Positions 1 through 64,000 of a stretch of DNA of 64,000 bases are shown one piece after another. Made by a program: the position numbers and the translations under genes. The stretch comes from Bacteroidota bacterium (GTDB taxonomy: Bacteria > Bacteroidota > Bacteroidia > UKL13-3). Below the pieces are notes generated by a model. It was not told the DNA's origin. It saw only the letters and a program-made list of their open reading frames with translations, and made no database searches. Numbering within the stretch: the first letter of the stretch is position 1; the number at the start of each line of letters is the position of its first letter. The stretch is from contig JAIYAT010000025.1 of NCBI GenBank assembly GCA_027488905.1, forward strand, positions 14,139 through 78,138. The letters run 5' to 3'.

Positions 1-264
1 TAGGATAATAGAAAACCCATATATGAAATAGGCAAAGGCAAAAAAGAACTTTTCATCAATTACCAAAATCATAAGGCCAACAATAGAGGAAACGCCAATC
101 CAAATAAGCTGTTTTCCGTAGTTTTGACTTGTGTCCCAAATATGAGGATGTGTTTCTTTGAAAACTGAGGCGTAGATACATACTAAACCAAAGCATACCA
201 AAATGGCATAAATTAGAAGCGTTAACCAATCTATTCTACTTGGCTTTGGCTGATGTGCTGTCAT
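1..264 (-). CDS. rodA: rod shape-determining protein RodA (FtsW/RodA/SpoVE family), N-terminal part; the gene runs off the left edge
   Basis: Manual minus-strand translation from the ATG at 264 gives MTAHQPKPSRIDWLTLLIYAILVCFGLVCIYASVF..., a typical RodA N-terminus. The start overlaps the 3' end of mrdA. The position after mreBCD-mrdA is canonical. The ORF is missing from the ORF track because it is open at the window edge. Confidence 0.8.
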   Translation of the reverse strand, partial: MTAHQPKPSRIDWLTLLIYAILVCFGLVCIYASVFKETHPHIWDTSQNYGKQLIWIGVSSIVGLMILVIDEKFFFAFAYFIYGFSIIL

Positions 265-2074
265 TTCGTTTGATTAAATCTGCATTTAACATTCTATCCA
301 AAAGGTACTTCCTTGTTTCGTGTTTACCAGTTAGGTACTCTTCAATCATTAAGCTTGCAATTGGGGCTGCCCATGTGGCTCCAAAGCCAGCGTTTTCTAC
401 AAAAACTGCGATTGCAATTTTGGGATTTTCTTTAGGTGCAAAGGCGAAAAAAACCGAGTGGTCTTTGCCATGCGGGTTTTGGGCTGTTCCTGTTTTGCCA
501 CACACAGTTATATTTGGGATTCGTGCGATATAGGCTGTTCCATGTTCAACAACATCTTGCATGCCATCGATTACTACTTGGAAATAGCCAGTGTCTACGC
601 TTGTCCAGTTTTTTTTATTGAATGATGGGTTTGGGTTACTTTTATTATCAATTTTTTTAACAATATGAGGTGTAATAAAATAACCTTTATTAGCAATTGC
701 GGCGGTGGCATTGGCCATTTGCAGCGGGGTGATACCAAGTTCTCCTTGCCCAATTCCCATTGATATAGTTGTAAGTGCCTGCCACCTGTATCTTCCATAA
801 ATTTTATCGAAGTAGGTTGATTTCTTTAGCACACCTGGTCCCTCTCCAAACAAATCAATTCCAAGTTGATGACCCATCCCAAAGCTATAGGCATGGTCAT
901 AAAACTTTTGGTAGGCGTCTTCAACATGTTTGTATTTTGGGTTGTTTACAACTGATCTATACACTTGACAAAAATAGGCATTACAGCTAACAGCAATCGC
1001 ACCTCTTAATTGAAGTGGTGAGCCATGTGGGTGGCATCCCACAAATAAATAACCACCATGACAACCATAGCTTGTAGCAGGTGTTAATACTCCTTCTTGT
1101 TGTCCCATGAGGCTCATGATAACTTTAAAAATTGAACCTGGAGGGTAGGGGGCAGAAATTGGCCTATTAAATAAAGGTTTGTAAGGGTCTTTGAGCAATT
1201 GCATATACATATTGCCTCTTTCCCTTCCAACTAGCAAGTTTGGGTCATAAGTTGGGGAACTCACCAAAGAAAGTACTTCGCCTGTAGAAGGTTCGATGGC
1301 AACAATACTTCCAATTTTATTTTTCATTAGGGCTTCGCCTAATTGTTGCAGTTTTAGGTTAATGGTAAGGTGGATGTTTTTTCCTGCCAATGCTGCAGTA
1401 TCAAATTCTCCGTTTTTATATCTTCCTTGGGTTCTACTTTTACTATCCACCAAAACATAGCGGGTTCCTTTAACACCTCCTAAGACTTTTTCATAAGTTC
1501 TTTCAACGCCACTTTGGCCAACAAAATCTCCCATTCTGTAGTAACCGTTGCTATTTTCAATTTGCTTTTCGGATACTTCGCCAATGTAGCCCATTACGTG
1601 GGCAGCATTACTATGCTTATATTTTCTATCCGTTCTAACCTCTACAAAAAATCCTTGAAAGTCGTATAGCTTTTCTTGAAAAGCTGCATAAGTTGGAATA
1701 GTTATTTGGCGCTGAAATACAATTGGGCGCCAAGGGCTATAGCCTTTTTGTCTTCTTAACCTAGCAAAAGTGGCTATAAACTCTTCTTTAGTTAGGTTCA
1801 AAACGTTACAAAATGCAAGTGTATCTAGATTTTTAACTTGTTCAGGAATAACCGAAAGATCATAGATGGCATCATTGTAAACCAATAACTCTCCATTGCG
1901 GTCATAAATTAATCCACGTGCTGGGTAAATGGTTTGCTCCTGAAGTACATTGTTTTGGGCAAAGTAAACATAGGAAGTATCTATCACTTGCAAGTAAAAC
2001 AACCTTGCTATATAGATCAGCGCTACACTCAGAAAGATAATGAGCAGCGTTATTTGTTTCTCTCCACTGCGCAT
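236..2074 (-). CDS. mrdA: penicillin-binding protein 2 (elongasome transpeptidase)
   Basis: 612 aa with an N-terminal TM anchor, a PBP dimerisation region and a transpeptidase domain (SxxK-like PPGSIFK, KTGTA). Sits between mreD and rodA. Confidence 0.93.
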   Translation of the reverse strand: MRSGEKQITLLIIFLSVALIYIARLFYLQVIDTSYVYFAQNNVLQEQTIYPARGLIYDRNGELLVYNDAIYDLSVIPEQVKNLDTLAFCNVLNLTKEEFIATFARLRRQKGYSPWRPIVFQRQITIPTYAAFQEKLYDFQGFFVEVRTDRKYKHSNAAHVMGYIGEVSEKQIENSNGYYRMGDFVGQSGVERTYEKVLGGVKGTRYVLVDSKSRTQGRYKNGEFDTAALAGKNIHLTINLKLQQLGEALMKNKIGSIVAIEPSTGEVLSLVSSPTYDPNLLVGRERGNMYMQLLKDPYKPLFNRPISAPYPPGSIFKVIMSLMGQQEGVLTPATSYGCHGGYLFVGCHPHGSPLQLRGAIAVSCNAYFCQVYRSVVNNPKYKHVEDAYQKFYDHAYSFGMGHQLGIDLFGEGPGVLKKSTYFDKIYGRYRWQALTTISMGIGQGELGITPLQMANATAAIANKGYFITPHIVKKIDNKSNPNPSFNKKNWTSVDTGYFQVVIDGMQDVVEHGTAYIARIPNITVCGKTGTAQNPHGKDHSVFFAFAPKENPKIAIAVFVENAGFGATWAAPIASLMIEEYLTGKHETRKYLLDRMLNADLIKRNDSTSAKAK

Positions 2075-2076
2075 GA

Positions 2077-2595
2077 TTATCTTGTTTTAGTCTTCTTGAA
2101 AAACAATAACTCTCCAATAACAATAAGGAGTACACTAAAGAGCGCACTACTTGTAATTCTTAAAAGAGTTCTAAAAAACTCAAAGAAGCTGTAAACTTCA
2201 AAAAAGAATAGGAATAAATGATGGGCTAGGGTTAGTGTTAAGGCGTATACTAAGAACCAAACAATTCCTTTATCTGCAATACTGGGAGAAACGCTAGTTT
2301 CAAAATCTTCTTTATTTGCAGCAATCCTAAGGTAGAATCCTCTTAGGTAGCCCATGAAGATTGTTGCTCCCATGTGCAAGCCTGGCGTGCTATAAAAGCT
2401 ATCCATTACCAGGCCTGTAAAGAAAGAAATAATTAATACAATCCACGGTTTCATGTTAACCGGTAAAGACAAAATAAAGATAATATAGATAAATGGATTG
2501 ATGTATGTGGTTAATTCTAAATTGTTAACCACTAGAAGTTGCAACAAAATTAGCAACACAAATCGGGCGATATAGGTTAGCAGTTCAATTATCAC
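2077..2595 (-). CDS. mreD: rod shape-determining protein MreD
   Basis: 172 aa polytopic membrane protein directly downstream of mreC, with an 11 nt overlap. Order is conserved. Confidence 0.85.
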   Translation of the reverse strand: MIIELLTYIARFVLLILLQLLVVNNLELTTYINPFIYIIFILSLPVNMKPWIVLIISFFTGLVMDSFYSTPGLHMGATIFMGYLRGFYLRIAANKEDFETSVSPSIADKGIVWFLVYALTLTLAHHLFLFFFEVYSFFEFFRTLLRITSSALFSVLLIVIGELLFFKKTKTR

Positions 2596-3418
2596 TTTTG
2601 TTGGTTGCCTCCACTTTCAACTGTTCTTCCTTCATGAAGTTTACAATTACATACACATTTTTAAGGGTAGAGAAATTAGTATTTAGCTCTACTTTGATAT
2701 TGTAAAAGTTATCATCGGCTTCAATTAAATGACTATAAACCTTACCCACTGGAATTCCTTGGGGGAATAGCGTTGAGTAATTACTTGTTACAATCTCATC
2801 ATTCATGGTAACTTCTACATGTTTATTTACATATTTCAGCATAGAGAATTTTGGGTCATCTCCATTCCATTCTAAAGAACCAAAGGCATTGTTCTTTTTA
2901 AACATGCAGCTAATTTTGGTATTGCTATTTAAGGCAGAGCGTATGGTAGAATAATGTTCTGAAACACTTGTGATAATACCAACCACTCCGTTACTGCCAA
3001 TTACACCCATATCTGGTTTTATGCCATGAGCAGCGCCTTTATCAATGGTTATGTAGTTGTTTCGTTGCATGATTGAATTATTCACAACATTGGCGGCAAC
3101 GTAAGTATATTGTTGCTTGTAAACAGTGTCGTTTATAGAGGTTTGAGCCAAGCCATTTTGATAATAGGCGTTTAACAATTGGCCTCTCAATCTTGCATTT
3201 TCAGTTAATAAACTATCATTAATTTCTCTTAAACTAAAATAGTTTGTAGTATTATTTACAGTCTCGTAAAACTGACTTGCTATACCACCTGTAAAGTTTA
3301 GGAAATTTGCTTTTTGGTAATTGTTGTACCTGTAAAGAATAATAACTGAAAACATTTCTAATGCAAAAAACAATAGAAACGTATAGTACTTATAAAGGAA
3401 GTATATGAGGTTTCTCAT
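2585..3418 (-). CDS. mreC: rod shape-determining protein MreC
   Basis: 277 aa with an N-terminal TM, a coiled-coil segment (ENARLRGQL) and a beta-rich C-terminus. Lies between mreB and mreD. Confidence 0.88.
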   Translation of the reverse strand: MRNLIYFLYKYYTFLLFFALEMFSVIILYRYNNYQKANFLNFTGGIASQFYETVNNTTNYFSLREINDSLLTENARLRGQLLNAYYQNGLAQTSINDTVYKQQYTYVAANVVNNSIMQRNNYITIDKGAAHGIKPDMGVIGSNGVVGIITSVSEHYSTIRSALNSNTKISCMFKKNNAFGSLEWNGDDPKFSMLKYVNKHVEVTMNDEIVTSNYSTLFPQGIPVGKVYSHLIEADDNFYNIKVELNTNFSTLKNVYVIVNFMKEEQLKVEATNKSDN

Positions 3419-3432
3419 GTCTACTTACCTAA

Positions 3433-4455
3433 TCAGGTCATCAAGAATTTGTGGTTTTTCAAGTTTTTCAAAGCCATTCCTGTTCCTCTAACCACGGCTC
3501 TTAATGGATCTTCAGCCACATGAACAGGTAACTTTGTTTTAGTTGCAATACGCTTGTCCAAGCCTCTTAATAAGGCGCCACCACCTGTAAGATAGAGACC
3601 AGTTGAATAAATATCAGCAGATAGTTCTGGTGGAGTAAGCTCAAGTGCTCTAAGGATAGCTTCTTCAATTTTAGAAATAGATTTGTCTAATGCAGAAGCT
3701 ATTTCACTATAACTAACGCTAATTTGTTTTGGAATACCAGTCATTAAATCCCTTCCATTAACTGCAAAATCTAAAGGAGGGTTTTCAAGTTCTGGTAGTG
3801 CCGAACCAACTTCAATTTTAATTCTTTCAGCAGTTCTTTCACCTACAAGTAAATTGTGTTGCCTGCGCATGTAATCCAAAATATCTTCTGTAAACTCATC
3901 TCCAGCTACCCTAATAGATTGGTCACAAACAATGCCCGCCAATGCAATAACCGCGATTTCTGTGGTTCCTCCGCCAATGTCAATGATCATGTTTCCCATT
4001 GGTTCAAACACATCTATGCCAATTCCTATGGCAGCGGCCATTGGTTCATGAATTAGATAAACCTCCTTTGCGCCTGCACGCTCTGCAGAATCTTTTACTG
4101 CACGTTTTTCCACTTCTGTGATACCAGAAGGAATACATATAACCATGCGTTGCTGAGGTTTGATAAGCCTATTGGTTTGTGGTATCATGTTAATCATACC
4201 ACGTATCATATGTTCGGCTGCTTGAAAATCTGCAATAACACCATCCTTCAAAGGTCTAATGGTTTTGATATCTTCATGCACTTTCCCATGCATCTGTTGT
4301 GCTTGACTTCCAACAGCTATGACATTGCCGGTTCTTCTATTAACTGCTATGATAGAAGGTTCATCAACTACCACCTGATCTTTATGTATAATTAGCGTAT
4401 TGGCTGTCCCTAAGTCGATGGCCAAGTCTTGCGTTAAAAAGCTGAATGCGCTCAT
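3433..4455 (-). CDS. mreB: rod shape-determining protein MreB (actin-like ATPase)
   Basis: 340 aa. DLGTANT phosphate-1 motif, DIGGGTTE phosphate-2 motif and LTGGGALLRGLD adenosine motif. Confidence 0.97.
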   Translation of the reverse strand: MSAFSFLTQDLAIDLGTANTLIIHKDQVVVDEPSIIAVNRRTGNVIAVGSQAQQMHGKVHEDIKTIRPLKDGVIADFQAAEHMIRGMINMIPQTNRLIKPQQRMVICIPSGITEVEKRAVKDSAERAGAKEVYLIHEPMAAAIGIGIDVFEPMGNMIIDIGGGTTEIAVIALAGIVCDQSIRVAGDEFTEDILDYMRRQHNLLVGERTAERIKIEVGSALPELENPPLDFAVNGRDLMTGIPKQISVSYSEIASALDKSISKIEEAILRALELTPPELSADIYSTGLYLTGGGALLRGLDKRIATKTKLPVHVAEDPLRAVVRGTGMALKNLKNHKFLMT

Positions 4456-4590
4456 GAATATGTTCTCTTGGGAAATTTTGGGTTAAACACCTGCAAATTA
4501 ATATAAATTCAAAAAAAAGGTGGAAAATTTTTACTTTTAAAAATTAATATTATTCACAAGGTTATTTTAACCCGATTTCAATGTTTAATT

Positions 4591-6117
4591 TTAGTGTTTA
4601 AAATGACGCACACCGGTGAAATACATTGCCATTTTGTGGGCATCACAATAAGCAATAGAAGCACCGTCTTTAATAGAACCTCCGGGCTGTATAACTGCAT
4701 TAATTCCTGCTTGATGAGCTATTTCTACGCAATCTGGAAAAGGGAAAAATGCGTCACTGCTCATCACTGCATCTTTCAAATCAAAGTTAAAAGTTTGTGC
4801 TTTTTGTATGGCTTGTTTTAAGGCATCAACCCTAGAGGTTTGGCCGCAACCTATTCCTAGCAATTGTTGGTTTTTGGCTAAAACAATGGTGTTTGACTTG
4901 GTATGCTTCACAATTTTGTCTGCAAACAACATGTCTGCAATTTGTTCCTTTGTGGCCCCTTCCGCAGTAACTAAGGATAAATTACCTTCTTCCAAAACCA
5001 CTAAGTTTCTGTCTTGAACCAACACGCCATTTAAGGCTGTTCTTACAGTTTGTGTTTTAGGTAAGCTTCCGGTTTGAACCAAAATAATTCTATTCTTTTT
5101 GCTTTTTAATATCTCTAAAGCCTCATCGCTGTAGGATGGAGCTAAAAGAACTTCTAAGAAGATTTTATCTATTTCTAGTGCTGTGGCTTTATCAACAGTT
5201 TGGTTTAAAGCAATGATTCCTCCAAATGCAGAAACTGAATCTCCTGCTAATGCGTCTTTCCATGCCTCTAAAATATTAGCTCTGCTTGCAACTCCGCAAG
5301 GATTATTGTGTTTAATGATGGCAACAGTAGGTTCCTTAAAATCATTAATCAATTGAAAGGCGGCATCCACATCTAATAGATTATTGTAAGATAATTCCTT
5401 GCCATGAAGCTTTGTGATTAAACTATCTAAGTTGCCGTAGAAGTAACCCTTTTGATGCGGGTTTTCTCCATACCTTAAAGTTACGCCACTTTCATGACTC
5501 ACCTTTAGTGCAGGAATGTTTTCTGTTGTATTGAAGTATTCAAAAATTGCAGAATCATAATGCGAACTTACTTGAAACGCATGGGCGGCAAAGGATTTAC
5601 GCTGAGCCAAGGTGCTGCTGCAAGCTTGTGTTTTTAGGATTTCGAGTAAATTAGGATACAAGTTTGTGTGCGACACTATTAAAGTGTACTTGAAGTTTTT
5701 TGCTGCAGCTCTAATCAATGAGATGCCTCCAATATCTATTTTCTCAATGATTTTTTGTTCTTCATTGGTTTGTTTTCTTGTTTCTTCAAAAGGATACAAA
5801 TCCACCATAACCAAATCAAAAAGCGGAATTTCAAAACTGGCAATTTCAGATAAATCGCTGGCTTCTTCTCTTCTTGCAAGTATGCCTCCGAAAACTTTTG
5901 GGTGCAAAGTTTTAACCCTTCCGCCTAAAATACTTGGATATCCAGTTAAAGTTTCCACCGCAATAACAGGTATTCCTAAGTTTTCAATAAAGGTTTGGGT
6001 ACCACCAGTAGAGTAAATTTTTACACCTGCTTTATGAAGTTCTTCTGCTATGGGTGCTAATCCGTCTTTGTAAAATACAGATATTAAGGCGTTTGAGATT
6101 TTTTGAGATGCTAACAT
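4591..6117 (-). CDS. purH: bifunctional AICAR transformylase / IMP cyclohydrolase
   Basis: Full-length PurH-like translation (MGS-like N-domain ALISVFYKDG, AICARFT domain, C-terminal VRHFKH). I start at the ATG at 6117, since the ORF-track extension to 6150 begins with TTG. Confidence 0.95.
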   Translation of the reverse strand: MLASQKISNALISVFYKDGLAPIAEELHKAGVKIYSTGGTQTFIENLGIPVIAVETLTGYPSILGGRVKTLHPKVFGGILARREEASDLSEIASFEIPLFDLVMVDLYPFEETRKQTNEEQKIIEKIDIGGISLIRAAAKNFKYTLIVSHTNLYPNLLEILKTQACSSTLAQRKSFAAHAFQVSSHYDSAIFEYFNTTENIPALKVSHESGVTLRYGENPHQKGYFYGNLDSLITKLHGKELSYNNLLDVDAAFQLINDFKEPTVAIIKHNNPCGVASRANILEAWKDALAGDSVSAFGGIIALNQTVDKATALEIDKIFLEVLLAPSYSDEALEILKSKKNRIILVQTGSLPKTQTVRTALNGVLVQDRNLVVLEEGNLSLVTAEGATKEQIADMLFADKIVKHTKSNTIVLAKNQQLLGIGCGQTSRVDALKQAIQKAQTFNFDLKDAVMSSDAFFPFPDCVEIAHQAGINAVIQPGGSIKDGASIAYCDAHKMAMYFTGVRHFKH

Positions 6118-6168
6118 GCCGTTTAATTTTGAGGGCACAAAAGTAAGCAAACATTAAGACAATGCAGT

Positions 6169-6747
6169 TTATTCTAGCATTTTATCTAATACTTTTTCAA
6201 TCTCAGCTGGAACATGTTTTTGTTCCAAAGTATGCACCTTTTCTGCAATTTCATTTGCGCTATCTGCCTCCGATATTTCAAAAGTAAATTGTGCAATGAT
6301 TTCTCCTTCGTCAAATGCTTCATTTACCCAATGAATACTTATGCCACTGTTTGTTTCTCCTGCTCGTTTTACAGCCTCATGAACATGCATGCCATACATG
6401 CCTTTGCCCCCAAATTTTGGAAGCAAAGCAGGATGTAGGTTTAAAATTTTGTTAGGAAAAGCATTTACTATAAAGGGTGGAATTTTCCATAAAAAGCCTA
6501 GTAAGCAAATTAGGCTAGGTTCAAACCGAGATATAACTGGTAAAATTACTGCTGGGTTGTTAAAGTCGGCCCGATTTACCAAAATAACTGGTATCCCTAA
6601 TTCTTTCATTTTTTCAATGACACCTGCATTGGGATTATTACAAATTAACCCAGTAATTTTTACCTTGGGATTTTTTTTAAAATATTGGCAAATATTTACG
6701 GCATTGCTTCCGCTGCCACTGGCAAATAAGAGCAGATTTTTACTCAT
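6169..6747 (-). CDS. purN: phosphoribosylglycinamide formyltransferase
   Basis: 192 aa with SGSGSN and HPALLPKFGG(K)GMYG motifs typical of GAR transformylase. Adjacent to purH. Confidence 0.93.
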   Translation of the reverse strand: MSKNLLLFASGSGSNAVNICQYFKKNPKVKITGLICNNPNAGVIEKMKELGIPVILVNRADFNNPAVILPVISRFEPSLICLLGFLWKIPPFIVNAFPNKILNLHPALLPKFGGKGMYGMHVHEAVKRAGETNSGISIHWVNEAFDEGEIIAQFTFEISEADSANEIAEKVHTLEQKHVPAEIEKVLDKMLE

Positions 6748-8252
6748 TAGAATTTTAACTCGTCTACAAATATTTTCTTGAATAATGAATCAGTATTTGC
6801 GTTGCCATTAAATTGTTCTAATGGAATACTACTAATGATAAAGTTTGTATTGCCATTTGATGCATTTATTCTTTTTGCCAATACGGTAGAAGTTCCATTC
6901 CAGGCGATGGGTGGCTGACCGCTTTTGCTTTCTATGATACCACCTGCATATAAAGAATCATAAGTTAATTGTGCAGTAGATAAGTTAATTTCAAATGGAC
7001 GAGCCGAAGGAATTATGGCGGTCGATTTTAAGGTTGGCCAACCAGGTGAAACAGGTAAAACCAAACTATTGATATTCACCCTAAATATTGACCCACCAGT
7101 AGGATTAACCAATTGTCTAATGGGAGTCCAATCCAAAAAGTTGGAAAGTGGATCGAAGCTAGAATTAATGGCCACCGCCATATATAAACTGCCGCCATTA
7201 TCAAAAAATGGTCCTGTGGTTCTTTGTCCTAATGAAAAGGAGAAACTTGCATCATCTGCAAACCAAACCATTTTTTTGAACAGGCTAAAGGTTCTGCTTT
7301 GTGTTAAGAAATCGGGTTGTAGTTGCGTGTAATTGCTGTTTATGATTTCGGTTGCTTGCAAGGTGTCGAATAGCAAAATACCATTGTTTTTTAGCCTATT
7401 TGAGTAAAAATTTTGAACTGCAAATTTACTGCTGCTGTAGGCATTTACTAATAAAACATCGGCATTCACTTTTTTTACCCAAATGGCAGGAGAACCCACA
7501 AATCCAGATTTTGATTGCGCTTTGTCTACTGCACGCAGGTAGAAAATATTTGAAGCATTATGCAAAAGTCCATTAACTGTTCCTGCTAGCGCTGTTGTAT
7601 TGTTGTTGATATAAACTTTGCTTGGACCACCATTGCCTTTTGGATCTTCTGCTACAACAGTAAAAGCATTAGCATTTGCTGGTAAGATGAATGGCGTTGT
7701 ATTGGTGTCATTTATGTATAGTTCAAAACCATTTAAGTCTTGTTGGCCATCTGGGTCAGTGCCTTCAATGCTATATTTTATGACAGGAAACACCAACACT
7801 GGATTTTGGGAAGCAATGCCGCCTAAAGGTTGTGAAAAAATAAAACTAACCTTTGGTTTTGAGTTTTTTATTGGAAATAAAGTAGAAGCTGGACTTTGGT
7901 CTTTTCTGCCGAGGTTGTCAATTGCTCGCACATAAATTACAAGGTCCGCACTATCCTTTCCAGGGGGAATAGTAAGTAAAAAACTGCTATCCTGAGTGGT
8001 TGTAAAGTGCCAAGTAACTTGGTTGTCTGTTGAAATTTCGTAGCCAACAATGAAACCGCCAGGTGCATTTCCCCACCAATTTGCCTCAACATTGGTTGTG
8101 AGTCTGTTTTCTCCTGTTCTAAATATGGTATCTACAACCATAAAAGTTTCAGGGTTTTCTTGAGTAGTTTTTTCATTATCAAAACCACTTTTGCAAGCCA
8201 TTAAAAAGCTTATGAGGCTTAATAAAATGATAAATAAATTCTTTTTGTTCAT
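6747..8252 (-). CDS. lipoprotein of unknown function
   Basis: Lipobox-type signal peptide MNKKNLFIILLSLISFLMAC when started at the ATG at 8252. Long uninterrupted ORF. Its stop overlaps the purN start codon by 1 nt (TAATG). Confidence 0.7.
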   Translation of the reverse strand: MNKKNLFIILLSLISFLMACKSGFDNEKTTQENPETFMVVDTIFRTGENRLTTNVEANWWGNAPGGFIVGYEISTDNQVTWHFTTTQDSSFLLTIPPGKDSADLVIYVRAIDNLGRKDQSPASTLFPIKNSKPKVSFIFSQPLGGIASQNPVLVFPVIKYSIEGTDPDGQQDLNGFELYINDTNTTPFILPANANAFTVVAEDPKGNGGPSKVYINNNTTALAGTVNGLLHNASNIFYLRAVDKAQSKSGFVGSPAIWVKKVNADVLLVNAYSSSKFAVQNFYSNRLKNNGILLFDTLQATEIINSNYTQLQPDFLTQSRTFSLFKKMVWFADDASFSFSLGQRTTGPFFDNGGSLYMAVAINSSFDPLSNFLDWTPIRQLVNPTGGSIFRVNINSLVLPVSPGWPTLKSTAIIPSARPFEINLSTAQLTYDSLYAGGIIESKSGQPPIAWNGTSTVLAKRINASNGNTNFIISSIPLEQFNGNANTDSLFKKIFVDELKF

Positions 8253-8332
8253 GCCTTTCAAACAGATTTTCAAACTTAACAGAATTGCATGGCCAATCCA
8301 ACAGGATAATATTACTTTACTATTTCATAAAC

Positions 8333-8815
8333 TCATTTTTGTAGCAATAGCATTTTTAGGGCTGTTTCTGCAGCTTCAATACCTTTGTTACCATGCTTTC
8401 CTCCAGCTCTATCAATAGCCTGTTGCTGGTTTTGTGTGGTTAATACGCCAAAGATGACTGGCTTGTTGGTTTGTAATCCCACTTGCATGATACCATTGGC
8501 GCAGGCCTCACATATAAAATCGAAATGCCTAGTTTCACCTTGAATCACGCAGCCAATTGCAATTACTGCGTGAATGTTTTTTTGCTCAGCCATCCATTTG
8601 CTGGCCAGCGGTAATTCAAAGCTTCCGGGTACGGTTTGAACCAAAACCTGATCCGCAGGTACGCCTTTTTGAATTAAAAATGTAACCGCAGCCTCGCTCA
8701 TAGCAAAAGTAACTTCTGGGTTCCATTCGGATACTACCAGGCCAATGTTAAGGCTTTGGAAAAATTCATTGGATTCGAGAGAGGTTTGCGATAGGTTTTT
8801 ATTAGCAGTAGACAT
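8333..8815 (-). CDS. ribH: 6,7-dimethyl-8-ribityllumazine synthase
   Basis: 160 aa with lumazine synthase hallmarks (VPGSFELP, IAIGCVIQGETRHFDFI). Confidence 0.95.
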   Translation of the reverse strand: MSTANKNLSQTSLESNEFFQSLNIGLVVSEWNPEVTFAMSEAAVTFLIQKGVPADQVLVQTVPGSFELPLASKWMAEQKNIHAVIAIGCVIQGETRHFDFICEACANGIMQVGLQTNKPVIFGVLTTQNQQQAIDRAGGKHGNKGIEAAETALKMLLLQK

Positions 8816-8831
8816 TAGACTGAGTATTTAT

Positions 8832-8863
8832 AAAACAAAAAAAGGAACTGAAAACTCAGTTCC
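8832..8863 (-). terminator. rho-independent terminator after the TPR gene
   Basis: 8 bp stem GGAACTGA/TCAGTTCC (8844-8851 / 8856-8863) with a 4 nt loop. On the minus strand it is followed by TTTTTTTGTTTT. Confidence 0.75.
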
Positions 8864-8884
8864 TTTTCAAATAATTTTTGAATA

Positions 8885-9580
8885 TTAGTTTGCGTTTGCC
8901 GCAGTTGCTCTAGCAATAAATTTATCAATATCTTGAGCTTCGCTGCTTTCAGGATATTCATTTTTAATTTTTTCGTAAGCACGCACAGCGTTGTCCATCG
9001 ACTTTAATTCCTCAAAAGCAATTCCAGCTTTCTTTAAAAAGATTGGTGCGGTAATTTTATTATGACTTTGGCCAGCTGCTTTCATATAAAGTGAAGCTCC
9101 TTTTTCGATGTCATTTAATTCTACATAAGCATCACCTTTTAATCCAGTTGCTAAAGGACCAACCAAATCATTATCAGTGCTAAAACCATCTAGCATGTCA
9201 ATAGCATTTTGAAATTCGCCTTTGCGCATGTAACAAACTCCAGCATAATAGTGGGCAAGTTTACCAGATTTGGTTAAACCAAACTCATCAGCTATTGCAA
9301 TGAATCCAGCATTCTCGCCTAATCCATTCAAAGCTAAATTAAAACTGTCTTTTTCAAACCAAATTTGGGCTTGATACATAGCAGCTTGAGCTTCTTTTTC
9401 TTTTGGTTCAATATAAAACATTTTAAAAGCCACATAACCGCCAACCAAAGCAACAATTGCAATGATTCCTGTGGTAATTTGTTTTTTATAGGTATGGTAG
9501 AATTTTTCTACTTTATGACTTGTTTCAATAAGGGTTGTATCTAAATCTAAACCCTGATTTTTTTCTTCTTTGTGCTCCAT
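8885..9580 (-). CDS. membrane-anchored tetratricopeptide-repeat protein (YfgM-like)
   Basis: 231 aa with a single TM (ITTGIIAIVALVGGYVAF) followed by TPR-like helices. Confidence 0.7.
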   Translation of the reverse strand: MEHKEEKNQGLDLDTTLIETSHKVEKFYHTYKKQITTGIIAIVALVGGYVAFKMFYIEPKEKEAQAAMYQAQIWFEKDSFNLALNGLGENAGFIAIADEFGLTKSGKLAHYYAGVCYMRKGEFQNAIDMLDGFSTDNDLVGPLATGLKGDAYVELNDIEKGASLYMKAAGQSHNKITAPIFLKKAGIAFEELKSMDNAVRAYEKIKNEYPESSEAQDIDKFIARATAANAN

Positions 9581-9599
9581 TATCTTTATCTAAAATTAC

Positions 9600-10595
9600 T
9601 TATTCTTTAATAAAAGGGTAGTTTGGTTCAAAATAAACGTCCTCATACAAAGCCGAAGGCTCTGGGAAAGGAGAGTTTTCACTAAACTCTACAGAGTCGT
9701 TTATAATTGCCATTATTTTTTCTTCTATCGCTTCGAGGTCTGAATCACTTGCTATTTTCTTTTTAAGCAAGGTATCCTTTACCATTTCGAGCGGGTCTTT
9801 CTTTTTGTATTCTTCTACTTCTTCCTTAGTTCTATATTTTGCTGGGTCGCTCATGCTATGTCCCCTGTAGCGATAGGTTCTAATTTCAAGTAAGGTTGGT
9901 CCTTCGCCTGCTCTGGCTCTTGTAGCTGCTTCTGCAATTGCTTCGTGCACAGTTTCTGCTTGCATGCCATCAACAGCAAAGGAAGGCATTTCATAGCTTT
10001 CACCAATCTTATACATTTCCATTACATTGGTTGTTCTTTCTACAGAAGTTCCCATTGCATAGCCATTGTTTTCTATCACAAAAATTACAGGCAACTTCCA
10101 AAGCATGGCCATGTTAAAGGTTTCGTGCAAGGCTCCTTGTCTAGCGGCACCATCCCCAAAATAACATACGGTTACTTGGTCTCCACCTCTGTATTGGTCT
10201 GCAAAAGCAATCCCAGCGCCAAGTGGAATTTGTCCTCCAACAATTCCATGTCCACCAAAAAAATTATGTTCTTTGCTAAACATGTGCATAGAACCTCCTT
10301 TTCCTTTGGAACAGCCTGTTACTTTTCCATACAATTCTGCCATAACTTCTCTGGCAGGAATGCCACAAGCTAAGGCGTGCGCATGGTCGCGGTAGGCCGT
10401 TATTAATCGGTCTTCCTTTTTTAAAGCACTCATTGTACCTGCTACTACGGCTTCTTGGCCTATGTAGAGGTGACAAAACCCTTTTATCTTTTGCTGGCCA
10501 TATAATTGGGCAGCTTTCTCCTCAAACCTGCGCATAAGCAACATTTGCTCATACCAGTTGAGGTAAGTTTCTTTGGTAAATTTGTTCGTTGCCAT
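9600..10595 (-). CDS. pdhA: pyruvate dehydrogenase E1 component, alpha subunit
   Basis: 331 aa with the ThDP-binding motif GDGA...NN (YFGDGAARQG ... IENNGYAMGT) and the phosphorylation-loop-like YRYRGHSMSDP. Confidence 0.92.
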   Translation of the reverse strand: MATNKFTKETYLNWYEQMLLMRRFEEKAAQLYGQQKIKGFCHLYIGQEAVVAGTMSALKKEDRLITAYRDHAHALACGIPAREVMAELYGKVTGCSKGKGGSMHMFSKEHNFFGGHGIVGGQIPLGAGIAFADQYRGGDQVTVCYFGDGAARQGALHETFNMAMLWKLPVIFVIENNGYAMGTSVERTTNVMEMYKIGESYEMPSFAVDGMQAETVHEAIAEAATRARAGEGPTLLEIRTYRYRGHSMSDPAKYRTKEEVEEYKKKDPLEMVKDTLLKKKIASDSDLEAIEEKIMAIINDSVEFSENSPFPEPSALYEDVYFEPNYPFIKE

Positions 10596-10670
10596 TTTTG
10601 AAGAGTTGCAAAAGTATAGAAAATATTAGTTTTGACAAGTAATCTTTGAACCAATACAAAAAACCAATCC

Positions 10671-11771
10671 ATGCATTTAGAATCTCTTTATATTCAGCAG
10701 TTTAAGAACTATGAGGCTTTGCAGATACAATTTGCACAGGGATTAAATTGTTTTACAGGCAGCAATGGAGCCGGCAAGACAAATATTTTGGATGCCATTC
10801 ATTATTTGTCTTTTACCAAAAGTTATTTTAATGCAATCGATCAGTTTCAGGCTTTTTTAGGGGGACATTATTTTGTAATTGAATCGGAGTGTAACCAAGG
10901 TAATGTGCAAGAAAAGGTTAGAATTGTTTACCAAAAAGGCAATGGAAAAACACTCTTGGTAAATGGTAATGAGGTACAGAAATTCTCAGAACACATTGGT
11001 TCAATTCCCTTGGTGATGATTGCTCCAGGCGATATTTCTTTGATTCAAGAAGGGTCCGAAGAACGGAGAAAATTTTTGGATCAAGTAATTTCTCAATATG
11101 ATAAGTTATACTTAAATGCATTAATTTCTTACAATCGGGTGCTCGACCAGCGCAATAAAATGCTGAAGGATTTTAAATTTCAGGGAGGTTTTAATCGCTC
11201 CTTACTAGAAACCTATAATGATCAGTTGGTTCAAGCCGGAAACTATATTTTTACCAAAAGAGCAGCTTTTATAGAAAAGGTTCTACCCGTATTTTTAGGT
11301 CATTATAGCTGGATAAGTGGTCCAACTGAAAAGGTTGGAATAGTTTATGAATCTGACTTGTCAAGAACACCGTTTGATATTTTATTGGATCAAACCGAAT
11401 CTGCAGATTTAGATTTAATGCGCACAACAAGAGGAATTCACCGAGATGATTTAAACTTCACCTTAGCGCATAATCCTTTGAAAAAATTTGGCTCACAAGG
11501 GCAGCAAAAAAGTTTCTTAATAGCCTTAAAGCTAGCACAATTCGATTACCTCACAGAGGTTAAGGGTAAAAAACCATTGTTACTTTTGGATGATATTTTT
11601 GAAAAGTTGGACCAGCAACGCTTATCGAGGTTATTTGCGCAGATGGGGGAGGGTAAATTTGGGCAAGTTTTTTTAACCGATACTCAACAGGAGCGTGTCA
11701 AGGCAATGTGCTTAAACAATGCCATCGATGCTAAATTTTTTGAGATTGAAAGTGGTCAATTGCTTCGTTGA
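10671..11771 (+). CDS. recF: DNA replication and repair protein RecF
   Basis: 366 aa with Walker A GSNGAGKTN, SMC-like signature SQGQQKS and Walker B LLLLDDIF. Confidence 0.95.
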   Translation: MHLESLYIQQFKNYEALQIQFAQGLNCFTGSNGAGKTNILDAIHYLSFTKSYFNAIDQFQAFLGGHYFVIESECNQGNVQEKVRIVYQKGNGKTLLVNGNEVQKFSEHIGSIPLVMIAPGDISLIQEGSEERRKFLDQVISQYDKLYLNALISYNRVLDQRNKMLKDFKFQGGFNRSLLETYNDQLVQAGNYIFTKRAAFIEKVLPVFLGHYSWISGPTEKVGIVYESDLSRTPFDILLDQTESADLDLMRTTRGIHRDDLNFTLAHNPLKKFGSQGQQKSFLIALKLAQFDYLTEVKGKKPLLLLDDIFEKLDQQRLSRLFAQMGEGKFGQVFLTDTQQERVKAMCLNNAIDAKFFEIESGQLLR

Positions 11772-12175
11772 GGCGCAGGTCCCATATTGTAAAGCTTAAT
11801 AGCATTTTCTAAGTGTCTATTATAATGTGGCCTGCTAATAAGTGTAGATAAACTTGTAATAGCGGCATAGCCTCCAATACCTCCTAGAACAACAACATCA
11901 TTTTCGGAACCCAATCCAATTACCAAAGGAATTACCGCAAGTATGTCTGCTGATAATTCAGCTGTCCTTACCAATCGGGCTTTTCTTAGGCTAGCTAGCG
12001 CTAATTTGTTGCCTTTGATTAGTTTTTTAAATTCGGGATTGGATAAAGTTGATTTGTTTTGAACAGGAAAAATTACACCAAAATGTTTTACAAAATCAAT
12101 AGAATCCTTTTGCTGGGAAAATGCAGTGCAACAGCTTAGTAGTAAAAAGCTCATGCAAAAAATTATATTTTTCAT
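11756..12175 (-). CDS. secreted or membrane protein of unknown function
   Basis: 139 aa ORF with a signal peptide (MKNIIFCMSFLLLSCCTAFSQ). Its 3' end overlaps recF convergently by 16 nt. Confidence 0.55.
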   Translation of the reverse strand: MKNIIFCMSFLLLSCCTAFSQQKDSIDFVKHFGVIFPVQNKSTLSNPEFKKLIKGNKLALASLRKARLVRTAELSADILAVIPLVIGLGSENDVVVLGGIGGYAAITSLSTLISRPHYNRHLENAIKLYNMGPAPQRSN

Positions 12176-12310
12176 AAGCGATAAAACGTATTTGATGCTA
12201 TAAAAGTTTCTAATCTCGATTTAATTAAAAATTTTAGCATCAAAGATTGAATTAAACTGTGTTTTTAACTTAAAACAAATGAGGAGAATTGCCCAAAACT
12301 CATTGCATTA

Positions 12311-12338
12311 AAACAGAAAAGCCGCACAATCGTGCGGC
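12311..12338 (-). terminator. rho-independent terminator downstream of tRNA-Pro
   Basis: Stem GCCGCAC/GTGCGGC (12321-12327 / 12332-12338) with loop AATC. T-rich tail on the minus strand (TTTTCTGTTT) and also a T-run on the plus side. Confidence 0.8.
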
Positions 12339-12348
12339 TCTGTTTTCG

Positions 12349-12422
12349 TCGGGGTGGCAGGATTCGAACCTACGACCTCCACATCCCAAATGTGGCGCGA
12401 TACCAGGCTACGCTACACCCCG
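12349..12422 (-). tRNA. tRNA-Pro (anticodon UGG)
   Basis: Manual cloverleaf: CGGGGTG acceptor, anticodon arm CCACA-TTTGGGA-TGTGG, T arm GTAGG-TTCGAAT-CCTGC, discriminator A. CCA is not encoded. Confidence 0.92.
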
Positions 12423-12444
12423 ATTCCCTTATTTTTAGGGAGTG

Positions 12445-12474
12445 CAAATATATGAGGTCTATTTAAATTTGCAA
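12445..12474 (-). promoter_or_regulatory. Bacteroidota sigma-A type promoter for tRNA-Pro
   Basis: Minus strand reads TTG-N19-TATATTTG, an exact match to TTG-N19-TAnnTTTG. The -7 box ends about 22 nt upstream of the tRNA 5' end. Confidence 0.75.
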
Positions 12475-12596
12475 GTATTTTTATGAAAAAGTTTGTTAAT
12501 GCTCATAATTAACCAGAAAAAGATACCCATAAGTGGGTATATATAAATCTTTGGTGAGTCGGATTTTTGAACCCAATAATATTTAAAACATTTTTT

Positions 12597-13370
12597 ATGG
12601 AAAACGAAAACAACACTAATCGCCTTTTTATCTGGGTCGCCATTTTACTGATTTTAATCGTTGTAGGCTCAGTTTTTTATTTTCTTGAACGTTCAGACAT
12701 TAGTGGCAAAGTAACTCAGGAGAAACTTAGCGAAAAGCAAAGTGAAGTTATGCTTCAGGGGGCTAGTGCAAATGAAGCAATTTCTGCAATAATTGCGGAT
12801 TCAATAGCAGAGGGATTTGTAGAAAAATACTTAGCAACTGCAAGCTTAGAGGTGCCAGTTTATTGGTATTTTGATAGGTCCCATGTTGAAGATTTGTTTA
12901 CAGCACATTCATCCGGAAATGCTGTTAGCCATATTCGTTTTTATTCAGCGGTGGATAATTCAATCCCTAACAATGCTAAACTTACTTTTATAGTAGTACC
13001 TATTTATCAAAATATAGGTTTTGACAGAACAAAAGCAATGTATGAATTTGCCATAACTTGCCCAGCCAGATGTCCGAAAATATTGCCAGAAGCGCAGCAA
13101 ATTTATTCTAATATGGATAAAAACGATGTTCCTCGTAGCTTTCAATTTTCTAAATCTGAAGTCCAAAACTGCTTTGTTGAAGGAGATAATGTTTTGAGAG
13201 TGGGCGCTAGTATTGGTTCAACTGGAAAATTAAACATTACTTTATGCGGAATTAAAGTGAAAGATGCTAATTTCGAAGAACAACTGGTAAACAATTGTAG
13301 CAGTGTAGCACCCACAACCTTAGCCATAGGTGAGGAACATACAATTGGAAACGACTTTCCGAATCAATGA
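12597..13370 (+). CDS. N-terminally membrane-anchored protein of unknown function
   Basis: ATG at 12597 gives MENENNTNRLFIWVAILLILIVVGSVFYF (signal anchor) followed by a roughly 220 aa extracytoplasmic domain. Its stop overlaps the next start (ATGA). Confidence 0.6.
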   Translation: MENENNTNRLFIWVAILLILIVVGSVFYFLERSDISGKVTQEKLSEKQSEVMLQGASANEAISAIIADSIAEGFVEKYLATASLEVPVYWYFDRSHVEDLFTAHSSGNAVSHIRFYSAVDNSIPNNAKLTFIVVPIYQNIGFDRTKAMYEFAITCPARCPKILPEAQQIYSNMDKNDVPRSFQFSKSEVQNCFVEGDNVLRVGASIGSTGKLNITLCGIKVKDANFEEQLVNNCSSVAPTTLAIGEEHTIGNDFPNQ

Positions 13371-14005
13371 TATTATTAACTTATATTTCTATTTTATTTT
13401 CTGTTATACCGCTTATATCTGGTATCCTTTTTTATCGTACGATAAATTCTTCCCTAAAACCGTTTTTCTTGTATTCTGTCTTTCTGACGTTTACTGAATG
13501 TTTTGTTTCTTTTTATGCTTATACATTTGGAGACAATATGTTTATGTATCCCTATTATGGGTTGATTCAATATTTTTTTATCTTAATTGTTTATAAATAT
13601 CAAGGTGTTTTTAGACGACTCAATTGGTTGTTTTTTGTGCTAATGCTTTTTGGTTTGGCCTTATTTTACCATGATAATTTTTATCTAGATCCTAAACCTT
13701 TAATGCCGCTTTTTCTAATGATTGGTTCTGGATTTATTTGCTTTTTACTAGCCCTTTTGTTTTTTTACCAGGAGCTGCAGTTTCCAAAAGCCGACATATG
13801 GAAGAACCCTGTTTTTTTCATGGTAGTTTCATTAATGTTTTATGGATTGGGGAATGTATTTTATTTCCTATTGTTTAATTCGGCTCTTTCAAACATAAAG
13901 GCATTTGAAGCCATTAGCAATTACCATGAAATACTCAATTGTAGTTTTTATGCGCTCAATGCTTGTGTTTTTTACTTTACCCGTATATGGAAAACAGCTT
14001 ATTGA
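13367..14005 (+). CDS. polytopic membrane protein (about 6-7 TM), possibly the detached sensor module of the downstream kinase
   Basis: 212 aa, almost entirely hydrophobic helices. Its 3' end overlaps the kinase ORF in another frame. Confidence 0.6.
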   Translation: MILLTYISILFSVIPLISGILFYRTINSSLKPFFLYSVFLTFTECFVSFYAYTFGDNMFMYPYYGLIQYFFILIVYKYQGVFRRLNWLFFVLMLFGLALFYHDNFYLDPKPLMPLFLMIGSGFICFLLALLFFYQELQFPKADIWKNPVFFMVVSLMFYGLGNVFYFLLFNSALSNIKAFEAISNYHEILNCSFYALNACVFYFTRIWKTAY

Positions 14006-14751
14006 TTTTTTGGTCGGGTAGTTTGGTAATTATAGTGGTAATTATCATATTAATTATTTTTGTGGTGTTCAACCAGAATAAAGTTCTGCGGCTAGAATTA
14101 TCTGTAAAGAAAATGGAGGTTGAGCGAGAAAAGGAAGCACGTGCCTTGCTTAGAGAAGGTGAGGATAAAGAACGAAGAAGGATTTCGGCAGAACTACATG
14201 ATGGTTTAGGAGCTAGACTTGTTTACCTTAAAATGCAATTAGAATCTGGTGTAGAATCTTACGACAATTTGATTAGTGATCTTGATTTGACCATTGAAGA
14301 GTTAAGGGAGATTTCGCATAATCTAAATCCTTCCTATCTTAATAAAGTTGGCTTGTTTAAAGCGATTGAGAGTTTTGTTTCTGTGTTAAATAGGCATGGA
14401 AAGATTCGTTATCATTATATTGCAAGTAACTTTCCAATGCTCAATTTGGGTAAGGAGGCAACTGTAAACATCATGAGGATAGTAACCGAATTACTCAACA
14501 ATGTACAAAAACATTCTATGGGAAAGAATGCCTATATACAGTTTGGTTCAAGCAGCGATTTACTTTACTTAACTGTAGAAGATGATGGCTTGGGAATAGG
14601 CAATGCCAAACCAAGCGGATCTGTTTTACCTGGAATTGGTTTGCAAACCATTCAAGAGCGCATTAACAATTTAGAAGGGACGCTCAGTATTACCTCTGAA
14701 AATGGAACATTAATTACAATAGAATTACCTTTAACCAAACTCGAAGTATGA
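13987..14751 (+). CDS. sensor histidine kinase, HisKA_3 (NarL/DegS type) plus HATPase_c
   Basis: One TM, a coiled coil, H-box SAELHDGLGARL, N-box ELLNNVQKHS and G-box DDGLGIG..GIGLQTIQER. First ATG is at 13987; the ORF-track start at 13963 is TTG. Confidence 0.85.
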   Translation: MENSLLIFWSGSLVIIVVIIILIIFVVFNQNKVLRLELSVKKMEVEREKEARALLREGEDKERRRISAELHDGLGARLVYLKMQLESGVESYDNLISDLDLTIEELREISHNLNPSYLNKVGLFKAIESFVSVLNRHGKIRYHYIASNFPMLNLGKEATVNIMRIVTELLNNVQKHSMGKNAYIQFGSSSDLLYLTVEDDGLGIGNAKPSGSVLPGIGLQTIQERINNLEGTLSITSENGTLITIELPLTKLEV

Positions 14752-15359
14752 GCAGGATTAGCCTATTTATTGTTGATGACCACCAAATTATCATTGATGG
14801 GTTAAAAGGATTATTTGGCCCACTTGAGGATTTTATCATATGTGGTGAAGCAAATGATATAGAAAGCGCCACCAATGGGATTTTAAATTTAAAGCCAGAT
14901 ATTGCTTTAGTAGACATTAGAATGCCAAATGGAACAGAGGGTTTGAAGCTATTGCAATGGGTAGTGAAAAATAAATTAGATACAAAAGTGGTGCTACTAA
15001 GCATGCATCATGATGTAAGATTGATTCAAGATGCTAAAAATTGGGGAGCAAAGGGTTATTTGTTAAAAAATACCGGCAAAGATGAGCTCTTTCATGCACT
15101 CAGGTTTATTGTGGATGGTGGGGTTTATTTTTATGAAGCAAAAGAGGAAAAACAGCAACAAGAAGTTGTGTTTACACCAAAAGAATTAGAGGTTATCAGG
15201 CTAATTGTGGATGGTTACTCCTCTTCAGAAATCTCACAAAAATTATCCATCTCAGATGAAACCGTAAAAGTTCATCGCCGAAATATTAGAAACAAAACGG
15301 GCACCACAAACACCGTTGAATTGATAAATAAATTAGTTGAATTAGGGTTTCCGTATTAA
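14748..15359 (+). CDS. response regulator, LuxR/NarL family (REC plus HTH)
   Basis: 203 aa. REC domain (IVDDH..., phospho-acceptor VDIRMP) and a C-terminal LuxR HTH (LTPKELEVIRLIVDGYSSSEISQKL). ATGA overlap with the kinase gene. Confidence 0.9.
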   Translation: MSRISLFIVDDHQIIIDGLKGLFGPLEDFIICGEANDIESATNGILNLKPDIALVDIRMPNGTEGLKLLQWVVKNKLDTKVVLLSMHHDVRLIQDAKNWGAKGYLLKNTGKDELFHALRFIVDGGVYFYEAKEEKQQQEVVFTPKELEVIRLIVDGYSSSEISQKLSISDETVKVHRRNIRNKTGTTNTVELINKLVELGFPY

Positions 15360-15399
15360 TCAAATCCTGTAAAGATGATTAAAGTGAAATCTATAATTC

Positions 15400-15792
15400 C
15401 TATGCCATTGGGGTGCAGATTTCAATAAGAAATCCGTCTATATCTCTAAGGTAGGCAACGGTTTGACCCCAAGGTTTAACTTTTGGTAAGGCTACAAGTG
15501 TTGCTCCAGCTTTTTGCGCAGCATCTATTGTCTCAGCCACATTTTCTGTGGTAAAGCCTAATTCAATTCCAAATGGCTTTTGTGTTACATCACTTTGCAT
15601 AAAACCTTCAGGAAAATTTGAATTGGCCAAATCTAAAGAAGCAAATGAAAGTGTGGTATCACCCATTGCAAGCTCTGCATAATCGTTTTCGGGTGAAATA
15701 AATTTTCTATTGAACCCAAATGCGGTTTCATAAAAGGCTAATGCTTTTGCAACATCTTTTACATATAAAATGGTGTAGGCAAACTTTATCAT
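15400..15792 (-). CDS. VOC family protein (glyoxalase / bleomycin-resistance fold)
   Basis: 130 aa. The N-terminus (FAYTILYVKDVAKALAFYETAFGF) and the C-terminal YLRDIDGFLIEI are typical VOC modules. Confidence 0.8.
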   Translation of the reverse strand: MIKFAYTILYVKDVAKALAFYETAFGFNRKFISPENDYAELAMGDTTLSFASLDLANSNFPEGFMQSDVTQKPFGIELGFTTENVAETIDAAQKAGATLVALPKVKPWGQTVAYLRDIDGFLIEICTPMA

Positions 15793-15892
15793 AAATTGAA
15801 TTTATAGCACAAGGATAGTTTGTTTTTTATTCTCAAAGGTCTTCGAATTCGCTGCTAAGGTCTATTGGCTATTTACCATGGACTCCCCAATG

Positions 15893-15924
15893 AAACAAAA
15901 AATGCCAACAAATTTTGCTGGCAT
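15893..15924 (-). terminator. rho-independent terminator downstream of tRNA-Ser
   Basis: On the minus-strand RNA, AUGCCAGCA-AAAUU-UGUUGGCAU forms a 9 bp stem (one G-U), followed by UUUUUUGUUU. It starts 4 nt after the tRNA 3' end. Confidence 0.7.
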
Positions 15925-15928
15925 CTAG

Positions 15929-16020
15929 TGGCGGAGAGAGCGGGATTCGAACCCGCGGTAGATATTACTACCTACGTCGGTTTAGCAAACCGGTGGTTTC
16001 AGCCTCTCACCCATCTCTCC
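15929..16020 (-). tRNA. tRNA-Ser (anticodon GCU), long variable arm, CCA encoded
   Basis: Manual fold: acceptor GGAGAGA/TCTCTCC, anticodon loop TTGCTAA, variable arm GGTAG-TAATAT-CTACC, T arm GCGGG-TTCGAAT-CCCGC, then GCCA. Confidence 0.9.
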
Positions 16021-16045
16021 GTGGCGGCTGAATTCTTAAGAGGTG

Positions 16046-16075
16046 CGAATTTAACGCTCTACCAACAATTTGCAA
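16046..16075 (-). promoter_or_regulatory. Bacteroidota sigma-A type promoter for tRNA-Ser
   Basis: Minus strand reads TTG-N19-TAAATTCG (one mismatch to TAnnTTTG). It shares the 13-mer AATACTTGCAAAT around the -33 element with the tRNA-Pro promoter. Confidence 0.65.
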
Positions 16076-16262
16076 GTATTATTTTCAAATTGATTCTCTT
16101 AATGGTAAGAATTAAGTAATTTATTTTAAACGTTTAAATAATAAGTGGCTTATTTCTAATGGCTTAATTGCTGTTAACATTTTTTTTGTAAATTTTGTGC
16201 ATACCATGCGCACAATTTTTGGCTAAAATATTGTTGTATTGATACACCAATTCTAAACTACC

Positions 16263-18866
16263 ATGACTAAGGACCTGCTCAATAATTACAAATTTCGTGA
16301 CCTTAAAATTTTTGGTTCAACCGAATGGCTAGCCAATAACGAAAAAAAGTATAGACTTGTCTTTGATGAGTCTGAATGCTCGTTTATCTATTGTGAGCTT
16401 TCATTTTTTAACAAACTTTTTGATGAAAATGATTGGGAGGTTAACATCAACCTAAAATGTGTGAACGACGAAGATGGTTCTATCATTTGTAATTTAACCG
16501 CAAACAGATCCATCACAAAAGATGAGAATATCGTTTTTGTGCGGGAAGGCTGGGGTGTTAAAAACCCTGGGAACTACTGGAAAAAAGGCGTTTACCGTTG
16601 GGAAGCTTGGATTGATGGCGTGTTTGTGGCCGAAAGATTATTTTATATAATAGACCTTGGCGTGGTTTCAGATACCGTAAATCCTTTCTTTAATATTACT
16701 AAAATTAAATTATTTGAAGGCCCAGACACCATGCTAGATAAGCCTCAAAGGAAATATTATTCTGTGTTTGGTAGTGAAGAAACGCGCTACGTTTGGCTCG
16801 AATTAGAAATGGAAAACATCATTTCAGAGGTGCCTGTTTGGCCTTGCGAATTAAATTTCCTTTTTCATACACACACTGGCCAACTCAAAGGTTCTATAGA
16901 TAAATTATTGTTTGTTGAAACCCGAGAACAAAAATTTGAGTGTGCCATAGGTTGGGGCAATGAACTTAAAGGCACTTGGGGAATAGATTCTTATACCATT
17001 TCTGTAGTATTTATGGACCAAGTAATTGCTACCATTGCATTTGAAGTAGGTCCAGAATTTAAAGAACCTGTGGTGGTTGTGCCAAAAGCAAAACCTCGTG
17101 AGTTACCAACACCTACAGTTGCTGGCGAAGAAAGTATCGAAGAAGTGCTTAATGAATTAGATGCACTCATTGGATTATCTGCCATAAAAAAGAAAGTTAA
17201 AGAATATACTACCTACCTTAACTTTTTAAAGATTAGAAAAGAAAAAGGATTTGATGACAGTGAAAAAATCAACCTTCATGCGGTTTTCACTGGTAATCCA
17301 GGAACGGGTAAAACTACTGTAGCCAAAATGTTAGGCAAAATTTACCATCAAATGGGGTTATTGAGTAAAGGTCATGTAGTGGAAGTAGACCGTGGTGATT
17401 TAGTTGCAGAATATATTGGACAAACTGCCCCAAAAACCAAAGAGGTTATTAAAAAGGCTAAAGGTGGAATTCTCTTTATTGATGAAGCCTACGCACTTGC
17501 CAGAAAGAATGATGATTCGAAAGATTTTGGAAAAGAAGCCATCGAAATTTTACTCAAAGAAATGAGCGATGGGGGAGGCGATTTGGCTGTGATTGTGGCT
17601 GGATATCCAAGTGAAATGAACAGCTTTTTAGAATCTAATCCTGGCATGCGTTCTAGGTTTAGCATGTTCTATGAATTTGCAGATTATTTGCCGCAAGAAT
17701 TAATGCAAATTGCTGAGTTTACCATGGAAAAAAGAGGCGTTAAGCTCAGTGAGTCTGCTAATGATTACCTCTATAAAATGTTAGTAGATGCTTACCGTGG
17801 CAGAGACAATATGTTTGGAAACGCTAGGTATGTTAATACTGTTATAGATGAAAGCAAAATGAACATGGGCTTGCGCATTATGACTAACGTAAATCCTTCG
17901 GCGCTTAACAAAGATGAGTTGTCTACCATTAACAAGGAAGATATTCAAAGAATATTTGAAGGCAAGGAAAAAGGTTACGCAGATATTCCTGTGGATGAAG
18001 ACTTGCTCAAACAAGCCTTAAATACTTTGCATAACATGATTGGCCTAGATGCCGTAAAAACAGAGATTGATGAGTTGGTTAAATTGGTTAGATTCTATAG
18101 GGAAATTGGTAAAGATGTGCGCCAAAGTTTTTCTTTACATGCTGTTTTTACTGGTAATCCTGGAACCGGAAAAACCACAGTGGCCCGAATTCTCGCACAG
18201 ATTTATAAAGCATTAGGAATTTTAGAACGTGGTAACTTAGTAGAATGTGATCGCCAAGGATTAGTAGGTGCATATGTGGGTCAAACTGCCATTAAAACAG
18301 CAGAGGTTTTGGATAGGGCGCAAGGTGGTGTTTTGTTTATAGACGAAGCTTATGCCTTGAGTGAAGGCGGTGAAAACGATTTTGGTAAGGAAGCCATTGA
18401 AACCATTTTGAAAAGAATGGAAGATAAGCGTGGATCTTTTGTAGTAATTGTAGCGGGTTATACAGAAAACATGCGCAGATTCTTAGAAAGTAATCCTGGT
18501 TTACACTCTCGTTTTGATAGGGAACTTAAGTTCGAAGATTATGATGCAAAACAATTGTTCGACATCACCTTAAAAATGCTTCATTCTAATTCTGTAAAGC
18601 CTGATGAAGCTGCGGCGGCGCATTTAAGTAAGTACCTTGAGTTTATCCATCAGAACAGAAATCAATATTTTGGGAACGCCAGAAATGTGAGAAAAGTGAT
18701 TGAGGAAACCATTAAAAATCAACACCTCAGGTTGGCAAAACTGCCTTCAGAACAACGTACCATTGAAATGATTAATACCATTTTATTTGAGGATGTGGAA
18801 GAATTTAAAATTGAAGACAAGCCAAATTCAGGTCCAAGAAGTATAGGCTTTAAACAATCGTCTTAA
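16263..18866 (+). CDS. AAA+ ATPase with two tandem CbxX/SpoVK-type modules and a duplicated N-terminal domain of unknown function
   Basis: 867 aa. Walker A GNPGTGKTT and Walker B (I/V)LFIDEAY each occur twice (around residues 345 and 625). Both modules show the CbxX-like context LHAVFTGNPGTGKTTVA...AGY...FLESNPG(M/L)(R/H)SRF. The first roughly 290 aa form two similar modules of about 130 aa. Confidence 0.85.
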   Translation: MTKDLLNNYKFRDLKIFGSTEWLANNEKKYRLVFDESECSFIYCELSFFNKLFDENDWEVNINLKCVNDEDGSIICNLTANRSITKDENIVFVREGWGVKNPGNYWKKGVYRWEAWIDGVFVAERLFYIIDLGVVSDTVNPFFNITKIKLFEGPDTMLDKPQRKYYSVFGSEETRYVWLELEMENIISEVPVWPCELNFLFHTHTGQLKGSIDKLLFVETREQKFECAIGWGNELKGTWGIDSYTISVVFMDQVIATIAFEVGPEFKEPVVVVPKAKPRELPTPTVAGEESIEEVLNELDALIGLSAIKKKVKEYTTYLNFLKIRKEKGFDDSEKINLHAVFTGNPGTGKTTVAKMLGKIYHQMGLLSKGHVVEVDRGDLVAEYIGQTAPKTKEVIKKAKGGILFIDEAYALARKNDDSKDFGKEAIEILLKEMSDGGGDLAVIVAGYPSEMNSFLESNPGMRSRFSMFYEFADYLPQELMQIAEFTMEKRGVKLSESANDYLYKMLVDAYRGRDNMFGNARYVNTVIDESKMNMGLRIMTNVNPSALNKDELSTINKEDIQRIFEGKEKGYADIPVDEDLLKQALNTLHNMIGLDAVKTEIDELVKLVRFYREIGKDVRQSFSLHAVFTGNPGTGKTTVARILAQIYKALGILERGNLVECDRQGLVGAYVGQTAIKTAEVLDRAQGGVLFIDEAYALSEGGENDFGKEAIETILKRMEDKRGSFVVIVAGYTENMRRFLESNPGLHSRFDRELKFEDYDAKQLFDITLKMLHSNSVKPDEAAAAHLSKYLEFIHQNRNQYFGNARNVRKVIEETIKNQHLRLAKLPSEQRTIEMINTILFEDVEEFKIEDKPNSGPRSIGFKQSS

Positions 18867-19942
18867 GCGTTAAATACGCAGGTTTCCACGGTAAGGCCTG
18901 GTCCAAAACCTGCAGCAAAAACTTTTTGCTGTGGGTTATAATCTGGCTGTTGTAATATTTTGTTGAGTACATGTAATAAAGTGGTACTGCTAAGGTTGCC
19001 CACTTCTTTTAGTACTTCATAAGAATGTCTCAAAGGGGTTTCGGTTTGAACCGAATTCGACTGAAGTATATTTGAAATGCCATCCACTATTTTTCTTCCA
19101 CCAGGGTGAATGGCCCAATGCTGAATATCCTTAAAATCACAAGAAAGATGTTGCAAGGCATCTTGAATGATAGTTCCAAGGCCTTCTTCAATCAACTGTG
19201 GAATATAAGCGCTTAGGGTCATTAAGAAGCCATCTTCATGAATATGCCAAGCCATGTCTGCTTTGCCTTTGTAAATTACTTTGGAATAAAAGTTGCTAAA
19301 TTTAAAATAAGCTTGTTCGGGAGGTTTAGTACTTATGATACATGCTGCTGCGCCATCTCCAAACAGGAGATTAGCAGCCATGATATCCGTGCTTTTTTGT
19401 TGATTGAAATGCAAGGTGCAAAGCTCCACCGATACCACCAAAACCCTTGAATCTTCGCTTGAGTTGCAAATGGCGTCTGCCATTTTAAAGGCATGGAACA
19501 AAGCATAACAACCCATAAAATTTACAGATGTTCGAGGCGTGTTGGGAGATAGGTTCAATGCTTGCAATAGCATTAAATCTAATCCAGGAGCTGCCATTCC
19601 GGTGCAAGAAACTGTAATTAAATGGGTAATTTGTTGTTCTTGAATTGCCCTTTTAGAAGCGGCGGCTGCAAGGTTTGGCGCATGTTCAAAATAGGTAGCC
19701 ATTCTTTTAGAAATAGGAACCTCTTTACCCAACTCAAAAAATCCTTCATCGGCATTTTGGTTCAAGCCAAAATCTTTTAACACACTATACCGGTGCTGTA
19801 TACCGCTTCGCCCATACATTAAACTAAGTTTTTGTGCCTCTTTTGGTTCAAACCGATAACAACTGAGCATGTAAGAAAGCAATTGCTCTTGCGAGTATTT
19901 ATTTTCTGGAAAGGCAATGCCAATATTAGAAAGGTAGCTCAT
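18863..19942 (-). CDS. type III polyketide synthase (chalcone/stilbene synthase superfamily)
   Basis: 359 aa with a Cys-His-Asn triad context: VSCTGMAAPGLD, WAIHPGGRKIVD, EVGNLSSTTLLHVL. Confidence 0.88.
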   Translation of the reverse strand: MSYLSNIGIAFPENKYSQEQLLSYMLSCYRFEPKEAQKLSLMYGRSGIQHRYSVLKDFGLNQNADEGFFELGKEVPISKRMATYFEHAPNLAAAASKRAIQEQQITHLITVSCTGMAAPGLDLMLLQALNLSPNTPRTSVNFMGCYALFHAFKMADAICNSSEDSRVLVVSVELCTLHFNQQKSTDIMAANLLFGDGAAACIISTKPPEQAYFKFSNFYSKVIYKGKADMAWHIHEDGFLMTLSAYIPQLIEEGLGTIIQDALQHLSCDFKDIQHWAIHPGGRKIVDGISNILQSNSVQTETPLRHSYEVLKEVGNLSSTTLLHVLNKILQQPDYNPQQKVFAAGFGPGLTVETCVFNA

Positions 19943-20819
19943 GGGTGTGTTTGATGAAGTATACTAAGATAAAATACAACACCATTGCAATAGAAGAAGT
20001 TTTGTTTAACATCATGGTATACCTAAAATTTGCTTGGTTTGGGTCGTCCCAAACCTTATAAGCCCACCATAAGAAAAAGGCAACTATAGGAAAGTTAAAC
20101 AAAAGAAAAATATAAAAAAGATGTGATTGTTGAAGTTGAAAGAAATGGTATCCTAACAGCGCTGTAGCTATGCCAAATGCGTTCCCACAGAACATAAAAG
20201 TACCTTTAATTCCTAATGACATACTCAAGGTGTTTACCCCACTTTTTGCATCGGCTTTATGTTGATAAATTTGAGTCATTGGATAAACACCTGCAATTAA
20301 AATTGAACTTATGATTGCAGGAATTTTGTAATTGACTTGGGCTAAAGCCAAATCATAAGAACATACTTGTCCAAATAAAAACACTAAACTATAAATAAAT
20401 GCCCCTTGAAAAAACATCACAGTTAAGAAGCTAAGGATAGCATATTGCTTAAGCCTAACAGCTTTCCAGCTATATAATGTTGACGCAAGAACATAAGCTG
20501 CCAATAAAATGAAAGCTAAACGGCCAATCATAACATAAACAATTACAAACCCGATTGCATTGAATAAAATAGATAACCATAAAACAAGAATGCCCGCTTT
20601 GGGTGGGTTTTTAAGTCCACCTATGCTGCCTTCATCTTGGTCCATATAACTGTTGTATGCATTAGAAGCAGGATATATAAACAAATGTAAGGCAATAAAT
20701 AAGGCAGTCATTTTAATGAAGTCTGGACTGTCGCACATTGCAAATGCAAAAAAGAAAACAGGCGACAAGAAGAAGGAAAATGGTATTCTTAGAAGAATAA
20801 GAGCCTGAGCCAAGTTCAT
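19926..20819 (-). CDS. UbiA-family aromatic prenyltransferase (membrane)
   Basis: 297 aa with about 8-9 TM. Asp-rich motif NSYMDQDEG and a second motif HKADAKSGVNTL. Its 3' end overlaps the PKS start by 17 nt. Confidence 0.8.
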   Translation of the reverse strand: MNLAQALILLRIPFSFFLSPVFFFAFAMCDSPDFIKMTALFIALHLFIYPASNAYNSYMDQDEGSIGGLKNPPKAGILVLWLSILFNAIGFVIVYVMIGRLAFILLAAYVLASTLYSWKAVRLKQYAILSFLTVMFFQGAFIYSLVFLFGQVCSYDLALAQVNYKIPAIISSILIAGVYPMTQIYQHKADAKSGVNTLSMSLGIKGTFMFCGNAFGIATALLGYHFFQLQQSHLFYIFLLFNFPIVAFFLWWAYKVWDDPNQANFRYTMMLNKTSSIAMVLYFILVYFIKHTHELPF

Positions 20820-20936
20820 TTGCTTAATTATTTCTTTAAAAAATCTAAAGTAAGTCTTAAAACTACCAGTAAAGGGGAAAAGGATATTACTTTATTGATG
20901 GTAAAAGTAATAATTTCGTGAGGTAATCACAAATCT

Positions 20937-21650
20937 ATGCAAGAATCTTTACCACATATTTTAGTTGTTGAAGACGATATTACTTTAGCAACACTATTAA
21001 AAGAGAATTTGAAATTGAATGCTTTCACTACTCGTTTATGTAAGGACGGAGAAGAAGCATGGCAGGTTTTTCAAAAAGAACGCTTTGATTTATGTTTATT
21101 AGACGTAAACATGCCAAAGAAAAATGGTTTTGAACTTGCAAAATTAATTAGAGAACAGGACGCTTTTACGCCCTTGGTATTTTTAACTGCCAACAGCAGC
21201 GAGGAAGATAAATTAAAGGGTTTTGGACTAGGAGCAGATGAATACATTACCAAGCCATTTAGCACGCAAGAGTTATTGGCAAGGCTTAGGGCAATTCTTA
21301 AGCGTTCGGCAGTAGTAAAACCAGAAATTATAGTGAAAGAAGAGGTTTATGAACTTGCAGGAATGAAAATAGACATTCCTAATCATTTAGTAGTTTACAG
21401 TCATGGGATGGAAAAGCGCATTAGCGCCACAGAAGCTGAGTTACTTAAGTTATTTGTCAAGAATAAAAATGTACTGCTTACCCGCAATAGTTTGTTGTTA
21501 AGCGTTTGGGGAAGAGATGATTTTTATACTGCGCGTAACCTAGATGTTTATATAAATAAGTTAAGAAAGCTGTTGAAAGATGAGCCAAATGTAGAAATAA
21601 TCAATGTACATGGTTCTGGGTTCAAGCTTATAGAAAACACTGCTGTTTAG
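20937..21650 (+). CDS. response regulator, OmpR/PhoB family (REC plus winged helix)
   Basis: 237 aa with ILVVEDD, LLDVNMPKKNGF and a C-terminal Trans_reg_C-like region (LTRNSLLLSVWG..., VYINKLRKLL). Confidence 0.92.
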   Translation: MQESLPHILVVEDDITLATLLKENLKLNAFTTRLCKDGEEAWQVFQKERFDLCLLDVNMPKKNGFELAKLIREQDAFTPLVFLTANSSEEDKLKGFGLGADEYITKPFSTQELLARLRAILKRSAVVKPEIIVKEEVYELAGMKIDIPNHLVVYSHGMEKRISATEAELLKLFVKNKNVLLTRNSLLLSVWGRDDFYTARNLDVYINKLRKLLKDEPNVEIINVHGSGFKLIENTAV

Positions 21651-23665
21651 TGTTTAAACTTAGAACATATTTTTGTAAATTATTGATTGTTGTTATTTGC
21701 CAATTTTCCGCAATAGAGGGAAAGGCTATAGCACAAGATTCTATTTCTATTAAGCTTCAACAGGCAACGTCATTGGTTTATGTTAATCCAACACTTGCCG
21801 AATCCCAATTGTTGGAGGTACTTGCTGCGAGCGAGGAACACAAAGAATTCATTACTTGGTGTGAAGCCGCTAAGCAATTGGCAATTCTCCAGATTAATTC
21901 AGGAAGATTTGCCCAAGCTGCTAGCGATCTGCAAAAGGCAGTGCAGATTTCTGAGCAATGGAATCTACAACTTTACCATGCCCACTTTAAATATTTATTG
22001 GGGAATTCTTATCATGCGCAAGGAAGATTTTCTTTGGCGGTTGAGAATTATTTAGCAGCGTTAAGGTATTTTGAATCGGCTAAGGTTGAAACAGGTTTGT
22101 TAAATACCTATACCTCTTTGGCAGATGTTTATAGCAGACAAAATAATTTTAGCAAGGCCATAGAGTTTAACCTAAAAGCCATAAAGTTATTTGAGCAAAG
22201 AAAAGATAGGTTTAGGTTATTGAGCTCTTATGAACAAGTTGGTCTTTGGTATGCTCGGCAAGGTCAAGTAAAGAAGGCTGAAGATGCTTACAAAAAGGCT
22301 TTGAACCTGTATAAAGAATTAGGAAATAAGGCAGGTATAGCCGCCACCTACATTAATATGGGAGATTTAAGTTTTGAACTTAAGTCTTACACATTAGCAG
22401 TGGAGCAATATTCCTTTGCAAACAACATATCAAATGGGTTAAAAATTACACCTTTACAAACCCGTAGTTTACTTGGCTTGGCTAAGTCACATGCTAGGTT
22501 AAAAGACTACGAACTAGCTGCAACTGAGTATAGAAAAGTAACTAACCTAGCCAAAGAAACTGGCATGAAAATAGAGTTGGAAGAGGCTTATGAAGGATTG
22601 GCAGATTTATACCGTTCACTAAACGATAAACAAACCTCAAAAGCATATCAAAGTTTAAGCAACGAAATTAAAGACTCTTTGTTCAATGATTCAATTCTGA
22701 GAAGAACGTCTGATTTGCAATTGCATTATGAAGCAGAAAAAAAGCAAGCAGAAATAGAAATTTTCAAGAAGGAAGATGAAATAAAAGCCATGCAATTGAG
22801 GCAAACCAATCAGGTGAAGAATTTCTTTATTGCTTTGTCTGTATTGTTAGTGCTGCTCATCTTTTTGTTTGTTTATTTCATTTCTGAGAATCGAAAAATA
22901 AACAAACAACTTAAGCGAGGTTTAACCGAATTGGAGATTAAGAATCAAGAAATATCCATTCAAAAAGAACAATTAAGTCAGCTTAATCAAGTGAAAGATC
23001 GCTTTTTCTCCATTATCTCGCACGATTTAAGAAACAATCTTACCACCATGAAATTGTACTTTGATTTGGTGAGCAATCCTTCTTATGAGGCCAGTTCGCA
23101 ACAGGAGTTTGGTAAGGAAGTAGCGGCATCGGTTCAAAACACCATCGATTTACTCGAGAACTTACTCGTTTGGGCCAGTGGGCAAATAAAGGGGGTTCGG
23201 GTTGAACCAAAGAAAGTTAACCTGTATGCTTTGGCTGAAGAAAATATTGGCATGCTGAGAACCATGGCCATTCAAAAAAATATTTCTTTACACAACGAAA
23301 CTGAGCAAGATGCATTTTTGTATGCCGATGCAAATATGGTGAACCTAGTTTTAAGAAATTTGCTATCTAATGCCTTAAAGTTTACTAAAGAAGGTGGAGA
23401 AGTAAGTATTCTGTCTGAAGAGTTTGATACTTACCATCAAATATCAGTAATTGATAATGGTGTTGGAATTGATGTTCAAAAGTTAGAATCGCTTTTTACC
23501 GCACACATGAATGTGAGTACCCAAGGCACTGCAAATGAAAAGGGAACTGGTTTGGGGTTGATGCTTTGTAAAGACTTTACAGAGAAAAATGGCGGCAAGA
23601 TTTGGGTAGAAAGTGAGGCAGGTAAAGGCTCTAGTTTTATGTTAACCTTTCCTAAATTTCAATAG
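21650..23665 (+). CDS. TPR-repeat sensor histidine kinase (HisKA plus HATPase_c)
   Basis: 671 aa. Signal peptide, multiple TPR units, a coiled coil, one TM (FFIALSVLLVLLIFLFVYFI), H-box FFSIISHDLRNNL and G-boxes DNGVGI / GTGLGL. GTG start overlaps the regulator stop. Confidence 0.9.
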   Translation: MFKLRTYFCKLLIVVICQFSAIEGKAIAQDSISIKLQQATSLVYVNPTLAESQLLEVLAASEEHKEFITWCEAAKQLAILQINSGRFAQAASDLQKAVQISEQWNLQLYHAHFKYLLGNSYHAQGRFSLAVENYLAALRYFESAKVETGLLNTYTSLADVYSRQNNFSKAIEFNLKAIKLFEQRKDRFRLLSSYEQVGLWYARQGQVKKAEDAYKKALNLYKELGNKAGIAATYINMGDLSFELKSYTLAVEQYSFANNISNGLKITPLQTRSLLGLAKSHARLKDYELAATEYRKVTNLAKETGMKIELEEAYEGLADLYRSLNDKQTSKAYQSLSNEIKDSLFNDSILRRTSDLQLHYEAEKKQAEIEIFKKEDEIKAMQLRQTNQVKNFFIALSVLLVLLIFLFVYFISENRKINKQLKRGLTELEIKNQEISIQKEQLSQLNQVKDRFFSIISHDLRNNLTTMKLYFDLVSNPSYEASSQQEFGKEVAASVQNTIDLLENLLVWASGQIKGVRVEPKKVNLYALAEENIGMLRTMAIQKNISLHNETEQDAFLYADANMVNLVLRNLLSNALKFTKEGGEVSILSEEFDTYHQISVIDNGVGIDVQKLESLFTAHMNVSTQGTANEKGTGLGLMLCKDFTEKNGGKIWVESEAGKGSSFMLTFPKFQ

Positions 23666-23684
23666 TTTTATGCATCTTTGTGGA

Positions 23685-24080
23685 ATGAAAAAATTAGGAT
23701 TAGTTTTTGGATTAGCGATTGCACTAACCGCATGTTCAGACCCTCGTCAAAAATTAGTAGATGCATTAGACCAAGAAGTAATGGCTGTGCACGACGAAGT
23801 AATGCCAAAAATGGGTAAAGTCTTAGAATACAAAAAGGAAATCAATCAGAAAATTGAAGCTTGTAAAACGCAAGCATGCAAAGACAGCCTCCAAAAGATT
23901 TCTTATTTGTTAACCCGTGCAGATGAAGATATGATGCAATGGATGCGTGCCTTTGAAAGGCCTGTTGGATTAGATTCTGCAGAAGCTTATTATCGATCGC
24001 AAAAGGATGCCGTTATCAATGTAAGAGCCGAAGTAGAAGAAGGAATTAATGCAGCCGAAAAAGTTTTAGGTGCTAAGTAA
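23685..24080 (+). CDS. small lipoprotein of unknown function
   Basis: MKKLGLVFGLAIALTAC lipobox when started at 23685. Helical, about 130 aa. Confidence 0.6.
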   Translation: MKKLGLVFGLAIALTACSDPRQKLVDALDQEVMAVHDEVMPKMGKVLEYKKEINQKIEACKTQACKDSLQKISYLLTRADEDMMQWMRAFERPVGLDSAEAYYRSQKDAVINVRAEVEEGINAAEKVLGAK

Positions 24081-24726
24081 TTAGCTTGTTTTTATTTGCC
24101 TTATTGAGCGCTTCTGTCCTTGAGTTTACTTGCATTTTGCGGTAGATGTTCTCTACATGTTTTCTCACGGTGCCATAGCTAATGAATAGGTTGTCGGCAA
24201 TTTGTTCATAGCTTAAGCCTTTAGCCAAATGCTTTAAAACTTCTTTCTCTCTTTCTGTAAGTTCAAAGTTTTCAGGACTGAACACCAGTTCCTGATGAAC
24301 AGGATTCATTTTTAATAATTGCAGCGTTCTTGCCGCAATACCCGCACTCATTGGAGCTCCACCCTCTAGTATTTCATAAATTGCCCTATGAATTTTTCCT
24401 GGAGATTCGTCTTTCATTAAATAGCCTCCAGCTCCTGCCAATATGGCTTTCATTAAATGTTGATCGTCGTCAAAAATGGTGCTAATTACAATTTTAATAT
24501 GTGGCCATCGAACACTAATTTTCTCAGTAGCTTCAATCCCATTCATGATGGGCATTTCTATATCCATTAGCAATACTTCCAATACAGCGTCCTTATGTAA
24601 GAATTCAATAGCTTCCTTTCCGTTGGTAGCCATAAATTTCACCTCGAAATCAGGGGAGAGCTCAAGCTTGTTCTTGAGCGCTAATGCAAGTCGCCCTTGA
24701 TCTTCAATTATGCCAATTCGTATCAT
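24073..24726 (-). CDS. response regulator, LuxR/NarL family
   Basis: 217 aa. REC (IGIIEDQ..., LMDIEMP) plus LuxR HTH (LTEREKEVLKHLAKGLSYEQIADNLFIS). Confidence 0.92.
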   Translation of the reverse strand: MIRIGIIEDQGRLALALKNKLELSPDFEVKFMATNGKEAIEFLHKDAVLEVLLMDIEMPIMNGIEATEKISVRWPHIKIVISTIFDDDQHLMKAILAGAGGYLMKDESPGKIHRAIYEILEGGAPMSAGIAARTLQLLKMNPVHQELVFSPENFELTEREKEVLKHLAKGLSYEQIADNLFISYGTVRKHVENIYRKMQVNSRTEALNKANKNKLIT

Positions 24727-24850
24727 ATCAGTTTATGTTACAAAGCTACAACACCTTGAAGATAAAAAAATACGCATTGTTGCGTATAGGTAAAACCTAT
24801 AATCTCAGGCAGTTTTGTAGTGTAATTAAAATAATATAAATAATAAAATT

Positions 24851-25783
24851 ATGAAAAAAATTATCCTCACAGCCTTATTAGGGCTTGCTCTTACCTCGGT
24901 TCAAGCTCAAAACATCAATTACAAAATAACGCAAAACGACCCAGAGAAGTATCACCCTCGGTTAAGCATTAACACCGTTATTGGAGGAATAGATGTTTCA
25001 ATAAAAAACATCGAAGCAATGAATTTTTATGTTGCAGGTTTTGGGCATTATATGCTGCAAGACAGAATTGGAATTCAATTTTATGGCCAAACATCAATTC
25101 TAGCGCTAGGTAAAATAGGCAATAAAAGTATGATTTCACCAAAAGAATTTAGTGCTGGTGCGATGTTGTTTTTAGGTAAAAGAATCAAAACAAAGAAAAT
25201 TAAGGTAGACCTAAAAAGTGAAAACAAAAGGGTAAACAATAGAGATGTAGTTGCTACCACTTACCTTATGGTGCCAGGTAATGTTGTCAAATACAATGGG
25301 GTGCGAGGTGGATTATTTTCTAGGGCTACTGGCTTTAATCTAGAAAATGGAGCATTATTTGAAACTGCCAGCGTTGAAGCTGCATCTATGGTAAATACAG
25401 GCTTGTATGCTGGTTTAATAAGCCGTCGTTTATCTAACTTAGTTGTAGAAGCAAATGGTTACGGCAAACGTTTTCACTCCTTAGGATTTGACTTTTATGC
25501 TGATGCAATTGTTCAATTTTCAAACAAGTTTACATTAAGAGAACAACCTTCAGCTGTTTTTCAGTCGGGATTAACAGATGGTCAAGACATAACAAAAGAA
25601 GTGAAAAGTGCCTTTGGAAGTAACGTTATGGGTTTTAGAATAGGTATCAATGGGTTTCAAATTGCCCCTAAAGATGTTACTGGCAAGAAGTTTGGCATGT
25701 GTTATAATTTTGAAGCTGGAATTGCACCTTATGTTGGTTATTATCTTAAAGGAGGCGTGGGTATAACTTTATTTAAAAAATAA
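24851..25783 (+). CDS. secreted protein of unknown function (possible outer-membrane beta-rich protein)
   Basis: 310 aa with signal peptide MKKIILTALLGLALTSVQAQ and alternating beta-like segments. Confidence 0.6.
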   Translation: MKKIILTALLGLALTSVQAQNINYKITQNDPEKYHPRLSINTVIGGIDVSIKNIEAMNFYVAGFGHYMLQDRIGIQFYGQTSILALGKIGNKSMISPKEFSAGAMLFLGKRIKTKKIKVDLKSENKRVNNRDVVATTYLMVPGNVVKYNGVRGGLFSRATGFNLENGALFETASVEAASMVNTGLYAGLISRRLSNLVVEANGYGKRFHSLGFDFYADAIVQFSNKFTLREQPSAVFQSGLTDGQDITKEVKSAFGSNVMGFRIGINGFQIAPKDVTGKKFGMCYNFEAGIAPYVGYYLKGGVGITLFKK

Positions 25784-25787
25784 TTCC

Positions 25788-26579
25788 ATGAAGCGAAGTC
25801 TTCTTTTGATTAGTTTTTTGAGTCTTGCTTTTATAAGCAAGACTCAATCTTTAAAAGAGTTTACCTACCTAAAAGACAGGTATCACCTAGAAAGCTATTT
25901 TAATTTTTCTGCCATGCTGGCAAATATTGATAATCCTGCTGCGCCAAACAATCGGCAAGCGCATAAACAAAGTGTGCTATTTATCGACTTATACTACCTC
26001 AAACCTAATTTTAATAAGGGTGGTTTGAACCGACGCAGCGACTATAAATTATTACCAGATATTTTTTGGCTATTCAAACAAATTACCGAAAAGGATGAAA
26101 GCAAATTGAATGCTAGTCAGGGTAGTTCCATTTCTGGTGGAATAATTGGTTGGCATCAATGGACCTGGAATCTCACTGCAAAACCACAGCAATGCATAAG
26201 CATAGGATTAACTATTAGTGACTATTTTATTGGTTCAATTTATTTAGATAGCACTCAGTCGAAAATAGTTTTACACGAACCTCAAGGTTGGCAAATAGGA
26301 GCTGGGCCGGTGATAGGAATTTCTCAAAGGCTTTCTAATTCATTTATTTTAATTGGTTCAACCGCCTATGTTCCTTCCTTTTTAAAGCCAGTAAGTGTTA
26401 GTTATGCAAAAGAAGATGAGAACTATCCTAAACCGCATTTTTTGCATTTGAATTTAACACTTATGAGTAAGTGGGGTTTATTTGCAGAAGGTCAACTTGT
26501 ACAACTCATCAATAATGGGAACTTGCCTAATACTACTAGACGTCTCGATCTGAAACTTGGGTTTGCATTTGTACTATAA
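25788..26579 (+). CDS. secreted protein of unknown function
   Basis: 263 aa with signal peptide MKRSLLLISFLSLAFISKTQS. Starts 5 nt after the preceding gene. Confidence 0.6.
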   Translation: MKRSLLLISFLSLAFISKTQSLKEFTYLKDRYHLESYFNFSAMLANIDNPAAPNNRQAHKQSVLFIDLYYLKPNFNKGGLNRRSDYKLLPDIFWLFKQITEKDESKLNASQGSSISGGIIGWHQWTWNLTAKPQQCISIGLTISDYFIGSIYLDSTQSKIVLHEPQGWQIGAGPVIGISQRLSNSFILIGSTAYVPSFLKPVSVSYAKEDENYPKPHFLHLNLTLMSKWGLFAEGQLVQLINNGNLPNTTRRLDLKLGFAFVL

Positions 26580-28467
26580 TAGGTAAATAAAGCTTAAGCT
26601 CTGTTCCATGCCCAGGGCTGCTATTGATAATAAGTTGCATGCCATTTTCATTAGCCCTGCTTTCCATATTACGCAAGCCATAGCCTGCAGCATAATGATC
26701 TTCTAATTTAAAACCCTTACCGTTATCCCTCATGATAAGGTGAAGGTTGTTTTCTTGAACCTTCACCTCAATGAGCAAATGACTACAATAAGCATATTTA
26801 ATAGCATTAGTAATTCCTTCTTTTAAAATCCTATAAACATGCAAGCTTTGAGCTGGTGATAAGATTATAGAAGGGATAGTTTCTGGCAAAACTAATTGTA
26901 TTCTACCCACCTCTAAAATACTTTTGGTGTTGTCTGTAAGCCTTATAAATAGCTGTTCTAAGGTGCTTTGAGTTTGATGAATAGCCCAAATTGTATCACG
27001 CAAACTTCTCATTGCAGACCGCATTTTTTCTGCAAGGTCGTTCAATCGCTCTCTTTGTATAATATTGGTTTCTGCATAGGCCCTCAAATCCATTTCTGAA
27101 GCAATCCATGTAAGCTCTGCACCAAGATTATCATGTAAATCCCTTGATATTCTAACTCTCTCTTCGTTCATGGCCAATTGGTTTTGTTGAGCCAATTGCC
27201 TTTTCTTTTGCTGATAATATAACCAATAAGCACCAAATGCAATCATTAATATAAATGCTACTCCAGTGCTTAGTAAAAGCATATTGGTACGTCTTACTAA
27301 AATTACTTGAGTTTGTAAAAGCGTTCGGTCTTTATTTAGCGTTTCGTTTTTATGTCGCTCTAATTGATATTTTGCGCTATAGTTCTGAACCAAAGTGTTG
27401 GTCTCTAAATTATAAACACTATCTGCGCAAGACTTGTGCAACTCTAGGAAATAAAGGGCTTTGCTTGGATTCTTATTTAGTTTATGCCATTCATAAAGGT
27501 CAAATAAAATATTTTGAGTTTGATCTAGAAGTTTGTTCTTTCGGGCAAAATACAACGCTTCTTCAAAGTTTTCTAGTGCTTTCTTTTGTTGGTTCAAGTC
27601 GCTAAAACAAAAACCCAAATTACGATGAACATTGGCTAAACCGGGCTCGTCTCCTTGCTCTTCATATGCAGCTAAGGCTTTAGTATAATATTCTTTTCCT
27701 TCCTCTGGCCTATTAGTTAACCTGCATAAAACGCCAAAAGATTCGTAATACTTTGCTCTTTCATTCGCATAAGCTTTCAGTTCCATGTAAGGCTTTACAG
27801 TCATCATTAACAACTCAGCCTTTCTTGTATCTCCAGCTTTTCGGAATAAAATAGATTGGTTAACCTTTGCAAGAGCCTCACTTCTTTCATCGCCAATTGC
27901 ATGCGCCAATTCTCTTGACTTTGTATACCATTGCATGGCTTCTTCATTGGCTTTGTATTTTTCAAAAAGGGTACCCATGTTATTGCACATTTGAACTAAA
28001 TGCGCCGTATCAGATAATTTCTCATAAATAAAACATGCCTTGCCATAAGCTATTATGCTTTGTTTATAATTGCCAATTTCATAATAGGCCTGGCCAATTT
28101 TTGCCAAGTTTGCTGCCGCCAATGAAGATTTGTTTGCCTTCATTCGTATGGCATATGCACGTTGGTTCAAACTAATAACGGAATCATATTTACCAATTAC
28201 TAAATAGGGCATGCTCAAATCGTTCAACGCCTGTGCAAGCAATAATGAGTCGGGTTGAACCAAAGCATCTTTTACTGCTAAGCCTCCATAATGTGCTGCT
28301 AACCCTGGGTCCTCATACATTAATTGGTAACTTAATTCTCCTAAGGTTTTAATGCGGGGCGCACCTTTTTGAATGTAAACTAGATTTTTTAATGAATCTA
28401 AATTTTGCGCTTGCGCCCCAAAAAAACTGAGGGTAAATAAGATGAATTGTAAAAGATGTTTGCGCAT
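26536..28467 (-). CDS. TPR-repeat sensor histidine kinase (HisKA_3 plus HATPase_c)
   Basis: Signal peptide, TPR repeats, one TM, H-box RISRDLHDNLGAEL, and ATPase boxes EGITNAIKYA and DNGKGF..GYGLRNMESR. ATG at 28467; the ORF-track start at 28476 is TTG. Confidence 0.9.
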   Translation of the reverse strand: MRKHLLQFILFTLSFFGAQAQNLDSLKNLVYIQKGAPRIKTLGELSYQLMYEDPGLAAHYGGLAVKDALVQPDSLLLAQALNDLSMPYLVIGKYDSVISLNQRAYAIRMKANKSSLAAANLAKIGQAYYEIGNYKQSIIAYGKACFIYEKLSDTAHLVQMCNNMGTLFEKYKANEEAMQWYTKSRELAHAIGDERSEALAKVNQSILFRKAGDTRKAELLMMTVKPYMELKAYANERAKYYESFGVLCRLTNRPEEGKEYYTKALAAYEEQGDEPGLANVHRNLGFCFSDLNQQKKALENFEEALYFARKNKLLDQTQNILFDLYEWHKLNKNPSKALYFLELHKSCADSVYNLETNTLVQNYSAKYQLERHKNETLNKDRTLLQTQVILVRRTNMLLLSTGVAFILMIAFGAYWLYYQQKKRQLAQQNQLAMNEERVRISRDLHDNLGAELTWIASEMDLRAYAETNIIQRERLNDLAEKMRSAMRSLRDTIWAIHQTQSTLEQLFIRLTDNTKSILEVGRIQLVLPETIPSIILSPAQSLHVYRILKEGITNAIKYAYCSHLLIEVKVQENNLHLIMRDNGKGFKLEDHYAAGYGLRNMESRANENGMQLIINSSPGHGTELKLYLPIIVQMQTQVSDRDV

Positions 28468-28515
28468 AGGTGTCAAATATAGGAAATAGCCTATATTCTA
28501 ACTTACATTTGCCGC

Positions 28516-29139
28516 ATGAATCGCTTAGTATTTATATCTCTTCTGGTGCTATTAGCCTGTAATTCAGAAAAAAAACAATTGCCTATCTTGGGTGAAAGAA
28601 CAACCAAAACAGCTAATGTAAATGGAGAAAATAGCGTAGACACCATTTATGCAACTGTTCCCTATTTTTCATTTATCAATCAAAATGGCGATAGTTTATC
28701 CCAAAAGGATGTAAATGGGAAAATTTATGTAGCTGATTTTTTCTTTATTTCCTGTCCAACCATTTGCCCAGTTATGAAAAAGGAAATGATTAGGGTATTT
28801 AATGCATTCAAAGGAGATACAGCACTAATGTTGTTAAGCCATACTATCGACCCTGTGCATGATACTATTACCTTGCTTAAACAATATGCTGCCGACTTAG
28901 GTTCAGACGGCAAACAATGGCAATTTTTAACTGGGGAAAGAGAGCGCATCTACGAGATGGCAGAGAAGGGTTATTATGCAACGGCTATGCCCGATAGCAC
29001 GGCACCTGGTGGTTTTGTGCACAGTGGTGGTTTTATCTTAGTAGATAGGTTATCTCGCGTTAGAGGTATATATGACGGCACAGATGCCAAGCAAGTGGAT
29101 CAATTAATTGAAGATATCTCAGTTTTGAAGCAAGAATGA
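28516..29139 (+). CDS. SCO1/SenC family copper chaperone (thioredoxin fold)
   Basis: 207 aa with the CxxxC motif FFISCPTICP and a conserved His region (LLSHTIDPVHD). Confidence 0.88.
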   Translation: MNRLVFISLLVLLACNSEKKQLPILGERTTKTANVNGENSVDTIYATVPYFSFINQNGDSLSQKDVNGKIYVADFFFISCPTICPVMKKEMIRVFNAFKGDTALMLLSHTIDPVHDTITLLKQYAADLGSDGKQWQFLTGERERIYEMAEKGYYATAMPDSTAPGGFVHSGGFILVDRLSRVRGIYDGTDAKQVDQLIEDISVLKQE

Positions 29140-29540
29140 AACACCTAGTTTTAATAGTTTTCTTTTTTTCTATTGCAGCCTGCTCAGATGGAGAGCTAAC
29201 AAATATGCATAGGCTTAGCAATGGTGCCAAATTGTATAAAACAAATTGTGCCAACTGCCACCAAGAAAAAGGTGAGGGATTAGCTAGATTAATGCCGCCT
29301 ATTATGCTAAGCGATTGGCTGCTAGCTAATATGAAGGAGCTGCCCTGTCTAATTAAAAATGGAAGCAAACAACCTATGCTTGTAAATGGAGTTCTTTATA
29401 AACAAGCTATGCCAAGTTTATCGCATCTCTCGGATTCTGAGGTAAAGGATATTTGTGTTTTTGTGGCTCAAAAGTTTGGAAATTTAACCTTTGAGCAGGC
29501 TAACGTAATGTTTTCCGATTCTTTAAATTCTTGCAACTAG
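29136..29540 (+). CDS. c-type cytochrome (lipoprotein)
   Basis: 134 aa with lipobox FFFSIAAC, heme motif CANCH and a distal Met (KQAMPS). ATGA overlap with the SCO gene. Confidence 0.85.
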   Translation: MKHLVLIVFFFSIAACSDGELTNMHRLSNGAKLYKTNCANCHQEKGEGLARLMPPIMLSDWLLANMKELPCLIKNGSKQPMLVNGVLYKQAMPSLSHLSDSEVKDICVFVAQKFGNLTFEQANVMFSDSLNSCN

Positions 29541-29593
29541 GTTTTGCGAATTCAGATAATCAAACTAAGTTTGTCAACCCAAATATTACCATT

Positions 29594-30706
29594 ATGATCA
29601 TTGGTGTTCCAAAAGAAATTAAAAACAACGAAAACCGCGTGGGTTTAACCCCAGCTGGAGTTTCAGCATTTACCAGAGCAAATCATCAAGTGTATGTTCA
29701 AGCCACCGCCGGAAATGGAAGTGGATTTAGTGACGAAGAATATGCTGCTGCTGGTGCAATCATTTTACCTAGCATCGAAGAAATTTACGGCAAAGCTGAG
29801 ATGATTATTAAGGTAAAAGAACCAATTGAAAAAGAATATCCTCTTATAAAAGAAGGACAATTATTGTTCACTTATTTTCACTTTGCTTCATACGAGCCTT
29901 TAACAAACGCAATGTTTGAACGCAAAGCGGTTTGTTTGGCTTATGAAACTGTTGAGAAAAAAGACCGCTCACTACCTTTATTGGTGCCAATGAGTGAGGT
30001 TGCTGGTAGAATGAGTATCCAAGAAGGTGCAAAGTATCTTGAAAAGCCAATGGGTGGTAGAGGTATTTTATTGGGTGGTGTTCCCGGAGTTAAGCCAGCT
30101 CAAGTGCTTGTATTAGGCGGTGGTATTGTGGGCACGCAAGCGGCTAAAATGGCTGCTGGTATGGCTGCAGACGTTACTATCATGGATATTTCTATTCCTC
30201 GTTTAAGAGAACTAGATGATATTCTTCCTGCAAATGTTAAAACTGTTTTTTCTAATGATTATAATATCAAAGAGGCTATCAAAACTGCCGATTTAATTGT
30301 TGGAGCTGTTTTAATTCCAGGAGCAAAAGCCCCTCATTTAATCACTCGTGATATGTTGGGTTTAATGAGAAAAGGTACTGTTTTGGTAGATGTTGCGGTA
30401 GACCAAGGTGGTTGTATCGAAACGTGTAAGCCAACAACACACGAGAATCCAACATACGAAATTGACGGTATCATTCATTATTGCGTAGCAAATATGCCTG
30501 GTGCAGTGCCATACACTTCAACGTTAGCTTTAACAAATGCAACCTTGCCATATGCATTGCAATTGGCCAACAAAGGCTGGAAACAAGCTTGTGTAGACAA
30601 TGAAGAATTAAGATTAGGCTTAAACGTAGTGCACGGAAAAGTGGTTTATAAAGGCGTTTCAGATGCATTTGGATTACCATTCACCCCAGTAGCAGAAATA
30701 CTATAA
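29594..30706 (+). CDS. ald: alanine dehydrogenase
   Basis: MIIGVPKEIKNNENRVGLTPAGV N-terminus and NAD fold VLGGGIVGTQAAKMAAGMAADV. The ATG at 29594 was verified in the sequence. Confidence 0.93.
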   Translation: MIIGVPKEIKNNENRVGLTPAGVSAFTRANHQVYVQATAGNGSGFSDEEYAAAGAIILPSIEEIYGKAEMIIKVKEPIEKEYPLIKEGQLLFTYFHFASYEPLTNAMFERKAVCLAYETVEKKDRSLPLLVPMSEVAGRMSIQEGAKYLEKPMGGRGILLGGVPGVKPAQVLVLGGGIVGTQAAKMAAGMAADVTIMDISIPRLRELDDILPANVKTVFSNDYNIKEAIKTADLIVGAVLIPGAKAPHLITRDMLGLMRKGTVLVDVAVDQGGCIETCKPTTHENPTYEIDGIIHYCVANMPGAVPYTSTLALTNATLPYALQLANKGWKQACVDNEELRLGLNVVHGKVVYKGVSDAFGLPFTPVAEIL

Positions 30707-30730
30707 GTTATTAAATTTATATACTTAAAA

Positions 30731-30769
30731 GGCTGTTTCAAAGTAATTTTGAAACAGCCTTTTTGTTTT
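30731..30769. terminator. bidirectional rho-independent terminator between ald and the convergent anti-sigma gene
   Basis: 12 bp perfect stem GGCTGTTTCAAA/TTTGAAACAGCC with a 5 nt loop. TTTTTGTTTT on the plus side and an A-run upstream that serves the minus strand. Confidence 0.85.
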
Positions 30770-30811
30770 GGATGCGTTATTTAATTTATAATAATTTGAT
30801 CTGTTCAAGCA

Positions 30812-32368
30812 TTAAAATCTTTTTCTCAAGAAAATATTTAGTCCAATGCTCCAAGGTCTTTGACCAATCCAGTTTTCAGCGCTTACCATGTTATTCATTC
30901 CTATCCTAAGTTGTGGCATTAATCCAACATCCAACATTGTATTCATTTGCCAAGTTACCGCCGGAGCAACATTTAAAAACCACATATTTTTGTAGGTAGG
31001 AAATGACGCTTTGTCACTAACAACCATCAAGCCAACACAGCTTTGATCAGGCAAGTAGGCATTTACTAGGTTAAGCTTTCCAAAACTTGCTCCCAGGTTC
31101 AGATCGAATCCTAAATTCTGCCCACGAAATAGCTTATAGCCAATCCAAACTGGGATTTCTGTAAAGCTGTATTTATTTTTTGTAGAATATGTTGCTCCAA
31201 CCACAATAGAATCCGAATTGTGTAGGTAAAAGTTTTCTCCATAACCTCTAGCGGGCACAGAATCAGCATTGGTTAAATTGTACTTAACATCTTGGGTAAA
31301 AGATAAAATTCCAACGCCTGCGCGCACATATAGCTTTTCTGTAATTGCGTATTCACCTGAAAGGTTGGCGCTAAAATCAAATTCGGGGACTTCAATTTCT
31401 TTTCTAAGGGCCAAAGTTTTATCAAGGTTTTGGCTGCTATTGCTTGGTGCCATTAATTGCATAAAACTAAGGTGCATGCCAATATTTGCAACAATCGAAA
31501 GTTTTGATAAATCTAGGTCGCTTTCCATATAAACATTGGATTTTGCAATTGGCGCTGCTAACTGTGAGTCAAGTAAAGATTTTATAGGAGTGGTAGTTTT
31601 TTCTGAAACAATCTCTCTTCCAGCGCTTTGATTTTCGGCAGGTGCCGCCACAGAAGGCAAAGGCGTTGGAATTTGGTTTGCTGCCATAACCTGCTGCGTT
31701 TCTATTGGTTTATTAATTGGGGCCTCTGTTTTAGTTGCCTCTTTAGAAACTTTTGTAAGCTCCGATGATTTTGTTTTTTTGCTGTAGTTAGCAAATTTAG
31801 CCTGAGAAATTTTGGATTTAACTTTTGAACTATTTTCAGTTTGGTTCAACCCGAATGCGGCTTTATTACCTTTGTTTTGAGGAACAACGCTTGAACTAGT
31901 AAGTGCTTTTTCAGTAGTTTGATTTTGAGATTTGTTTTTTGCACCAGTGTTTTTTAAATCCTTGTTTTCGAAATTAGAAGCAGTCCTGCGCTTAAGTTTA
32001 GGTTTTTCTTCTAAGGTGTTAAATTTCTCGGTTTCGGTTTGAACCAAAGCCTCGTTTGCAATATTTTGATTAAATTGATATAGGCTTATACCTCCAGCAA
32101 TTGCAGTAATAAGCAAAATGCTAGACAGCCAAATCCATCCAAAGCGTTTTTTCTTTTCAGGAAGTTGCGCTTCTAGTTGTTCCCAAGTTTCTTCTTTTGG
32201 ATCAACAGTGAAATCCTGCAATTTATTTTGCAATTTAGGTTCAAAGGTATCTGAACCAATATTTTGAGCAATCTTGTCCCATAAGGCATCTGAAGGTTTG
32301 AACTCCATCCCATCTAGGCTCTCTTGCAGTTGCTGTTCAAAACTATTTTGCTTCTTCAAAGGGTTCAT
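30812..32368 (-). CDS. anti-sigma-like membrane protein with a low-complexity linker and a C-terminal beta-barrel-like domain
   Basis: 518 aa. Roughly 80 aa cytoplasmic N-terminus, a TM (FGWIWLSSILLITAIAGGISLY), a Ser/Lys/Asn/Thr-rich linker and a beta-rich C-terminus ending in ...FLRKRF. Overlaps the upstream ECF sigma gene by 26 nt. Confidence 0.65.
   Translation of the reverse strand: MNPLKKQNSFEQQLQESLDGMEFKPSDALWDKIAQNIGSDTFEPKLQNKLQDFTVDPKEETWEQLEAQLPEKKKRFGWIWLSSILLITAIAGGISLYQFNQNIANEALVQTETEKFNTLEEKPKLKRRTASNFENKDLKNTGAKNKSQNQTTEKALTSSSVVPQNKGNKAAFGLNQTENSSKVKSKISQAKFANYSKKTKSSELTKVSKEATKTEAPINKPIETQQVMAANQIPTPLPSVAAPAENQSAGREIVSEKTTTPIKSLLDSQLAAPIAKSNVYMESDLDLSKLSIVANIGMHLSFMQLMAPSNSSQNLDKTLALRKEIEVPEFDFSANLSGEYAITEKLYVRAGVGILSFTQDVKYNLTNADSVPARGYGENFYLHNSDSIVVGATYSTKNKYSFTEIPVWIGYKLFRGQNLGFDLNLGASFGKLNLVNAYLPDQSCVGLMVVSDKASFPTYKNMWFLNVAPAVTWQMNTMLDVGLMPQLRIGMNNMVSAENWIGQRPWSIGLNIFLRKRF
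32030..32050 (+). repeat. 21-nt block GGTTTCGGTTTGAACCAAAGC, identical to 55358..55378
   Basis: Exact identity counted base by base. Lies inside the anti-sigma-like gene, where it encodes ALVQTET. Confidence 0.95.
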
Positions 32369-32906
32369 TCATTATTTGATAATGCTTGGCCAATAAGGCT
32401 TGCATACATTGTTTGGCTCTTGAGTATTGAGATTTAGAAGTTCCTACAGCAATATTTAGCCTCTCAGAAATTTCTTTGTGGGTATAACCTTCAATGGCAT
32501 AAAGGTTAAAGATTGCACGATAGCCTTCAGGCAAATGTTGTATTAAGGCAACAATTTCCTTGGCACTAATTTTTTCTAAAAGTTCATCATGGTAAACGGC
32601 ATCAAAGTTTTCTTGGTCGAGGTCTTCTTGAAATTTCCTGCTTCTGTGTTTGTAGTGGTTGATGGCATTATATACCATAATTCGTCTCACCCAACCTTCA
32701 AAACTGCCTTCACCCTTAAACTTAGAAATGCCCTGAAAAACTTTTAGAAAACCTTCTTGCAACATGTCTTCGGCTTCTGAACGGTCCTTTGCATATCTCA
32801 TGCAAACACCTAGCATTTTTCCCGCAAAGTGTTCATACAAAGCTTTTTGAGCGGAACGTTCTCCCTCAATACAGCCTTGAATGATATTTACTTCGTTATA
32901 TGCCAT
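32343..32906 (-). CDS. ECF-type RNA polymerase sigma-70 family factor
   Basis: 187 aa. Region 2 (DAEDMLQEGFLKVF, WVRRIMVYNAINHYK) and region 4 (GYTHKEISERLNIAVGTSKSQYSRA). Confidence 0.9.
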   Translation of the reverse strand: MAYNEVNIIQGCIEGERSAQKALYEHFAGKMLGVCMRYAKDRSEAEDMLQEGFLKVFQGISKFKGEGSFEGWVRRIMVYNAINHYKHRSRKFQEDLDQENFDAVYHDELLEKISAKEIVALIQHLPEGYRAIFNLYAIEGYTHKEISERLNIAVGTSKSQYSRAKQCMQALLAKHYQIMNEPFEEAK

Positions 32907-33095
32907 GGTATTTCTGCTATGAAAGGAGTCAATTCTAATCTGCTTTGGGTTGTATCTTTGTCACGAAAATAGCAAGTTTTTCACCCATAAGGACAAAAAT
33001 TCTAGGCTTTAGTGTAAAACTGTCAGCATTTTTTGCTTGGCATAGCTTTGGCTAAATGACAAGAGTAATAAATAACCAATATAAATTAAAATTAT

Positions 33096-33383
33096 ATGTC
33101 AGTAAATTTAAAACCCATTGCAGGAACTCAAAACCGCGTAGTGGTTGAGCCTGCGCCAGCAGAAGAAAAAACAGCTTCAGGTATTATTATTCCTGATACT
33201 GCAAAAGAAAAACCACAAAGAGGAACAGTAGTTTCTGTGAGTGAAGTAGATGAAAAAGGAAACAAACCTGCGGTAAAAGCTGGAGATGTTGTGCTTTATG
33301 GAAAGTATGCAGGAACTGAAATTACTGTAGAAGGTAAAGATTATTTGATCATGCGCGAAAGTGACATTTTTGCTACCATTTAA
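33096..33383 (+). CDS. groES: co-chaperonin GroES
   Basis: 95 aa with [18 protein letters not shown] and [13 protein letters not shown]. Confidence 0.97.
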
Positions 33384-33389
33384 TTTTAA

Positions 33390-35045
<1,656 letters not shown>

Positions 35046-35093
35046 ATCAGGATTGAGTTGGAGTGTGAGTAGGTAGATCCTGCTATAAAAAAA

Positions 35094-35124
35094 ATCCCGA
35101 AGCTTTTGCTTCGGGATTTTTTTT
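35094..35124 (+). terminator. rho-independent terminator after groEL
   Basis: 10 bp stem ATCCCGAAGC/GCTTCGGGAT, loop TTTT, followed by a T-run. Confidence 0.88.
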
Positions 35125-35182
35125 GTAACTTTTTTTGACAATTTAAGTTATAGGTGTAAAAACAGGTAAACCCAAACACTTT

Positions 35183-35749
35183 ATGTCAAATGAAACCAAA
35201 GCTCAACAGGAGGAGTGGCAGCAAATACAGCTTGCTCTTCAAAATCTGGATGATTTTGCCCCTTTGTATAAAAAGTATATAAGGCCCATTTTTAATTATT
35301 GCTACCATAAAGTTGGCAATCAAGAAGAAGCCAAAGACATTGCTCAACAGGTTTTTGTGAAGGCAATGTTAAATCTTAAGTCCTTTAGAAATAAAGGGTA
35401 TGGATTAGGTCCATGGTTGTATAAAATTGCTTTAAATGAGGTAAATGATTGGTTTAAAAAGCAAAGCAAAGAAGAAGTTTGGCTAAATCAAGCTAGGCTA
35501 TGGGAAGAAATGGGAGTTGTTGACCCAAGCCAATCAGAAAGAATTAGCGATGAAATGTTGGAAAAAGTATTGACCCAAATTAAACCTGCTGCTCTAGAAA
35601 TCATACGATTAAGGTATTTCGAAAACATGTCGAATGCTATGGTTGCTGAGGTTTTAGCCATTTCCGAATCGAATGTTAAAGTACGCTTGCATAGAACTAT
35701 CCATGAATTAAAGAGTCACCTTTCTAAAATACTAAAACATGAAAACTAA
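35183..35749 (+). CDS. ECF-type RNA polymerase sigma-70 family factor
   Basis: 188 aa with region 2 (EEAKDIAQQVFVKA, WLYKIALNEVNDWF) and region 4 (MSNAMVAEVLAISESNVKVRLHR). Confidence 0.88.
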   Translation: MSNETKAQQEEWQQIQLALQNLDDFAPLYKKYIRPIFNYCYHKVGNQEEAKDIAQQVFVKAMLNLKSFRNKGYGLGPWLYKIALNEVNDWFKKQSKEEVWLNQARLWEEMGVVDPSQSERISDEMLEKVLTQIKPAALEIIRLRYFENMSNAMVAEVLAISESNVKVRLHRTIHELKSHLSKILKHEN

Positions 35750-37418
35750 GAAATATAAAATCATAAATAAGTTGCCAGAACCGAATGCAGATTTTTTAGA
35801 AGGATTGCAGGATTTTGATGCAGTAAAAAATATGGCACAAACAGTAAACCCCAGTGCATACAAAATTCCTAAGCAATTTTCAGTTACAAAATGGGCTCTG
35901 TTAGTAGGTTCAATAATGCTTGTATTGGTGTATGTTTATTTTTGGAGCAATCAAAAAAGCCAAATCGATACTCAAGAAGCAAAAGTTGAAAAGTATCGAA
36001 ATGTGCCTTTAAAAGATTTTGAAACTCAATTCGAATACTTTGAAATTTACTCAGGTAAAGCAGATACGTTATATACTAAAAGCGGAAGTATCATTGTTTT
36101 GCCGCCCTGTAGACTTTTAGATGGACAACAAAAAGAAGTTTCTGGAAAGGTTGAGCTTAAATTTAGACAATATAACAATGCGGCAGAGTTGGCTTTAAGC
36201 GGCATTACCTTAAATTACGATTCGGCTGCTAACTCTTCTTTATTTGAGTCAAATGGAATGTTTGAAATATACGCTACCCAACAGGCGCAAAGTTTAAAGA
36301 TTAATCCTAACTGCCCATGCAAAGTATTGTTGGCAACCAACAGCCTCGATACTCGGTTCAACAATTATTATTTAGATACCAGCAAACAACAATGGCAATA
36401 TCTTGGGCCAATAGTAATTGAAGAGTTCATTTCATTCAAAACGGATGAGTCGGTTTCGTCTACTGCACCTCCAGCACCAGCCACGCAGGAAGTATTTGTA
36501 GAAGAAGTTTTGCCATCCTTGCCAATCAAAAAACTTCCACCAGCTCCACAAGAAGATAATCCTAAGCTTCCCGATTTTAAAATTGTTGCCAATGAAGCGG
36601 ATTTTCCAGAATTGGCCCTTTATAAGGGGGTTTTATTTGAGGTTGAGCCAATGGAGGCAGAAAGGTCTGTTCCTCTTTTTGCAAAAACATGGAGTAATAT
36701 AGATTTAGTAACCATAAAATCTGGACGACTGTATAAAGTTAGGATGCAAAAAATGAATAGAAGTGGTTCAGTGCTTGCCTCTGATTCTATCATTGTTCAT
36801 CCCATTGTTCCAGATGAAAATTATGAAGAGGCTCTTGAAACTTTTAAATCATTAGAAAAGGCATATTCCATAGAAGTTAGGGAACAAAGGAGGCGTATTG
36901 CGATGCAAAAAAGGAGAGATATCTATTTGCAAGATAGCCTAGGGAGAGCCATTGAGCGACGAGATAAACTAAGAACAAGAACCACACCCTCGAATACAAT
37001 TCCTGCTAACCTAGATTATGGCGGTTTGCGAGCATCGTTTTCGGTGGCTTCGTTTGGAATTTACAACAGTGATTGTCCAATTCAACTACCATCCAATACC
37101 CTTGTGGCAAATGTAAAATCAAAAAACAATGTTTATTATTCTCATATTTATCAAGTAATACCAGCCATTAATTCATTTATGGCAAATTATTCCACCGCTT
37201 ACAATTCCAAAGTTGGAGCTGAGTTTGTGATTAACCCTTTTTATTCAGAAAAGGAAAAATGGTTTATTGTTTTGGATAATAAAAGTATTGCGGTGTGGGA
37301 GTCTACTTACATCAAAAAAAATCAATTCGACTTGAAAATTTATTTAAATGTTGATGAGGCTAAAATTTATACTGGACTTTCATCCTCAAAAGATGCGGTG
37401 GCTGCTTTGTTAAAATAA
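35739..37418 (+). CDS. membrane-anchored protein of unknown function, putative anti-sigma partner
   Basis: 559 aa. Overlaps the sigma gene by 11 nt. Single TM (WALLVGSIMLVLVYVYFW), a Pro-rich linker and a large extracytoplasmic domain. Confidence 0.6.
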   Translation: MKTKKYKIINKLPEPNADFLEGLQDFDAVKNMAQTVNPSAYKIPKQFSVTKWALLVGSIMLVLVYVYFWSNQKSQIDTQEAKVEKYRNVPLKDFETQFEYFEIYSGKADTLYTKSGSIIVLPPCRLLDGQQKEVSGKVELKFRQYNNAAELALSGITLNYDSAANSSLFESNGMFEIYATQQAQSLKINPNCPCKVLLATNSLDTRFNNYYLDTSKQQWQYLGPIVIEEFISFKTDESVSSTAPPAPATQEVFVEEVLPSLPIKKLPPAPQEDNPKLPDFKIVANEADFPELALYKGVLFEVEPMEAERSVPLFAKTWSNIDLVTIKSGRLYKVRMQKMNRSGSVLASDSIIVHPIVPDENYEEALETFKSLEKAYSIEVREQRRRIAMQKRRDIYLQDSLGRAIERRDKLRTRTTPSNTIPANLDYGGLRASFSVASFGIYNSDCPIQLPSNTLVANVKSKNNVYYSHIYQVIPAINSFMANYSTAYNSKVGAEFVINPFYSEKEKWFIVLDNKSIAVWESTYIKKNQFDLKIYLNVDEAKIYTGLSSSKDAVAALLK

Positions 37419-37424
37419 AATCTA

Positions 37425-37434
37425 GGTTTGAACC
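37425..37434 (+). repeat. intergenic copy of the over-represented word GGTTTGAACC
   Basis: Exact 10-mer, 6 nt after the stop codon at 37416-37418. Confidence 0.95.
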
Positions 37435-37500
37435 AATATCCATATAATTTATCTGTAACATAAATTGACCTATATTCGTTATTGAAAAAATTTAAACGCT

Positions 37501-38460
37501 ATGAGAAAGCTACTTTTTATCTTCTTTTTTTGCGGAATCCAAGTTTTGGCTCAAGCCCAAGGAAATGAATTTTACAACTTTAACGGTAAGTTTAATAAGG
37601 GATTTCAACCTAAAACTGATTACAAAGTGGCCATTTCTCAGGATTCAACTTATAACAAAAATGGAAAACTAAAATTGGTAGAATATGATCAATTCAACAA
37701 ATTGGGTAAGCTAACTTACCGTAACACTAAAAACGGGAAACAACAAACCTTTTATACCTATTTTAGAGATACAATTTTTAAATCGGGAATTACTTTATGG
37801 AAAGGAGACACCGCAGGCCTATGGATGTATGATTTTAATGAGCAGGGGAAAATTATTAAATATAAATATGCCTATAAAAGCATTCATAAAGTAAGGTGGA
37901 GTCAAACTACTATTTACGACAGTAAACTGCGTGGGATCAAATACGAAAATCGCAACCAGAAAAACAAACTAACTGGCTATACAGAGGTTTCCTACAACGA
38001 CAGTGGCAACCTTGCCGAAAGAAAGTATTATAGTAAAAGCGGAAAGTTAAAAAGCGTTTATTCTTATGCATGTGATGCCAAGGGTGAGCAATTAAAAAAT
38101 GTTAAAAGTGTGAATTATTGCGCAAGCAAAGGCGCACATAACGACGGACGTTTTTATGAAACCATAGAAACCATTAGAAAAGGAAAAGCTGCAAGACAAG
38201 TTTATACTTACAGTGCGGATAGTTTGTTGTTAAGCTATGAATTTACCGACATTAAAGGAAAGCCAAAAGGAAAAACTTTGTATTTTTATAATGAGCAAAA
38301 CATGTGTTCGAAAATTGAGTTTTATAATGCCAAAGGAAAATTAAAATCTTATAATACGTCTAGTTATAATAATCGTGGCTACATGGCAGAGTTTAGGAGG
38401 TTTAAAGCAAATGGTAAATTAGCGTTAACTCAAAAGTCGAGTTACGTTTGGCATAATTGA
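37501..38460 (+). CDS. secreted repeat protein (YD/MORN-like G-K-L repeats), function unknown
   Basis: 319 aa with a signal peptide and recurring motifs of the type YNxxGKLxxxxxY. Confidence 0.55.
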   Translation: MRKLLFIFFFCGIQVLAQAQGNEFYNFNGKFNKGFQPKTDYKVAISQDSTYNKNGKLKLVEYDQFNKLGKLTYRNTKNGKQQTFYTYFRDTIFKSGITLWKGDTAGLWMYDFNEQGKIIKYKYAYKSIHKVRWSQTTIYDSKLRGIKYENRNQKNKLTGYTEVSYNDSGNLAERKYYSKSGKLKSVYSYACDAKGEQLKNVKSVNYCASKGAHNDGRFYETIETIRKGKAARQVYTYSADSLLLSYEFTDIKGKPKGKTLYFYNEQNMCSKIEFYNAKGKLKSYNTSSYNNRGYMAEFRRFKANGKLALTQKSSYVWHN

Positions 38461-39039
38461 TTAAAAGGAAAATCCAAAATTAAGGGTAACTATATGAAAA
38501 AAAGCAACATCTTTTCCTGTAAGGTTTCGATAGTAGGTGGTGTTTCCTTGTAATAGCATTTTCGGCCCTAAGCTTATTACCATAGCCGTATTTTCAGATA
38601 CATAATGCCTTAGGCCTATTGTTGGTTGAAGTATATAAATGGGATTTAAATAGCTGTTTAATATAAACCCTCCAGATATTCCTAAAACAGATGTGTTTTT
38701 CCCTTCGCCAGAAGCGATTCTCGCATCTAAAGTAATTGGATACTTTATTGCGGATGTTCCATAAGTAGCAAGTGTAGCTCCAAGACCTATGCCCAAAGAA
38801 AAATTATAATTAAATTGGTAGCCATTAACGGTTCTTAATTCAATCAAAACCTCCTCACTGTTGATTGGTCCTTGTTTTCGATAGCCTAAACCAAATTCAG
38901 TTATGTTGATAAATCCACGGTACTTAAACCCAGTTTCATTGAATTTTCTTTGAAAAAGTGGAGGGTTTTTGTGGTTGGAGCCGTAAACTAGCATAGTGCT
39001 TGTTAAAAATGAAAAAAGTATTAGGGTTCTAAAAAACAT
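38461..39039 (-). CDS. small outer-membrane beta-barrel-like protein
   Basis: 192 aa with a signal peptide, alternating hydrophobic beta pattern and a C-terminal ...LNFGFSF with terminal Phe. Confidence 0.6.
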   Translation of the reverse strand: MFFRTLILFSFLTSTMLVYGSNHKNPPLFQRKFNETGFKYRGFINITEFGLGYRKQGPINSEEVLIELRTVNGYQFNYNFSLGIGLGATLATYGTSAIKYPITLDARIASGEGKNTSVLGISGGFILNSYLNPIYILQPTIGLRHYVSENTAMVISLGPKMLLQGNTTYYRNLTGKDVAFFHIVTLNFGFSF

Positions 39040-39101
39040 AAAAAATTAAATGATATTCAAAAGTATTATAGCAAAATTAAAAAGGAAAGCTATTTTGCAA
39101 A

Positions 39102-40256
39102 ATGCAAAAAAAGCTGATAATTGGCTTATTACTTTTAGGAGGAGTTTACCTCTTGTTATTGTTGACAGGAAACAAGCATGTGCCTCGTACGCTTTGGATG
39201 ACCATATTTCATGGTAAACTAGGGCCAGATATTGATGAACTAAATGATTTTCCTGTTAGAAAGATTAGCAAGTTACAAACTCAAGTTTGGCCACTTTCTT
39301 CCAAGTACAATACCTTTGATTTAGGCGATGTGCAAATTTCAAAAATAAAGGCATATGAAACCACTGCAATAGTTGCAATTCATAAGGACAGTTTATTGTT
39401 CGAATGGTATGATTTAAACTATGATGTAAAAACAGTAAGTAATAGCTTCTCAATGGCCAAAAGTTTTACTGCTGCGCTTGTAGGGATTGCATTAAAGGAG
39501 GGTTTTATAAAAAGCCTAGATGAACCAATTGGGAGCTACATTGAAGCTTACGCTGCAGCGCCTTATGATAAAATTACCATTAGGCACGCCTTAATGATGA
39601 GCAGTGGATTGGATTTTAAAGAGGATTATGGAAGTATGTTTTCTTGGCCTGCGAAAGCCTATTATGGAAAAGATGTAAATGCAACTATTTTAAATCCACC
39701 TAAAGTAAATGAGCCTGGCGAAGTTTATGCCTACAAAGGGGGAGATACGCAATTACTTGGAATGGTTTTAGAAAAGGTAACTGGTAAAAGAGTTGCTACT
39801 TATGCTGCTGAAAAATTATGGGGAAAAATTGGCGCAGAGTCGGATGCTTTTTGGAGCTTAGATGTTAATGATGGAATGGAAAAAGTAAGTTGTTGTTATT
39901 ACGCAACAGCCAGAGATTTTGCCAGGATTGGAAAACTATACATGAATTATGGTAAATGGGAAAGTGAGCAATTAATAGATAGTGCTTATGTTGCCTTAAG
40001 TCTAAGGCCTGGCGCTCCTGTAACTTCTACTGGAAAAAGAAATACTGAGTATGGATACCAATGGTGGTTGTTGAATTACAAGGATAATGAGGTTTTTTAT
40101 GCCAGAGGAATCAAAGGGCAATACATTTTCGTAGTACCTGCTAAAGAATTAATTTTAGTAAGGCTAGGTCACAAAAGGGCAGAAAAAAAGGGAGATGAGC
40201 TGCCTGCTGATATTTTTGAATATTTAGATTTGGCAAATGAAATTGCTAAGAATTAA
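39102..40256 (+). CDS. serine hydrolase (class C beta-lactamase / PBP4* family)
   Basis: 384 aa with an N-terminal TM or signal sequence and the SxxK motif FSMAKSF. Family-typical YGYQWW region. Confidence 0.8.
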   Translation: MQKKLIIGLLLLGGVYLLLLLTGNKHVPRTLWMTIFHGKLGPDIDELNDFPVRKISKLQTQVWPLSSKYNTFDLGDVQISKIKAYETTAIVAIHKDSLLFEWYDLNYDVKTVSNSFSMAKSFTAALVGIALKEGFIKSLDEPIGSYIEAYAAAPYDKITIRHALMMSSGLDFKEDYGSMFSWPAKAYYGKDVNATILNPPKVNEPGEVYAYKGGDTQLLGMVLEKVTGKRVATYAAEKLWGKIGAESDAFWSLDVNDGMEKVSCCYYATARDFARIGKLYMNYGKWESEQLIDSAYVALSLRPGAPVTSTGKRNTEYGYQWWLLNYKDNEVFYARGIKGQYIFVVPAKELILVRLGHKRAEKKGDELPADIFEYLDLANEIAKN

Positions 40257-40675
40257 TCCCTAACATCTACCAAATATTCTATATTTTCAGGAGAAGGTCC
40301 TGTAATTTTTAATAGACCCTTTTTGCCTTTTCTTGTAACAATTACCAATCCATCTTTATTGTTTCCAATATAATCATAAATTGGATCAAGTAATATTTCT
40401 CCTTGTTCATTGATAAGGCCAAGAAGGCCCATTTTTTCAACTCGAGCATAGCCCTTTTCGAACGGATAAATTTGGTCAAATTCAGGTTTAATTACTTCTT
40501 CGCCTTGCATATCAATAAAGCCCATTTTGCCATTTCTGATAACCTTTGCCCTTCCATTCTTAAAAGGATAAATTACATCGTATCCCTTCAGAACTTTTCC
40601 ACCAACTTTCTTTTGGGCAGATAGTTTTTCTGAGCCAAAAAAAAGAAACACCGCGATTAAAAGTAAGATTCTCAT
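40253..40675 (-). CDS. WG-repeat (KWG) containing secreted protein
   Basis: 140 aa with a signal peptide and repeats of the form GKMGFIDMQGEEVIKPEFDQIYPFEKGYARV. Confidence 0.75.
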   Translation of the reverse strand: MRILLLIAVFLFFGSEKLSAQKKVGGKVLKGYDVIYPFKNGRAKVIRNGKMGFIDMQGEEVIKPEFDQIYPFEKGYARVEKMGLLGLINEQGEILLDPIYDYIGNNKDGLVIVTRKGKKGLLKITGPSPENIEYLVDVRD

Positions 40676-40775
40676 TGAGCACGCAAATTAATAGTTTTGA
40701 TTGAATTTCAAATCTTATGCCACTTTAATGTTTATTTAATTAAAAAAATCACATATTCGCATAAACAATTTAAAA

Positions 40776-41324
40776 ATGGACAAATTTTCCAAGAAAGCTT
40801 CAAGAGCATTAATTATTCGTGGTTTTTTATATCTGTTTGCAGGTTTGATAGCTTTTTTCCTGAATCTCGAGCAAGGGGGACAGGCTATACCATTAATGAG
40901 TATTCTAACAATACTTAGCGGCGGTTTAGTTTTAGTTGCTGCTTTTGGTCATAAAAAGAAACAACAGGTTTGGTATTATACCGCTGTATGGGGTCTTCTA
41001 GAATTAGCCTTAGGAATATATTTAACCTTATTTGAACCAGACTATGAGTTTTTTGTGAATTTAGTAGCTATCTTAGTTATATTAACTGCTTTGTTTGCAG
41101 TGGTTTTTTCATTTAATGCAAGGAAAAAGCAAAACTATTTTTACTTAATTGCAATTATCAATGGTGCTTGGGGATTTGCTATGAGTAATTTCAGCGCAGC
41201 TTTATTACCATATTTTGGTGTAATGTTAATTGGATTGCTAATAGTTGATGGGTTACTAGGAATTTATGGTGGTCTCTTATATCAATCCGTTCAAGAGAAA
41301 ATGCATAGGAGAAAAAGTGGATAG
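40776..41324 (+). CDS. HdeD/DUF308-like polytopic membrane protein
   Basis: 182 aa with about 6 TM helices in three paired repeats. The family assignment is from memory of the architecture only. Confidence 0.55.
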   Translation: MDKFSKKASRALIIRGFLYLFAGLIAFFLNLEQGGQAIPLMSILTILSGGLVLVAAFGHKKKQQVWYYTAVWGLLELALGIYLTLFEPDYEFFVNLVAILVILTALFAVVFSFNARKKQNYFYLIAIINGAWGFAMSNFSAALLPYFGVMLIGLLIVDGLLGIYGGLLYQSVQEKMHRRKSG

Positions 41325-41336
41325 AAACTATTGCTT

Positions 41337-41346
41337 GGTTCAAACC
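41337..41346 (-). repeat. intergenic copy of the over-represented word GGTTTGAACC (reads GGTTCAAACC on the plus strand)
   Basis: Exact 10-mer, 12 nt after the stop at 41324. Confidence 0.95.
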
Positions 41347-41370
41347 AAATGAAACCTACAAATCTATTTT

Positions 41371-42384
41371 ATGAAAGCCAAGAATAGAAATCTTTTATAC
41401 TTATTTAGTCTAACACCTTCACTTTTTTGTGTTTTTGGTAACGCAAATGGAGGAGTTTATACTTTAGCTAACTTTTTTTATTCTTTAGTCGTACTTGCAT
41501 TAATTGAATGGCTTACAAAGCCAATTACTGGAAATGAAGCCACAGCAAAAGATGATTTTATACCTAAAGGGGTTTTGTATTTGCATATACCTTTTCAATT
41601 ACTAAGTATATCATCGTTAATTTATGGAATAGGTTCAGAATTAATTCAAGGACAATGGGTTTGGACAGCAGCCTTAAGTACGGGCATCAACTCAGGTTCT
41701 TCTGCGATTGTGGTTTCTCATGAATTAATTCACCAAAAAAATAAGTTTAAACAGTTTTTAGGTCGTTGGTTGCTTTTTACAGCAGGAAATATGTATTTTT
41801 TTGTAGATCATTTAAGGGTGCATCACAAATGGGTTGGAACCGATAAAGATCATGCCTCTGCCAAAAAAGGGGAAAACTTATATTACTTCTTTGTTAAATC
41901 TGTTTTTGGTCAATGGAAAGGCGCAATTCAACTCGAAACTGAAAGATTGAAAAAAGAAGGCAAACCCAATTATTTATTTAATCATTATGTTTTTAGGCAA
42001 TTTATTTTGCATGCAATATTCGACACAATGCTTGTGTATTATGGTGGCTTTTACCTTTTAAGTATTTGGATTTTCCATTGTGTTATTGCGAACTTTTTAC
42101 TCGAATATGTTAACTATGTGCAACACTATGGGTTAAGTCGCCCAGAGAATACGCGCGTAACCGAACTGCACAGTTGGGATTCTGATTGTTTTGTGAGCAG
42201 GTTTTTATTGGTTGATTTGAGTAGACATGCAGATCATCATTACTACGCCTCAAAACCCTATCATACATTGATAAATTATGATAAAAGCCCTAAAATGCCT
42301 AGTGGTTATGCTGGCCTGTTTTTTATTGCTGCCATTCCACCTTTATGGTTTGCAATGATGGATAAGCGAATTCCAATCGCTTAA
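41371..42384 (+). CDS. AlkB-like membrane di-iron hydroxylase (alkane 1-monooxygenase / fatty acid desaturase superfamily)
   Basis: 337 aa with His boxes HELIHQ, HLRVHH, NYVQHYGL and SRHADHHYYASKPY in the AlkB order. Confidence 0.8.
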   Translation: MKAKNRNLLYLFSLTPSLFCVFGNANGGVYTLANFFYSLVVLALIEWLTKPITGNEATAKDDFIPKGVLYLHIPFQLLSISSLIYGIGSELIQGQWVWTAALSTGINSGSSAIVVSHELIHQKNKFKQFLGRWLLFTAGNMYFFVDHLRVHHKWVGTDKDHASAKKGENLYYFFVKSVFGQWKGAIQLETERLKKEGKPNYLFNHYVFRQFILHAIFDTMLVYYGGFYLLSIWIFHCVIANFLLEYVNYVQHYGLSRPENTRVTELHSWDSDCFVSRFLLVDLSRHADHHYYASKPYHTLINYDKSPKMPSGYAGLFFIAAIPPLWFAMMDKRIPIA

Positions 42385-43037
42385 TTCAACTGCATTTCTG
42401 GAGTATTATCATTTGCCACAAGCCTTCCTTCTGTTTTGCTTATGATATAATCTACACTAACACCAGGAGCCCTTTCAAGTAGAACAAAACCATCTTGAGT
42501 AATATCAAATACACCAAGTTCGGTAACAACTTTTTTCACGCAGCCCAAACCTGTAATGGGCAGACTACATTGTTTAAGAAGCTTAGATTCGCCTGCTTTA
42601 TTTACATGTTGCATGGCTACAATGATATTTTTAGCAGAAGCCACCAAATCCATAGCTCCTCCCATTCCTTTAACCATTTTTCCTGGGATTTTCCAGTTGG
42701 CAATGTCTCCGTTATCAGCTACTTCCATAGCGCCAAGAACGGTTAGGTCAACCCTGCCACTTCTTATCATGCCAAAACTCATAGCCGAATCGAAGAAGCT
42801 AGAGCCAGCAGTTGTAGTAACAGTTTGTTTTCCTGCGTTAATTAAATCGGCATCTACCTCTTCTTCATATGGAAAAGGGCCAATACCAAGTAAACCATTT
42901 TCGGATTGAAGAATTACCTCAATGCCTTTAGGCACGTAATTGGCCACTAGGGTGGGAATTCCTATTCCTAAATTTACATAGTATCCATCTTTTAATTCCT
43001 GCGCAATGCGCTTGGCAATTCCAAATTTATCTAACAT
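42381..43037 (-). CDS. scoB: 3-oxoacid CoA-transferase, subunit B
   Basis: 218 aa with the catalytic Glu context SENGLLG plus GMGGAMDLV. Confidence 0.9.
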   Translation of the reverse strand: MLDKFGIAKRIAQELKDGYYVNLGIGIPTLVANYVPKGIEVILQSENGLLGIGPFPYEEEVDADLINAGKQTVTTTAGSSFFDSAMSFGMIRSGRVDLTVLGAMEVADNGDIANWKIPGKMVKGMGGAMDLVASAKNIIVAMQHVNKAGESKLLKQCSLPITGLGCVKKVVTELGVFDITQDGFVLLERAPGVSVDYIISKTEGRLVANDNTPEMQLN

Positions 43038-43045
43038 AATGTTTC

Positions 43046-43055
43046 GGTTTGAACC
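43046..43055 (+). repeat. intergenic copy of the over-represented word GGTTTGAACC
   Basis: Exact 10-mer with flank TTTC. Lies between the scoB start (43037) and the stop of the T9SS cargo gene (43105). Confidence 0.95.
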
Positions 43056-43104
43056 TAGGCAAATGTATGCAGCAAAGGATAAGAATGCAAAAAGTAACTA
43101 TGAA

Positions 43105-45594
43105 TTATGGATTGAAAATGAATTTAAGTGTAATTGTTTTTTCTCCACTTAATTTAATAAAATAAATTCCTGATTGTTTAAGCTCTTTAGAGAGGTCAAA
43201 TTGGGTTTTGGTTTGATCCAAAGAACCTGATGTGATTGACTTTCCAAGGATATCTGTTATTTCATAAGATTGAAAGGAGTTGTTGTTAGAAATGATTTCA
43301 AACTCGCCCTTGTTAGGGTTTGGAACAAGCATTGGAATCGAATTTGAACCCTTGTTGTTTTCGCCTATCCCAACTGGAACAACCCAAAGGGCTTCCTCTA
43401 AAAAGATGGTTTCTCCACTAAATGTATTTGGAGGATATTGATCAATTCTCAAGTCATATGTGCCAGTTAAGCTATCTCCGGCTTCCACTTCAAATTCAAG
43501 TATGGTGTCATTTAACACCTTGTAAGAAATAGTTTTTAAGTTGTTTTCATAAACAAAATCTTTTCTGAAGTTAAATTGAATTTCTTTGAAGTAGGTCCAG
43601 TTTGAGGCATCTGACTGCAAGGTGAATTTGGTTCTAGAGCCTTTGGCTATCCAGTTTGGAGAAAATAGCGTAATGGAAGGTGAATAGACCATATTCATTA
43701 AAAAATCGTTTCCAATGAATCCATCAATTTCATTATAAAAAATAGGGTCAGCATTACCTCCTCTAAATTGTATGCATGTGTCGTTTATAACAACTGGGCT
43801 GTGGTAATAACTTCCAAGCCTAATTTCTTTTGCTTGTGAAAAATGAGTATTTTTAAACCAACAAGTATACAAGCGAGTTTCTCCACCGCCATCATAGGCT
43901 ACCGTTTTTGGAGATATCTCTACGGCACGGGAGACATTATTCATCACGTAAATGGCTTCTTTTTGTAAATGCCACTTTTGGGTGAGCGTATCGTAAATTT
44001 CTGCATCATAGTAACCTGGTATAGCAAGGCTATCCACATTAAATACTACTGTTCCATAAGATCTATAGTCTGGATGCACCTTAATGCTTATGCTAGAGTC
44101 TATTGTGCCATTTCGTAAAAATCTTACAGGGGCTAAATACATTTTAAACCTATTTGCTAATGAAGGCAAAATTAAGGTAAGAATTTTTTTGCTTGAATCT
44201 ATTCGACCAATATTTAAAAGGTGGTTTGGCCTTAATTCAATTATTAATGGAAGGAATTTGCTAATAAATAATGCATTTTCAAGGATAATCTCGGGTTTAT
44301 TTACTTGAATAATCTTGAGGTCGAAAATTCCTTCTTTAGAAAGTGTGTCTAAATGTCCCAATAAATATTTTCCACCTTTATGTATGATTATTGAATCAAT
44401 AAAAATGCTCGAATTCTCTGGAAACTCAAACCTAATTCCATTAGTATCTAAAGGATTTTTTGAGTCATCTATGCTAATTTCAAACGGTAAGCCAGGCATG
44501 GAGGCTCCTGATCTTAACATTAAAACAGGGGGCCTATAAATGTATAATTGATTGAGTATCCTTAAATCTGACAATTGAGGATGTTTAAAAACCAAGTCAT
44601 AACTACCAGATGGTAAGCTACTAGGAATTACTAAGGAAAAATAAAAAGTAGCTTGATGGTATCCAAATGATGGATTTGAAAAATATACCGAATCAAAAAT
44701 TGCTGAATCTGAAAGGAACGTTTGGGGGATTATTTCACCATTATTATTGGCCAATTTAAGAGAAGCTTGTAAAATATGTTGTAAAGTGTCGGGGTTAAAG
44801 TATGGTGTTTGCTTAATTGTGACACTAACCTTGCTGAAACTATTTTGGCCGCTGTATATGAATGGTTGGTTTACAGATGAAAAATACTCAATTTTTGAGT
44901 AGCCAAATTGCTTATTTAAAAAGAAAATGCCTGTGAAATTATGCTTAACCCCATCGCGTTTATTTCTATAACCTATTTGAAAGGCGCCTGAACTCCCTTT
45001 GGACGGCGAGGGGAAATTTATAATTGCTAATGTATCTGAGATAACTGTTACGGAATCTAACACATTAAATGCATTTATTCCATTGGTAGAATAGCCAAAC
45101 TCTGTTTCAGTTTCGAGAAAATGAGTCCCCAATCCAACTAGTTTTATTTGAACAAAGTCGCCAATTGAGTCTGAATTTATCATAGGGTTATTATAAATGC
45201 TTCGAATTTTGAATTGGTCTGGATTTAATTTAACTATTTTAAAATTACAACGGCCAATAGTTCTTCCTTCAAGACGTTCGTTATCAATGTTTATGATTGA
45301 TATTATTGTGTTTGCGCTTACCTTGTTTAGTGCTATTTTTAGCTGTAAGGTAGAGTCGTTAATTATTTTGAATGAACTATGGCTATTTAAACCGTTTCCG
45401 AAATCTGTTAAGAAATTAGCAGAGGTTCTAGCATTTTGACTGAAATTAGCATTTCCAAAATATAGGTATACTAAATTGGTGTCACCTTCATACACCCAAT
45501 CTCTGCTCATTCCTTTTAGGTATTGTGCCTTTAAGTTTTGGATGGCAAAACTGCAAAGCAAAGCACAAATAATAAAATGTTTTAAGTTTCTCAT
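43105..45594 (-). CDS. large secreted protein of unknown function with a T9SS C-terminal sorting domain
   Basis: 829 aa. Signal peptide MRNLKHFIICALLCSFAIQNLKAQ. The last roughly 80 aa (VPNPNKGEFEI...GIYFIKL...) match the Por/T9SS CTD pattern. Confidence 0.75.
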   Translation of the reverse strand: MRNLKHFIICALLCSFAIQNLKAQYLKGMSRDWVYEGDTNLVYLYFGNANFSQNARTSANFLTDFGNGLNSHSSFKIINDSTLQLKIALNKVSANTIISIINIDNERLEGRTIGRCNFKIVKLNPDQFKIRSIYNNPMINSDSIGDFVQIKLVGLGTHFLETETEFGYSTNGINAFNVLDSVTVISDTLAIINFPSPSKGSSGAFQIGYRNKRDGVKHNFTGIFFLNKQFGYSKIEYFSSVNQPFIYSGQNSFSKVSVTIKQTPYFNPDTLQHILQASLKLANNNGEIIPQTFLSDSAIFDSVYFSNPSFGYHQATFYFSLVIPSSLPSGSYDLVFKHPQLSDLRILNQLYIYRPPVLMLRSGASMPGLPFEISIDDSKNPLDTNGIRFEFPENSSIFIDSIIIHKGGKYLLGHLDTLSKEGIFDLKIIQVNKPEIILENALFISKFLPLIIELRPNHLLNIGRIDSSKKILTLILPSLANRFKMYLAPVRFLRNGTIDSSISIKVHPDYRSYGTVVFNVDSLAIPGYYDAEIYDTLTQKWHLQKEAIYVMNNVSRAVEISPKTVAYDGGGETRLYTCWFKNTHFSQAKEIRLGSYYHSPVVINDTCIQFRGGNADPIFYNEIDGFIGNDFLMNMVYSPSITLFSPNWIAKGSRTKFTLQSDASNWTYFKEIQFNFRKDFVYENNLKTISYKVLNDTILEFEVEAGDSLTGTYDLRIDQYPPNTFSGETIFLEEALWVVPVGIGENNKGSNSIPMLVPNPNKGEFEIISNNNSFQSYEITDILGKSITSGSLDQTKTQFDLSKELKQSGIYFIKLSGEKTITLKFIFNP

Positions 45595-45707
45595 AGCTGA
45601 TAGTCAAAGCTAAAGCATTTGATAGTTTAAATTTAATGAATATTTTATAATTAACATACATTTAATTCCGAAAAAAATCTTCAATATTGAAGGAGTTAAC
45701 CAAGCTA

Positions 45708-46076
45708 ATGTTTATGAATAATAGAACCCTCCTAATCGTAGAAGATGATCAAATGAGTTTTGAATCTTTAAAGAAAATCTTAGATAACCTAGGCTATCAA
45801 AATATGGTTCATGTAAAAACAGGCATGGATGCATTAAGTGAGGTAAAAACTAAGACTTTTGATATTGTATTAATGGACATAGGTTTGGAAGGCAAATTAG
45901 ATGGAATTGATACCAGTACTTTAATGGAAGGTAAGTCTAGGGTTATTTTCACCTCCGCACACCATAAAGATGGTGAAACCTTTAAGCGAATTGCAAAAGC
46001 AGGGAGTTACGGTTTTATTTCTAAACCATATACTTTACAGCAGGTTAGAGAGGCATTAGAGAATGCATTAAATTGA
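45708..46076 (+). CDS. stand-alone receiver (CheY-like) response regulator
   Basis: REC only: LLIVEDD, phospho-acceptor LMDIGL and SKPY. Start ATG is at 45708 or 45714; the ORF-track start at 45687 is TTG. Confidence 0.85.
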   Translation: MFMNNRTLLIVEDDQMSFESLKKILDNLGYQNMVHVKTGMDALSEVKTKTFDIVLMDIGLEGKLDGIDTSTLMEGKSRVIFTSAHHKDGETFKRIAKAGSYGFISKPYTLQQVREALENALN

Positions 46077-46137
46077 AATATCGGAATTAGTTTTTTTTTG
46101 CTACTTTTGCATTTATATAAAGATGCTAAAATAGCAG

Positions 46138-48309
46138 ATGAATACCCCTTTTTTTTATTTTGACAGAAAAATACTTCTAGTGCTTTTCCTCCTTTTGTGG
46201 GGAGAATCACTCTTTTCACAAAGTAAAACAATTCTAGAAATTAAAGGTAAGCTTGCCAGTCGAAATACCCATGATACCTCAACTGTAAATTTATTAAACG
46301 AATTGGCCTTTGAATTTAGAAATTCGTATCCTGATAGTACCATTTTTTATGCAAATCAGTCTCTTGCAATTTCCAATGAGTTAAATTATAAAATAGGGCA
46401 AGCAAATGCTTATAAACAATTAGCAATCGGAAGCTTTTATCAATCTAATGGAAAACTAGCAAAGTTATATAATCGTTCGGCACTTAAATTATTCAAGGAA
46501 TCTAATGATAAAAAGGGAGAGGCCGCAGTTCTAAATAATTTAGGGATGATTTTTCACAATGAAGGTGATTTTGAAAAAGCACTTTTTCATTACAATCAAA
46601 GTTTGCAAATCCGTAAGGCCATTTATGATGCTAAAGGAATGGGGGATAGCTACAATAATATAGGAAACATCTATTTAGACAAAGGGAATTTCAAAGAAGC
46701 CATTGAGCATTATTTTGAAGCACTTCAAATTAGAGAAGACAATAAAGATTCGGTTAGTATTGCAAATAGCTATGGAAGTATTGCTGGCGTTTACTTTTTG
46801 TTAGGAAAATATGAGGACGCCGAAAAAAATGCCAAGCGTGCTTTGACCATTCAACAGCTAATTGGTGAGCGAATTGGGTCAATACAAAGTAACATTGAAT
46901 TAGGAGGGATTTATCATCATAGGAAGCAGTACGATTCTGCTATTCAATATTTTAATTCTGCCTACCTTTTGGCAAAAGAAGCTGGAGATCAAGCAGACGA
47001 AATAGTTTGTTTGATAGATTTTGGGGAGGTATACAATGATAAAGGAATGCCTGATAGTGCTCTTTATTTTTTCGAATTAGCCATGCCCAAATGCATCAAG
47101 TTTGAAGACAAAATTGGTGTTGCATTTTGTGATATTGGTATTGCAAAGGCTAAATTGTTAAAGGGAGATTTACAAGGTAGTTTGCATCATTCTAGGCTGG
47201 GTTACGATGCTGCTTTTAAATTGCATAATAAAGTGCAAATTTTAGAAGCAAGTTCCCAGCTTGCTAAGGTTTTACAAAAATTAAGTAAGTTTCAGGAAGC
47301 AAATTTTTATTTGAATCAATCTATTATTTATAAGGATAGTTTGCAAATTGAAGAAAATGCAACAAGAACACACGAGTTAGAATTTAATTATCTTTTAGAG
47401 AAAAAACAGAATGAAATTACGCTATTAGAAAAAGATAATTCAATTCAAATTGCCAAAAGTAGGTTTCAGTATTCTATAACCATAGGATTACTTGTTATGA
47501 TTATGTTTTTAGCAATTTCTGTTTATATAATACAAAGATCAAGGGCGAATGAAATACAGGCTAAAGATTTGGTTACCCAACAAAAGCATGCAATTGAAAG
47601 GCAAGCCAAAGATTTAGAAGAACTTAATATCTATAAAAATAAAATTTTTTCCATCCTTTCCCATGATATTCGTAATCCTATTTCCTCTTTAAATCAAATT
47701 GTTGAGTTAATCAATGAAGACGTATTGACAATTAATGATTTAAACCACTTAAAGGATAGGCTTCATGGTCAATTGAAATCTATCAATATCCTGCTAGACA
47801 ATGTTTTAAATTGGAGTAAGAATCAGTTAGAAGGTGAGTTACTACCTAATAAAAAGGAAACAAATCTTACCCTTCTAGTGAATCAAAATATTACTTTATT
47901 TGAAGAGTTTTCGCAACAAAAGCAGCTTGTTCTTAACAATATGGTGCCTGATGATTTTATGGTTTGGGTTGACCCAAATCATTTGGATTTGGCTGTTAGA
48001 AATATTTTGTTTAATGCAATTAAATTTTCTTTCCAGAATGGAACCATAGAAATCAAAATAGAAAAAAAAGAAGGCGAAGTGTTTATCTCAATTTCCGATA
48101 ATGGGAAAGGTATGGATGACTTGGAGTTGGAATCACTTTTTTCATATAATAAGCAACCTGGAATTTATGGAACAAATGGGGAGCGAGGAGCAGGGATTGG
48201 CCTAATTTTGACAAAAGAATTTGTTAGTAAAAATGACGGAAAAATATTGGTTCAATCCAAAGTAAATGAAGGTTCTACCTTTACCTTGGTGTTTCCTGAT
48301 TTAGTATAA
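46138..48309 (+). CDS. TPR-repeat sensor histidine kinase (HisKA plus HATPase_c)
   Basis: 723 aa with the same architecture as 21650..23665: signal sequence, TPR units, coiled coil, TM, H-box FSILSHDIRNPI, and DNGKGM / GAGIGL. Confidence 0.9.
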   Translation: MNTPFFYFDRKILLVLFLLLWGESLFSQSKTILEIKGKLASRNTHDTSTVNLLNELAFEFRNSYPDSTIFYANQSLAISNELNYKIGQANAYKQLAIGSFYQSNGKLAKLYNRSALKLFKESNDKKGEAAVLNNLGMIFHNEGDFEKALFHYNQSLQIRKAIYDAKGMGDSYNNIGNIYLDKGNFKEAIEHYFEALQIREDNKDSVSIANSYGSIAGVYFLLGKYEDAEKNAKRALTIQQLIGERIGSIQSNIELGGIYHHRKQYDSAIQYFNSAYLLAKEAGDQADEIVCLIDFGEVYNDKGMPDSALYFFELAMPKCIKFEDKIGVAFCDIGIAKAKLLKGDLQGSLHHSRLGYDAAFKLHNKVQILEASSQLAKVLQKLSKFQEANFYLNQSIIYKDSLQIEENATRTHELEFNYLLEKKQNEITLLEKDNSIQIAKSRFQYSITIGLLVMIMFLAISVYIIQRSRANEIQAKDLVTQQKHAIERQAKDLEELNIYKNKIFSILSHDIRNPISSLNQIVELINEDVLTINDLNHLKDRLHGQLKSINILLDNVLNWSKNQLEGELLPNKKETNLTLLVNQNITLFEEFSQQKQLVLNNMVPDDFMVWVDPNHLDLAVRNILFNAIKFSFQNGTIEIKIEKKEGEVFISISDNGKGMDDLELESLFSYNKQPGIYGTNGERGAGIGLILTKEFVSKNDGKILVQSKVNEGSTFTLVFPDLV

Positions 48310-48321
48310 TTTGGGTTTTTC

Positions 48322-48331
48322 GGTTTGAACC
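48322..48331 (+). repeat. intergenic copy of the over-represented word GGTTTGAACC
   Basis: Exact 10-mer with flank TTTTTC, 12 nt after the kinase stop at 48309. Confidence 0.95.
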
Positions 48332-48420
48332 CACCCTAAATGCTTAAAATCACCTTTTTCCTTTCTTAAAGTTTGTTAATTTCGCTGCACGATTTTTATA
48401 AAATTATTAATTTTTATACC

Positions 48421-49362
48421 ATGACAAAAGTTTCCGTTATTGGAGCAGGAGCAGTAGGTGCAACTACTGCAGACGTTATTGCCAGCAGAGAATTGGCAGA
48501 TGAAGTTGTTTTACTAGATGTTAAAGAAGGTTTTGCAGAAGGAAAAGCTTTAGACATCTACCAAACTACCTCCTTGAGAGGCATTAGAACACGTATTTCG
48601 GGTACAACCAATGATTACAGTAAAACCGCTGGTTCAGATGTAGTTGTAATTACTTCTGGAATTCCGCGTAAGCCAGGAATGACGCGTGAGGAGTTAATTG
48701 GAACCAATGCTAACATTGTTAAAAGTGTTGCAGAAAATGTATTGAAACATTCTCCAAATGCGATAATCGTTGTGGTTTCAAATCCAATGGACACCATGAC
48801 TTACCTTGCCTTGAAATCAACAGGTTTGCCTAAAAATAGAATTATTGGTATGGGCGGCATTTTGGATAGCGCTCGTTTCAAAGGCTACTTGGGATTAGCA
48901 ACAAATGCTTTAACAACAGATATTCATGGAACAGTTATTGGGGGGCATGGCGACACTACGATGATACCATTAACACGTTTAGCAACTTTGAACGGCGTTC
49001 CGTTTTCCAATTTGTTAAGTGCAGATAAGTTAAAAGAAATTAGTGATGCTACTATGGTTGGTGGCGCTACACTCACAAAATTGTTGGGAACTTCTGCTTG
49101 GTACGCGCCAGGTGCAGCTTCTGCAATGTTAGTAGAAAGTATTGTGCGCGACCAAAAACGCATTCTACCAAATTGTGTGTATTTAGATGGAGAGTACGGA
49201 CAAAAAGATATTTGTTTAGGCGTGCCAGTAGTTGTAGGCAGAAATGGATGGGAAGCTATTGTGGATTATAATCTAAATGAGGAAGAGCAAGCAGCATTTA
49301 ATAAAAGTGCAGATGCAGTGCGCGCGATGAACGCTGTTTTGAGCGAAATTGGCGTATTATAA
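48421..49362 (+). CDS. mdh: malate dehydrogenase (LDH-like type)
   Basis: MTKVSVIGAGAVGATTA NAD fold, GIPRKPGMTREEL substrate loop, and the catalytic GGHGD. Confidence 0.94.
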   Translation: MTKVSVIGAGAVGATTADVIASRELADEVVLLDVKEGFAEGKALDIYQTTSLRGIRTRISGTTNDYSKTAGSDVVVITSGIPRKPGMTREELIGTNANIVKSVAENVLKHSPNAIIVVVSNPMDTMTYLALKSTGLPKNRIIGMGGILDSARFKGYLGLATNALTTDIHGTVIGGHGDTTMIPLTRLATLNGVPFSNLLSADKLKEISDATMVGGATLTKLLGTSAWYAPGAASAMLVESIVRDQKRILPNCVYLDGEYGQKDICLGVPVVVGRNGWEAIVDYNLNEEEQAAFNKSADAVRAMNAVLSEIGVL

Positions 49363-49384
49363 ATTACACCTTCGGGAGTGGGAA

Positions 49385-49413
49385 GGGGGCGGCCGAAGGC
49401 CGCCCCCTTTTTT
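49385..49413 (+). terminator. rho-independent terminator after mdh
   Basis: GC-rich 10 bp stem GGGGGCGGCC/GGCCGCCCCC, loop GAA, then TTTTTT. Confidence 0.9.
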
Positions 49414-49494
49414 GTTGCAAATTTCTTCAACCATTTCTGTATTTTCGCTGACTTACCTAAATAACTGCTTAAAAAATTAGGTTGTATTTTAAAC

Positions 49495-50397
49495 ATGTCT
49501 ATAGAAGTTATTGGTTTAAACAAATTATATGGGTCCCAAAAAGCGCTAGATAATGTCAGCTTTTCGGTTCAACCCGGAGAAATATTAGGATTTTTGGGGC
49601 CTAATGGCGCTGGAAAATCTACTACCATGAAAATTCTTACAGGATACCTACCTCAAACCTCTGGCATAGCTAAGGTCTGTGGGTATGATGTTAATGCCAA
49701 CAGCCTCGAAGTGAGAAAACATATTGGTTACCTTCCAGAACTTAATCCGCTCTATGCAGATATGTATATCAAAGAATACCTATTGTTTACTGCAGGTATG
49801 ATGGGGATAAAAGGAGCTCAAGCAACTACCGCCGTAGAAAAAATGATTCTTAAAACAGGTATTAGTCCTGAGCGCAAAAAGAAAATAGCACAACTTTCAA
49901 AAGGATATAAACAAAGAGTGGGACTTGCTGCAGCCCTTTTGCATGATCCAGATGTTTTAATTTTGGATGAACCTACCACCGGCTTAGACCCAAATCAAGT
50001 TGTTGAAATTAGAAACCTTATCAAGGAAATTGGGAAAAACAAAACAGTGATTTTTTCTACCCATATCATGCAAGAGGTAGAAGCACTCTGCAATAGAGTG
50101 GTAATCATTAACAAGGGCAAAATTGTGGCAGATAATGATATTGCAGGCTTACAGCAAATGATGCGCAAGCAATTTGTATTGCAATTAGAAATAAAAGGTG
50201 ATTGCACAAGCGCAGATTTATTAGGTATTTCAGGTGTCATCAGTGCAAACGCAAATGGCGCTTTTTGGACTATTAAGTCGAGCCAAGATGTGAGAGAGGC
50301 ATTGGCAATTATGTCTCAATCCAAACAATGGATTATACTTTCTATGCAATTAGAAGAGCAGTCGTTGGAAGATGTATTTCAAACTTTAACAAAGTAA
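49495..50397 (+). CDS. gldA: gliding-motility-associated ABC transporter, ATP-binding subunit
   Basis: 300 aa with Walker A GPNGAGKST, signature LSKGYKQR and Walker B ILDEPT. Followed by gldF and gldG homologues. Confidence 0.88.
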   Translation: MSIEVIGLNKLYGSQKALDNVSFSVQPGEILGFLGPNGAGKSTTMKILTGYLPQTSGIAKVCGYDVNANSLEVRKHIGYLPELNPLYADMYIKEYLLFTAGMMGIKGAQATTAVEKMILKTGISPERKKKIAQLSKGYKQRVGLAAALLHDPDVLILDEPTTGLDPNQVVEIRNLIKEIGKNKTVIFSTHIMQEVEALCNRVVIINKGKIVADNDIAGLQQMMRKQFVLQLEIKGDCTSADLLGISGVISANANGAFWTIKSSQDVREALAIMSQSKQWIILSMQLEEQSLEDVFQTLTK

Positions 50398-50400
50398 GCT

Positions 50401-51129
50401 ATGGGTTCAATCTATATAAAAGAAATCAGAAGCTTTTTAAGTTCATTAATCGCTTATGTTGTAATGCTGGTGTTTTTATTGGCTACAGGTTTATTCACTT
50501 GGGTGTTGCCAGATTATAATATTTTTGATTATGGCTATGCAAACTTAGATACCTTGTTTAGCATGGCGCCTTGGTTGTTTATGTTTCTTATTTCTGCTAT
50601 TACAATGAAAAGCCTTAGTGAGGAGAAAAAAACTGGAACAATTGAGATAATTACCACAAGACCAATTACAGATTTGCAAATTATCTTGGGTAAGTATTTT
50701 GCTGGTATCACTCTTGTATTGTTTACCATTTTGCCAACCCTAATATATTTCGTAACCATCTTTCAATTAGGCGCACCCAAGGGTAATTTAGATACAGGGG
50801 CAATAATAGGTTCATACCTTGGATTGTTCTTTTTAGCAAGCTGTTTTGTTGCCATTGGTATGTTTAGTTCGGCTATAAGCGACAATCAAATCGTTTCCTT
50901 TATTTTTTCCCTTTTCCTTTGTTTTCTTTTTTATAATTTGTTTGATTTAATAGCAGATTTTAAACTATTAGGTAGTTGGGATTCGGTAGTTGCTGGTTTA
51001 GGAATCAATGCCCACTATGAAAGCATAAGCAGGGGAGTGGTTGATTCTAGAGATTTAATTTATTTTATTGGTTTCGACCTAATTTTTATTTGGGCGAGTA
51101 AAACAATGTTTGAAAGCAGAAAATGGTAG
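50401..51129 (+). CDS. gldF: gliding-motility-associated ABC transporter permease
   Basis: 242 aa ABC-2 type permease with 6 TM and the SEEKKTGTIE motif. Lies between gldA and gldG. Confidence 0.85.
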   Translation: MGSIYIKEIRSFLSSLIAYVVMLVFLLATGLFTWVLPDYNIFDYGYANLDTLFSMAPWLFMFLISAITMKSLSEEKKTGTIEIITTRPITDLQIILGKYFAGITLVLFTILPTLIYFVTIFQLGAPKGNLDTGAIIGSYLGLFFLASCFVAIGMFSSAISDNQIVSFIFSLFLCFLFYNLFDLIADFKLLGSWDSVVAGLGINAHYESISRGVVDSRDLIYFIGFDLIFIWASKTMFESRKW

Positions 51130-52847
51130 GCAAAGAGATGGAAAAAATGAATAAGAGAAAATCAGAACGCTCCCAAAGTCTCATAAAATTACTTTTAGTA
51201 ATTGCGCTAGTTGTATTGGTAAATATACTGTTTACAAACTATTTCTTTAGGGTAGATTTAACCAAAGAGAAGCGTTTTTCTTTGTCGGAGGCTAGTAAAA
51301 ATATGGCTGCTAACGTAAAGGAAGTGGCTTATGTGAAAGTTTATTTGGAAGGAGAATTTCCTGCAGGTTTCAAAAGATTGAGCCGGGCAACAAGAGAAAT
51401 GTTGGATGAGTTTGCATTGTATAGTAATGGAAACATTCAATATGAATTCATAGACCCATTTAAAGGAGCTGATTCTAAAAGAACCTCTGAGATTATTCAA
51501 GAATTAGGAAGCAAAGGCTTACAGCCAACTAATGTTCAAATTAAGAAAGAAGATGAATTTGCACAGAAAATTCTAATTCCTGGAGCCATACTCAACTATA
51601 AAGGAAAAGAATACCCAATTAATTTGTTAAGAAGTCAGTTTGGACAAAATCCAGAGGAGGTTATTAATAGTTCTGTTGAATTGCTGGAATACGAAATTGC
51701 AAATACTTTGCGCAACGCCCTTCAAAGTACAAAGAAGAAAATCGCTATTATAGACGACCATGGCGAATTAGGCAAGTGGGATATTGCAGAAGCAGAAGCT
51801 ATGCTAAATCAGTTTTATAAAGTAGAGCATTTGCCATTGTCTATTCAAGTGCCGCAAAAACTTTTTGAATATGTTGGCATTATCATCGCAAAACCAACTA
51901 AGGAAATTTCTGAATTTGATAAATTCAAAATAGACCAGTTTATCATGCATGGAGGCAAAGTATTGTGGTTGGTAGAAACTCAACAAGCTGACATGGATAG
52001 TTTACGAAGGGAAAATTTATTTGTAACACCAACTTATGAAACAGGTTTAGAGGATATCCTTTTTAAATATGGTGTGCGTGTAAATGCAAATATGGTTCAG
52101 GATTTACAATGCCATGCCATTCCAGTTCTTTCTGGTATGAGAGATGGTACGCCTCAACAAAAGCTCTTGAATTGGCCTTACTATCCTGTTGCTTCTGGAT
52201 TTGGAAATCACCCAATTATTAGAGGTGTTGAACCAATCTGGTTTCAATTTGCTGCCTCCATTGATACTTTAGCCAACCCCGATATTAGAAAAACGATTTT
52301 ATATAAAAGTAGTCTTTATTCAAGGTTATTGACAGCTCCAGTGCGCATAGACTTAAACGTTTCTCGTTTAGATTTACAACCAGAAATGTTCCAACGTAAA
52401 AGCAAAGGGGAGTTTATTATGGGTGTATTGTTAGAGGGCAAATTTACAAGCAATTTTGCCTATAGGTTCGACCAAAGTAGAACGCCCGACTTACCTTTTA
52501 AAGACCATGTGGATAACAACAAAATGATAGTTATTTCTGATGGAGATGTAATCCGAAATCAATTTAAAAAAAGCACTGGAGAAGTTTATCCTTTAGGTTA
52601 TGATAGATTTACCAATCAGCAGTTTGGAAATGAAAAGCTTATTTTAAATTGTATTGATTATCTATGCGATGATTCAGGCATTATTGAAATTAGAAGTAAA
52701 GAAATAAAACTGCGCTTGCTTGATAAGGGTAAAATAAAAAAGCAAAGAAATTATTGGATTGCCTTAAACATCGGCGGTCCTGTTATACTAATATTACTCT
52801 TTGGTTTCCTCAATAATTTTATTCGTAGAAGAAAATATACTCGATGA
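51123..52847 (+). CDS. gldG: gliding-associated ABC transporter auxiliary component GldG
   Basis: 574 aa with N- and C-terminal TM anchors and a large periplasmic domain. Order gldA-F-G is conserved. Alternative starts are at 51138 and 51147. Confidence 0.82.
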   Translation: MVGKEMEKMNKRKSERSQSLIKLLLVIALVVLVNILFTNYFFRVDLTKEKRFSLSEASKNMAANVKEVAYVKVYLEGEFPAGFKRLSRATREMLDEFALYSNGNIQYEFIDPFKGADSKRTSEIIQELGSKGLQPTNVQIKKEDEFAQKILIPGAILNYKGKEYPINLLRSQFGQNPEEVINSSVELLEYEIANTLRNALQSTKKKIAIIDDHGELGKWDIAEAEAMLNQFYKVEHLPLSIQVPQKLFEYVGIIIAKPTKEISEFDKFKIDQFIMHGGKVLWLVETQQADMDSLRRENLFVTPTYETGLEDILFKYGVRVNANMVQDLQCHAIPVLSGMRDGTPQQKLLNWPYYPVASGFGNHPIIRGVEPIWFQFAASIDTLANPDIRKTILYKSSLYSRLLTAPVRIDLNVSRLDLQPEMFQRKSKGEFIMGVLLEGKFTSNFAYRFDQSRTPDLPFKDHVDNNKMIVISDGDVIRNQFKKSTGEVYPLGYDRFTNQQFGNEKLILNCIDYLCDDSGIIEIRSKEIKLRLLDKGKIKKQRNYWIALNIGGPVILILLFGFLNNFIRRRKYTR

Positions 52848-53863
52848 AAAAAAGCACGTTTATTTTACTCCTAGTTGTTGTGGTGCTTGGTATAAGTACC
52901 TTTCTACTTATGCGCAAACCTTGGTCTAATTCCCAGCATGAAGCAGCTGCTTTTGCTGTTAAAGACACAGCAAAAGTTACACGTGTTTTTTTAGCCGATA
53001 AGGTTGGAAAAACGTTAACATTAGAGAGAAACACAGACAACACTTGGACTGCCAATAAAAATATTCTGGTTGATCATACCAAGATAAACTTATTACTAAC
53101 AACCCTGCATGATTTGCAAGTGAAAATTCCTGTTAGCGCGCCTATGCACAATACAGCAATGGCCATTCTTGGGAGTAAAGGTATTAAGTGCGAGATTTAC
53201 GAGGGAGAAAGGCTCTTGAAGGTGATATATATTGGTACCGAAACTCCTGAAAAAGAAGGCACATTCATGATTTTGGAAGGCGAAGATCAACCTTATATCA
53301 TTCAACAGCCTGGTTTTATTGGCTTCTTAACACCTAGATTTAGTACTGATGAGATAAAATGGCGCAGTAAGCTGATTTTTAATGTGGCGAAAAAGGACAT
53401 TCAAGAAATAACCATTCGCTACCCATCTAATGAAAGTGAATCCTTTGTTTTAAACGCAATTACTGCCCAACAAAAGGGAGTTATACAAGATAGCAAAGGC
53501 AATTTGGTTCAAACCGACACCTTAAAAACCAACTTATTATTAAATGCTTTTGAACAATTATATGCCGAAGGTTTTTATGATGAAACCGTTTTTACAAAAG
53601 CTGAAAGAGATTCTGTATTTGGCCTTAATGCTTATGTTAGTATAGACTTAAAATTAATAAATGGAGACATCCAACATTTAAGTTTATATGAAAAGTTGGT
53701 GGGAGACAAAACTAAGGATCGTTTTGATGAGGATAAAAAAGAAAGGACGATTGACCCCGAAAAGTTCTTTGCAAAAGTGGGTAATCAAAATTTAGCAGCC
53801 TCTGTGCAGGAATATGCCTTTAGAAGAATTTTGGTCAAAAAGTCTGATTTACAATTACGTTAG
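52844..53863 (+). CDS. DUF4340-like protein usually found downstream of gldG
   Basis: 339 aa with an N-terminal anchor. ATGA overlap with gldG. The family name comes from remembered synteny and is unverified. Confidence 0.6.
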   Translation: MKKSTFILLLVVVVLGISTFLLMRKPWSNSQHEAAAFAVKDTAKVTRVFLADKVGKTLTLERNTDNTWTANKNILVDHTKINLLLTTLHDLQVKIPVSAPMHNTAMAILGSKGIKCEIYEGERLLKVIYIGTETPEKEGTFMILEGEDQPYIIQQPGFIGFLTPRFSTDEIKWRSKLIFNVAKKDIQEITIRYPSNESESFVLNAITAQQKGVIQDSKGNLVQTDTLKTNLLLNAFEQLYAEGFYDETVFTKAERDSVFGLNAYVSIDLKLINGDIQHLSLYEKLVGDKTKDRFDEDKKERTIDPEKFFAKVGNQNLAASVQEYAFRRILVKKSDLQLR

Positions 53864-53915
53864 ACTCAGGTTTCTTTGGATTTTACCCTAAATATTGATT
53901 AAATTGCGAGCCTAA

Positions 53916-55196
53916 ATGGACAACCCTTCCGTCATTATCATAGGCAGTATTTTGTTTTCTGCCTTTTTCGCAGGTATCGAAATCGCGTTTATTTCTGCCA
54001 ATAAACTACTCATTGAACTCAAAAATAAACAAGGGAGTTATTATGCAAGAATACTTTCTCCTTTTATTGCCAATCCTTCAAAATTTATAAGTACAACCCT
54101 TATTGGTAATAATATTGGTTTGGTGGTGTATGGTATTTATATGGCCAAAGTTTTGGATGGTGTGTTCTTAAATCTTTTGCCCTCCTTAACACAGTACCAT
54201 TTTCTTCTTCTGTTTATCCAAACGCTTATTTCAACCTTAATTGTGCTGGTAACCGCTGAGTTTTTGCCAAAGGTTTTATTTCGCATAAACCCAGATAGTA
54301 TCCTTAAAATTTTGGTGGTTCCCTTTATGTTTTTCTATTATCTTTTTTGGCCAATAGTTCACTTTTTCACTTGGCTTTCAAAGTTGATTTTATCTAAACT
54401 AGGAGGAGGAGAGTTTACAGAAAATACTCCTGCTTTTAGTAGATTAGATTTAGACCAATACATTGATCAAATTAATGAACAAGACCTTCCTGAAGATATT
54501 GAGGTAGACACAGAAATATTTAGGAATGCGCTTGATTTTGGTAACATAAAGGTGCGCGAATGTCTTACGCCAAGAACAGAACTTGTGAGCATGAGCATTG
54601 ATGCTAGTATAGACCAATTGCATCAATTGTTTGTGGAAACTGGTTTATCTAAAATACTTATTTATAAAGATAATCAAGATCAGGTGATTGGATATGTGCA
54701 TCAAAAGGAAATGTTTAAGCGGCCAGAAAACATTCGTAGCATTTTGATTTCTATTGAAATTGCAACCGAAACCATGTCTATCATGGATTTGTTGAATCGC
54801 TTTACGCGCACTAGAAAAAGTATTGCTTTGGTGGTAGATGAATTAGGTGGAACAGCCGGTATCATTACTATTGAAGATATTATGGAAGAGGTTTTTGGAG
54901 AAATAGAAGATGAACATGATGTTGAAGAATTGATTGAGCAAACCATTGGGGAAAAAGAATTCAGATTTTCAGCACGCCAAGAAATTGATTACCTAAACAA
55001 TGAATATGAATTGGGAATACCAGAAGGCGAATATCACACCCTTGGAGGATATATTATTTCATCCCATGAAAGCATTCCTACTGCAGGTGAAAAGCTAATT
55101 TTAGACCAATTTGAGATTACAATTGAGTCTATAAACCAAGCAAAAATTGGGACAATTCACCTAAGAATTATCCATGATGCTGAGGAGAACAATTAG
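53916..55196 (+). CDS. CNNM/hemolysin-family protein (DUF21 plus CBS pair plus CorC_HlyC), GldE-like
   Basis: 426 aa. Four N-terminal TM helices, a CBS pair region and a C-terminal CorC-type domain (TLGGYIISSHESIPTAGEK). Confidence 0.82.
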   Translation: MDNPSVIIIGSILFSAFFAGIEIAFISANKLLIELKNKQGSYYARILSPFIANPSKFISTTLIGNNIGLVVYGIYMAKVLDGVFLNLLPSLTQYHFLLLFIQTLISTLIVLVTAEFLPKVLFRINPDSILKILVVPFMFFYYLFWPIVHFFTWLSKLILSKLGGGEFTENTPAFSRLDLDQYIDQINEQDLPEDIEVDTEIFRNALDFGNIKVRECLTPRTELVSMSIDASIDQLHQLFVETGLSKILIYKDNQDQVIGYVHQKEMFKRPENIRSILISIEIATETMSIMDLLNRFTRTRKSIALVVDELGGTAGIITIEDIMEEVFGEIEDEHDVEELIEQTIGEKEFRFSARQEIDYLNNEYELGIPEGEYHTLGGYIISSHESIPTAGEKLILDQFEITIESINQAKIGTIHLRIIHDAEENN

Positions 55197-55642
55197 TTCA
55201 ATTCACAAATCTTTACTTGTTTGTTGGCTATAGCAATATAATCACCTTTAGATTTTCCAAAAATTGCCTTTGCCAAAGGTGATACATCAGAAATTATAGC
55301 AACCTTGTAGTTATTTACACTTAAATTTCCAATAGCTGCTACAATATAGCATAAGGTGGTTTCGGTTTGAACCAAAGCGCCTAATTCTCCAATATTGGAT
55401 GTCTTTTCTGGATTGACTTTTAATAATTTATGGTATTCAGTTTTTAAAACTTCAAGCTGCTTAGAAAGCATGTAGATTTCATTCTGACTCATGGCACGAG
55501 CGGTTTCATATTTATCTCCCATGCTACTCTTTTGTTCAGAATTACCGCTTTCTTGAACTTTTTTAATGGCATCTGTAAGTTCTTTCATCTTTTGTTCTTG
55601 AAAGGACTTAGCAAAATGCCAAATCTCGTTTTTGTCAATCAT
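55193..55642 (-). CDS. GreA/GreB C-terminal-domain protein with an N-terminal coiled coil
   Basis: 149 aa. The C-terminus (ISDVSPLAKAIFGKSKGDYIAI...VKICEL) resembles the GreA C-terminal domain. Confidence 0.6.
   Translation of the reverse strand: MIDKNEIWHFAKSFQEQKMKELTDAIKKVQESGNSEQKSSMGDKYETARAMSQNEIYMLSKQLEVLKTEYHKLLKVNPEKTSNIGELGALVQTETTLCYIVAAIGNLSVNNYKVAIISDVSPLAKAIFGKSKGDYIAIANKQVKICELN
55358..55378 (+). repeat. 21-nt block GGTTTCGGTTTGAACCAAAGC, identical to 32030..32050
   Basis: Exact identity. Lies inside the unrelated GreA-like gene, where it also encodes ALVQTET. Confidence 0.95.
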
Positions 55643-55649
55643 TTTTTTA

Positions 55650-56696
55650 CTAATCTATCCAGTCACAAATGAAGAGATTGGTATCTCTTGTACCGCCATT
55701 GTTGCGGTTACTGCTGAAGATTAGTTTAGAACCGTCTGGCGAAAACATCGGAAATGCATTAAATAAACTATTATTAGTAATTCGCTCTAAACCTGTACCG
55801 TCATCATTAATTATGTATAACTGAAAATCATACCCTTTTACACTATGATGGTTGCTGCTAAAGATAATTTTATTGCCAGAAGGATGAAAGAATGGAGCCC
55901 AATTTGCTTTTCCTAAGTTTGTAATTTGTTTTAACTCACCTCCATCAATGTTACATGTATAAAGTTCCATGTTGGTTGGAGCAACTAAGCCTTGTTTTAA
56001 AAGGTCTTTATAATCCTTTATTTCTGCCTCTGTTTTTGGTCGGCTTGCCCTAAATACCAATCGTTTGCTGTCTGGTGAAAAAAAAGCGCCACCATCATAC
56101 CCTAAACCTGTCGTAATCTGTTTTACATGGTTCCCTTCAATGTCAGAAATGTATAAATCCAAATCTCCATTGCGGGTGCTGGTAAAAACAATCATTTTGC
56201 CATCTGGACTTATAGTTGCTTCTGCATCATATCCTGAGGTATTGGTAATTTGCTTTTTGATATTGCCTTTTTCATCTGCCACAAAAATATCGAACTCAGG
56301 GTAAATCGCCCATAAGTATCTGCCTGTGCTCATTGGGTCTGGTGGGCAAGTTTGATGCTTCAGGTGGGTAGAAGCATAAATAATATCATTATTGTTTGGC
56401 ATGTAATAGCTACAAGTAGTTCTGCCTTTTCCTGTGCTAATCATCTGAGCCTTTCCGTTTGAATCTAGTATTGGTTCAGCCAAATTCATATAAAAAATTT
56501 GATCGCATTTTAACCCCCATTTTTTATTGTTACTTTGGAAGCTGATTTTATCTCCATTCGGACTAAAATACGCTTCTGCATTGTCGCCTCCAAAGGTGAT
56601 TTGTTTAATGTTTCCTAAATGTTTTTCTTCATTTTGAGCTTGGGTCAAGCCGAAAAATAAAAATAAAGCTGTAATTAATAGAGTAAGTTTTTTCAT
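55650..56696 (-). CDS. TolB-like PD40/WD40 beta-propeller protein (secreted)
   Basis: 348 aa with a signal peptide and repeated FSPDG/ISPDG/FSPDS...IVF/LVF motifs. Confidence 0.82.
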   Translation of the reverse strand: MKKLTLLITALFLFFGLTQAQNEEKHLGNIKQITFGGDNAEAYFSPNGDKISFQSNNKKWGLKCDQIFYMNLAEPILDSNGKAQMISTGKGRTTCSYYMPNNNDIIYASTHLKHQTCPPDPMSTGRYLWAIYPEFDIFVADEKGNIKKQITNTSGYDAEATISPDGKMIVFTSTRNGDLDLYISDIEGNHVKQITTGLGYDGGAFFSPDSKRLVFRASRPKTEAEIKDYKDLLKQGLVAPTNMELYTCNIDGGELKQITNLGKANWAPFFHPSGNKIIFSSNHHSVKGYDFQLYIINDDGTGLERITNNSLFNAFPMFSPDGSKLIFSSNRNNGGTRDTNLFICDWID

Positions 56697-56701
56697 ACGA
56701 G

Positions 56702-57697
56702 TTATAATCTTTGAGTCTCAAATTTTGGAGCGCCTTTCACGCCTTGTTCATCATAAAAATCGATGAACCTAAGTTTGTAATAAAAGCCTTTAGTGTCTTT
56801 AATAATATAAGTATATTTTCTAACAACATCATATCGGTTCAAATCGAAATCATATCTTTTCCAATCAAATCCAATAACATCTTTTCTGTTGGTAAATTCA
56901 AATTCTTTCAGTGTTTCAGCCGTAATATTTTCAAAGCCAATGGTACTATCTTTTGCACATATAACTTTGTTTGGGTTTAGTATCACTCCGGTGACGCTGT
57001 ATGGAGTTATTGGCGACATATTGTAATACACGTGTCTATACCTAGTAAAAAGAATATCCCAATTTTCTCTATCTGGCTCTAAGTCTATTATTTTGTTGGG
57101 GTCATCAAAATTAATGTAGCTGTAGTTACGGTTTGCAATTTTGGGTACTGCATATTCATGCGCATCACTTCCGTCTAAATTAGCAAATAGAAAAGTATAA
57201 CCTGAAGGATTTACTGTTAAGAATTTCAGTTTTTTATATCTTGGATTTGCTGTTTGTCCGCGGTCTATCAAATAAACGTAACCATGACATTTGCGACTTA
57301 ATGAATCGTACCAGTCACCAAAAGCTGTGCCTTTCCATTCTCCTGCGGGGTTGTCATATTCCCATTCAACGCCAGCTAGAGTTGGAATTTCGCTAAAGTC
57401 TTTTGTGCCTGTATTGGCAACTTGAACCTCTTTTCCGCCATTTATTTTTACTATATATCCATTTGGGTTGCAATCAAATCCCAGGTCCCAGGCCATAAAA
57501 TCATTTGCTTTTATTGCGCCATCTCTTAGGGTAAAAAATAACTGTGTGGTATAATCTCTGCCAAGTCTAACTGTATAATTTTTTACATCACCTTTGGAAG
57601 TTGGCAGAATAAGTGCTTCTTCTTTTTTCTCGCAAGCACTAAGTAAAATTACTAAGTTAATAGCTATAAGGCTCGTATTGAATTTAAAGTTTTTCAA
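56702..57697 (-). CDS. HmuY-like lipoprotein
   Basis: 331 aa with lipobox LVILLSAC and WDLGF and WDILFTRY motifs of the kind seen in HmuY-family proteins. Immediately downstream of a TonB-dependent receptor. Confidence 0.6.
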   Translation of the reverse strand: MKNFKFNTSLIAINLVILLSACEKKEEALILPTSKGDVKNYTVRLGRDYTTQLFFTLRDGAIKANDFMAWDLGFDCNPNGYIVKINGGKEVQVANTGTKDFSEIPTLAGVEWEYDNPAGEWKGTAFGDWYDSLSRKCHGYVYLIDRGQTANPRYKKLKFLTVNPSGYTFLFANLDGSDAHEYAVPKIANRNYSYINFDDPNKIIDLEPDRENWDILFTRYRHVYYNMSPITPYSVTGVILNPNKVICAKDSTIGFENITAETLKEFEFTNRKDVIGFDWKRYDFDLNRYDVVRKYTYIIKDTKGFYYKLRFIDFYDEQGVKGAPKFETQRL

Positions 57698-57701
57698 GTA
57701 T

Positions 57702-59972
57702 TTACAATGTTAAGGTCATTTGAATAAAATAACTAATACCCCAGCTAACTGGCATCATATTCCCTCCGCCATGCACAGCGCCGCCCCCAGCTGCATTATT
57801 AAGATTTGTAACGTTCAAAATGTTTTTAGCACCTGCCGTTAAAGCTATCTTATTTTTGTAAAAAGATTTGCCTGCACTGGCATCTAATAAACTAAAAGGG
57901 TCAATTATACCTTGTTCAACTTCATTATTTTGGTTCAAGAAATAGCTAGGAAGTGCGCCATTGTACTTTCCAAAAATATTTATTTGTGTTGTTATTTTTG
58001 GAACCAAATAACCAATGTTTAATCTTAATTCTGGCGAATAAGAATAGGCATCTAAATTTGGAATTGTGTTGCTTAAAATGTTATATCTAGCGCTATAAGT
58101 AAATCCTCCAACAAGGCTAAGTGTATTGTATTTAAATTCTCCCTGAACATTTAAACCATAAGTTTTATAGGTATCTATATTAACATAGGTGTATAAAGGT
58201 GGGGTAGCATTAACATCAATCACTGCCAAGCTAATCATGTTATAAATATGATTAAAGAAAATTGAAGATTCAATGCCAATAATATGTTTTGTATAGGCTT
58301 TTCGTCCGCTTAAAACCATATTGAAGTTATGAGAATTTTCTGCTTTTAAGTTCTGATTGCCTTGGATACTATGGTTAAAATCAAAGAAGAATAAGTTTAA
58401 TTCTTTTAGTGAAGGTGCCCTAAATCCATTTCCATAAGATGCTCTTAGTGTCCAAACGGGCGAGAGGTCGTATTTAATATTTAAGGAAGGTACCAATGGC
58501 GCATTAAATCTGCTGTTATAAGCAAGCCTTGCTGCAGGCATAATTTTTAGTCTTGCAATTGGTTTCAATTCCATGCTTAAAAAGGTGGCAGCGTCCACAA
58601 CAGAAGGATTTCCAGACATGCGGTCGCCACTGCCAATTTCATAAACAATATCATAACCTAATTGGTAATTTAACTTTTGATGTTGCTTAGTGCTGTAAGT
58701 TCCTCTAAAGTTAAAATTGCTAAAACTTATTTTGCTTTGGTCATCTTCTACTGGAATGAGTTTTTCATTAAGGGTAACTAGGTCTTTTCTGTATAAAGAT
58801 TTAGTTCTGTCAAACCAAGAATAGGCATTAATAAGATTAAGATTAGCTTTGCTTTTGAATTTTAGGTTCAAAAAAACATAGTTGTTAATTCTTTTGGTAG
58901 CATAATAATCATCAAAGGCATAGGCATCGTAGCTTGTTATAGTTGGAAGGCCTTTGTTAGTTACATTTTCATCAAAATAGGCAGATTGATAGGTGATATT
59001 CCCGTTTTTAAAAGTATAGGTATAGTTTAAATCAGCAAAATATTGCTCCTTAGGAAGCCATTGTTGTTTGCGTTCATAAAATCTTTCATAACCTTTTACA
59101 ATTGCTGGTGTGGCAATATTTTGATCGTAGTATTGTGAACTAGTATAGCCGTCAAAATAATTTCTTCCAAGCCCAAGTTTAATGGCATGTTCATTTTTGC
59201 GCATACCTAAACTAGTATTTAGGTTGTATTGTCCAACACTTTCATAATAGGATTGCAAACTGCTGGTAAAATTTGCTTTTCCTTGTTTCTTACTAATCAG
59301 GTTTATGACACCTCCTAATGCATCTGTTCCATAAACAACGCTCATTGGGCCTTCAATAATCTCAACTCGTTCGATATTGTTAAGATTAATTTGGCTCAAA
59401 TCTATATTGCCATTTACTCTGCCTACGACTGGTACGCCATCAATAAGAATTTTTATATTTTGACCCGAGATGCCTTGAAGGGATAATCCAGAGCCCAGAA
59501 TATTATCTTGTGAAATCCGAACATTAAGTTCATTCGCGAGCAGGTCTTTTAAATTAACGGCACCTTGGGCTTGAATTCTTTTTTGGTCAATAATTCTAAC
59601 TTTTTGAAGCGATTGTTGCGTGCTAGTTTTCTCATATTCCCCAGTGATAACAAACTCTTCCAAATCATTTGGCATCTCATTTAATGCCAAAGTTTGATTT
59701 GAACCTGGAGCTAAAGATATTTTTTTGAGTTCAAAACCGATTTTTTTTACGGTAACTTCATAAGTACCACCAGCTGGTATTTGTGCCTTTCCAGCCAAAT
59801 CGGTGTACATTATTTCTGTTCTGTTTTTGCAAGGTCCTTCAATGCATTTTACATAAACCATGGCACCTTCAAGCGGCTTTCCAGATTTCTGTAAAACCAA
59901 TAAAACACTTTGTGCCCTTAATTGCGTAAAGGCACAAAGTGATAAAAACATTATGATTCGAAATATCTTCAA
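57702..59972 (-). CDS. TonB-dependent outer-membrane receptor with an N-terminal carboxypeptidase-regulatory-like domain
   Basis: 756 aa. Signal peptide, plug (EEFVITGE..., GPMSVVYGTDALGGVINLI), a long beta-barrel and an aromatic-rich C-terminus. Confidence 0.9.
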   Translation of the reverse strand: MKIFRIIMFLSLCAFTQLRAQSVLLVLQKSGKPLEGAMVYVKCIEGPCKNRTEIMYTDLAGKAQIPAGGTYEVTVKKIGFELKKISLAPGSNQTLALNEMPNDLEEFVITGEYEKTSTQQSLQKVRIIDQKRIQAQGAVNLKDLLANELNVRISQDNILGSGLSLQGISGQNIKILIDGVPVVGRVNGNIDLSQINLNNIERVEIIEGPMSVVYGTDALGGVINLISKKQGKANFTSSLQSYYESVGQYNLNTSLGMRKNEHAIKLGLGRNYFDGYTSSQYYDQNIATPAIVKGYERFYERKQQWLPKEQYFADLNYTYTFKNGNITYQSAYFDENVTNKGLPTITSYDAYAFDDYYATKRINNYVFLNLKFKSKANLNLINAYSWFDRTKSLYRKDLVTLNEKLIPVEDDQSKISFSNFNFRGTYSTKQHQKLNYQLGYDIVYEIGSGDRMSGNPSVVDAATFLSMELKPIARLKIMPAARLAYNSRFNAPLVPSLNIKYDLSPVWTLRASYGNGFRAPSLKELNLFFFDFNHSIQGNQNLKAENSHNFNMVLSGRKAYTKHIIGIESSIFFNHIYNMISLAVIDVNATPPLYTYVNIDTYKTYGLNVQGEFKYNTLSLVGGFTYSARYNILSNTIPNLDAYSYSPELRLNIGYLVPKITTQINIFGKYNGALPSYFLNQNNEVEQGIIDPFSLLDASAGKSFYKNKIALTAGAKNILNVTNLNNAAGGGAVHGGGNMMPVSWGISYFIQMTLTL

Positions 59973-59982
59973 TTCTTAACGC

Positions 59983-61218
59983 TTAACGAGCAATTATAAT
60001 TCTGCTTACAGCGCTGTATCCAGCACTTTCAAGATTTACAATGTAAACTCCTTCATTAAGATTTTGAACAGATAATTGTAATTCTTGCATGCCTTTCACA
60101 ACATTAAAGTTTTGTTCAGCTACTAATCGGCCGTTTAAATCTAAAACACGTAAAGTGGCTGAGTTTAATTCTTGGTTATCTAAAACAACTTGCAGGTAAT
60201 CGCTTGTTGGGTTAGGATAAACAGCTAATTTAGCTATGGTTTTTTGGGTTTGATCCAACAAGCCTACCGTAAATAATTTTTGCTTGTTGAAATATGATTT
60301 TCCAGAACCAGAGCCACTAAAGCCCGTAAACCATACTTTCCAAATATCACCATTTTTGGCCTTTACAAAATAAACTGTAGAATCTGCAATTTTCCATTGA
60401 AAGGTGTTATTGTCAAATGATTTCCAATCAGCACCAATAGTCGAGATGCTTCTTGCAAATGGGTGCGAATTATAACTGGTATAATTTTCTTTGTCAACAC
60501 CTGATACCTTGCTTGCCACAACACCTCTGTTATTTAAAACACCTGTTGAAGGATAATATACTTGTTGAGAAGCTTGTAAAGAATTGTATCTTGTAAATAC
60601 GAAGTCCCAAGTTGAATCTACTGGTTCTCTGTATTCTACTGTGCCAGTAAGCAAGTTAACGTATCCAAAATTATTTGAGCGAATATTGGTATGCAGAATG
60701 GTAAGTGTGGTATCTAAAGTTGGGGTTCCAATTCTGATTTTCCAATTACCATAATCTTTTTCAATTACCCAAAGTTTAATCCAATTATTACCTTGTTTAA
60801 TAAAAAATAATGAATCTCCTGTAACTTTATGGGTAATGGTATTGTAGCTTCCCCAGCTGCAATAAGGGCTATCAAAAGTTCTATTAAATGCACCAATATC
60901 CCAGCTGGTGTCTGTGTTAAATACCTCGGTAGTTGCGCTGCTGCTGTCTAAGGTTTTCCATGCACTTGTGTCTTTATTGGTTAAAAAACCTCTGGTTGCA
61001 TTGGTTGAATTGATAAAAATACCATCGCTTATAAATCCGCTTCTAAAAGCCAAGTGCCAATTATTGTTGGGGGCTTCAGCTACCTTGCCATTTTTTAAAC
61101 TGTAAAAAATATCTTTACCATAGCCAGGGCCCATGGTAGCAGAATCACTTACAATAGTTTGAGCGAGATTTATTTGGGTAGAAAAGGCTAATGAAAGAAG
61201 AAGTATTAGTTTTTTCAT
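59983..61218 (-). CDS. HmuY-like protein carrying a T9SS C-terminal sorting domain
   Basis: Signal peptide MKKLILLLSLAFSTQINLAQ from the ATG at 61218 (an upstream ATG exists at 61260). NNWHLAF and WDFVFTRY motifs. C-terminal LAVYPNPTSDYLQV...GVYIVNL matches the T9SS CTD pattern. Confidence 0.65.
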   Translation of the reverse strand: MKKLILLLSLAFSTQINLAQTIVSDSATMGPGYGKDIFYSLKNGKVAEAPNNNWHLAFRSGFISDGIFINSTNATRGFLTNKDTSAWKTLDSSSATTEVFNTDTSWDIGAFNRTFDSPYCSWGSYNTITHKVTGDSLFFIKQGNNWIKLWVIEKDYGNWKIRIGTPTLDTTLTILHTNIRSNNFGYVNLLTGTVEYREPVDSTWDFVFTRYNSLQASQQVYYPSTGVLNNRGVVASKVSGVDKENYTSYNSHPFARSISTIGADWKSFDNNTFQWKIADSTVYFVKAKNGDIWKVWFTGFSGSGSGKSYFNKQKLFTVGLLDQTQKTIAKLAVYPNPTSDYLQVVLDNQELNSATLRVLDLNGRLVAEQNFNVVKGMQELQLSVQNLNEGVYIVNLESAGYSAVSRIIIAR

Positions 61219-61437
61219 TTTTAATTTTTTGTGTGTGCAAAGAAATATCCTTCCTTTCATATGAACACCTAACTTTTATCATGTTTTTGGTTTGTGACAT
61301 TATTTTGACTTTTCAGTATTTTCAAGGTTTTACAAGGTTTTTACGGTAGGGTTCAAACAATATTATTGATTTGTTATAGCGATAAATTTGTTAAACCAAA
61401 AGGATTAAGTAGTAATATTGCCATTAAATATTCTTAT

Positions 61438-62634
61438 ATGAAATCTGTTTACATTGTAGATGCTGTGCGCACGCCCATTGGAAAGTTTGGTGGTTCTTTA
61501 AGTACAATTCGCCCAGACGATTTAGCGGCTTTGGTAATAAAAGCCTTAGTGGAAAGAAATCCAGGCATAGACGTGAATCAAATAGAGGATGTAATTTTGG
61601 GTGCTGCTAATCAGGCAGGTGAAGATAACAGAGATGTTGCCCGAATGGCTTTATTATTAGCTGGGTTGCCCACTAGTATTGGTGGTAATACTGTAAATAG
61701 ACTTTGTGCCAGTGGTTTGCAAAGTATCATGGATGCTTCTCGGGCCTTGGAGGTTGGTGATGGCGAAATTTATATTGCTGGGGGCGTAGAAAGTATGACA
61801 CGTGCTCCATTTGTAATGGCAAAGGCAGATACCGCCTTTAGCAGAACGCCAGAAATTTATGATACTACCATAGGCTGGCGCTTCACTAACAAAGCTCTTT
61901 CTGCATTGTATCATCCATATAGCATGGGCGAAACTGCAGAGAATGTGGCAGAACAATGGAAGGTAAGCAGAGAAGACCAAGATGCCTTTGCGTATCAATC
62001 TCAATTGAAATATCAAGCTGCCCATGATGCAGGTAAGTTTGCGGATGAAATAATTCCAGTTGCCATTCCGCAAAAAAAAGGTGATCCTAAACTATTTGAT
62101 AAAGACGAACACCCAAGGTTGAGTTCCTTAGAGGAATTGGCCAAGTTAAAACCCGCTTTTCGCAAAGACGGTTCTGTTACTGCGGGCAATGCCAGTGGCA
62201 TCAATGACGGCGCGGCAGCTTTGTTTTTAGCAAGTGAGGATGCTGTAAAACAATTCAACTTAAATCCAATTGCTAGAGTTGCGGGTAGAGGCATTGCAGG
62301 TGTTGATCCTTCTGTGATGGGGATTGGTCCAGTTCCAGCTACGCAAAAGGCTTTAAAAAGAGCAGGTATTGGTGTAAATGATTTGGGTTTAGTTGAATTA
62401 AATGAAGCTTTTGCTTCTCAAGGTTTGGCTTGTATGCGCGACCTTGGACTTAACCCAGCTATCGTAAATGTGAATGGTGGAGCAATTGCCCTTGGACATC
62501 CATTAGGTGCAAGTGGGTCTAGAATTTCTACAACCCTCTTGCACGAAATGAAAAGAAGAAATGTAAAATATGGCTTAGCAACCATGTGTATTGGCGTTGG
62601 CCAAGGTGCAGCCATTGTGTATGAGCTTTGTTAG
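61438..62634 (+). CDS. acetyl-CoA C-acyltransferase (thiolase)
   Basis: [19 protein letters not shown], active-site NRLCASGLQ, and C-terminal [14 protein letters not shown] and CIGVGQG. Confidence 0.94.
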
Positions 62635-63095
62635 TTGGTTTCGGGTTGAACCAAGTTTAAAATAAAGTTTTTGGGTATGGTGAATTCGGGCATGCTTTGC
62701 GTCAAATTCGTGAAGCTCGTTTTTGGTTCAGCCCAATACTTTTGATTTACAACAAACTTAAATTCTACTTTTGATTTGCCTTTAAAATCAGAAAGTTTCA
62801 TGCGGTATTCATAAACCTCTCCAACTTTTGTCATTTGATAGTTTTTTGCCGTTGTCATCCAACTATTAAATTCTCCGCACAAAGTAACTTCCTTAACCTT
62901 TACGTTATTTTTACTGCGCCACATGCCATAGGAGGTAATAAAATCGCTATGTTCGTTTGGGTTAAAGACAAAAACAACTTCGTCTTTCTCTAGGCGATAA
63001 CCGCCAATTTTTTGTGTAGCAGAAGTGTCTGTAGATTGTGCTTTTAATCCAATTAAACTTCCAAGAAGGAATAAGGTGCTCAGTATTTTTTTCAT
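62631..63095 (-). CDS. secreted protein with a CBM48/AMPK-beta-like (E-set) domain
   Basis: 154 aa with a signal peptide. [10 protein letters not shown]...YEYRMKL...[13 protein letters not shown] resembles the glycogen-binding-domain consensus. Confidence 0.5.
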
Positions 63096-63304
63096 TGTTT
63101 TCTAAAATTATGGAACAAGAATAATTAATCTGTTTTTTTACAACAATTTCAAAAATGCCAATTTACATTTTTAAGCTCCCAACTTTAATTTTTGGAATGC
63201 AAAGTGAATAAACTCTTACAGAATAATTTGTATAAAGTATGCATGGATTTTGATTTTTTTAATCGAAGTTTCATTTATATTTACCTTTTCAAATGTTTAG
63301 CAAT

Positions 63305-64000
63305 ATGAATTATTTGTTTAGCAAATTAGCCTTCAAATCCCAACAATTAACAAGAAACACGCTGCTATTGGTAGTATTGTTTTCTGTAATTTCAGCTTCG
63401 GGTCAAACCGTAAAAGCTTTTAAAGAAGGGAAACTTTTTGGCATTCAATTCATAGATAATGAGGATAAAGTATTTAAGATTATTGAACCCAAATATGAAG
63501 ACCTTGCCATGATGGTTAAAATGAGCATTGGAGGTTTATATTTGGGTCAAGGGTATTTGTCGTGCAGGTTTTGGTCGGATACAGAATATATGGAAGTACC
63601 AATTGATCCAAATGATCCCACCAAAGTGGTGGTTCAAATGGAAGTGGTAGATAAAAAAGTGTATCTCCCTAAAAAACCAATTATGGCCAAACTTAATGGT
63701 AAATGGGGTTTACTCAATGAAGAGGGTATTGTTTTAAAGCCATTTGAGTATGATGAAATGCTAGACCTTAACAGGTTTAAGTGGGAAGGCATTACAGAGG
63801 AGCGTTTACCTTTATTGTTAATGACCAAAGGAAAGGAAATGTATTTAAGTGATGCGTTTGATATAACGATTATTAAACCCCAACAATTTCCAACTTACTT
63901 CGCTGGTTTAAAAAGAAAAGTTGATGCCTTAGAGCTTTTTTATTTTGGTAACTACTTGTTAGTAAATGAGGGTGGTGTTTTGGCCGACTCTATCATAAAA
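63305..64000 (+). CDS. WG-repeat (KWG) containing protein, N-terminal part; runs off the right edge
   Basis: Manual translation from the ATG at 63305 gives MNYLFSKLAFKSQQLTRNTLLLVVLFSVISASGQ..., with LNGKWGLLNEEGIVLKPFEYDEM repeats. The frame stays open to the window end. Confidence 0.7.
   Translation, partial: MNYLFSKLAFKSQQLTRNTLLLVVLFSVISASGQTVKAFKEGKLFGIQFIDNEDKVFKIIEPKYEDLAMMVKMSIGGLYLGQGYLSCRFWSDTEYMEVPIDPNDPTKVVVQMEVVDKKVYLPKKPIMAKLNGKWGLLNEEGIVLKPFEYDEMLDLNRFKWEGITEERLPLLLMTKGKEMYLSDAFDITIIKPQQFPTYFAGLKRKVDALELFYFGNYLLVNEGGVLADSIIK

Follow-up and report, generated by a model that had tools for sequence, protein, structure and literature searches.

A lineage-specific, hyper-abundant sequence word in freshwater Chitinophagaceae-like Bacteroidota and its possible role as a DNA uptake signal

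In this study, we identified a hyper-abundant, non-polar sequence word that is specific to a lineage of uncultured freshwater Chitinophagaceae-like Bacteroidota. It was characterized in one stretch of 64 kb (the window, by which we mean the whole of the DNA analyzed) and then in related and unrelated genome regions. The best fit to the sequence patterns is an uptake-signal-type word similar to the DUS of Neisseriaceae and the USS of Pasteurellaceae, a reading that we put forward tentatively and with less than even confidence. No report of a comparable word for Bacteroidota was found in the searchable literature, in line with an earlier sequence-only reading of this DNA, which knew of none.

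The 10-mer GGTTTGAACC occurs in 13 exact copies on the two strands of the window, at every coordinate listed by the sequence-only reading (Table 1). Dinucleotide shuffles gave 0.11 expected copies (maximum 1) and Markov models of order 0 to 4 predicted 0.08-0.46, in agreement with the ~0.1 first calculated from a zero-order model; the GC content, estimated by eye at ~37%, was measured at 36.0%. The higher-order Markov and codon-shuffle counts proposed as checks were run on the window, and both nulls were exceeded. Shuffling synonymous codons with all proteins and spacers fixed left 5.2 +/- 0.9 copies (maximum 8), four of which are the fixed intergenic ones, so that ~1.2 copies are expected in coding DNA versus 9 observed. 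The five one-substitution copies, GGGTTGAACC, were all confirmed, as were the positions of the 9/10 matches at 4001, 28164, 32295, 56836, and 61350, but near-copies had been undercounted: 39 copies lie within one mismatch of GGTTTGAACC in the 64 kb, versus 3.8 expected.

The 10-mer noted first is, however, only the center of the functional unit, a ~14-20 nt asymmetric motif whose core, TTGA-n-CC-n-A, holds the critical bases. The full form of the word is CGG(T/G)TTGAACCAAA, with TTGAACC at its core, and the extended consensus is 5'-(ggttt)CGG(T/G)TTGAACC(A/n)Aa-3', or tttCGG(T/G)TTGAACC(A/n)Aa in shorter form. This consensus is graded and asymmetric, tolerant at positions 1-3 and 8, and the flanks of the 13 exact copies carry the bias already noted from the sequence (position -1 is C in 10/13 and position +1 is A in 8/13). 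In the 64 kb, TTGAACCNA was found 50 times versus 3.65 expected, and a position-weight matrix (PWM) gave 34 matches at a cut-off of >=14 bits versus 0.8 in Markov-3 simulations; when sites matched on both strands are counted a single time, 32 distinct sites are left. With the longer motif as the unit, the true number of sites is therefore ~32-50 per 64 kb, or one per ~1.3-2 kb, in coding and non-coding DNA alike. The core is quasi-palindromic (GGTT-TG-AACC), and one variant, GGTTCGAACC, is a perfect palindrome. The word itself is not, given its TG center, its C(-1)/A(+1) flanks, and a 5' GGTTT extension with no 3' mirror. No periodicity of flanking AT tracts was seen around the copies.

Table 1 Sites of the word in the 64-kb window, with their state in relatives (L005 to L010)
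Form	Position	Strand	Context	PWM (bits)	Relatives
variant GTTTTGAACC	1795..1804	-	PBP2 gene	15.2	kept in L005, L007
variant GTCTTGAACCAA	5011..5020	+	purH, antisense	14.1	core kept in L006, L008
exact copy	5071..5080	+	purH, antisense, LVQT	26.4	kept in L005-L007; same site empty in L008, L010
exact copy	6518..6527	-	purN, sense, RFEP		kept in L005, L007, L008
exact copy	8633..8642	+	ribH, antisense, LVQT		GGG variant at this site in L006, L007; motif-free in L008, L009
variant GGCTTGAACC	11228..11237	-	recF	19.1	
variant GGTTTGATCC	11387..11396	-	recF	15.9	kept in L006
exact copy	19043..19052	+	type III PKS-like gene, antisense	29.5	
variant GGCTTGAACC	19759..19768	-	type III PKS-like gene, sense	22.0	
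exact copy	19845..19854	-	type III PKS-like gene, sense, RFEP		
GGGTTGAACC	23199..23208	+	TPR histidine kinase gene, sense	29.7	
exact copy	26022..26031	+	sense, GLNR		
variant AGTTTGAACC	28164..28173	-		15.6	
GGGTTGAACC	28252..28261	+	antisense	28.4	
weak variant CGTCTGAACC	28900..28909	-		14.7	
GGGTTGAACC	31843..31852	-	sense, GLNQ	27.5	
exact copy, full 20-nt consensus GTTTCGGTTTGAACCAAAGC	32036..32045	+	20-nt identity to copy at 55359	32.6	
exact copy	37425..37434	+	intergenic; stop codon 7 nt before		
exact copy	41337..41346	-	intergenic		
exact copy	43046..43055	+	intergenic		
variant GGTTTGATCC	43210..43219	+		22.6	
variant GGGTTGACCC	47966..47975	+	within 24-nt palindrome	PWM site	
exact copy	48322..48331	+	intergenic; stop codon 13 nt before		
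GGGTTGAACC	49566..49575	-	gldA-like ABC ATPase gene, antisense		
exact copy	53506..53515	-	antisense, LVQT	30.0	
exact copy, closest to consensus	55364..55373	+		34.1	
variant GGCTTGACCC	56642..56651	-		18.9	
variant GATTTGAACC	56836..56845	-		PWM site	
variant GGTTTGATCC	60247..60256	+		PWM site	
GGGTTGAACC	62643..62652	+	convergent-gene junction	PWM site	
variant GGGCTGAACC	62725..62734	-		16.0	
variant GGTTTGACCC	63400..63409	-		PWM site	

The sequence-only reading placed the constraint on the DNA and not on a peptide motif, and this is upheld by the spread of copies over frames, spacers, and unrelated genes and by the synonymous codons preferentially kept between relatives. Copies occupy five of the six frame/orientation classes, the empty class being the only frame that contains a TGA stop, and 4-5 of 18 are non-coding, though non-coding DNA makes up 6% of the window. 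The gene identities purH (4591-6150), purN (6169-6747), and ribH (8333-8815) and the peptides LVQT, RFEP, and GLNR were confirmed, with GLNQ in addition. Where amino acids are identical to those of the relatives L006 and L007, codons are kept in 79-83% of cases within the motif versus 54-57% elsewhere (p=0.005 and 0.011). Amino-acid identity to L010, the most distant relative, is 0.54 at motif codons versus 0.74 elsewhere (p=0.006), and these positions are not inherently variable, as identity between L008 and L010 is 0.79 there versus 0.76 elsewhere. Amino acids thus change so as to fit copies of the word.

It is hard to believe that the word is a by-product of a recurrent peptide motif, of codon bias, or of dispersed mobile-element remnants (MITE, REP, or in-frame RPE-like insertions). 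One frame, read L/S-V-Q-T/P, does hold 9 of the 14 genic copies, as a peptide motif would predict, but the copies in four further frame/orientation classes and in spacers, the unrelated host genes, and the excess over the synonymous-codon shuffle all speak against it. As for mobile elements, a MITE, REP, or RPE element is contradicted by the orthologous alignments, which at motif sites contain substitutions only and no indel, and by the similarity among copies, which stops beyond ~20-24 nt. The two results named beforehand as fatal to a genome-wide signal, a longer dispersed repeat and an enrichment confined to the window, were not found, and the word is spread lineage-wide.

The same ungapped alignments show that copies were created via point substitution at already similar sequences and not by insertion. 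Once created, their synonymous positions are kept, and the word shifts into "dialects" among sub-lineages. L006/L007 retain the word at 5 of 6 orthologous sites, versus a baseline of 0.12, and L008, L009, and L010 have gained their own copies independently at other positions, so that sharing at non-orthologous positions, suggested as a check, is indeed observed. The more distant the relative, the lower the density over the same 10 genes (0.5 down to 0.1 per kb), and a dialect, CGAACCnA, reaches 0.73/kb in L010 versus 0.05/kb in the window. The T/C difference between the dialects falls on a CpG/TpG position. Related freshwater MAGs and unrelated metagenome genome regions bear the word: L064 has 11 PWM matches of >=14 bits in 12 kb, both strands counted, and L104, L051, L020, and L102 have several copies each. 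The perfect palindrome GGTTCGAACC was found in L064 and L010. Multi-copy metagenome loci gave no blastn match to the window except a 91-nt tRNA-like match of L115, and the word was not found in 1.5 Mb of control DNA.

The 32 distinct sites of >=14 bits are split 17+:15-, and the GC skew is consistent with a single replichore, without a switch in the window. Copies of TTGAACCNA are scattered evenly in a Poisson-like manner (CV of spacing 0.91). Pairs of sites 60-88 nt from each other were also more frequent than expected, which the uptake model does not predict. Uptake signals would be expected to be rarer in newly acquired or mobile DNA than in core genes; in the window, the low-GC stretch at 43.3-47.9 kb has zero strong sites (P ~0.08), and no mobile element was identifiable. 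Next to an uptake signal, polar signals had been proposed from the sequence, namely a Chi-like recombination hotspot acting with AddAB/RecBCD or an FtsK/KOPS-like polar word. Chi sites are 5-8 nt long and few-fold enriched, and KOPS words are >85% skewed. Like Chi and KOPS/AIMS, the word is over-represented on the chromosome and lies inside genes, core genes included, and GGKTTGAACC alone lies 12+:6- on the probable leading strand; however, TTGAACCNA has the opposite tendency (18+:32-, p=0.065), and co-orientation with replication at the level of Chi (>=75%) or KOPS (>=85%) was not seen in this one 64-kb window. Those words are also short, modestly enriched, and strongly co-oriented, whereas the present one is 14-20 nt long, ~100-fold enriched, and unoriented. 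We consider a polar role very improbable, and of the functions first proposed, the uptake signal fits these sequence data best.

To our knowledge, uptake signals occur in just two bacterial families, both proteobacterial, which gives the uptake reading a low prior; their origin, and their reader in Pasteurellaceae, are debated. The word has several of the features expected of them: a 9-12-mer that is hyper-abundant above composition at about one per 1-2 kb; no replication polarity, with copies spread over spacers and several frames of coding DNA, as seen in the 64-kb window; and presence in relatives with stable orthologous sites and sub-clade dialects. In such a model, a natural-transformation DNA receptor would preferentially bind double-stranded DNA bearing the word, word-bearing conspecific fragments would be imported more often via ComEC and DprA and recombined more often via RecA, and this biased replacement would make the word dense in all places where protein function permits it. 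No competence gene (ComEC, DprA, ComF, or a DNA receptor) lies within the 64-kb window; ComEC is kept in nearly all Bacteroidetes (PMC6299819). It may be, although we would not bet on it at even odds, that this is the first DNA uptake signal outside Proteobacteria, an independently evolved self-recognition word of a Chitinophagaceae-like clade. Its receptor would then be unrelated to the neisserial ComP, and its dialects, from CGAACCnA to cGGKTTGAACCnA, would have diversified as lineages split.

The main rival, which the sequence-only reading had not considered, fits almost as well. It is a HIP1-like chromosomal word, kept without any DNA uptake by a sequence-specific chromosomal protein (nucleoid architecture) or by a methylation- or repair-linked mutational ratchet. 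Words of the HIP1 type are characteristically spaced with a period of 10-90 kb and have cognate orphan methyltransferases. For HIP1 (GCGATCGC) and similar cyanobacterial octamers, which do not serve in uptake, all the genomic signatures that we observed have been reported as well: 15-300-fold over-representation, conservation of sites and single-mismatch variants within and between ORFs, and variant words that replace it in some lineages (PMC5861425). In our data too, both sites and variants with one mismatch persist from genome to genome, and the quasi-palindromic core, with its perfect form in L064 and L010, the CpG/TpG position of the dialect difference, and the surplus of closely spaced site pairs would suit this reading. 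However, every HIP1 variant reported is, like HIP1 itself, a perfect palindromic octamer tied to orphan methyltransferases, whereas the word here is longer, clearly asymmetric at its flanks, center, and 5' extension, and has no known methyltransferase link, and the window contains no methyltransferase or Vsr-like gene. On balance, we regard a HIP1-like word as somewhat unlikely.

A quasi-palindromic core is also what a dimeric protein that binds or modifies DNA might recognize, and the word could be a self-marking or binding array, the favored target of an abundant system such as a nucleoid-associated protein or phosphorothioation. The phosphorothioation cores GAAC/GTTC and CCA occur inside the word. 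High density, the even scatter, and a clade-specific dialect, which would follow a co-evolving protein, agree with this; yet the likeness to phosphorothioation cores is just 3-4 nt and expected by chance, no such system is encoded in the window, and a ~100-fold enrichment of a 10-16-mer in coding sequence at a cost in amino acids has not been reported as the effect of any known nucleoid-associated protein or modification system. We find an array of this kind improbable.

From a biological perspective, the word is a DNA-level force able to outweigh amino-acid conservation, whether its function is that of an uptake signal or HIP1-like. As an uptake signal, it would add an independent third case, from a new phylum, and so show that self-biased transformation evolves repeatedly; abundant lake bacteria would be flagged as naturally transformable, and the receptor could be sought by comparison, among genes whose occurrence follows the TTGAACC and CGAACC dialects. 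As a HIP1-like word, it would carry the unsolved HIP1 puzzle past cyanobacteria. In both cases, it can serve in practice as a marker when genomes of this clade are binned or foreign DNA in them is to be detected.

Finally, the candidate uptake signal can be compared with systems of self-DNA preference. Riemerella, also of the Bacteroidota, is naturally competent and prefers its own DNA, with no signal identified and a machinery that is partly unknown (PMC7965970; PMC8459023). For such a preference, some signal of discrimination must exist; k-mers searched in both Riemerella and Flavobacterium yielded poly-A words only, without a specific motif (PMC7965970). Riemerella shares the phylum but not the family of the word's clade, and nothing ties its system to the word. 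DUS (ATGCCGTCTGAA and dialects) are unrelated in sequence and belong to a different phylum; neither the type IV pilus route nor the minor-pilin receptor ComP is established in Bacteroidota, and intergenic copies of the present word are single, none being seen in the window as inverted-pair terminators of the kind known from Neisseria. In other respects the two are alike, with an asymmetric 10-12 nt core, weaker flanks, and about one copy per kb in coding and non-coding DNA; DUS are also reported to occur family-wide with lineage dialects (PMC3630211). Both DUS and USS have no general genome orientation bias but favor one orientation within genes (PMC2346458), and similarly the word has no overall bias, yet 9 antisense versus 5 sense copies in genes. 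USS (AAGTGCGGT and ACAAGCGGT types) differ from the word in sequence and in the flanking AT-tract periodicity, which was not seen around it. Like the word, they combine a strong core with graded flanks, occur in low-GC genomes, originate by point mutation, lie in several reading frames, and are stable at orthologous sites among relatives, and they come as two types in sister clades, comparable to TTGAACC and CGAACC here.

The 10-mer GGTTTGAACC forms the middle of a longer motif, as represented by CGGTTTGAACCAAA. All 13 copies that the sequence-only reading had counted on both strands were confirmed at every coordinate, against 0.11 in dinucleotide-preserving shuffles of the window (shuffle maximum 1), and the near-copies it had named were all recovered among the 39 copies found with at most one mismatch (3.8 expected). 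The window has a GC content of 36.0%, and under Markov models of order 0 to 4 the expectation is 0.08-0.46 copies. A codon-aware null, in which synonymous codons were permuted within each gene and spacers were kept fixed (200 shuffles), gave 5.2 +/- 0.9 copies and never more than 8; as four of these are the fixed intergenic ones, about 1.2 coding copies are expected, whereas 9 are observed. The excess within the window is therefore not a product of codon usage, a concern raised from the sequence; since the word has also shaped the proteins, this null errs on the cautious side.

The most over-represented 9-mer of the window, TTGAACCAA, has 30 copies against 0.8-4 expected, and TTGAACCNA has 50 against 3.65. 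Alignment of all 59 TTGAACC copies gives the consensus tttCGG(T/G)-TTGAACC-(A/n)-A-a, with the A two bases 3' of TTGAACC present in 50 of them. One-off variants concentrate at positions 1-3 and 8 of the 10-mer, and TTGA and CC are almost never hit. With a 26-nt weight matrix derived from the 18 GG(T/G)TTGAACC copies and Markov-3 simulations as background, the window contains 34 hits of at least 14 bits (32 distinct sites, 0.8 simulated) and 53 of at least 10 bits (47 when merged, 5.8 simulated), a density of one site per 1.3-2 kb. A repeat finder independently returned the motif as the largest repeat family, in which similarity stops after 20-24 nt, so that the copies are not embedded in a longer dispersed repeat, the second concern; those at 32031 and 55359 are identical across GTTTCGGTTTGAACCAAAGC. 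The consensus is quasi-palindromic (GGTT-TG-AACC), yet its centre and flanks are clearly asymmetric. Separately, the Neisseria uptake word contained in one weak variant (see table) is almost certainly a coincidence, and the copies of another frequent word of the window, AAAAGCAAATT, are intragenic, with none at promoters.

The genes that carry the motif are unrelated and include those for PBP2, MreB/C, purH, purN, ribH, recF, histidine kinases, gldA/F/G-like ABC components, a TonB-dependent receptor, and a type III polyketide synthase (PKS)-like gene with three strong copies. Five of the six frame/orientation classes are used, as are spacers, which bears out the earlier view that the constraint acts on the DNA and not on a protein motif. 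No copy falls in the sixth class, where the word would be read with a TGA, and the most frequent reading is antisense, L-V-Q-T-E. Non-coding DNA, 6% of the window, holds 4-5 of the 18 GG(T/G)TTGAACC copies, each directly beyond a gene end; no hairpin, terminator or inverted-pair context was found for the intergenic copies of the window. Codon alignments with orthologues are ungapped and show substitutions at every motif site, so the copies are not insertions, and these alignments tell against both mobile elements and peptide motifs. The Bacteroidota promoter reading (TAnnTTTG) fits the copy at 37425 alone, the consensus having TCGG upstream. A resemblance to the tRNA T-arm was also rejected, as its loop would need one more base and the copies have arisen through substitutions. 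An Rfam search of the window returned two tRNAs and nothing else; the CGAACC matches at 12365 and 15948, two of seven such matches in the window, are the T-arms of true tRNA genes. As a side observation, the PKS-like gene and the adjacent UbiA gene may together make up a small pathway for a lipid or pigment.

The 32 distinct sites of at least 14 bits are split 17+:15- between the strands, GGNTTGANCC is split 17+:13-, and TTGAACCNA 18+:32- (p=0.065). GC skew is positive at plus-strand genes and slightly negative at minus-strand genes, with no lasting reversal; we infer that the window is a single replichore, with replication direction taken from skew alone. The gaps separating sites vary with a CV of 0.91, near random placement. 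Among the candidates put forward by the sequence-only reading, the uptake sequence is favoured, whereas Chi-like and FtsK/KOPS-like words were set aside, since orientation, length and degree of enrichment are all unfitting for such polar signals. Six pairs of neighbouring sites are spaced by 60-88 nt, where random placement would give 1.3 (post hoc P ~0.001), and none is closer than 60 nt in the window; all gaps below 100 nt taken together give P 0.09. Comparable spacings occur in the metagenome locus L040 (62), in locus L109 (73) and in the related locus L008 (58). In a post hoc partition, TTGAACCAA copies lacking the GG(T/G) prefix are split 3+:16- and GG(T/G)TTGAACC copies 12+:6-, their union being 15+:22-.

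Features of the window and of two comparison loci, with positions in each
Feature	Position	Strand	Remarks
ORFs of 149-559 aa without Pfam family	6747-8273 (508 aa), 30812-32368, 35739-37418, 37501-39039, 55193-55642		
tRNA-Pro(TGG)	12348-12422	-	Rfam
tRNA-Ser(GCT)	15929-16020	-	Rfam
Type III polyketide synthase-like gene, then UbiA prenyltransferase gene	18863-20819		Chal_sti_synt/FAE1 domains in the first gene
Weak motif variant	28900-28911	-	Reads GCCGTCTGAACC, which includes the 10-mer Neisseria DUS GCCGTCTGAA
T9SS-tail protein	43105-45594		
Near-perfect palindrome ATGGTTTGGGTTGACCCAAATCAT, 24 nt, around a motif variant	47959-47982		In a TPR histidine kinase gene; rated terminator-like by a terminator scan
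gldA/gldF/gldG-like ABC transporter operon and DUF4340 gene	49495-53863		ABC_tran, ABC2_membrane, ABC_transp_aux
Motif pairs 60-88 nt apart	5011/5071, 19759/19845, 23131/23199, 28164/28252, 48249/48322, 62643/62725	mixed	
(A)ACAATACCA(A), examples	L010: 3401, 5853, 8972, 11767, 14069, 14951, 16157		
Five repeats of ~50-120 nt containing tttttGCCACCAAGGcgcgaaggcaccaag	L064: 7671-7935	both	Sixth tttttGCCACCAAGGcgcgaaggcaccaag at 5787

This DNA is recorded in metagenome assemblies only. The closest is a lake MAG (CAMDHZ010000001.1, deposited under the label "Chitinophaga pinensis"), with 97% identity over the unannotated 508-aa protein, followed by further freshwater MAGs at 67-80%; this protein, kept at 67-97% identity across all related MAGs, is the measure used for the related loci L005 to L010, the last of these being the most distant. 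The T9SS sorting domain and the gliding-type ABC genes fit (gliding) Bacteroidota. The 10-mer is present in every relative down to ~75% protein identity. Many copies are shared at orthologous sites with L005-L007, and five of six are kept in L006/L007 against a baseline of 0.12 for any 10-mer. At these positions L008 and L010 have non-motif sequence of equal length, and elsewhere L008, L009 and L010 have acquired copies of their own. Measured over the same ten genes, density declines from 0.5/kb in the window and L005 through 0.4, 0.3 and 0.26 to 0.1/kb in L010.

The word leaves its mark at two levels, synonymous codons and protein sequence, in comparisons that draw on the 64-kb window and ~150 kb of related fragments, several of them on 3-11 sites. 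For amino acids shared with L006 or L007, which are phylogenetically non-independent, the codon is identical at 79-83% of motif codons versus 54-57% elsewhere (p=0.005, 0.011). Compared with L010, amino-acid identity is 0.54 in motif codons and 0.74 elsewhere (p=0.006), and no intrinsic variability of these positions was found between L008 and L010 (0.79 versus 0.76 elsewhere, n=24 codons). Motif positions are thus not intrinsically variable and have nevertheless diverged from L010, indicating that acquisition of the word changed proteins.

The word also has dialects. CGAACCnA reaches 0.73/kb in L010 versus 0.05/kb in the window, and TGAACCnA is likewise at 0.73/kb in L010. The sister word CGAACC(A/T)A has 13 copies in the 17.8 kb of L010 and also occurs in L006, L008 and the metagenome locus L064; CGAACCAA is the top-ranked 8-mer of L010 (8 copies versus 0.77 expected). 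The T/C difference between CGAACC and the TTGAACC of the window lies at a CpG/TpG position. As L010 carries both forms, the clade-wide core is YGAACC(A/T)A, its 5' half differing between lineages. Another word, (A)ACAATACCA(A), bears no relation to the motif and is over-represented in L010 and L008, both distant relatives, where it occurs in at least four frame/orientation classes; CAATACCA has 12 copies in the 17.8 kb of L010 (0.67/kb) versus 0.11/kb in the window.

The word is not confined to the window, the third concern. An exact 14-mer scan of metagenome contigs yielded mostly chance singletons among the matches listed, together with at least about a dozen low-GC loci with several copies. 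L064 has 11 hits of at least 14 bits in 12 kb, both strands counted, and L104, L051, L020, L102, L124, L066 and L040 have two or more copies each. By blastn, the multi-copy loci do not match the window, except for a 91-nt tRNA-like stretch of L115. In the other 92 loci (531 kb), a negative control among the matches listed, the seed is the sole site. The same scan of IMG/VR gave 23 extra sites in 120 viral loci (990 kb), ~0.02/kb versus ~0.5/kb in the window; no word-dense viral contig emerged, and there is thus no phage lead. L064 also contains a cluster of repeats that looks like an intergenic repeat array, a type absent from the window.

Taken together, these patterns call for a process whose target is double-stranded DNA sequence itself, chromosome- and clade-wide, and which is indifferent to the direction of transcription and replication. 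Its strength has to suffice for fixing amino-acid changes and for holding synonymous sites afterwards, and its specificity has to drift between lineages. Uptake signals of the Neisseriaceae (DUS) and Pasteurellaceae (USS) build up through biased uptake and recombination. It is possible, as a tentative reading of sequence patterns, that the word is a signal of this type: a receptor would bind word-bearing DNA, this DNA would be imported, and recombination would drive the spread of the word. This reading is favoured by the asymmetric, graded architecture of 14-20 nt and by the biology of the phylum, which keeps ComEC almost universally (PMC6299819) and includes species that are naturally competent with a preference for self DNA, in which no signal has been identified and part of the machinery is unknown (PMC7965970, PMC8459023). 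In the literature searched, the word itself appeared only in primers and miRNA sequences, and nothing on uptake-type or DUS/USS-like signals in Bacteroidota was found beyond poly-A k-mers of Riemerella; no prior description was thus found there, in line with the sequence-only reading, which knew of no such word in the phylum.

A word like HIP1, the cyanobacterial iterated palindrome, is the second known kind that fits and is somewhat less likely than an uptake signal: HIP1-type words match the motif in how their sites and variants are conserved, yet each is a perfect palindrome, with a function that is unknown (PMC5861425), whereas the word here is asymmetric. DUS and USS are unbiased in orientation genome-wide and prefer one orientation within genes (PMC2346458). 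Judged on its sequence pattern, the word has the genomic features that define the DUS/USS type and would work like these uptake signals, and we describe it as such without filing it as a proven member of the family.

Follow-up and report, generated by a model that had tools for sequence, protein, structure and literature searches.

Why do two unrelated genes in this 64,000-nucleotide stretch of a Bacteroidota genome (the window, meaning the whole stretch analysed) share an identical block of 21 nucleotides? The sequence-only reading had noted that the 21-mer GGTTTCGGTTTGAACCAAAGC occurs at 32030-32050 in an anti-sigma-like gene and at 55358-55378 in a GreA-like gene, that a 16-mer from it recurs at 19037-19052 in a type III PKS gene, and that a variant, GGTTTCGGGTTGAACC, lies at 62637. 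All of these matches were recovered as described, and the 21-mer had 0 matches in 100 shuffles. The minus-strand peptides are EALVQTETEK in the gene at 30812-32368, GALVQTETTL in that at 55193-55642 and SNSVQTETPL in the PKS; the variant site reads LNLVQPETN* in the gene at 62631-63095 (minus strand). The "CBM48-like" label given to the last of these genes lacks Pfam support, and for the "GreA-like" label a Pfam match does exist but is sub-threshold. As detailed below, both copies of the 21-mer are perfect examples of a DNA word that is specific to the lineage and spread through the genome.

Within the window, a 9-bp core, TTGGTTCAA, sits in a consensus of ~18 bp, TTGGTTCAAaCCgAAAcc, with the layout TTGGTTCAA-a-CC-g-AAA-cc. 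The core is present in 30 copies in 64 kb (19 on the + strand and 11 on the - strand, or ~1 per 2 kb), compared to 1.47 ± 1.12 copies (maximum of 5) in dinucleotide shuffles of the window, so that the identity is indeed far beyond chance. Markov models of orders 0-4 predicted ~0.8-4 core copies on both strands together, and the enrichment of the core over chance is about 10-20-fold. This enrichment extends to one-off core variants at some positions, with substitutions allowed chiefly at positions 2, 5, and 7. A position weight matrix yielded 67 matches in the window versus 11 in a reversed-sequence null, and the density including degenerate copies is ~1 per kb. The matrix information resides in positions 1-9 and 11-12 and is weaker at positions 13-18; the extension agrees with the consensus at 4.6 of 9 positions, against a background of 2.1/9. 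The conserved unit is the 18-bp TTGGTTCAAACCGAAACC rather than the 21 nt first proposed, the extra GCT not being kept (the orthologue in the related locus L089 has CCT). The suggestion of a two-part recognition site found little backing: most information lies in the 9-bp core and in the CC of positions 11-12, and the other half, AAACC, is degenerate. Similarity between copies stops after about 20-24 nt and no longer repeat is present, contrary to what would be seen if the block were part of a longer shared mobile sequence. Mimicry of a tRNA T-arm by GGTTCAAACC, considered by eye, was rejected, because the stem it would form contains a G-G mismatch and because within genes the word occurs on both strands. 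The individual copies are listed in Table 1.

Table 1. Copies of the word in the window, in order of position; peptides are those read through the site, and L numbers designate loci of relatives.
Positions	Strand	Sequence	Host gene and remarks
3999..4007	+	exact core	antisense in mreB, VFEPMG; via synonymous codon choice
5005..5022	-	exact core	purH, conserved peptide GVLVQDR
5065..5082	-	TTGGTTCAAACCGGAAGC	purH, IILVQTGS; relatives have K, Q or A for Val
6516..6533	+	TAGGTTCAAACCGAGATA	near-core; sister strain L007 has exact core TTGGTTCAAACCGAA
8627..8644	-	TTGGTTCAAACCGTACCC	ribH; L022 has identical 18 nt
9403..9411	+	exact core	antisense, IEPK
9623..9631	+	exact core	antisense, FEPN
10646..10654	-	exact core	intergenic, upstream of recF
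10996..11004	+	exact core	recF, sense frame 1, IGS
11226..11243	+	TTGGTTCAAGCCGGAAAC	recF, LVQAGN; relatives LSRSG or LSKSG
11385..11402	+	TTGGATCAAACCGAATCT	near-core, recF
13213..13221	+	exact core	sister strain L007 has TTGTTTCAG at same site
14543..14551	+	exact core	
16312..16320	+	exact core	
19037..19054	-	TCGGTTCAAACCGAAACC	type III PKS, SVQTET; one core mismatch, perfect extension
19757..19774	+	TTGGTTCAAGCCAAAATC	antisense in PKS, GLNQN
19843..19860	+	TTGGTTCAAACCGATAAC	antisense in PKS, FEPK
23193..23210	-	TTGGTTCAACCCGAACCC	antisense in histidine kinase gene
26230..26238	+	exact core	
26353..26361	+	exact core	
27589..27597	+	exact core	
28162..28170	+	exact core	
28246..28263	-	TTGGTTCAACCCGACTCA	ALVQPD
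31841..31858	+	TTGGTTCAACCCGAATGC	second anti-sigma-like linker copy, antisense FGLNQTE; 15 nt kept in L089, flanks diverge
32030..32047	-	TTGGTTCAAACCGAAACC	perfect 18-bp word; anti-sigma-like gene, LVQTET; 18/18 nt kept in L089, both flanks diverged
37428..37436	-	exact core	intergenic
41335..41343	+	exact core	intergenic
43040..43057	-	TAGGTTCAAACCGAAACA	near-core, strong extension
43204..43221	-	TTGGATCAAACCAAAACC	near-core, strong extension
48247..48255	+	exact core	
48316..48333	-	TGGGTTCAAACCGAAAAA	near-core
52228..52236	-	exact core	
53504..53521	+	TTGGTTCAAACCGACACC	DUF4340 gene, LVQTDT
55358..55375	-	perfect 18-bp word	GreA-like gene, LVQTET
56640..56657	+	TTGGGTCAAGCCGAAAAA	near-core
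56834..56851	+	TCGGTTCAAATCGAAATC	near-core
57930..57938	+	exact core	
60241..60258	-	TTGGATCAAACCCAAAAA	near-core
62637..62654	-	TTGGTTCAACCCGAAACC	3' end of 154-aa ORF, LVQPET; LVQP kept in L086 orthologue

The placement of the copies matches that of coding DNA, with 27 of the 30 cores inside genes and a coding fraction of the window of 93%; no association with promoters was seen. Site by site, 16 copies are sense and 12 antisense (a recount puts 7 of the latter in the EP frame), and 3 lie between genes, a total of 31 versus 30 cores that leaves one assignment off by one. The word occupies four of the six reading frames on both strands and is read as LVQ, xGS, EP, or LNQ; the only frames left unused are those that contain a stop (TGA) or a codon for Trp. 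There is a mild tendency for sites to come in pairs 60-230 bp apart (<250 bp), with a marginal P of about 0.03-0.05. Because four frames and both strands are used, the word is selected as DNA and not as a shared peptide. A shared peptide would lie in one frame on one strand and be conserved in all hosts; here, conservation of the peptide is confined to the GreA-like family and does not extend to the anti-sigma-like linker or to the PKS.

Protein-preserving nulls support the same conclusion, which the sequence-only reading had anticipated. Shuffling of synonymous codons, with proteins and codon usage kept, left 4.7 ± 1.9 genic copies compared to the 27 observed (~6-fold), and shuffling of codon order left 1.7. 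LVQ tripeptides are written as TTGGTTCAA (TTG-GTT-CAA) in 10 of 13 cases, where codon usage predicts ~9%. In related genomes, identical codons were found at 78% of conserved amino acids inside the word versus 51% outside (Fisher 2e-8), and a codon-type-controlled comparison gave 73 of 90 codons identical versus 50.5 expected (z = 5.2). The smaller divergence of the window from sister strain L007 (4.9% difference) yielded 2 word differences versus about 5 expected, which is not significant. When eight sites (in mreB, purH, ribH, recF, and two neighbouring genes) were compared with their orthologues, no insertions were seen. The word arises via point substitution at existing positions, and individual sites are then kept across species. 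Its maintenance takes place at the level of DNA, independently of strand, direction of transcription, and frame.

The host proteins accommodate the word in different ways. The proposal that it is tolerated in variable loops held for two of the three original genes. In the hypervariable linker of the anti-sigma-like protein, the 18/18-nt block is kept in L089 at a protein identity of 58% with fully diverged flanks, and in the PKS the VQTE segment is a 4-residue insertion in an alignment against 15 homologues, none of them a close orthologue. A distant homologue on the P0148 contig carries LVQTE at another linker position. The proposal did not hold for the GreA-like gene, in whose family a G[A/S]LVQT motif is conserved down to 39% identity and is encoded in a word-free genome as GCA TTG GTA CAA ACT; here the peptide is old and the word was produced through synonymous codon choice. 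Where the protein is constrained, synonymous changes make the word, and where it is free, amino-acid replacements or small indels do so.

The distribution of the word was followed in ~64 kb of the source genome and ~21-kb loci of relatives. Its density is 0.47-0.60 per kb in the window, L007, and L022, and 0.19-0.25 per kb in L020, L021, L086, and L089; only the 7-mer core is enriched in L023, L087, and L090, and no enrichment was found in L091, L088, or the outgroup loci L008-L013 and L015. L091 belongs to a complete 3.28-Mb genome, a word-free relative with the same gene order. L007 represents the nearest genome, a MAG labelled "Chitinophaga pinensis" that was probably mislabelled by its submitter. 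Among 41 low-GC metagenome contigs, mostly unrelated to the region, extra cores occurred at 0.19/kb versus 0.03/kb in chance matches. Over-representation of the USS/DUS type (a 9-12-bp word at ~1 per kb) was found in the window and likewise in L007, in L022, and in the contigs from metagenomes. The word extends genome-wide and is limited to a clade of uncultured, Flavobacteriales-like freshwater Bacteroidota. Among the MAGs of relatives, CAMDHZ01 and GCA_021740845.1 are word-rich, GCA_027487835.1 is intermediate, and GCA_040960315.1 and GCA_002256395.1 have a weak signal or the candidate dialect. IMG/VR gave 2 matches to the 18-mer with no extra cores nearby, about chance level for an assumed collection size of ~90 Gb. 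A lineage dialect is possible in L023, where the one-base variant TTGGGTTCAA has 4 copies versus 0.13 expected in a single 21-kb locus and L087 has none; the candidate dialect form of the word in the relative is TGGGTTCAA. No competence genes were detected by Pfam in the window or among the annotated genes of the relatives' ~21-kb loci. Our literature search on Bacteroidota found no description of the word, its matches being only primers or unrelated papers.

Our best reading is that the word behind the 21-mer is a DNA-uptake-signal-like sequence or the product of some other strand-blind, sequence-specific drive. As its cause we favor, with a probability of roughly 45%, biased DNA uptake in natural transformation with subsequent homologous recombination, the molecular drive that underlies the USS of Haemophilus and the DUS of Neisseria. 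The cause is most likely a sequence-specific step that operates on double-stranded DNA and favors the spread of the word, and biased uptake is the best-known example of such a process. A surface or periplasmic DNA receptor would prefer word-bearing fragments, e.g., those with TTGGTTCAAaCCGAAA, and better-matching alleles would therefore be imported and fixed more often, with proteins absorbing the word where LVQ, xGS, EP, or LNQ is tolerated. The mild pairing of sites is neither predicted nor forbidden by an uptake model. We suggest, tentatively, that the word could be a genuine DNA-uptake or self-recognition sequence with lineage dialects in an abundant clade of uncultured freshwater Bacteroidota. 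To our knowledge, classical uptake sequences are restricted to two proteobacterial families, with their origin and receptors still debated, and such a sequence would be the first outside the Proteobacteria.

Comparison with known systems shows both likenesses and differences. In Pasteurellaceae, the USS consists of a ~30-bp consensus built around the 9-bp core AAGTGCGGT. Like the USS, the word combines a 9-bp core with a weaker flanking consensus at a density on the order of one per 1-2 kb, occurs in both orientations, mostly in genes and in protein-tolerated frames, arises from point substitutions, and is retained at orthologous sites in related species. Unlike the USS, it has another sequence in another phylum, its extension is a one-sided C/A-rich 3' tail instead of an AT-rich flank on either side, terminator copies in inverted pairs were not observed, and it is enriched about 10-20-fold versus the hundreds for the USS. 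Classical USS and DUS enrichment is roughly 100-fold or more, and the lower value here was counted against uptake. Whereas inverted repeats and terminators between genes are rich in DUS, 90% of the word copies are intragenic, matching the coding fraction. The likeness to both systems is one of sequence statistics; for USS and DUS an uptake preference is known. The DUS of Neisseriaceae is a 12-mer, AT-GCCGTCTGAA, with the receptor ComP and dialects (PMC3630211). The word resembles it in being clade-specific, graded in density, and strand-blind, with a candidate one-base dialect. HIP1 of cyanobacteria (GCGATCGC) is also a highly iterated short word across the coding DNA of one phylum-level group, but it is a palindromic octamer recognised by methyltransferases, whereas our word is asymmetric, longer, and narrow in clade. 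What HIP1 does is debated, and it has been proposed to be linked to horizontal transfer (bioRxiv 10.64898/2026.06.24.733823).

Two other explanations are contradicted by the data above. Like Chi and KOPS, the word is short, over-represented on the chromosome, and mostly in genes, and its 5' end is G/T-rich, so a polar signal could be imagined, either for recombination (Chi, read by RecBCD/AddAB) or for segregation (a guide for FtsK/SpoIIIE of the KOPS/SRS type); the exact core is moreover split 14:7 in favor of the G-rich strand right of the GC-skew minimum of the window. Chi and KOPS are, however, strongly co-oriented with replication (at least ~75%). On the same axis, the relaxed pattern is split 34:25 and the extended pattern 7:10, the opposite mild skew of the C-rich extended form being what base composition predicts. 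On 24 independent contigs, the core is split 22:33 relative to the G-rich strand, rejecting a 75% skew with p = 4e-8, and window and contigs combined give 36:40. Replication polarity is absent and the word is orientation-independent; a polar signal is therefore largely refuted and very improbable, and we know of no Chi or KOPS as long as an 18-bp consensus. Barely credible, and refuted as a general explanation, is a protein-level or compositional artefact, i.e., the peptide (A)LVQTET, codon-pair bias, or remnants of mobile elements or MITEs. The conserved GALVQT of the GreA-like family and copies such as purH GVLVQDR, found also in outgroups where peptide and codon usage coincide, would agree with it; the four frames on both strands and the 27 copies versus 4.7 with proteins and codon usage kept do not. 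The word is not a REP, MITE, or mobile repeat, since similarity ends at ~20-24 nt, 27 of 30 copies are intragenic, and orthologous positions lack insertions.

Alternatively, the word may be a site that some abundant sequence-specific protein inside the cell binds or modifies, preserved by ordinary selection and not by uptake bias. The protein might be a nucleoid-associated or chromosome-organising factor, the reader of a defence "self" marker, or an enzyme with an asymmetric methyltransferase or phosphorothioation target. Conservation of individual sites and of the full 18-bp block across species, the strand-blind occurrence, a tolerance mainly at positions 2, 5, and 7 as at a protein-DNA interface, and the mild pairing at 60-230 bp are consistent with such a protein, and the GTTC/GAAC in the core would suit a modification target. 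The nucleoid and segregation sites parS, matS, SBS, and NBS are, however, palindromic and number tens per genome, unlike a word at ~1 per 2 kb; restriction-modification targets are usually avoided or neutral, unlike a word enriched 10-20-fold; no candidate protein was identified in the loci analysed, and the largely intragenic sites show no promoter association. We consider this explanation somewhat unlikely. A functionless by-product of context-specific mutation or repair bias, such as very-short-patch-like correction or biased gene conversion that would gradually turn near-matches into the word, would fit the origin by point substitutions at pre-existing positions, the enrichment of one-off variants at some positions, and the grading of density across the clade, but we judge it improbable. 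The repair biases known so far target methylation contexts of 4-6 bp, mostly palindromes, and have ~2-fold effects, unlike an asymmetric 18-bp consensus at 10-20-fold, and the perfect 18 nt in a hypervariable linker would demand a very long recognition footprint.

If biased uptake is indeed the cause, there would be sequence-selective natural transformation and a new DNA receptor in Bacteroidota, a phylum in which only a preference for own DNA has been reported so far, without an identified motif: natural competence is known from Riemerella species, and competition assays showed R. columbina to favor its own DNA, but no convincing uptake sequence was found (PMC7965970). An independent Bacteroidota case would put the molecular-drive model to a third test, in a phylogenetically remote lineage, and natural transformation with self-preference would be predicted in uncultured freshwater bacteria. 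Comparison of word-rich genomes with relatives of the same gene order that lack the word, the L091 genome among them, offers a handle for the receptor search, and in practice the word may serve as a marker with which to bin sequences of the clade and to recognise foreign DNA in them. Whatever its function, an 18-bp word inside hundreds of genes measurably constrains protein evolution, dictating the codons of LVQ and persisting in hypervariable linkers.

The 21-mer GGTTTCGGTTTGAACCAAAGC occurs identically at two sites of the window and had zero matches among window shuffles; a 16-mer of this block is found again at a third site and the variant GGTTTCGGGTTGAACC at a fourth. The minus-strand readings of the four host ORFs are EALVQTETEK, GALVQTETTL, SNSVQTETPL, and LNLVQPETN*, and the sequence-only reading that had reported these blocks and peptides described them accurately. 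The same window searches returned eight to thirteen more near-copies of the block, which identifies these sites as the best instances of a more widespread word. By k-mer counting, the commonest 9-mer of the window is TTGGTTCAA (TTGAACCAA on the opposite strand), hereafter the core. It is present 30 times (19 on the plus strand and 11 on the minus strand), compared to 1.47 ± 1.12 expected from dinucleotide shuffles and ∼0.8 to 4, both strands summed, from Markov models of order 0 to 4. Alignment of the copies yielded a consensus with a 3′ extension, T-[T/c]-G-G-[T]-T-C-A-A-a-C-C-[g/a]-A-A-A-c-c, and copies agree with the extension at 4.6 of 9 positions (background, 2.1 of 9). One-base variants of the core are enriched at positions 2, 5, and 7 only. 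An iterated weight matrix detected 67 sites (about one per kb) versus 11 in a reversed-sequence null, and an independent repeat finder returned the word as the largest direct-repeat family in the window (11 copies of 20 nt). Information in the consensus is high at positions 1 to 9 and 11 to 12 and moderate at 13 to 18, a profile weakly consistent with the two-part recognition site suggested earlier. The full consensus is matched at 18/18 positions only by the two 21-mers, whose additional GCT (an Ala codon) is not kept in the orthologue of the clade member L089. Throughout the window, word copies tend to pair at distances of 60 to 230 bp in the same or opposite orientation, with 7 of 29 gaps being shorter than 250 bp (P about 0.03).

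Positions of word copies, host genes, and other features (window coordinates unless a relative's locus is named)
Feature	Position	Strand	Remark
21-mer, anti-sigma-like gene	32030-32050
21-mer, GreA-like gene	55358-55378
16-mer of the block, PKS gene	19037
Variant block, CBM48-like ORF	62637
Anti-sigma-like gene	30812-32368
PKS gene	18863-19942
CBM48-like ORF	62631-63095
Example pairs of word copies	5014/5074, 19757/19843, 26230/26353, 28162/28255, 31841/32039, 43049/43213
recF	10671-11771	+
tRNA-Pro	12348-12422	-
Switch in gene orientation	10000-12600
DnaA-box-like 9-mers	11843, 12950, 13112		three, weak
Length difference beside tRNA-Pro	12482-12518; L007 2769-3685		36 bp; ∼916 bp
ATTTGCTTTT	1560, 3305, 13736, 55902, 56248, 57503, 59271	+	none on -
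GTCAGTTCGAGCG... repeat	L023 1-21527		six copies

Coding sequence accounts for 93% of the window, and 27 of the 30 cores lie within ORFs. Four frame classes are occupied: sense frame 0, which reads LVQ (10 copies), sense frame 1, which reads xGS (6 copies), and two antisense classes that read EP (7 copies on recounting) and LNQ (5 copies), with one assignment off by one because these counts total 28. The two frames that are devoid of copies would require a TGA stop or a Trp codon. When synonymous codons were shuffled such that each protein sequence and the codon usage were preserved, 4.7 ± 1.9 copies were obtained (maximum of 11 in 500 trials), and shuffling codon order within genes gave 1.7, compared to the 27 observed. 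Composition is rejected as the source of the word by these counts, and the excess over the synonymous shuffles strongly supports the earlier proposal of selection at the DNA level. Of the window's 13 LVQ tripeptides, 10 are written as TTG-GTT-CAA, whereas codon usage predicts ∼9%. These data indicate that the word acts at the DNA level, irrespective of strand, transcription direction, and reading frame, and that it has bent codon choice and amino acid sequence alike.

No insertions were found at eight window sites when compared with orthologues of shared gene order. In conserved peptides the word is attained through codon choice, as for VFEPMG of MreB, GVLVQDR of PurH, ILVQTVP of RibH, and YFEPNYP of an E1-dehydrogenase-like gene, and in variable proteins through amino acid replacement, as for IIL[V/K/Q/A]QTG of PurH and LVQAG (versus LSRSG) of RecF. 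When every orthologous codon of the window and the clade members was compared, conserved residues used the identical codon in 78% of cases within the word versus 51% outside (Fisher, 2 × 10−8), with equal amino acid identity within and outside the word. With codon type controlled, 73 of 90 codons were identical versus 50.5 expected (z = 5.2), including TTG (17 of 21 versus 7.9 expected) and GTT (15 of 18 versus 7.5 expected); with related genomes pooled, these counts lack full independence, yet the effect is both large and consistent. Two near-identical strains have 11 of 12 sites in common, a value that alone is not significant.

In the GreA-like family, G[A/S]LVQT is found family-wide to 39% identity (alignment A1); this motif is encoded by GCA TTG GTA CAA ACT in the word-free genome L088 and by TTG GTT CAA ACC GAA A.. 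in the window and in the related loci L086 and L087. In the anti-sigma-like protein, LVQTET opens the hypervariable linker that follows the transmembrane helix, and it is present in relatives of 59 to 98% identity and absent at ≤43% (alignment A2). L089 retains TTGGTTCAAACCGAAACC at 18/18 positions in this linker, with unrecognizable flanks on both sides, and likewise retains 15 nt of a second anti-sigma-like copy (antisense, FGLNQ). In the PKS, VQTE aligns as a four-residue insertion compared to 15 homologues of 40 to 52% identity (alignment A3). The idea that the word is tolerated in variable loops thus applies to the linker and the PKS insertion, but not to the family-wide motif of the GreA-like gene. 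The anti-sigma-like gene comes after an ECF sigma gene, and its product combines a conserved N-terminus, the helix and linker, and a C-terminal OMP β-barrel-like domain; one member of its cluster is annotated as RodZ by one source. The CBM48-like ORF gave zero Pfam matches. A library protein matching the PKS, P0171, has 4818 residues with 12 separate type III PKS-matching stretches, an unusual multi-copy architecture or possibly a fused gene call.

The window, from an uncultured member of Bacteroidota, has 36% GC and encodes T9SS sorting domains; exact matches to its proteins came from metagenome assemblies only, and the closest genome is the MAG of the sister strain L007 (95.7% nucleotide identity). 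Word density drops with rising distance from the window lineage, as scaled by PurH and by the GreA-like and anti-sigma-like homologues: 0.47 copies per kb in the window, 0.60 in L007, 0.51 in L022 (PurH, 76%), and 0.19 to 0.25 in the clade members L020, L021, L086, and L089. In L023 (GCA_040960315.1), L087, and L090 (GCA_002256395.1), the 7-mer GGTTCAA alone is enriched (16, 12, and 13 copies, respectively, versus ∼4–5 expected; PurH, 74% for L023 and L090). Enrichment is absent from L091 (PurH, 67%), a complete 3.28-Mb genome with the same gene order, from L088, which has a distant GreA-like homologue, and from the outgroups L008 to L013 and L015 (Flavobacterium, Avrilella, Crocinitomicaceae, and other MAGs). 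L023 favors TTGGGTTCAA (4 copies versus 0.13 expected) and has 9 copies of GGGTTCAA (1.07 expected); its form differs from that of the window at the tolerant position 2 and, judged from one locus, may be a one-base dialect. The k-mer statistics of L023 are dominated by another short repeat, GTCAGTTCGAGCG..., which resembles REP or MITE-type elements and is unrelated to the word. An exact 18-mer scan of JGI metagenomes yielded 60 contigs. The 41 low-GC contigs (239 kb total) possess extra cores at 0.19/kb, and their non-seed copies carry the same flanking consensus; the other 19, of high GC, have 0.03/kb and are apparent chance hits. Only a handful of the low-GC contigs are homologous to the window, so the word is genome-wide in the clade and not region-specific. 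IMG/VR contained two exact 18-mers without further cores nearby, roughly the chance level by an estimate that assumes a collection of ∼90 Gb. The word is clade-specific, has a long footprint of ∼18 bp, and is maintained over evolutionary time.

The minimum of the cumulative GC skew lies at ∼11 kb, by recF and tRNA-Pro, and gene orientation flips in the same region. The replication origin may be close by, although the search for DnaA-box-like 9-mers gave only three weak ones. The longer stretch of L007 beside tRNA-Pro points to a small insertion or deletion that separates the two strains at a tRNA. A second over-represented word, the strand-specific 10-mer ATTTGCTTTT, lies within ORFs at 7/7 sites and antisense to minus-strand genes at six of them.

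Several known kinds of repeated sequence have defining features that the word lacks. Polar signals such as Chi and KOPS are rejected for want of a consistent strand skew: in the part of the window right of the GC-skew minimum, the exact core is distributed 14:7, the relaxed pattern 34:25, and the extended form 7:10, and cores of 24 independent contigs divide 22:33 with respect to the G-rich strand (75% skew rejected, p = 4 × 10−8). The C-rich extended form mildly favors the C-rich strand, as base composition predicts. Mobile elements, including the REP and MITE types, are rejected because similarity between copies never continues past ∼24 nt and the eight sites compared with orthologues show no insertions, and a peptide motif is rejected by the four frame classes on both strands. 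Two classes of explanation remain beside uptake, namely a site that is bound or modified inside the cell and kept by ordinary selection, and a long-context bias of repair or conversion. We rank uptake bias plus recombination, as for the USS of Haemophilus and the DUS of Neisseria, ahead of these at a probability of about 0.45, since to our knowledge it is the only established process that gives a ∼9-bp core with weaker flank, about one copy per 1 to 2 kb, both orientations, intragenic placement in frames favored according to what the proteins tolerate, conserved orthologous sites, and dialects.

The word behaves like USS and DUS in its sequence statistics, and from selection at the DNA level we infer a candidate uptake signal, for which preferential uptake, an uptake apparatus, and a receptor would be the functional hallmarks. 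Word enrichment in Haemophilus and Neisseria is an order of magnitude above that seen here. No competence genes were found among the genes read in the window and the relatives' loci, and neither this word nor any uptake sequence was found described for Bacteroidota in the literature searched. Natural competence exists in Flavobacteriales; the preference of R. columbina for its own DNA is unexplained, and k-mer counting in that species gave only A-rich low-complexity words (PMC7965970). For this genome-wide, uptake-signal-like word, a putative role in uptake is plausible. If an uncultured freshwater clade of Bacteroidota had its own, independent USS-like system, this would be notable for specialists in transformation or genome evolution, and a comparison of word-rich genomes with word-free relatives of the same gene order would make the receptor question directly approachable.
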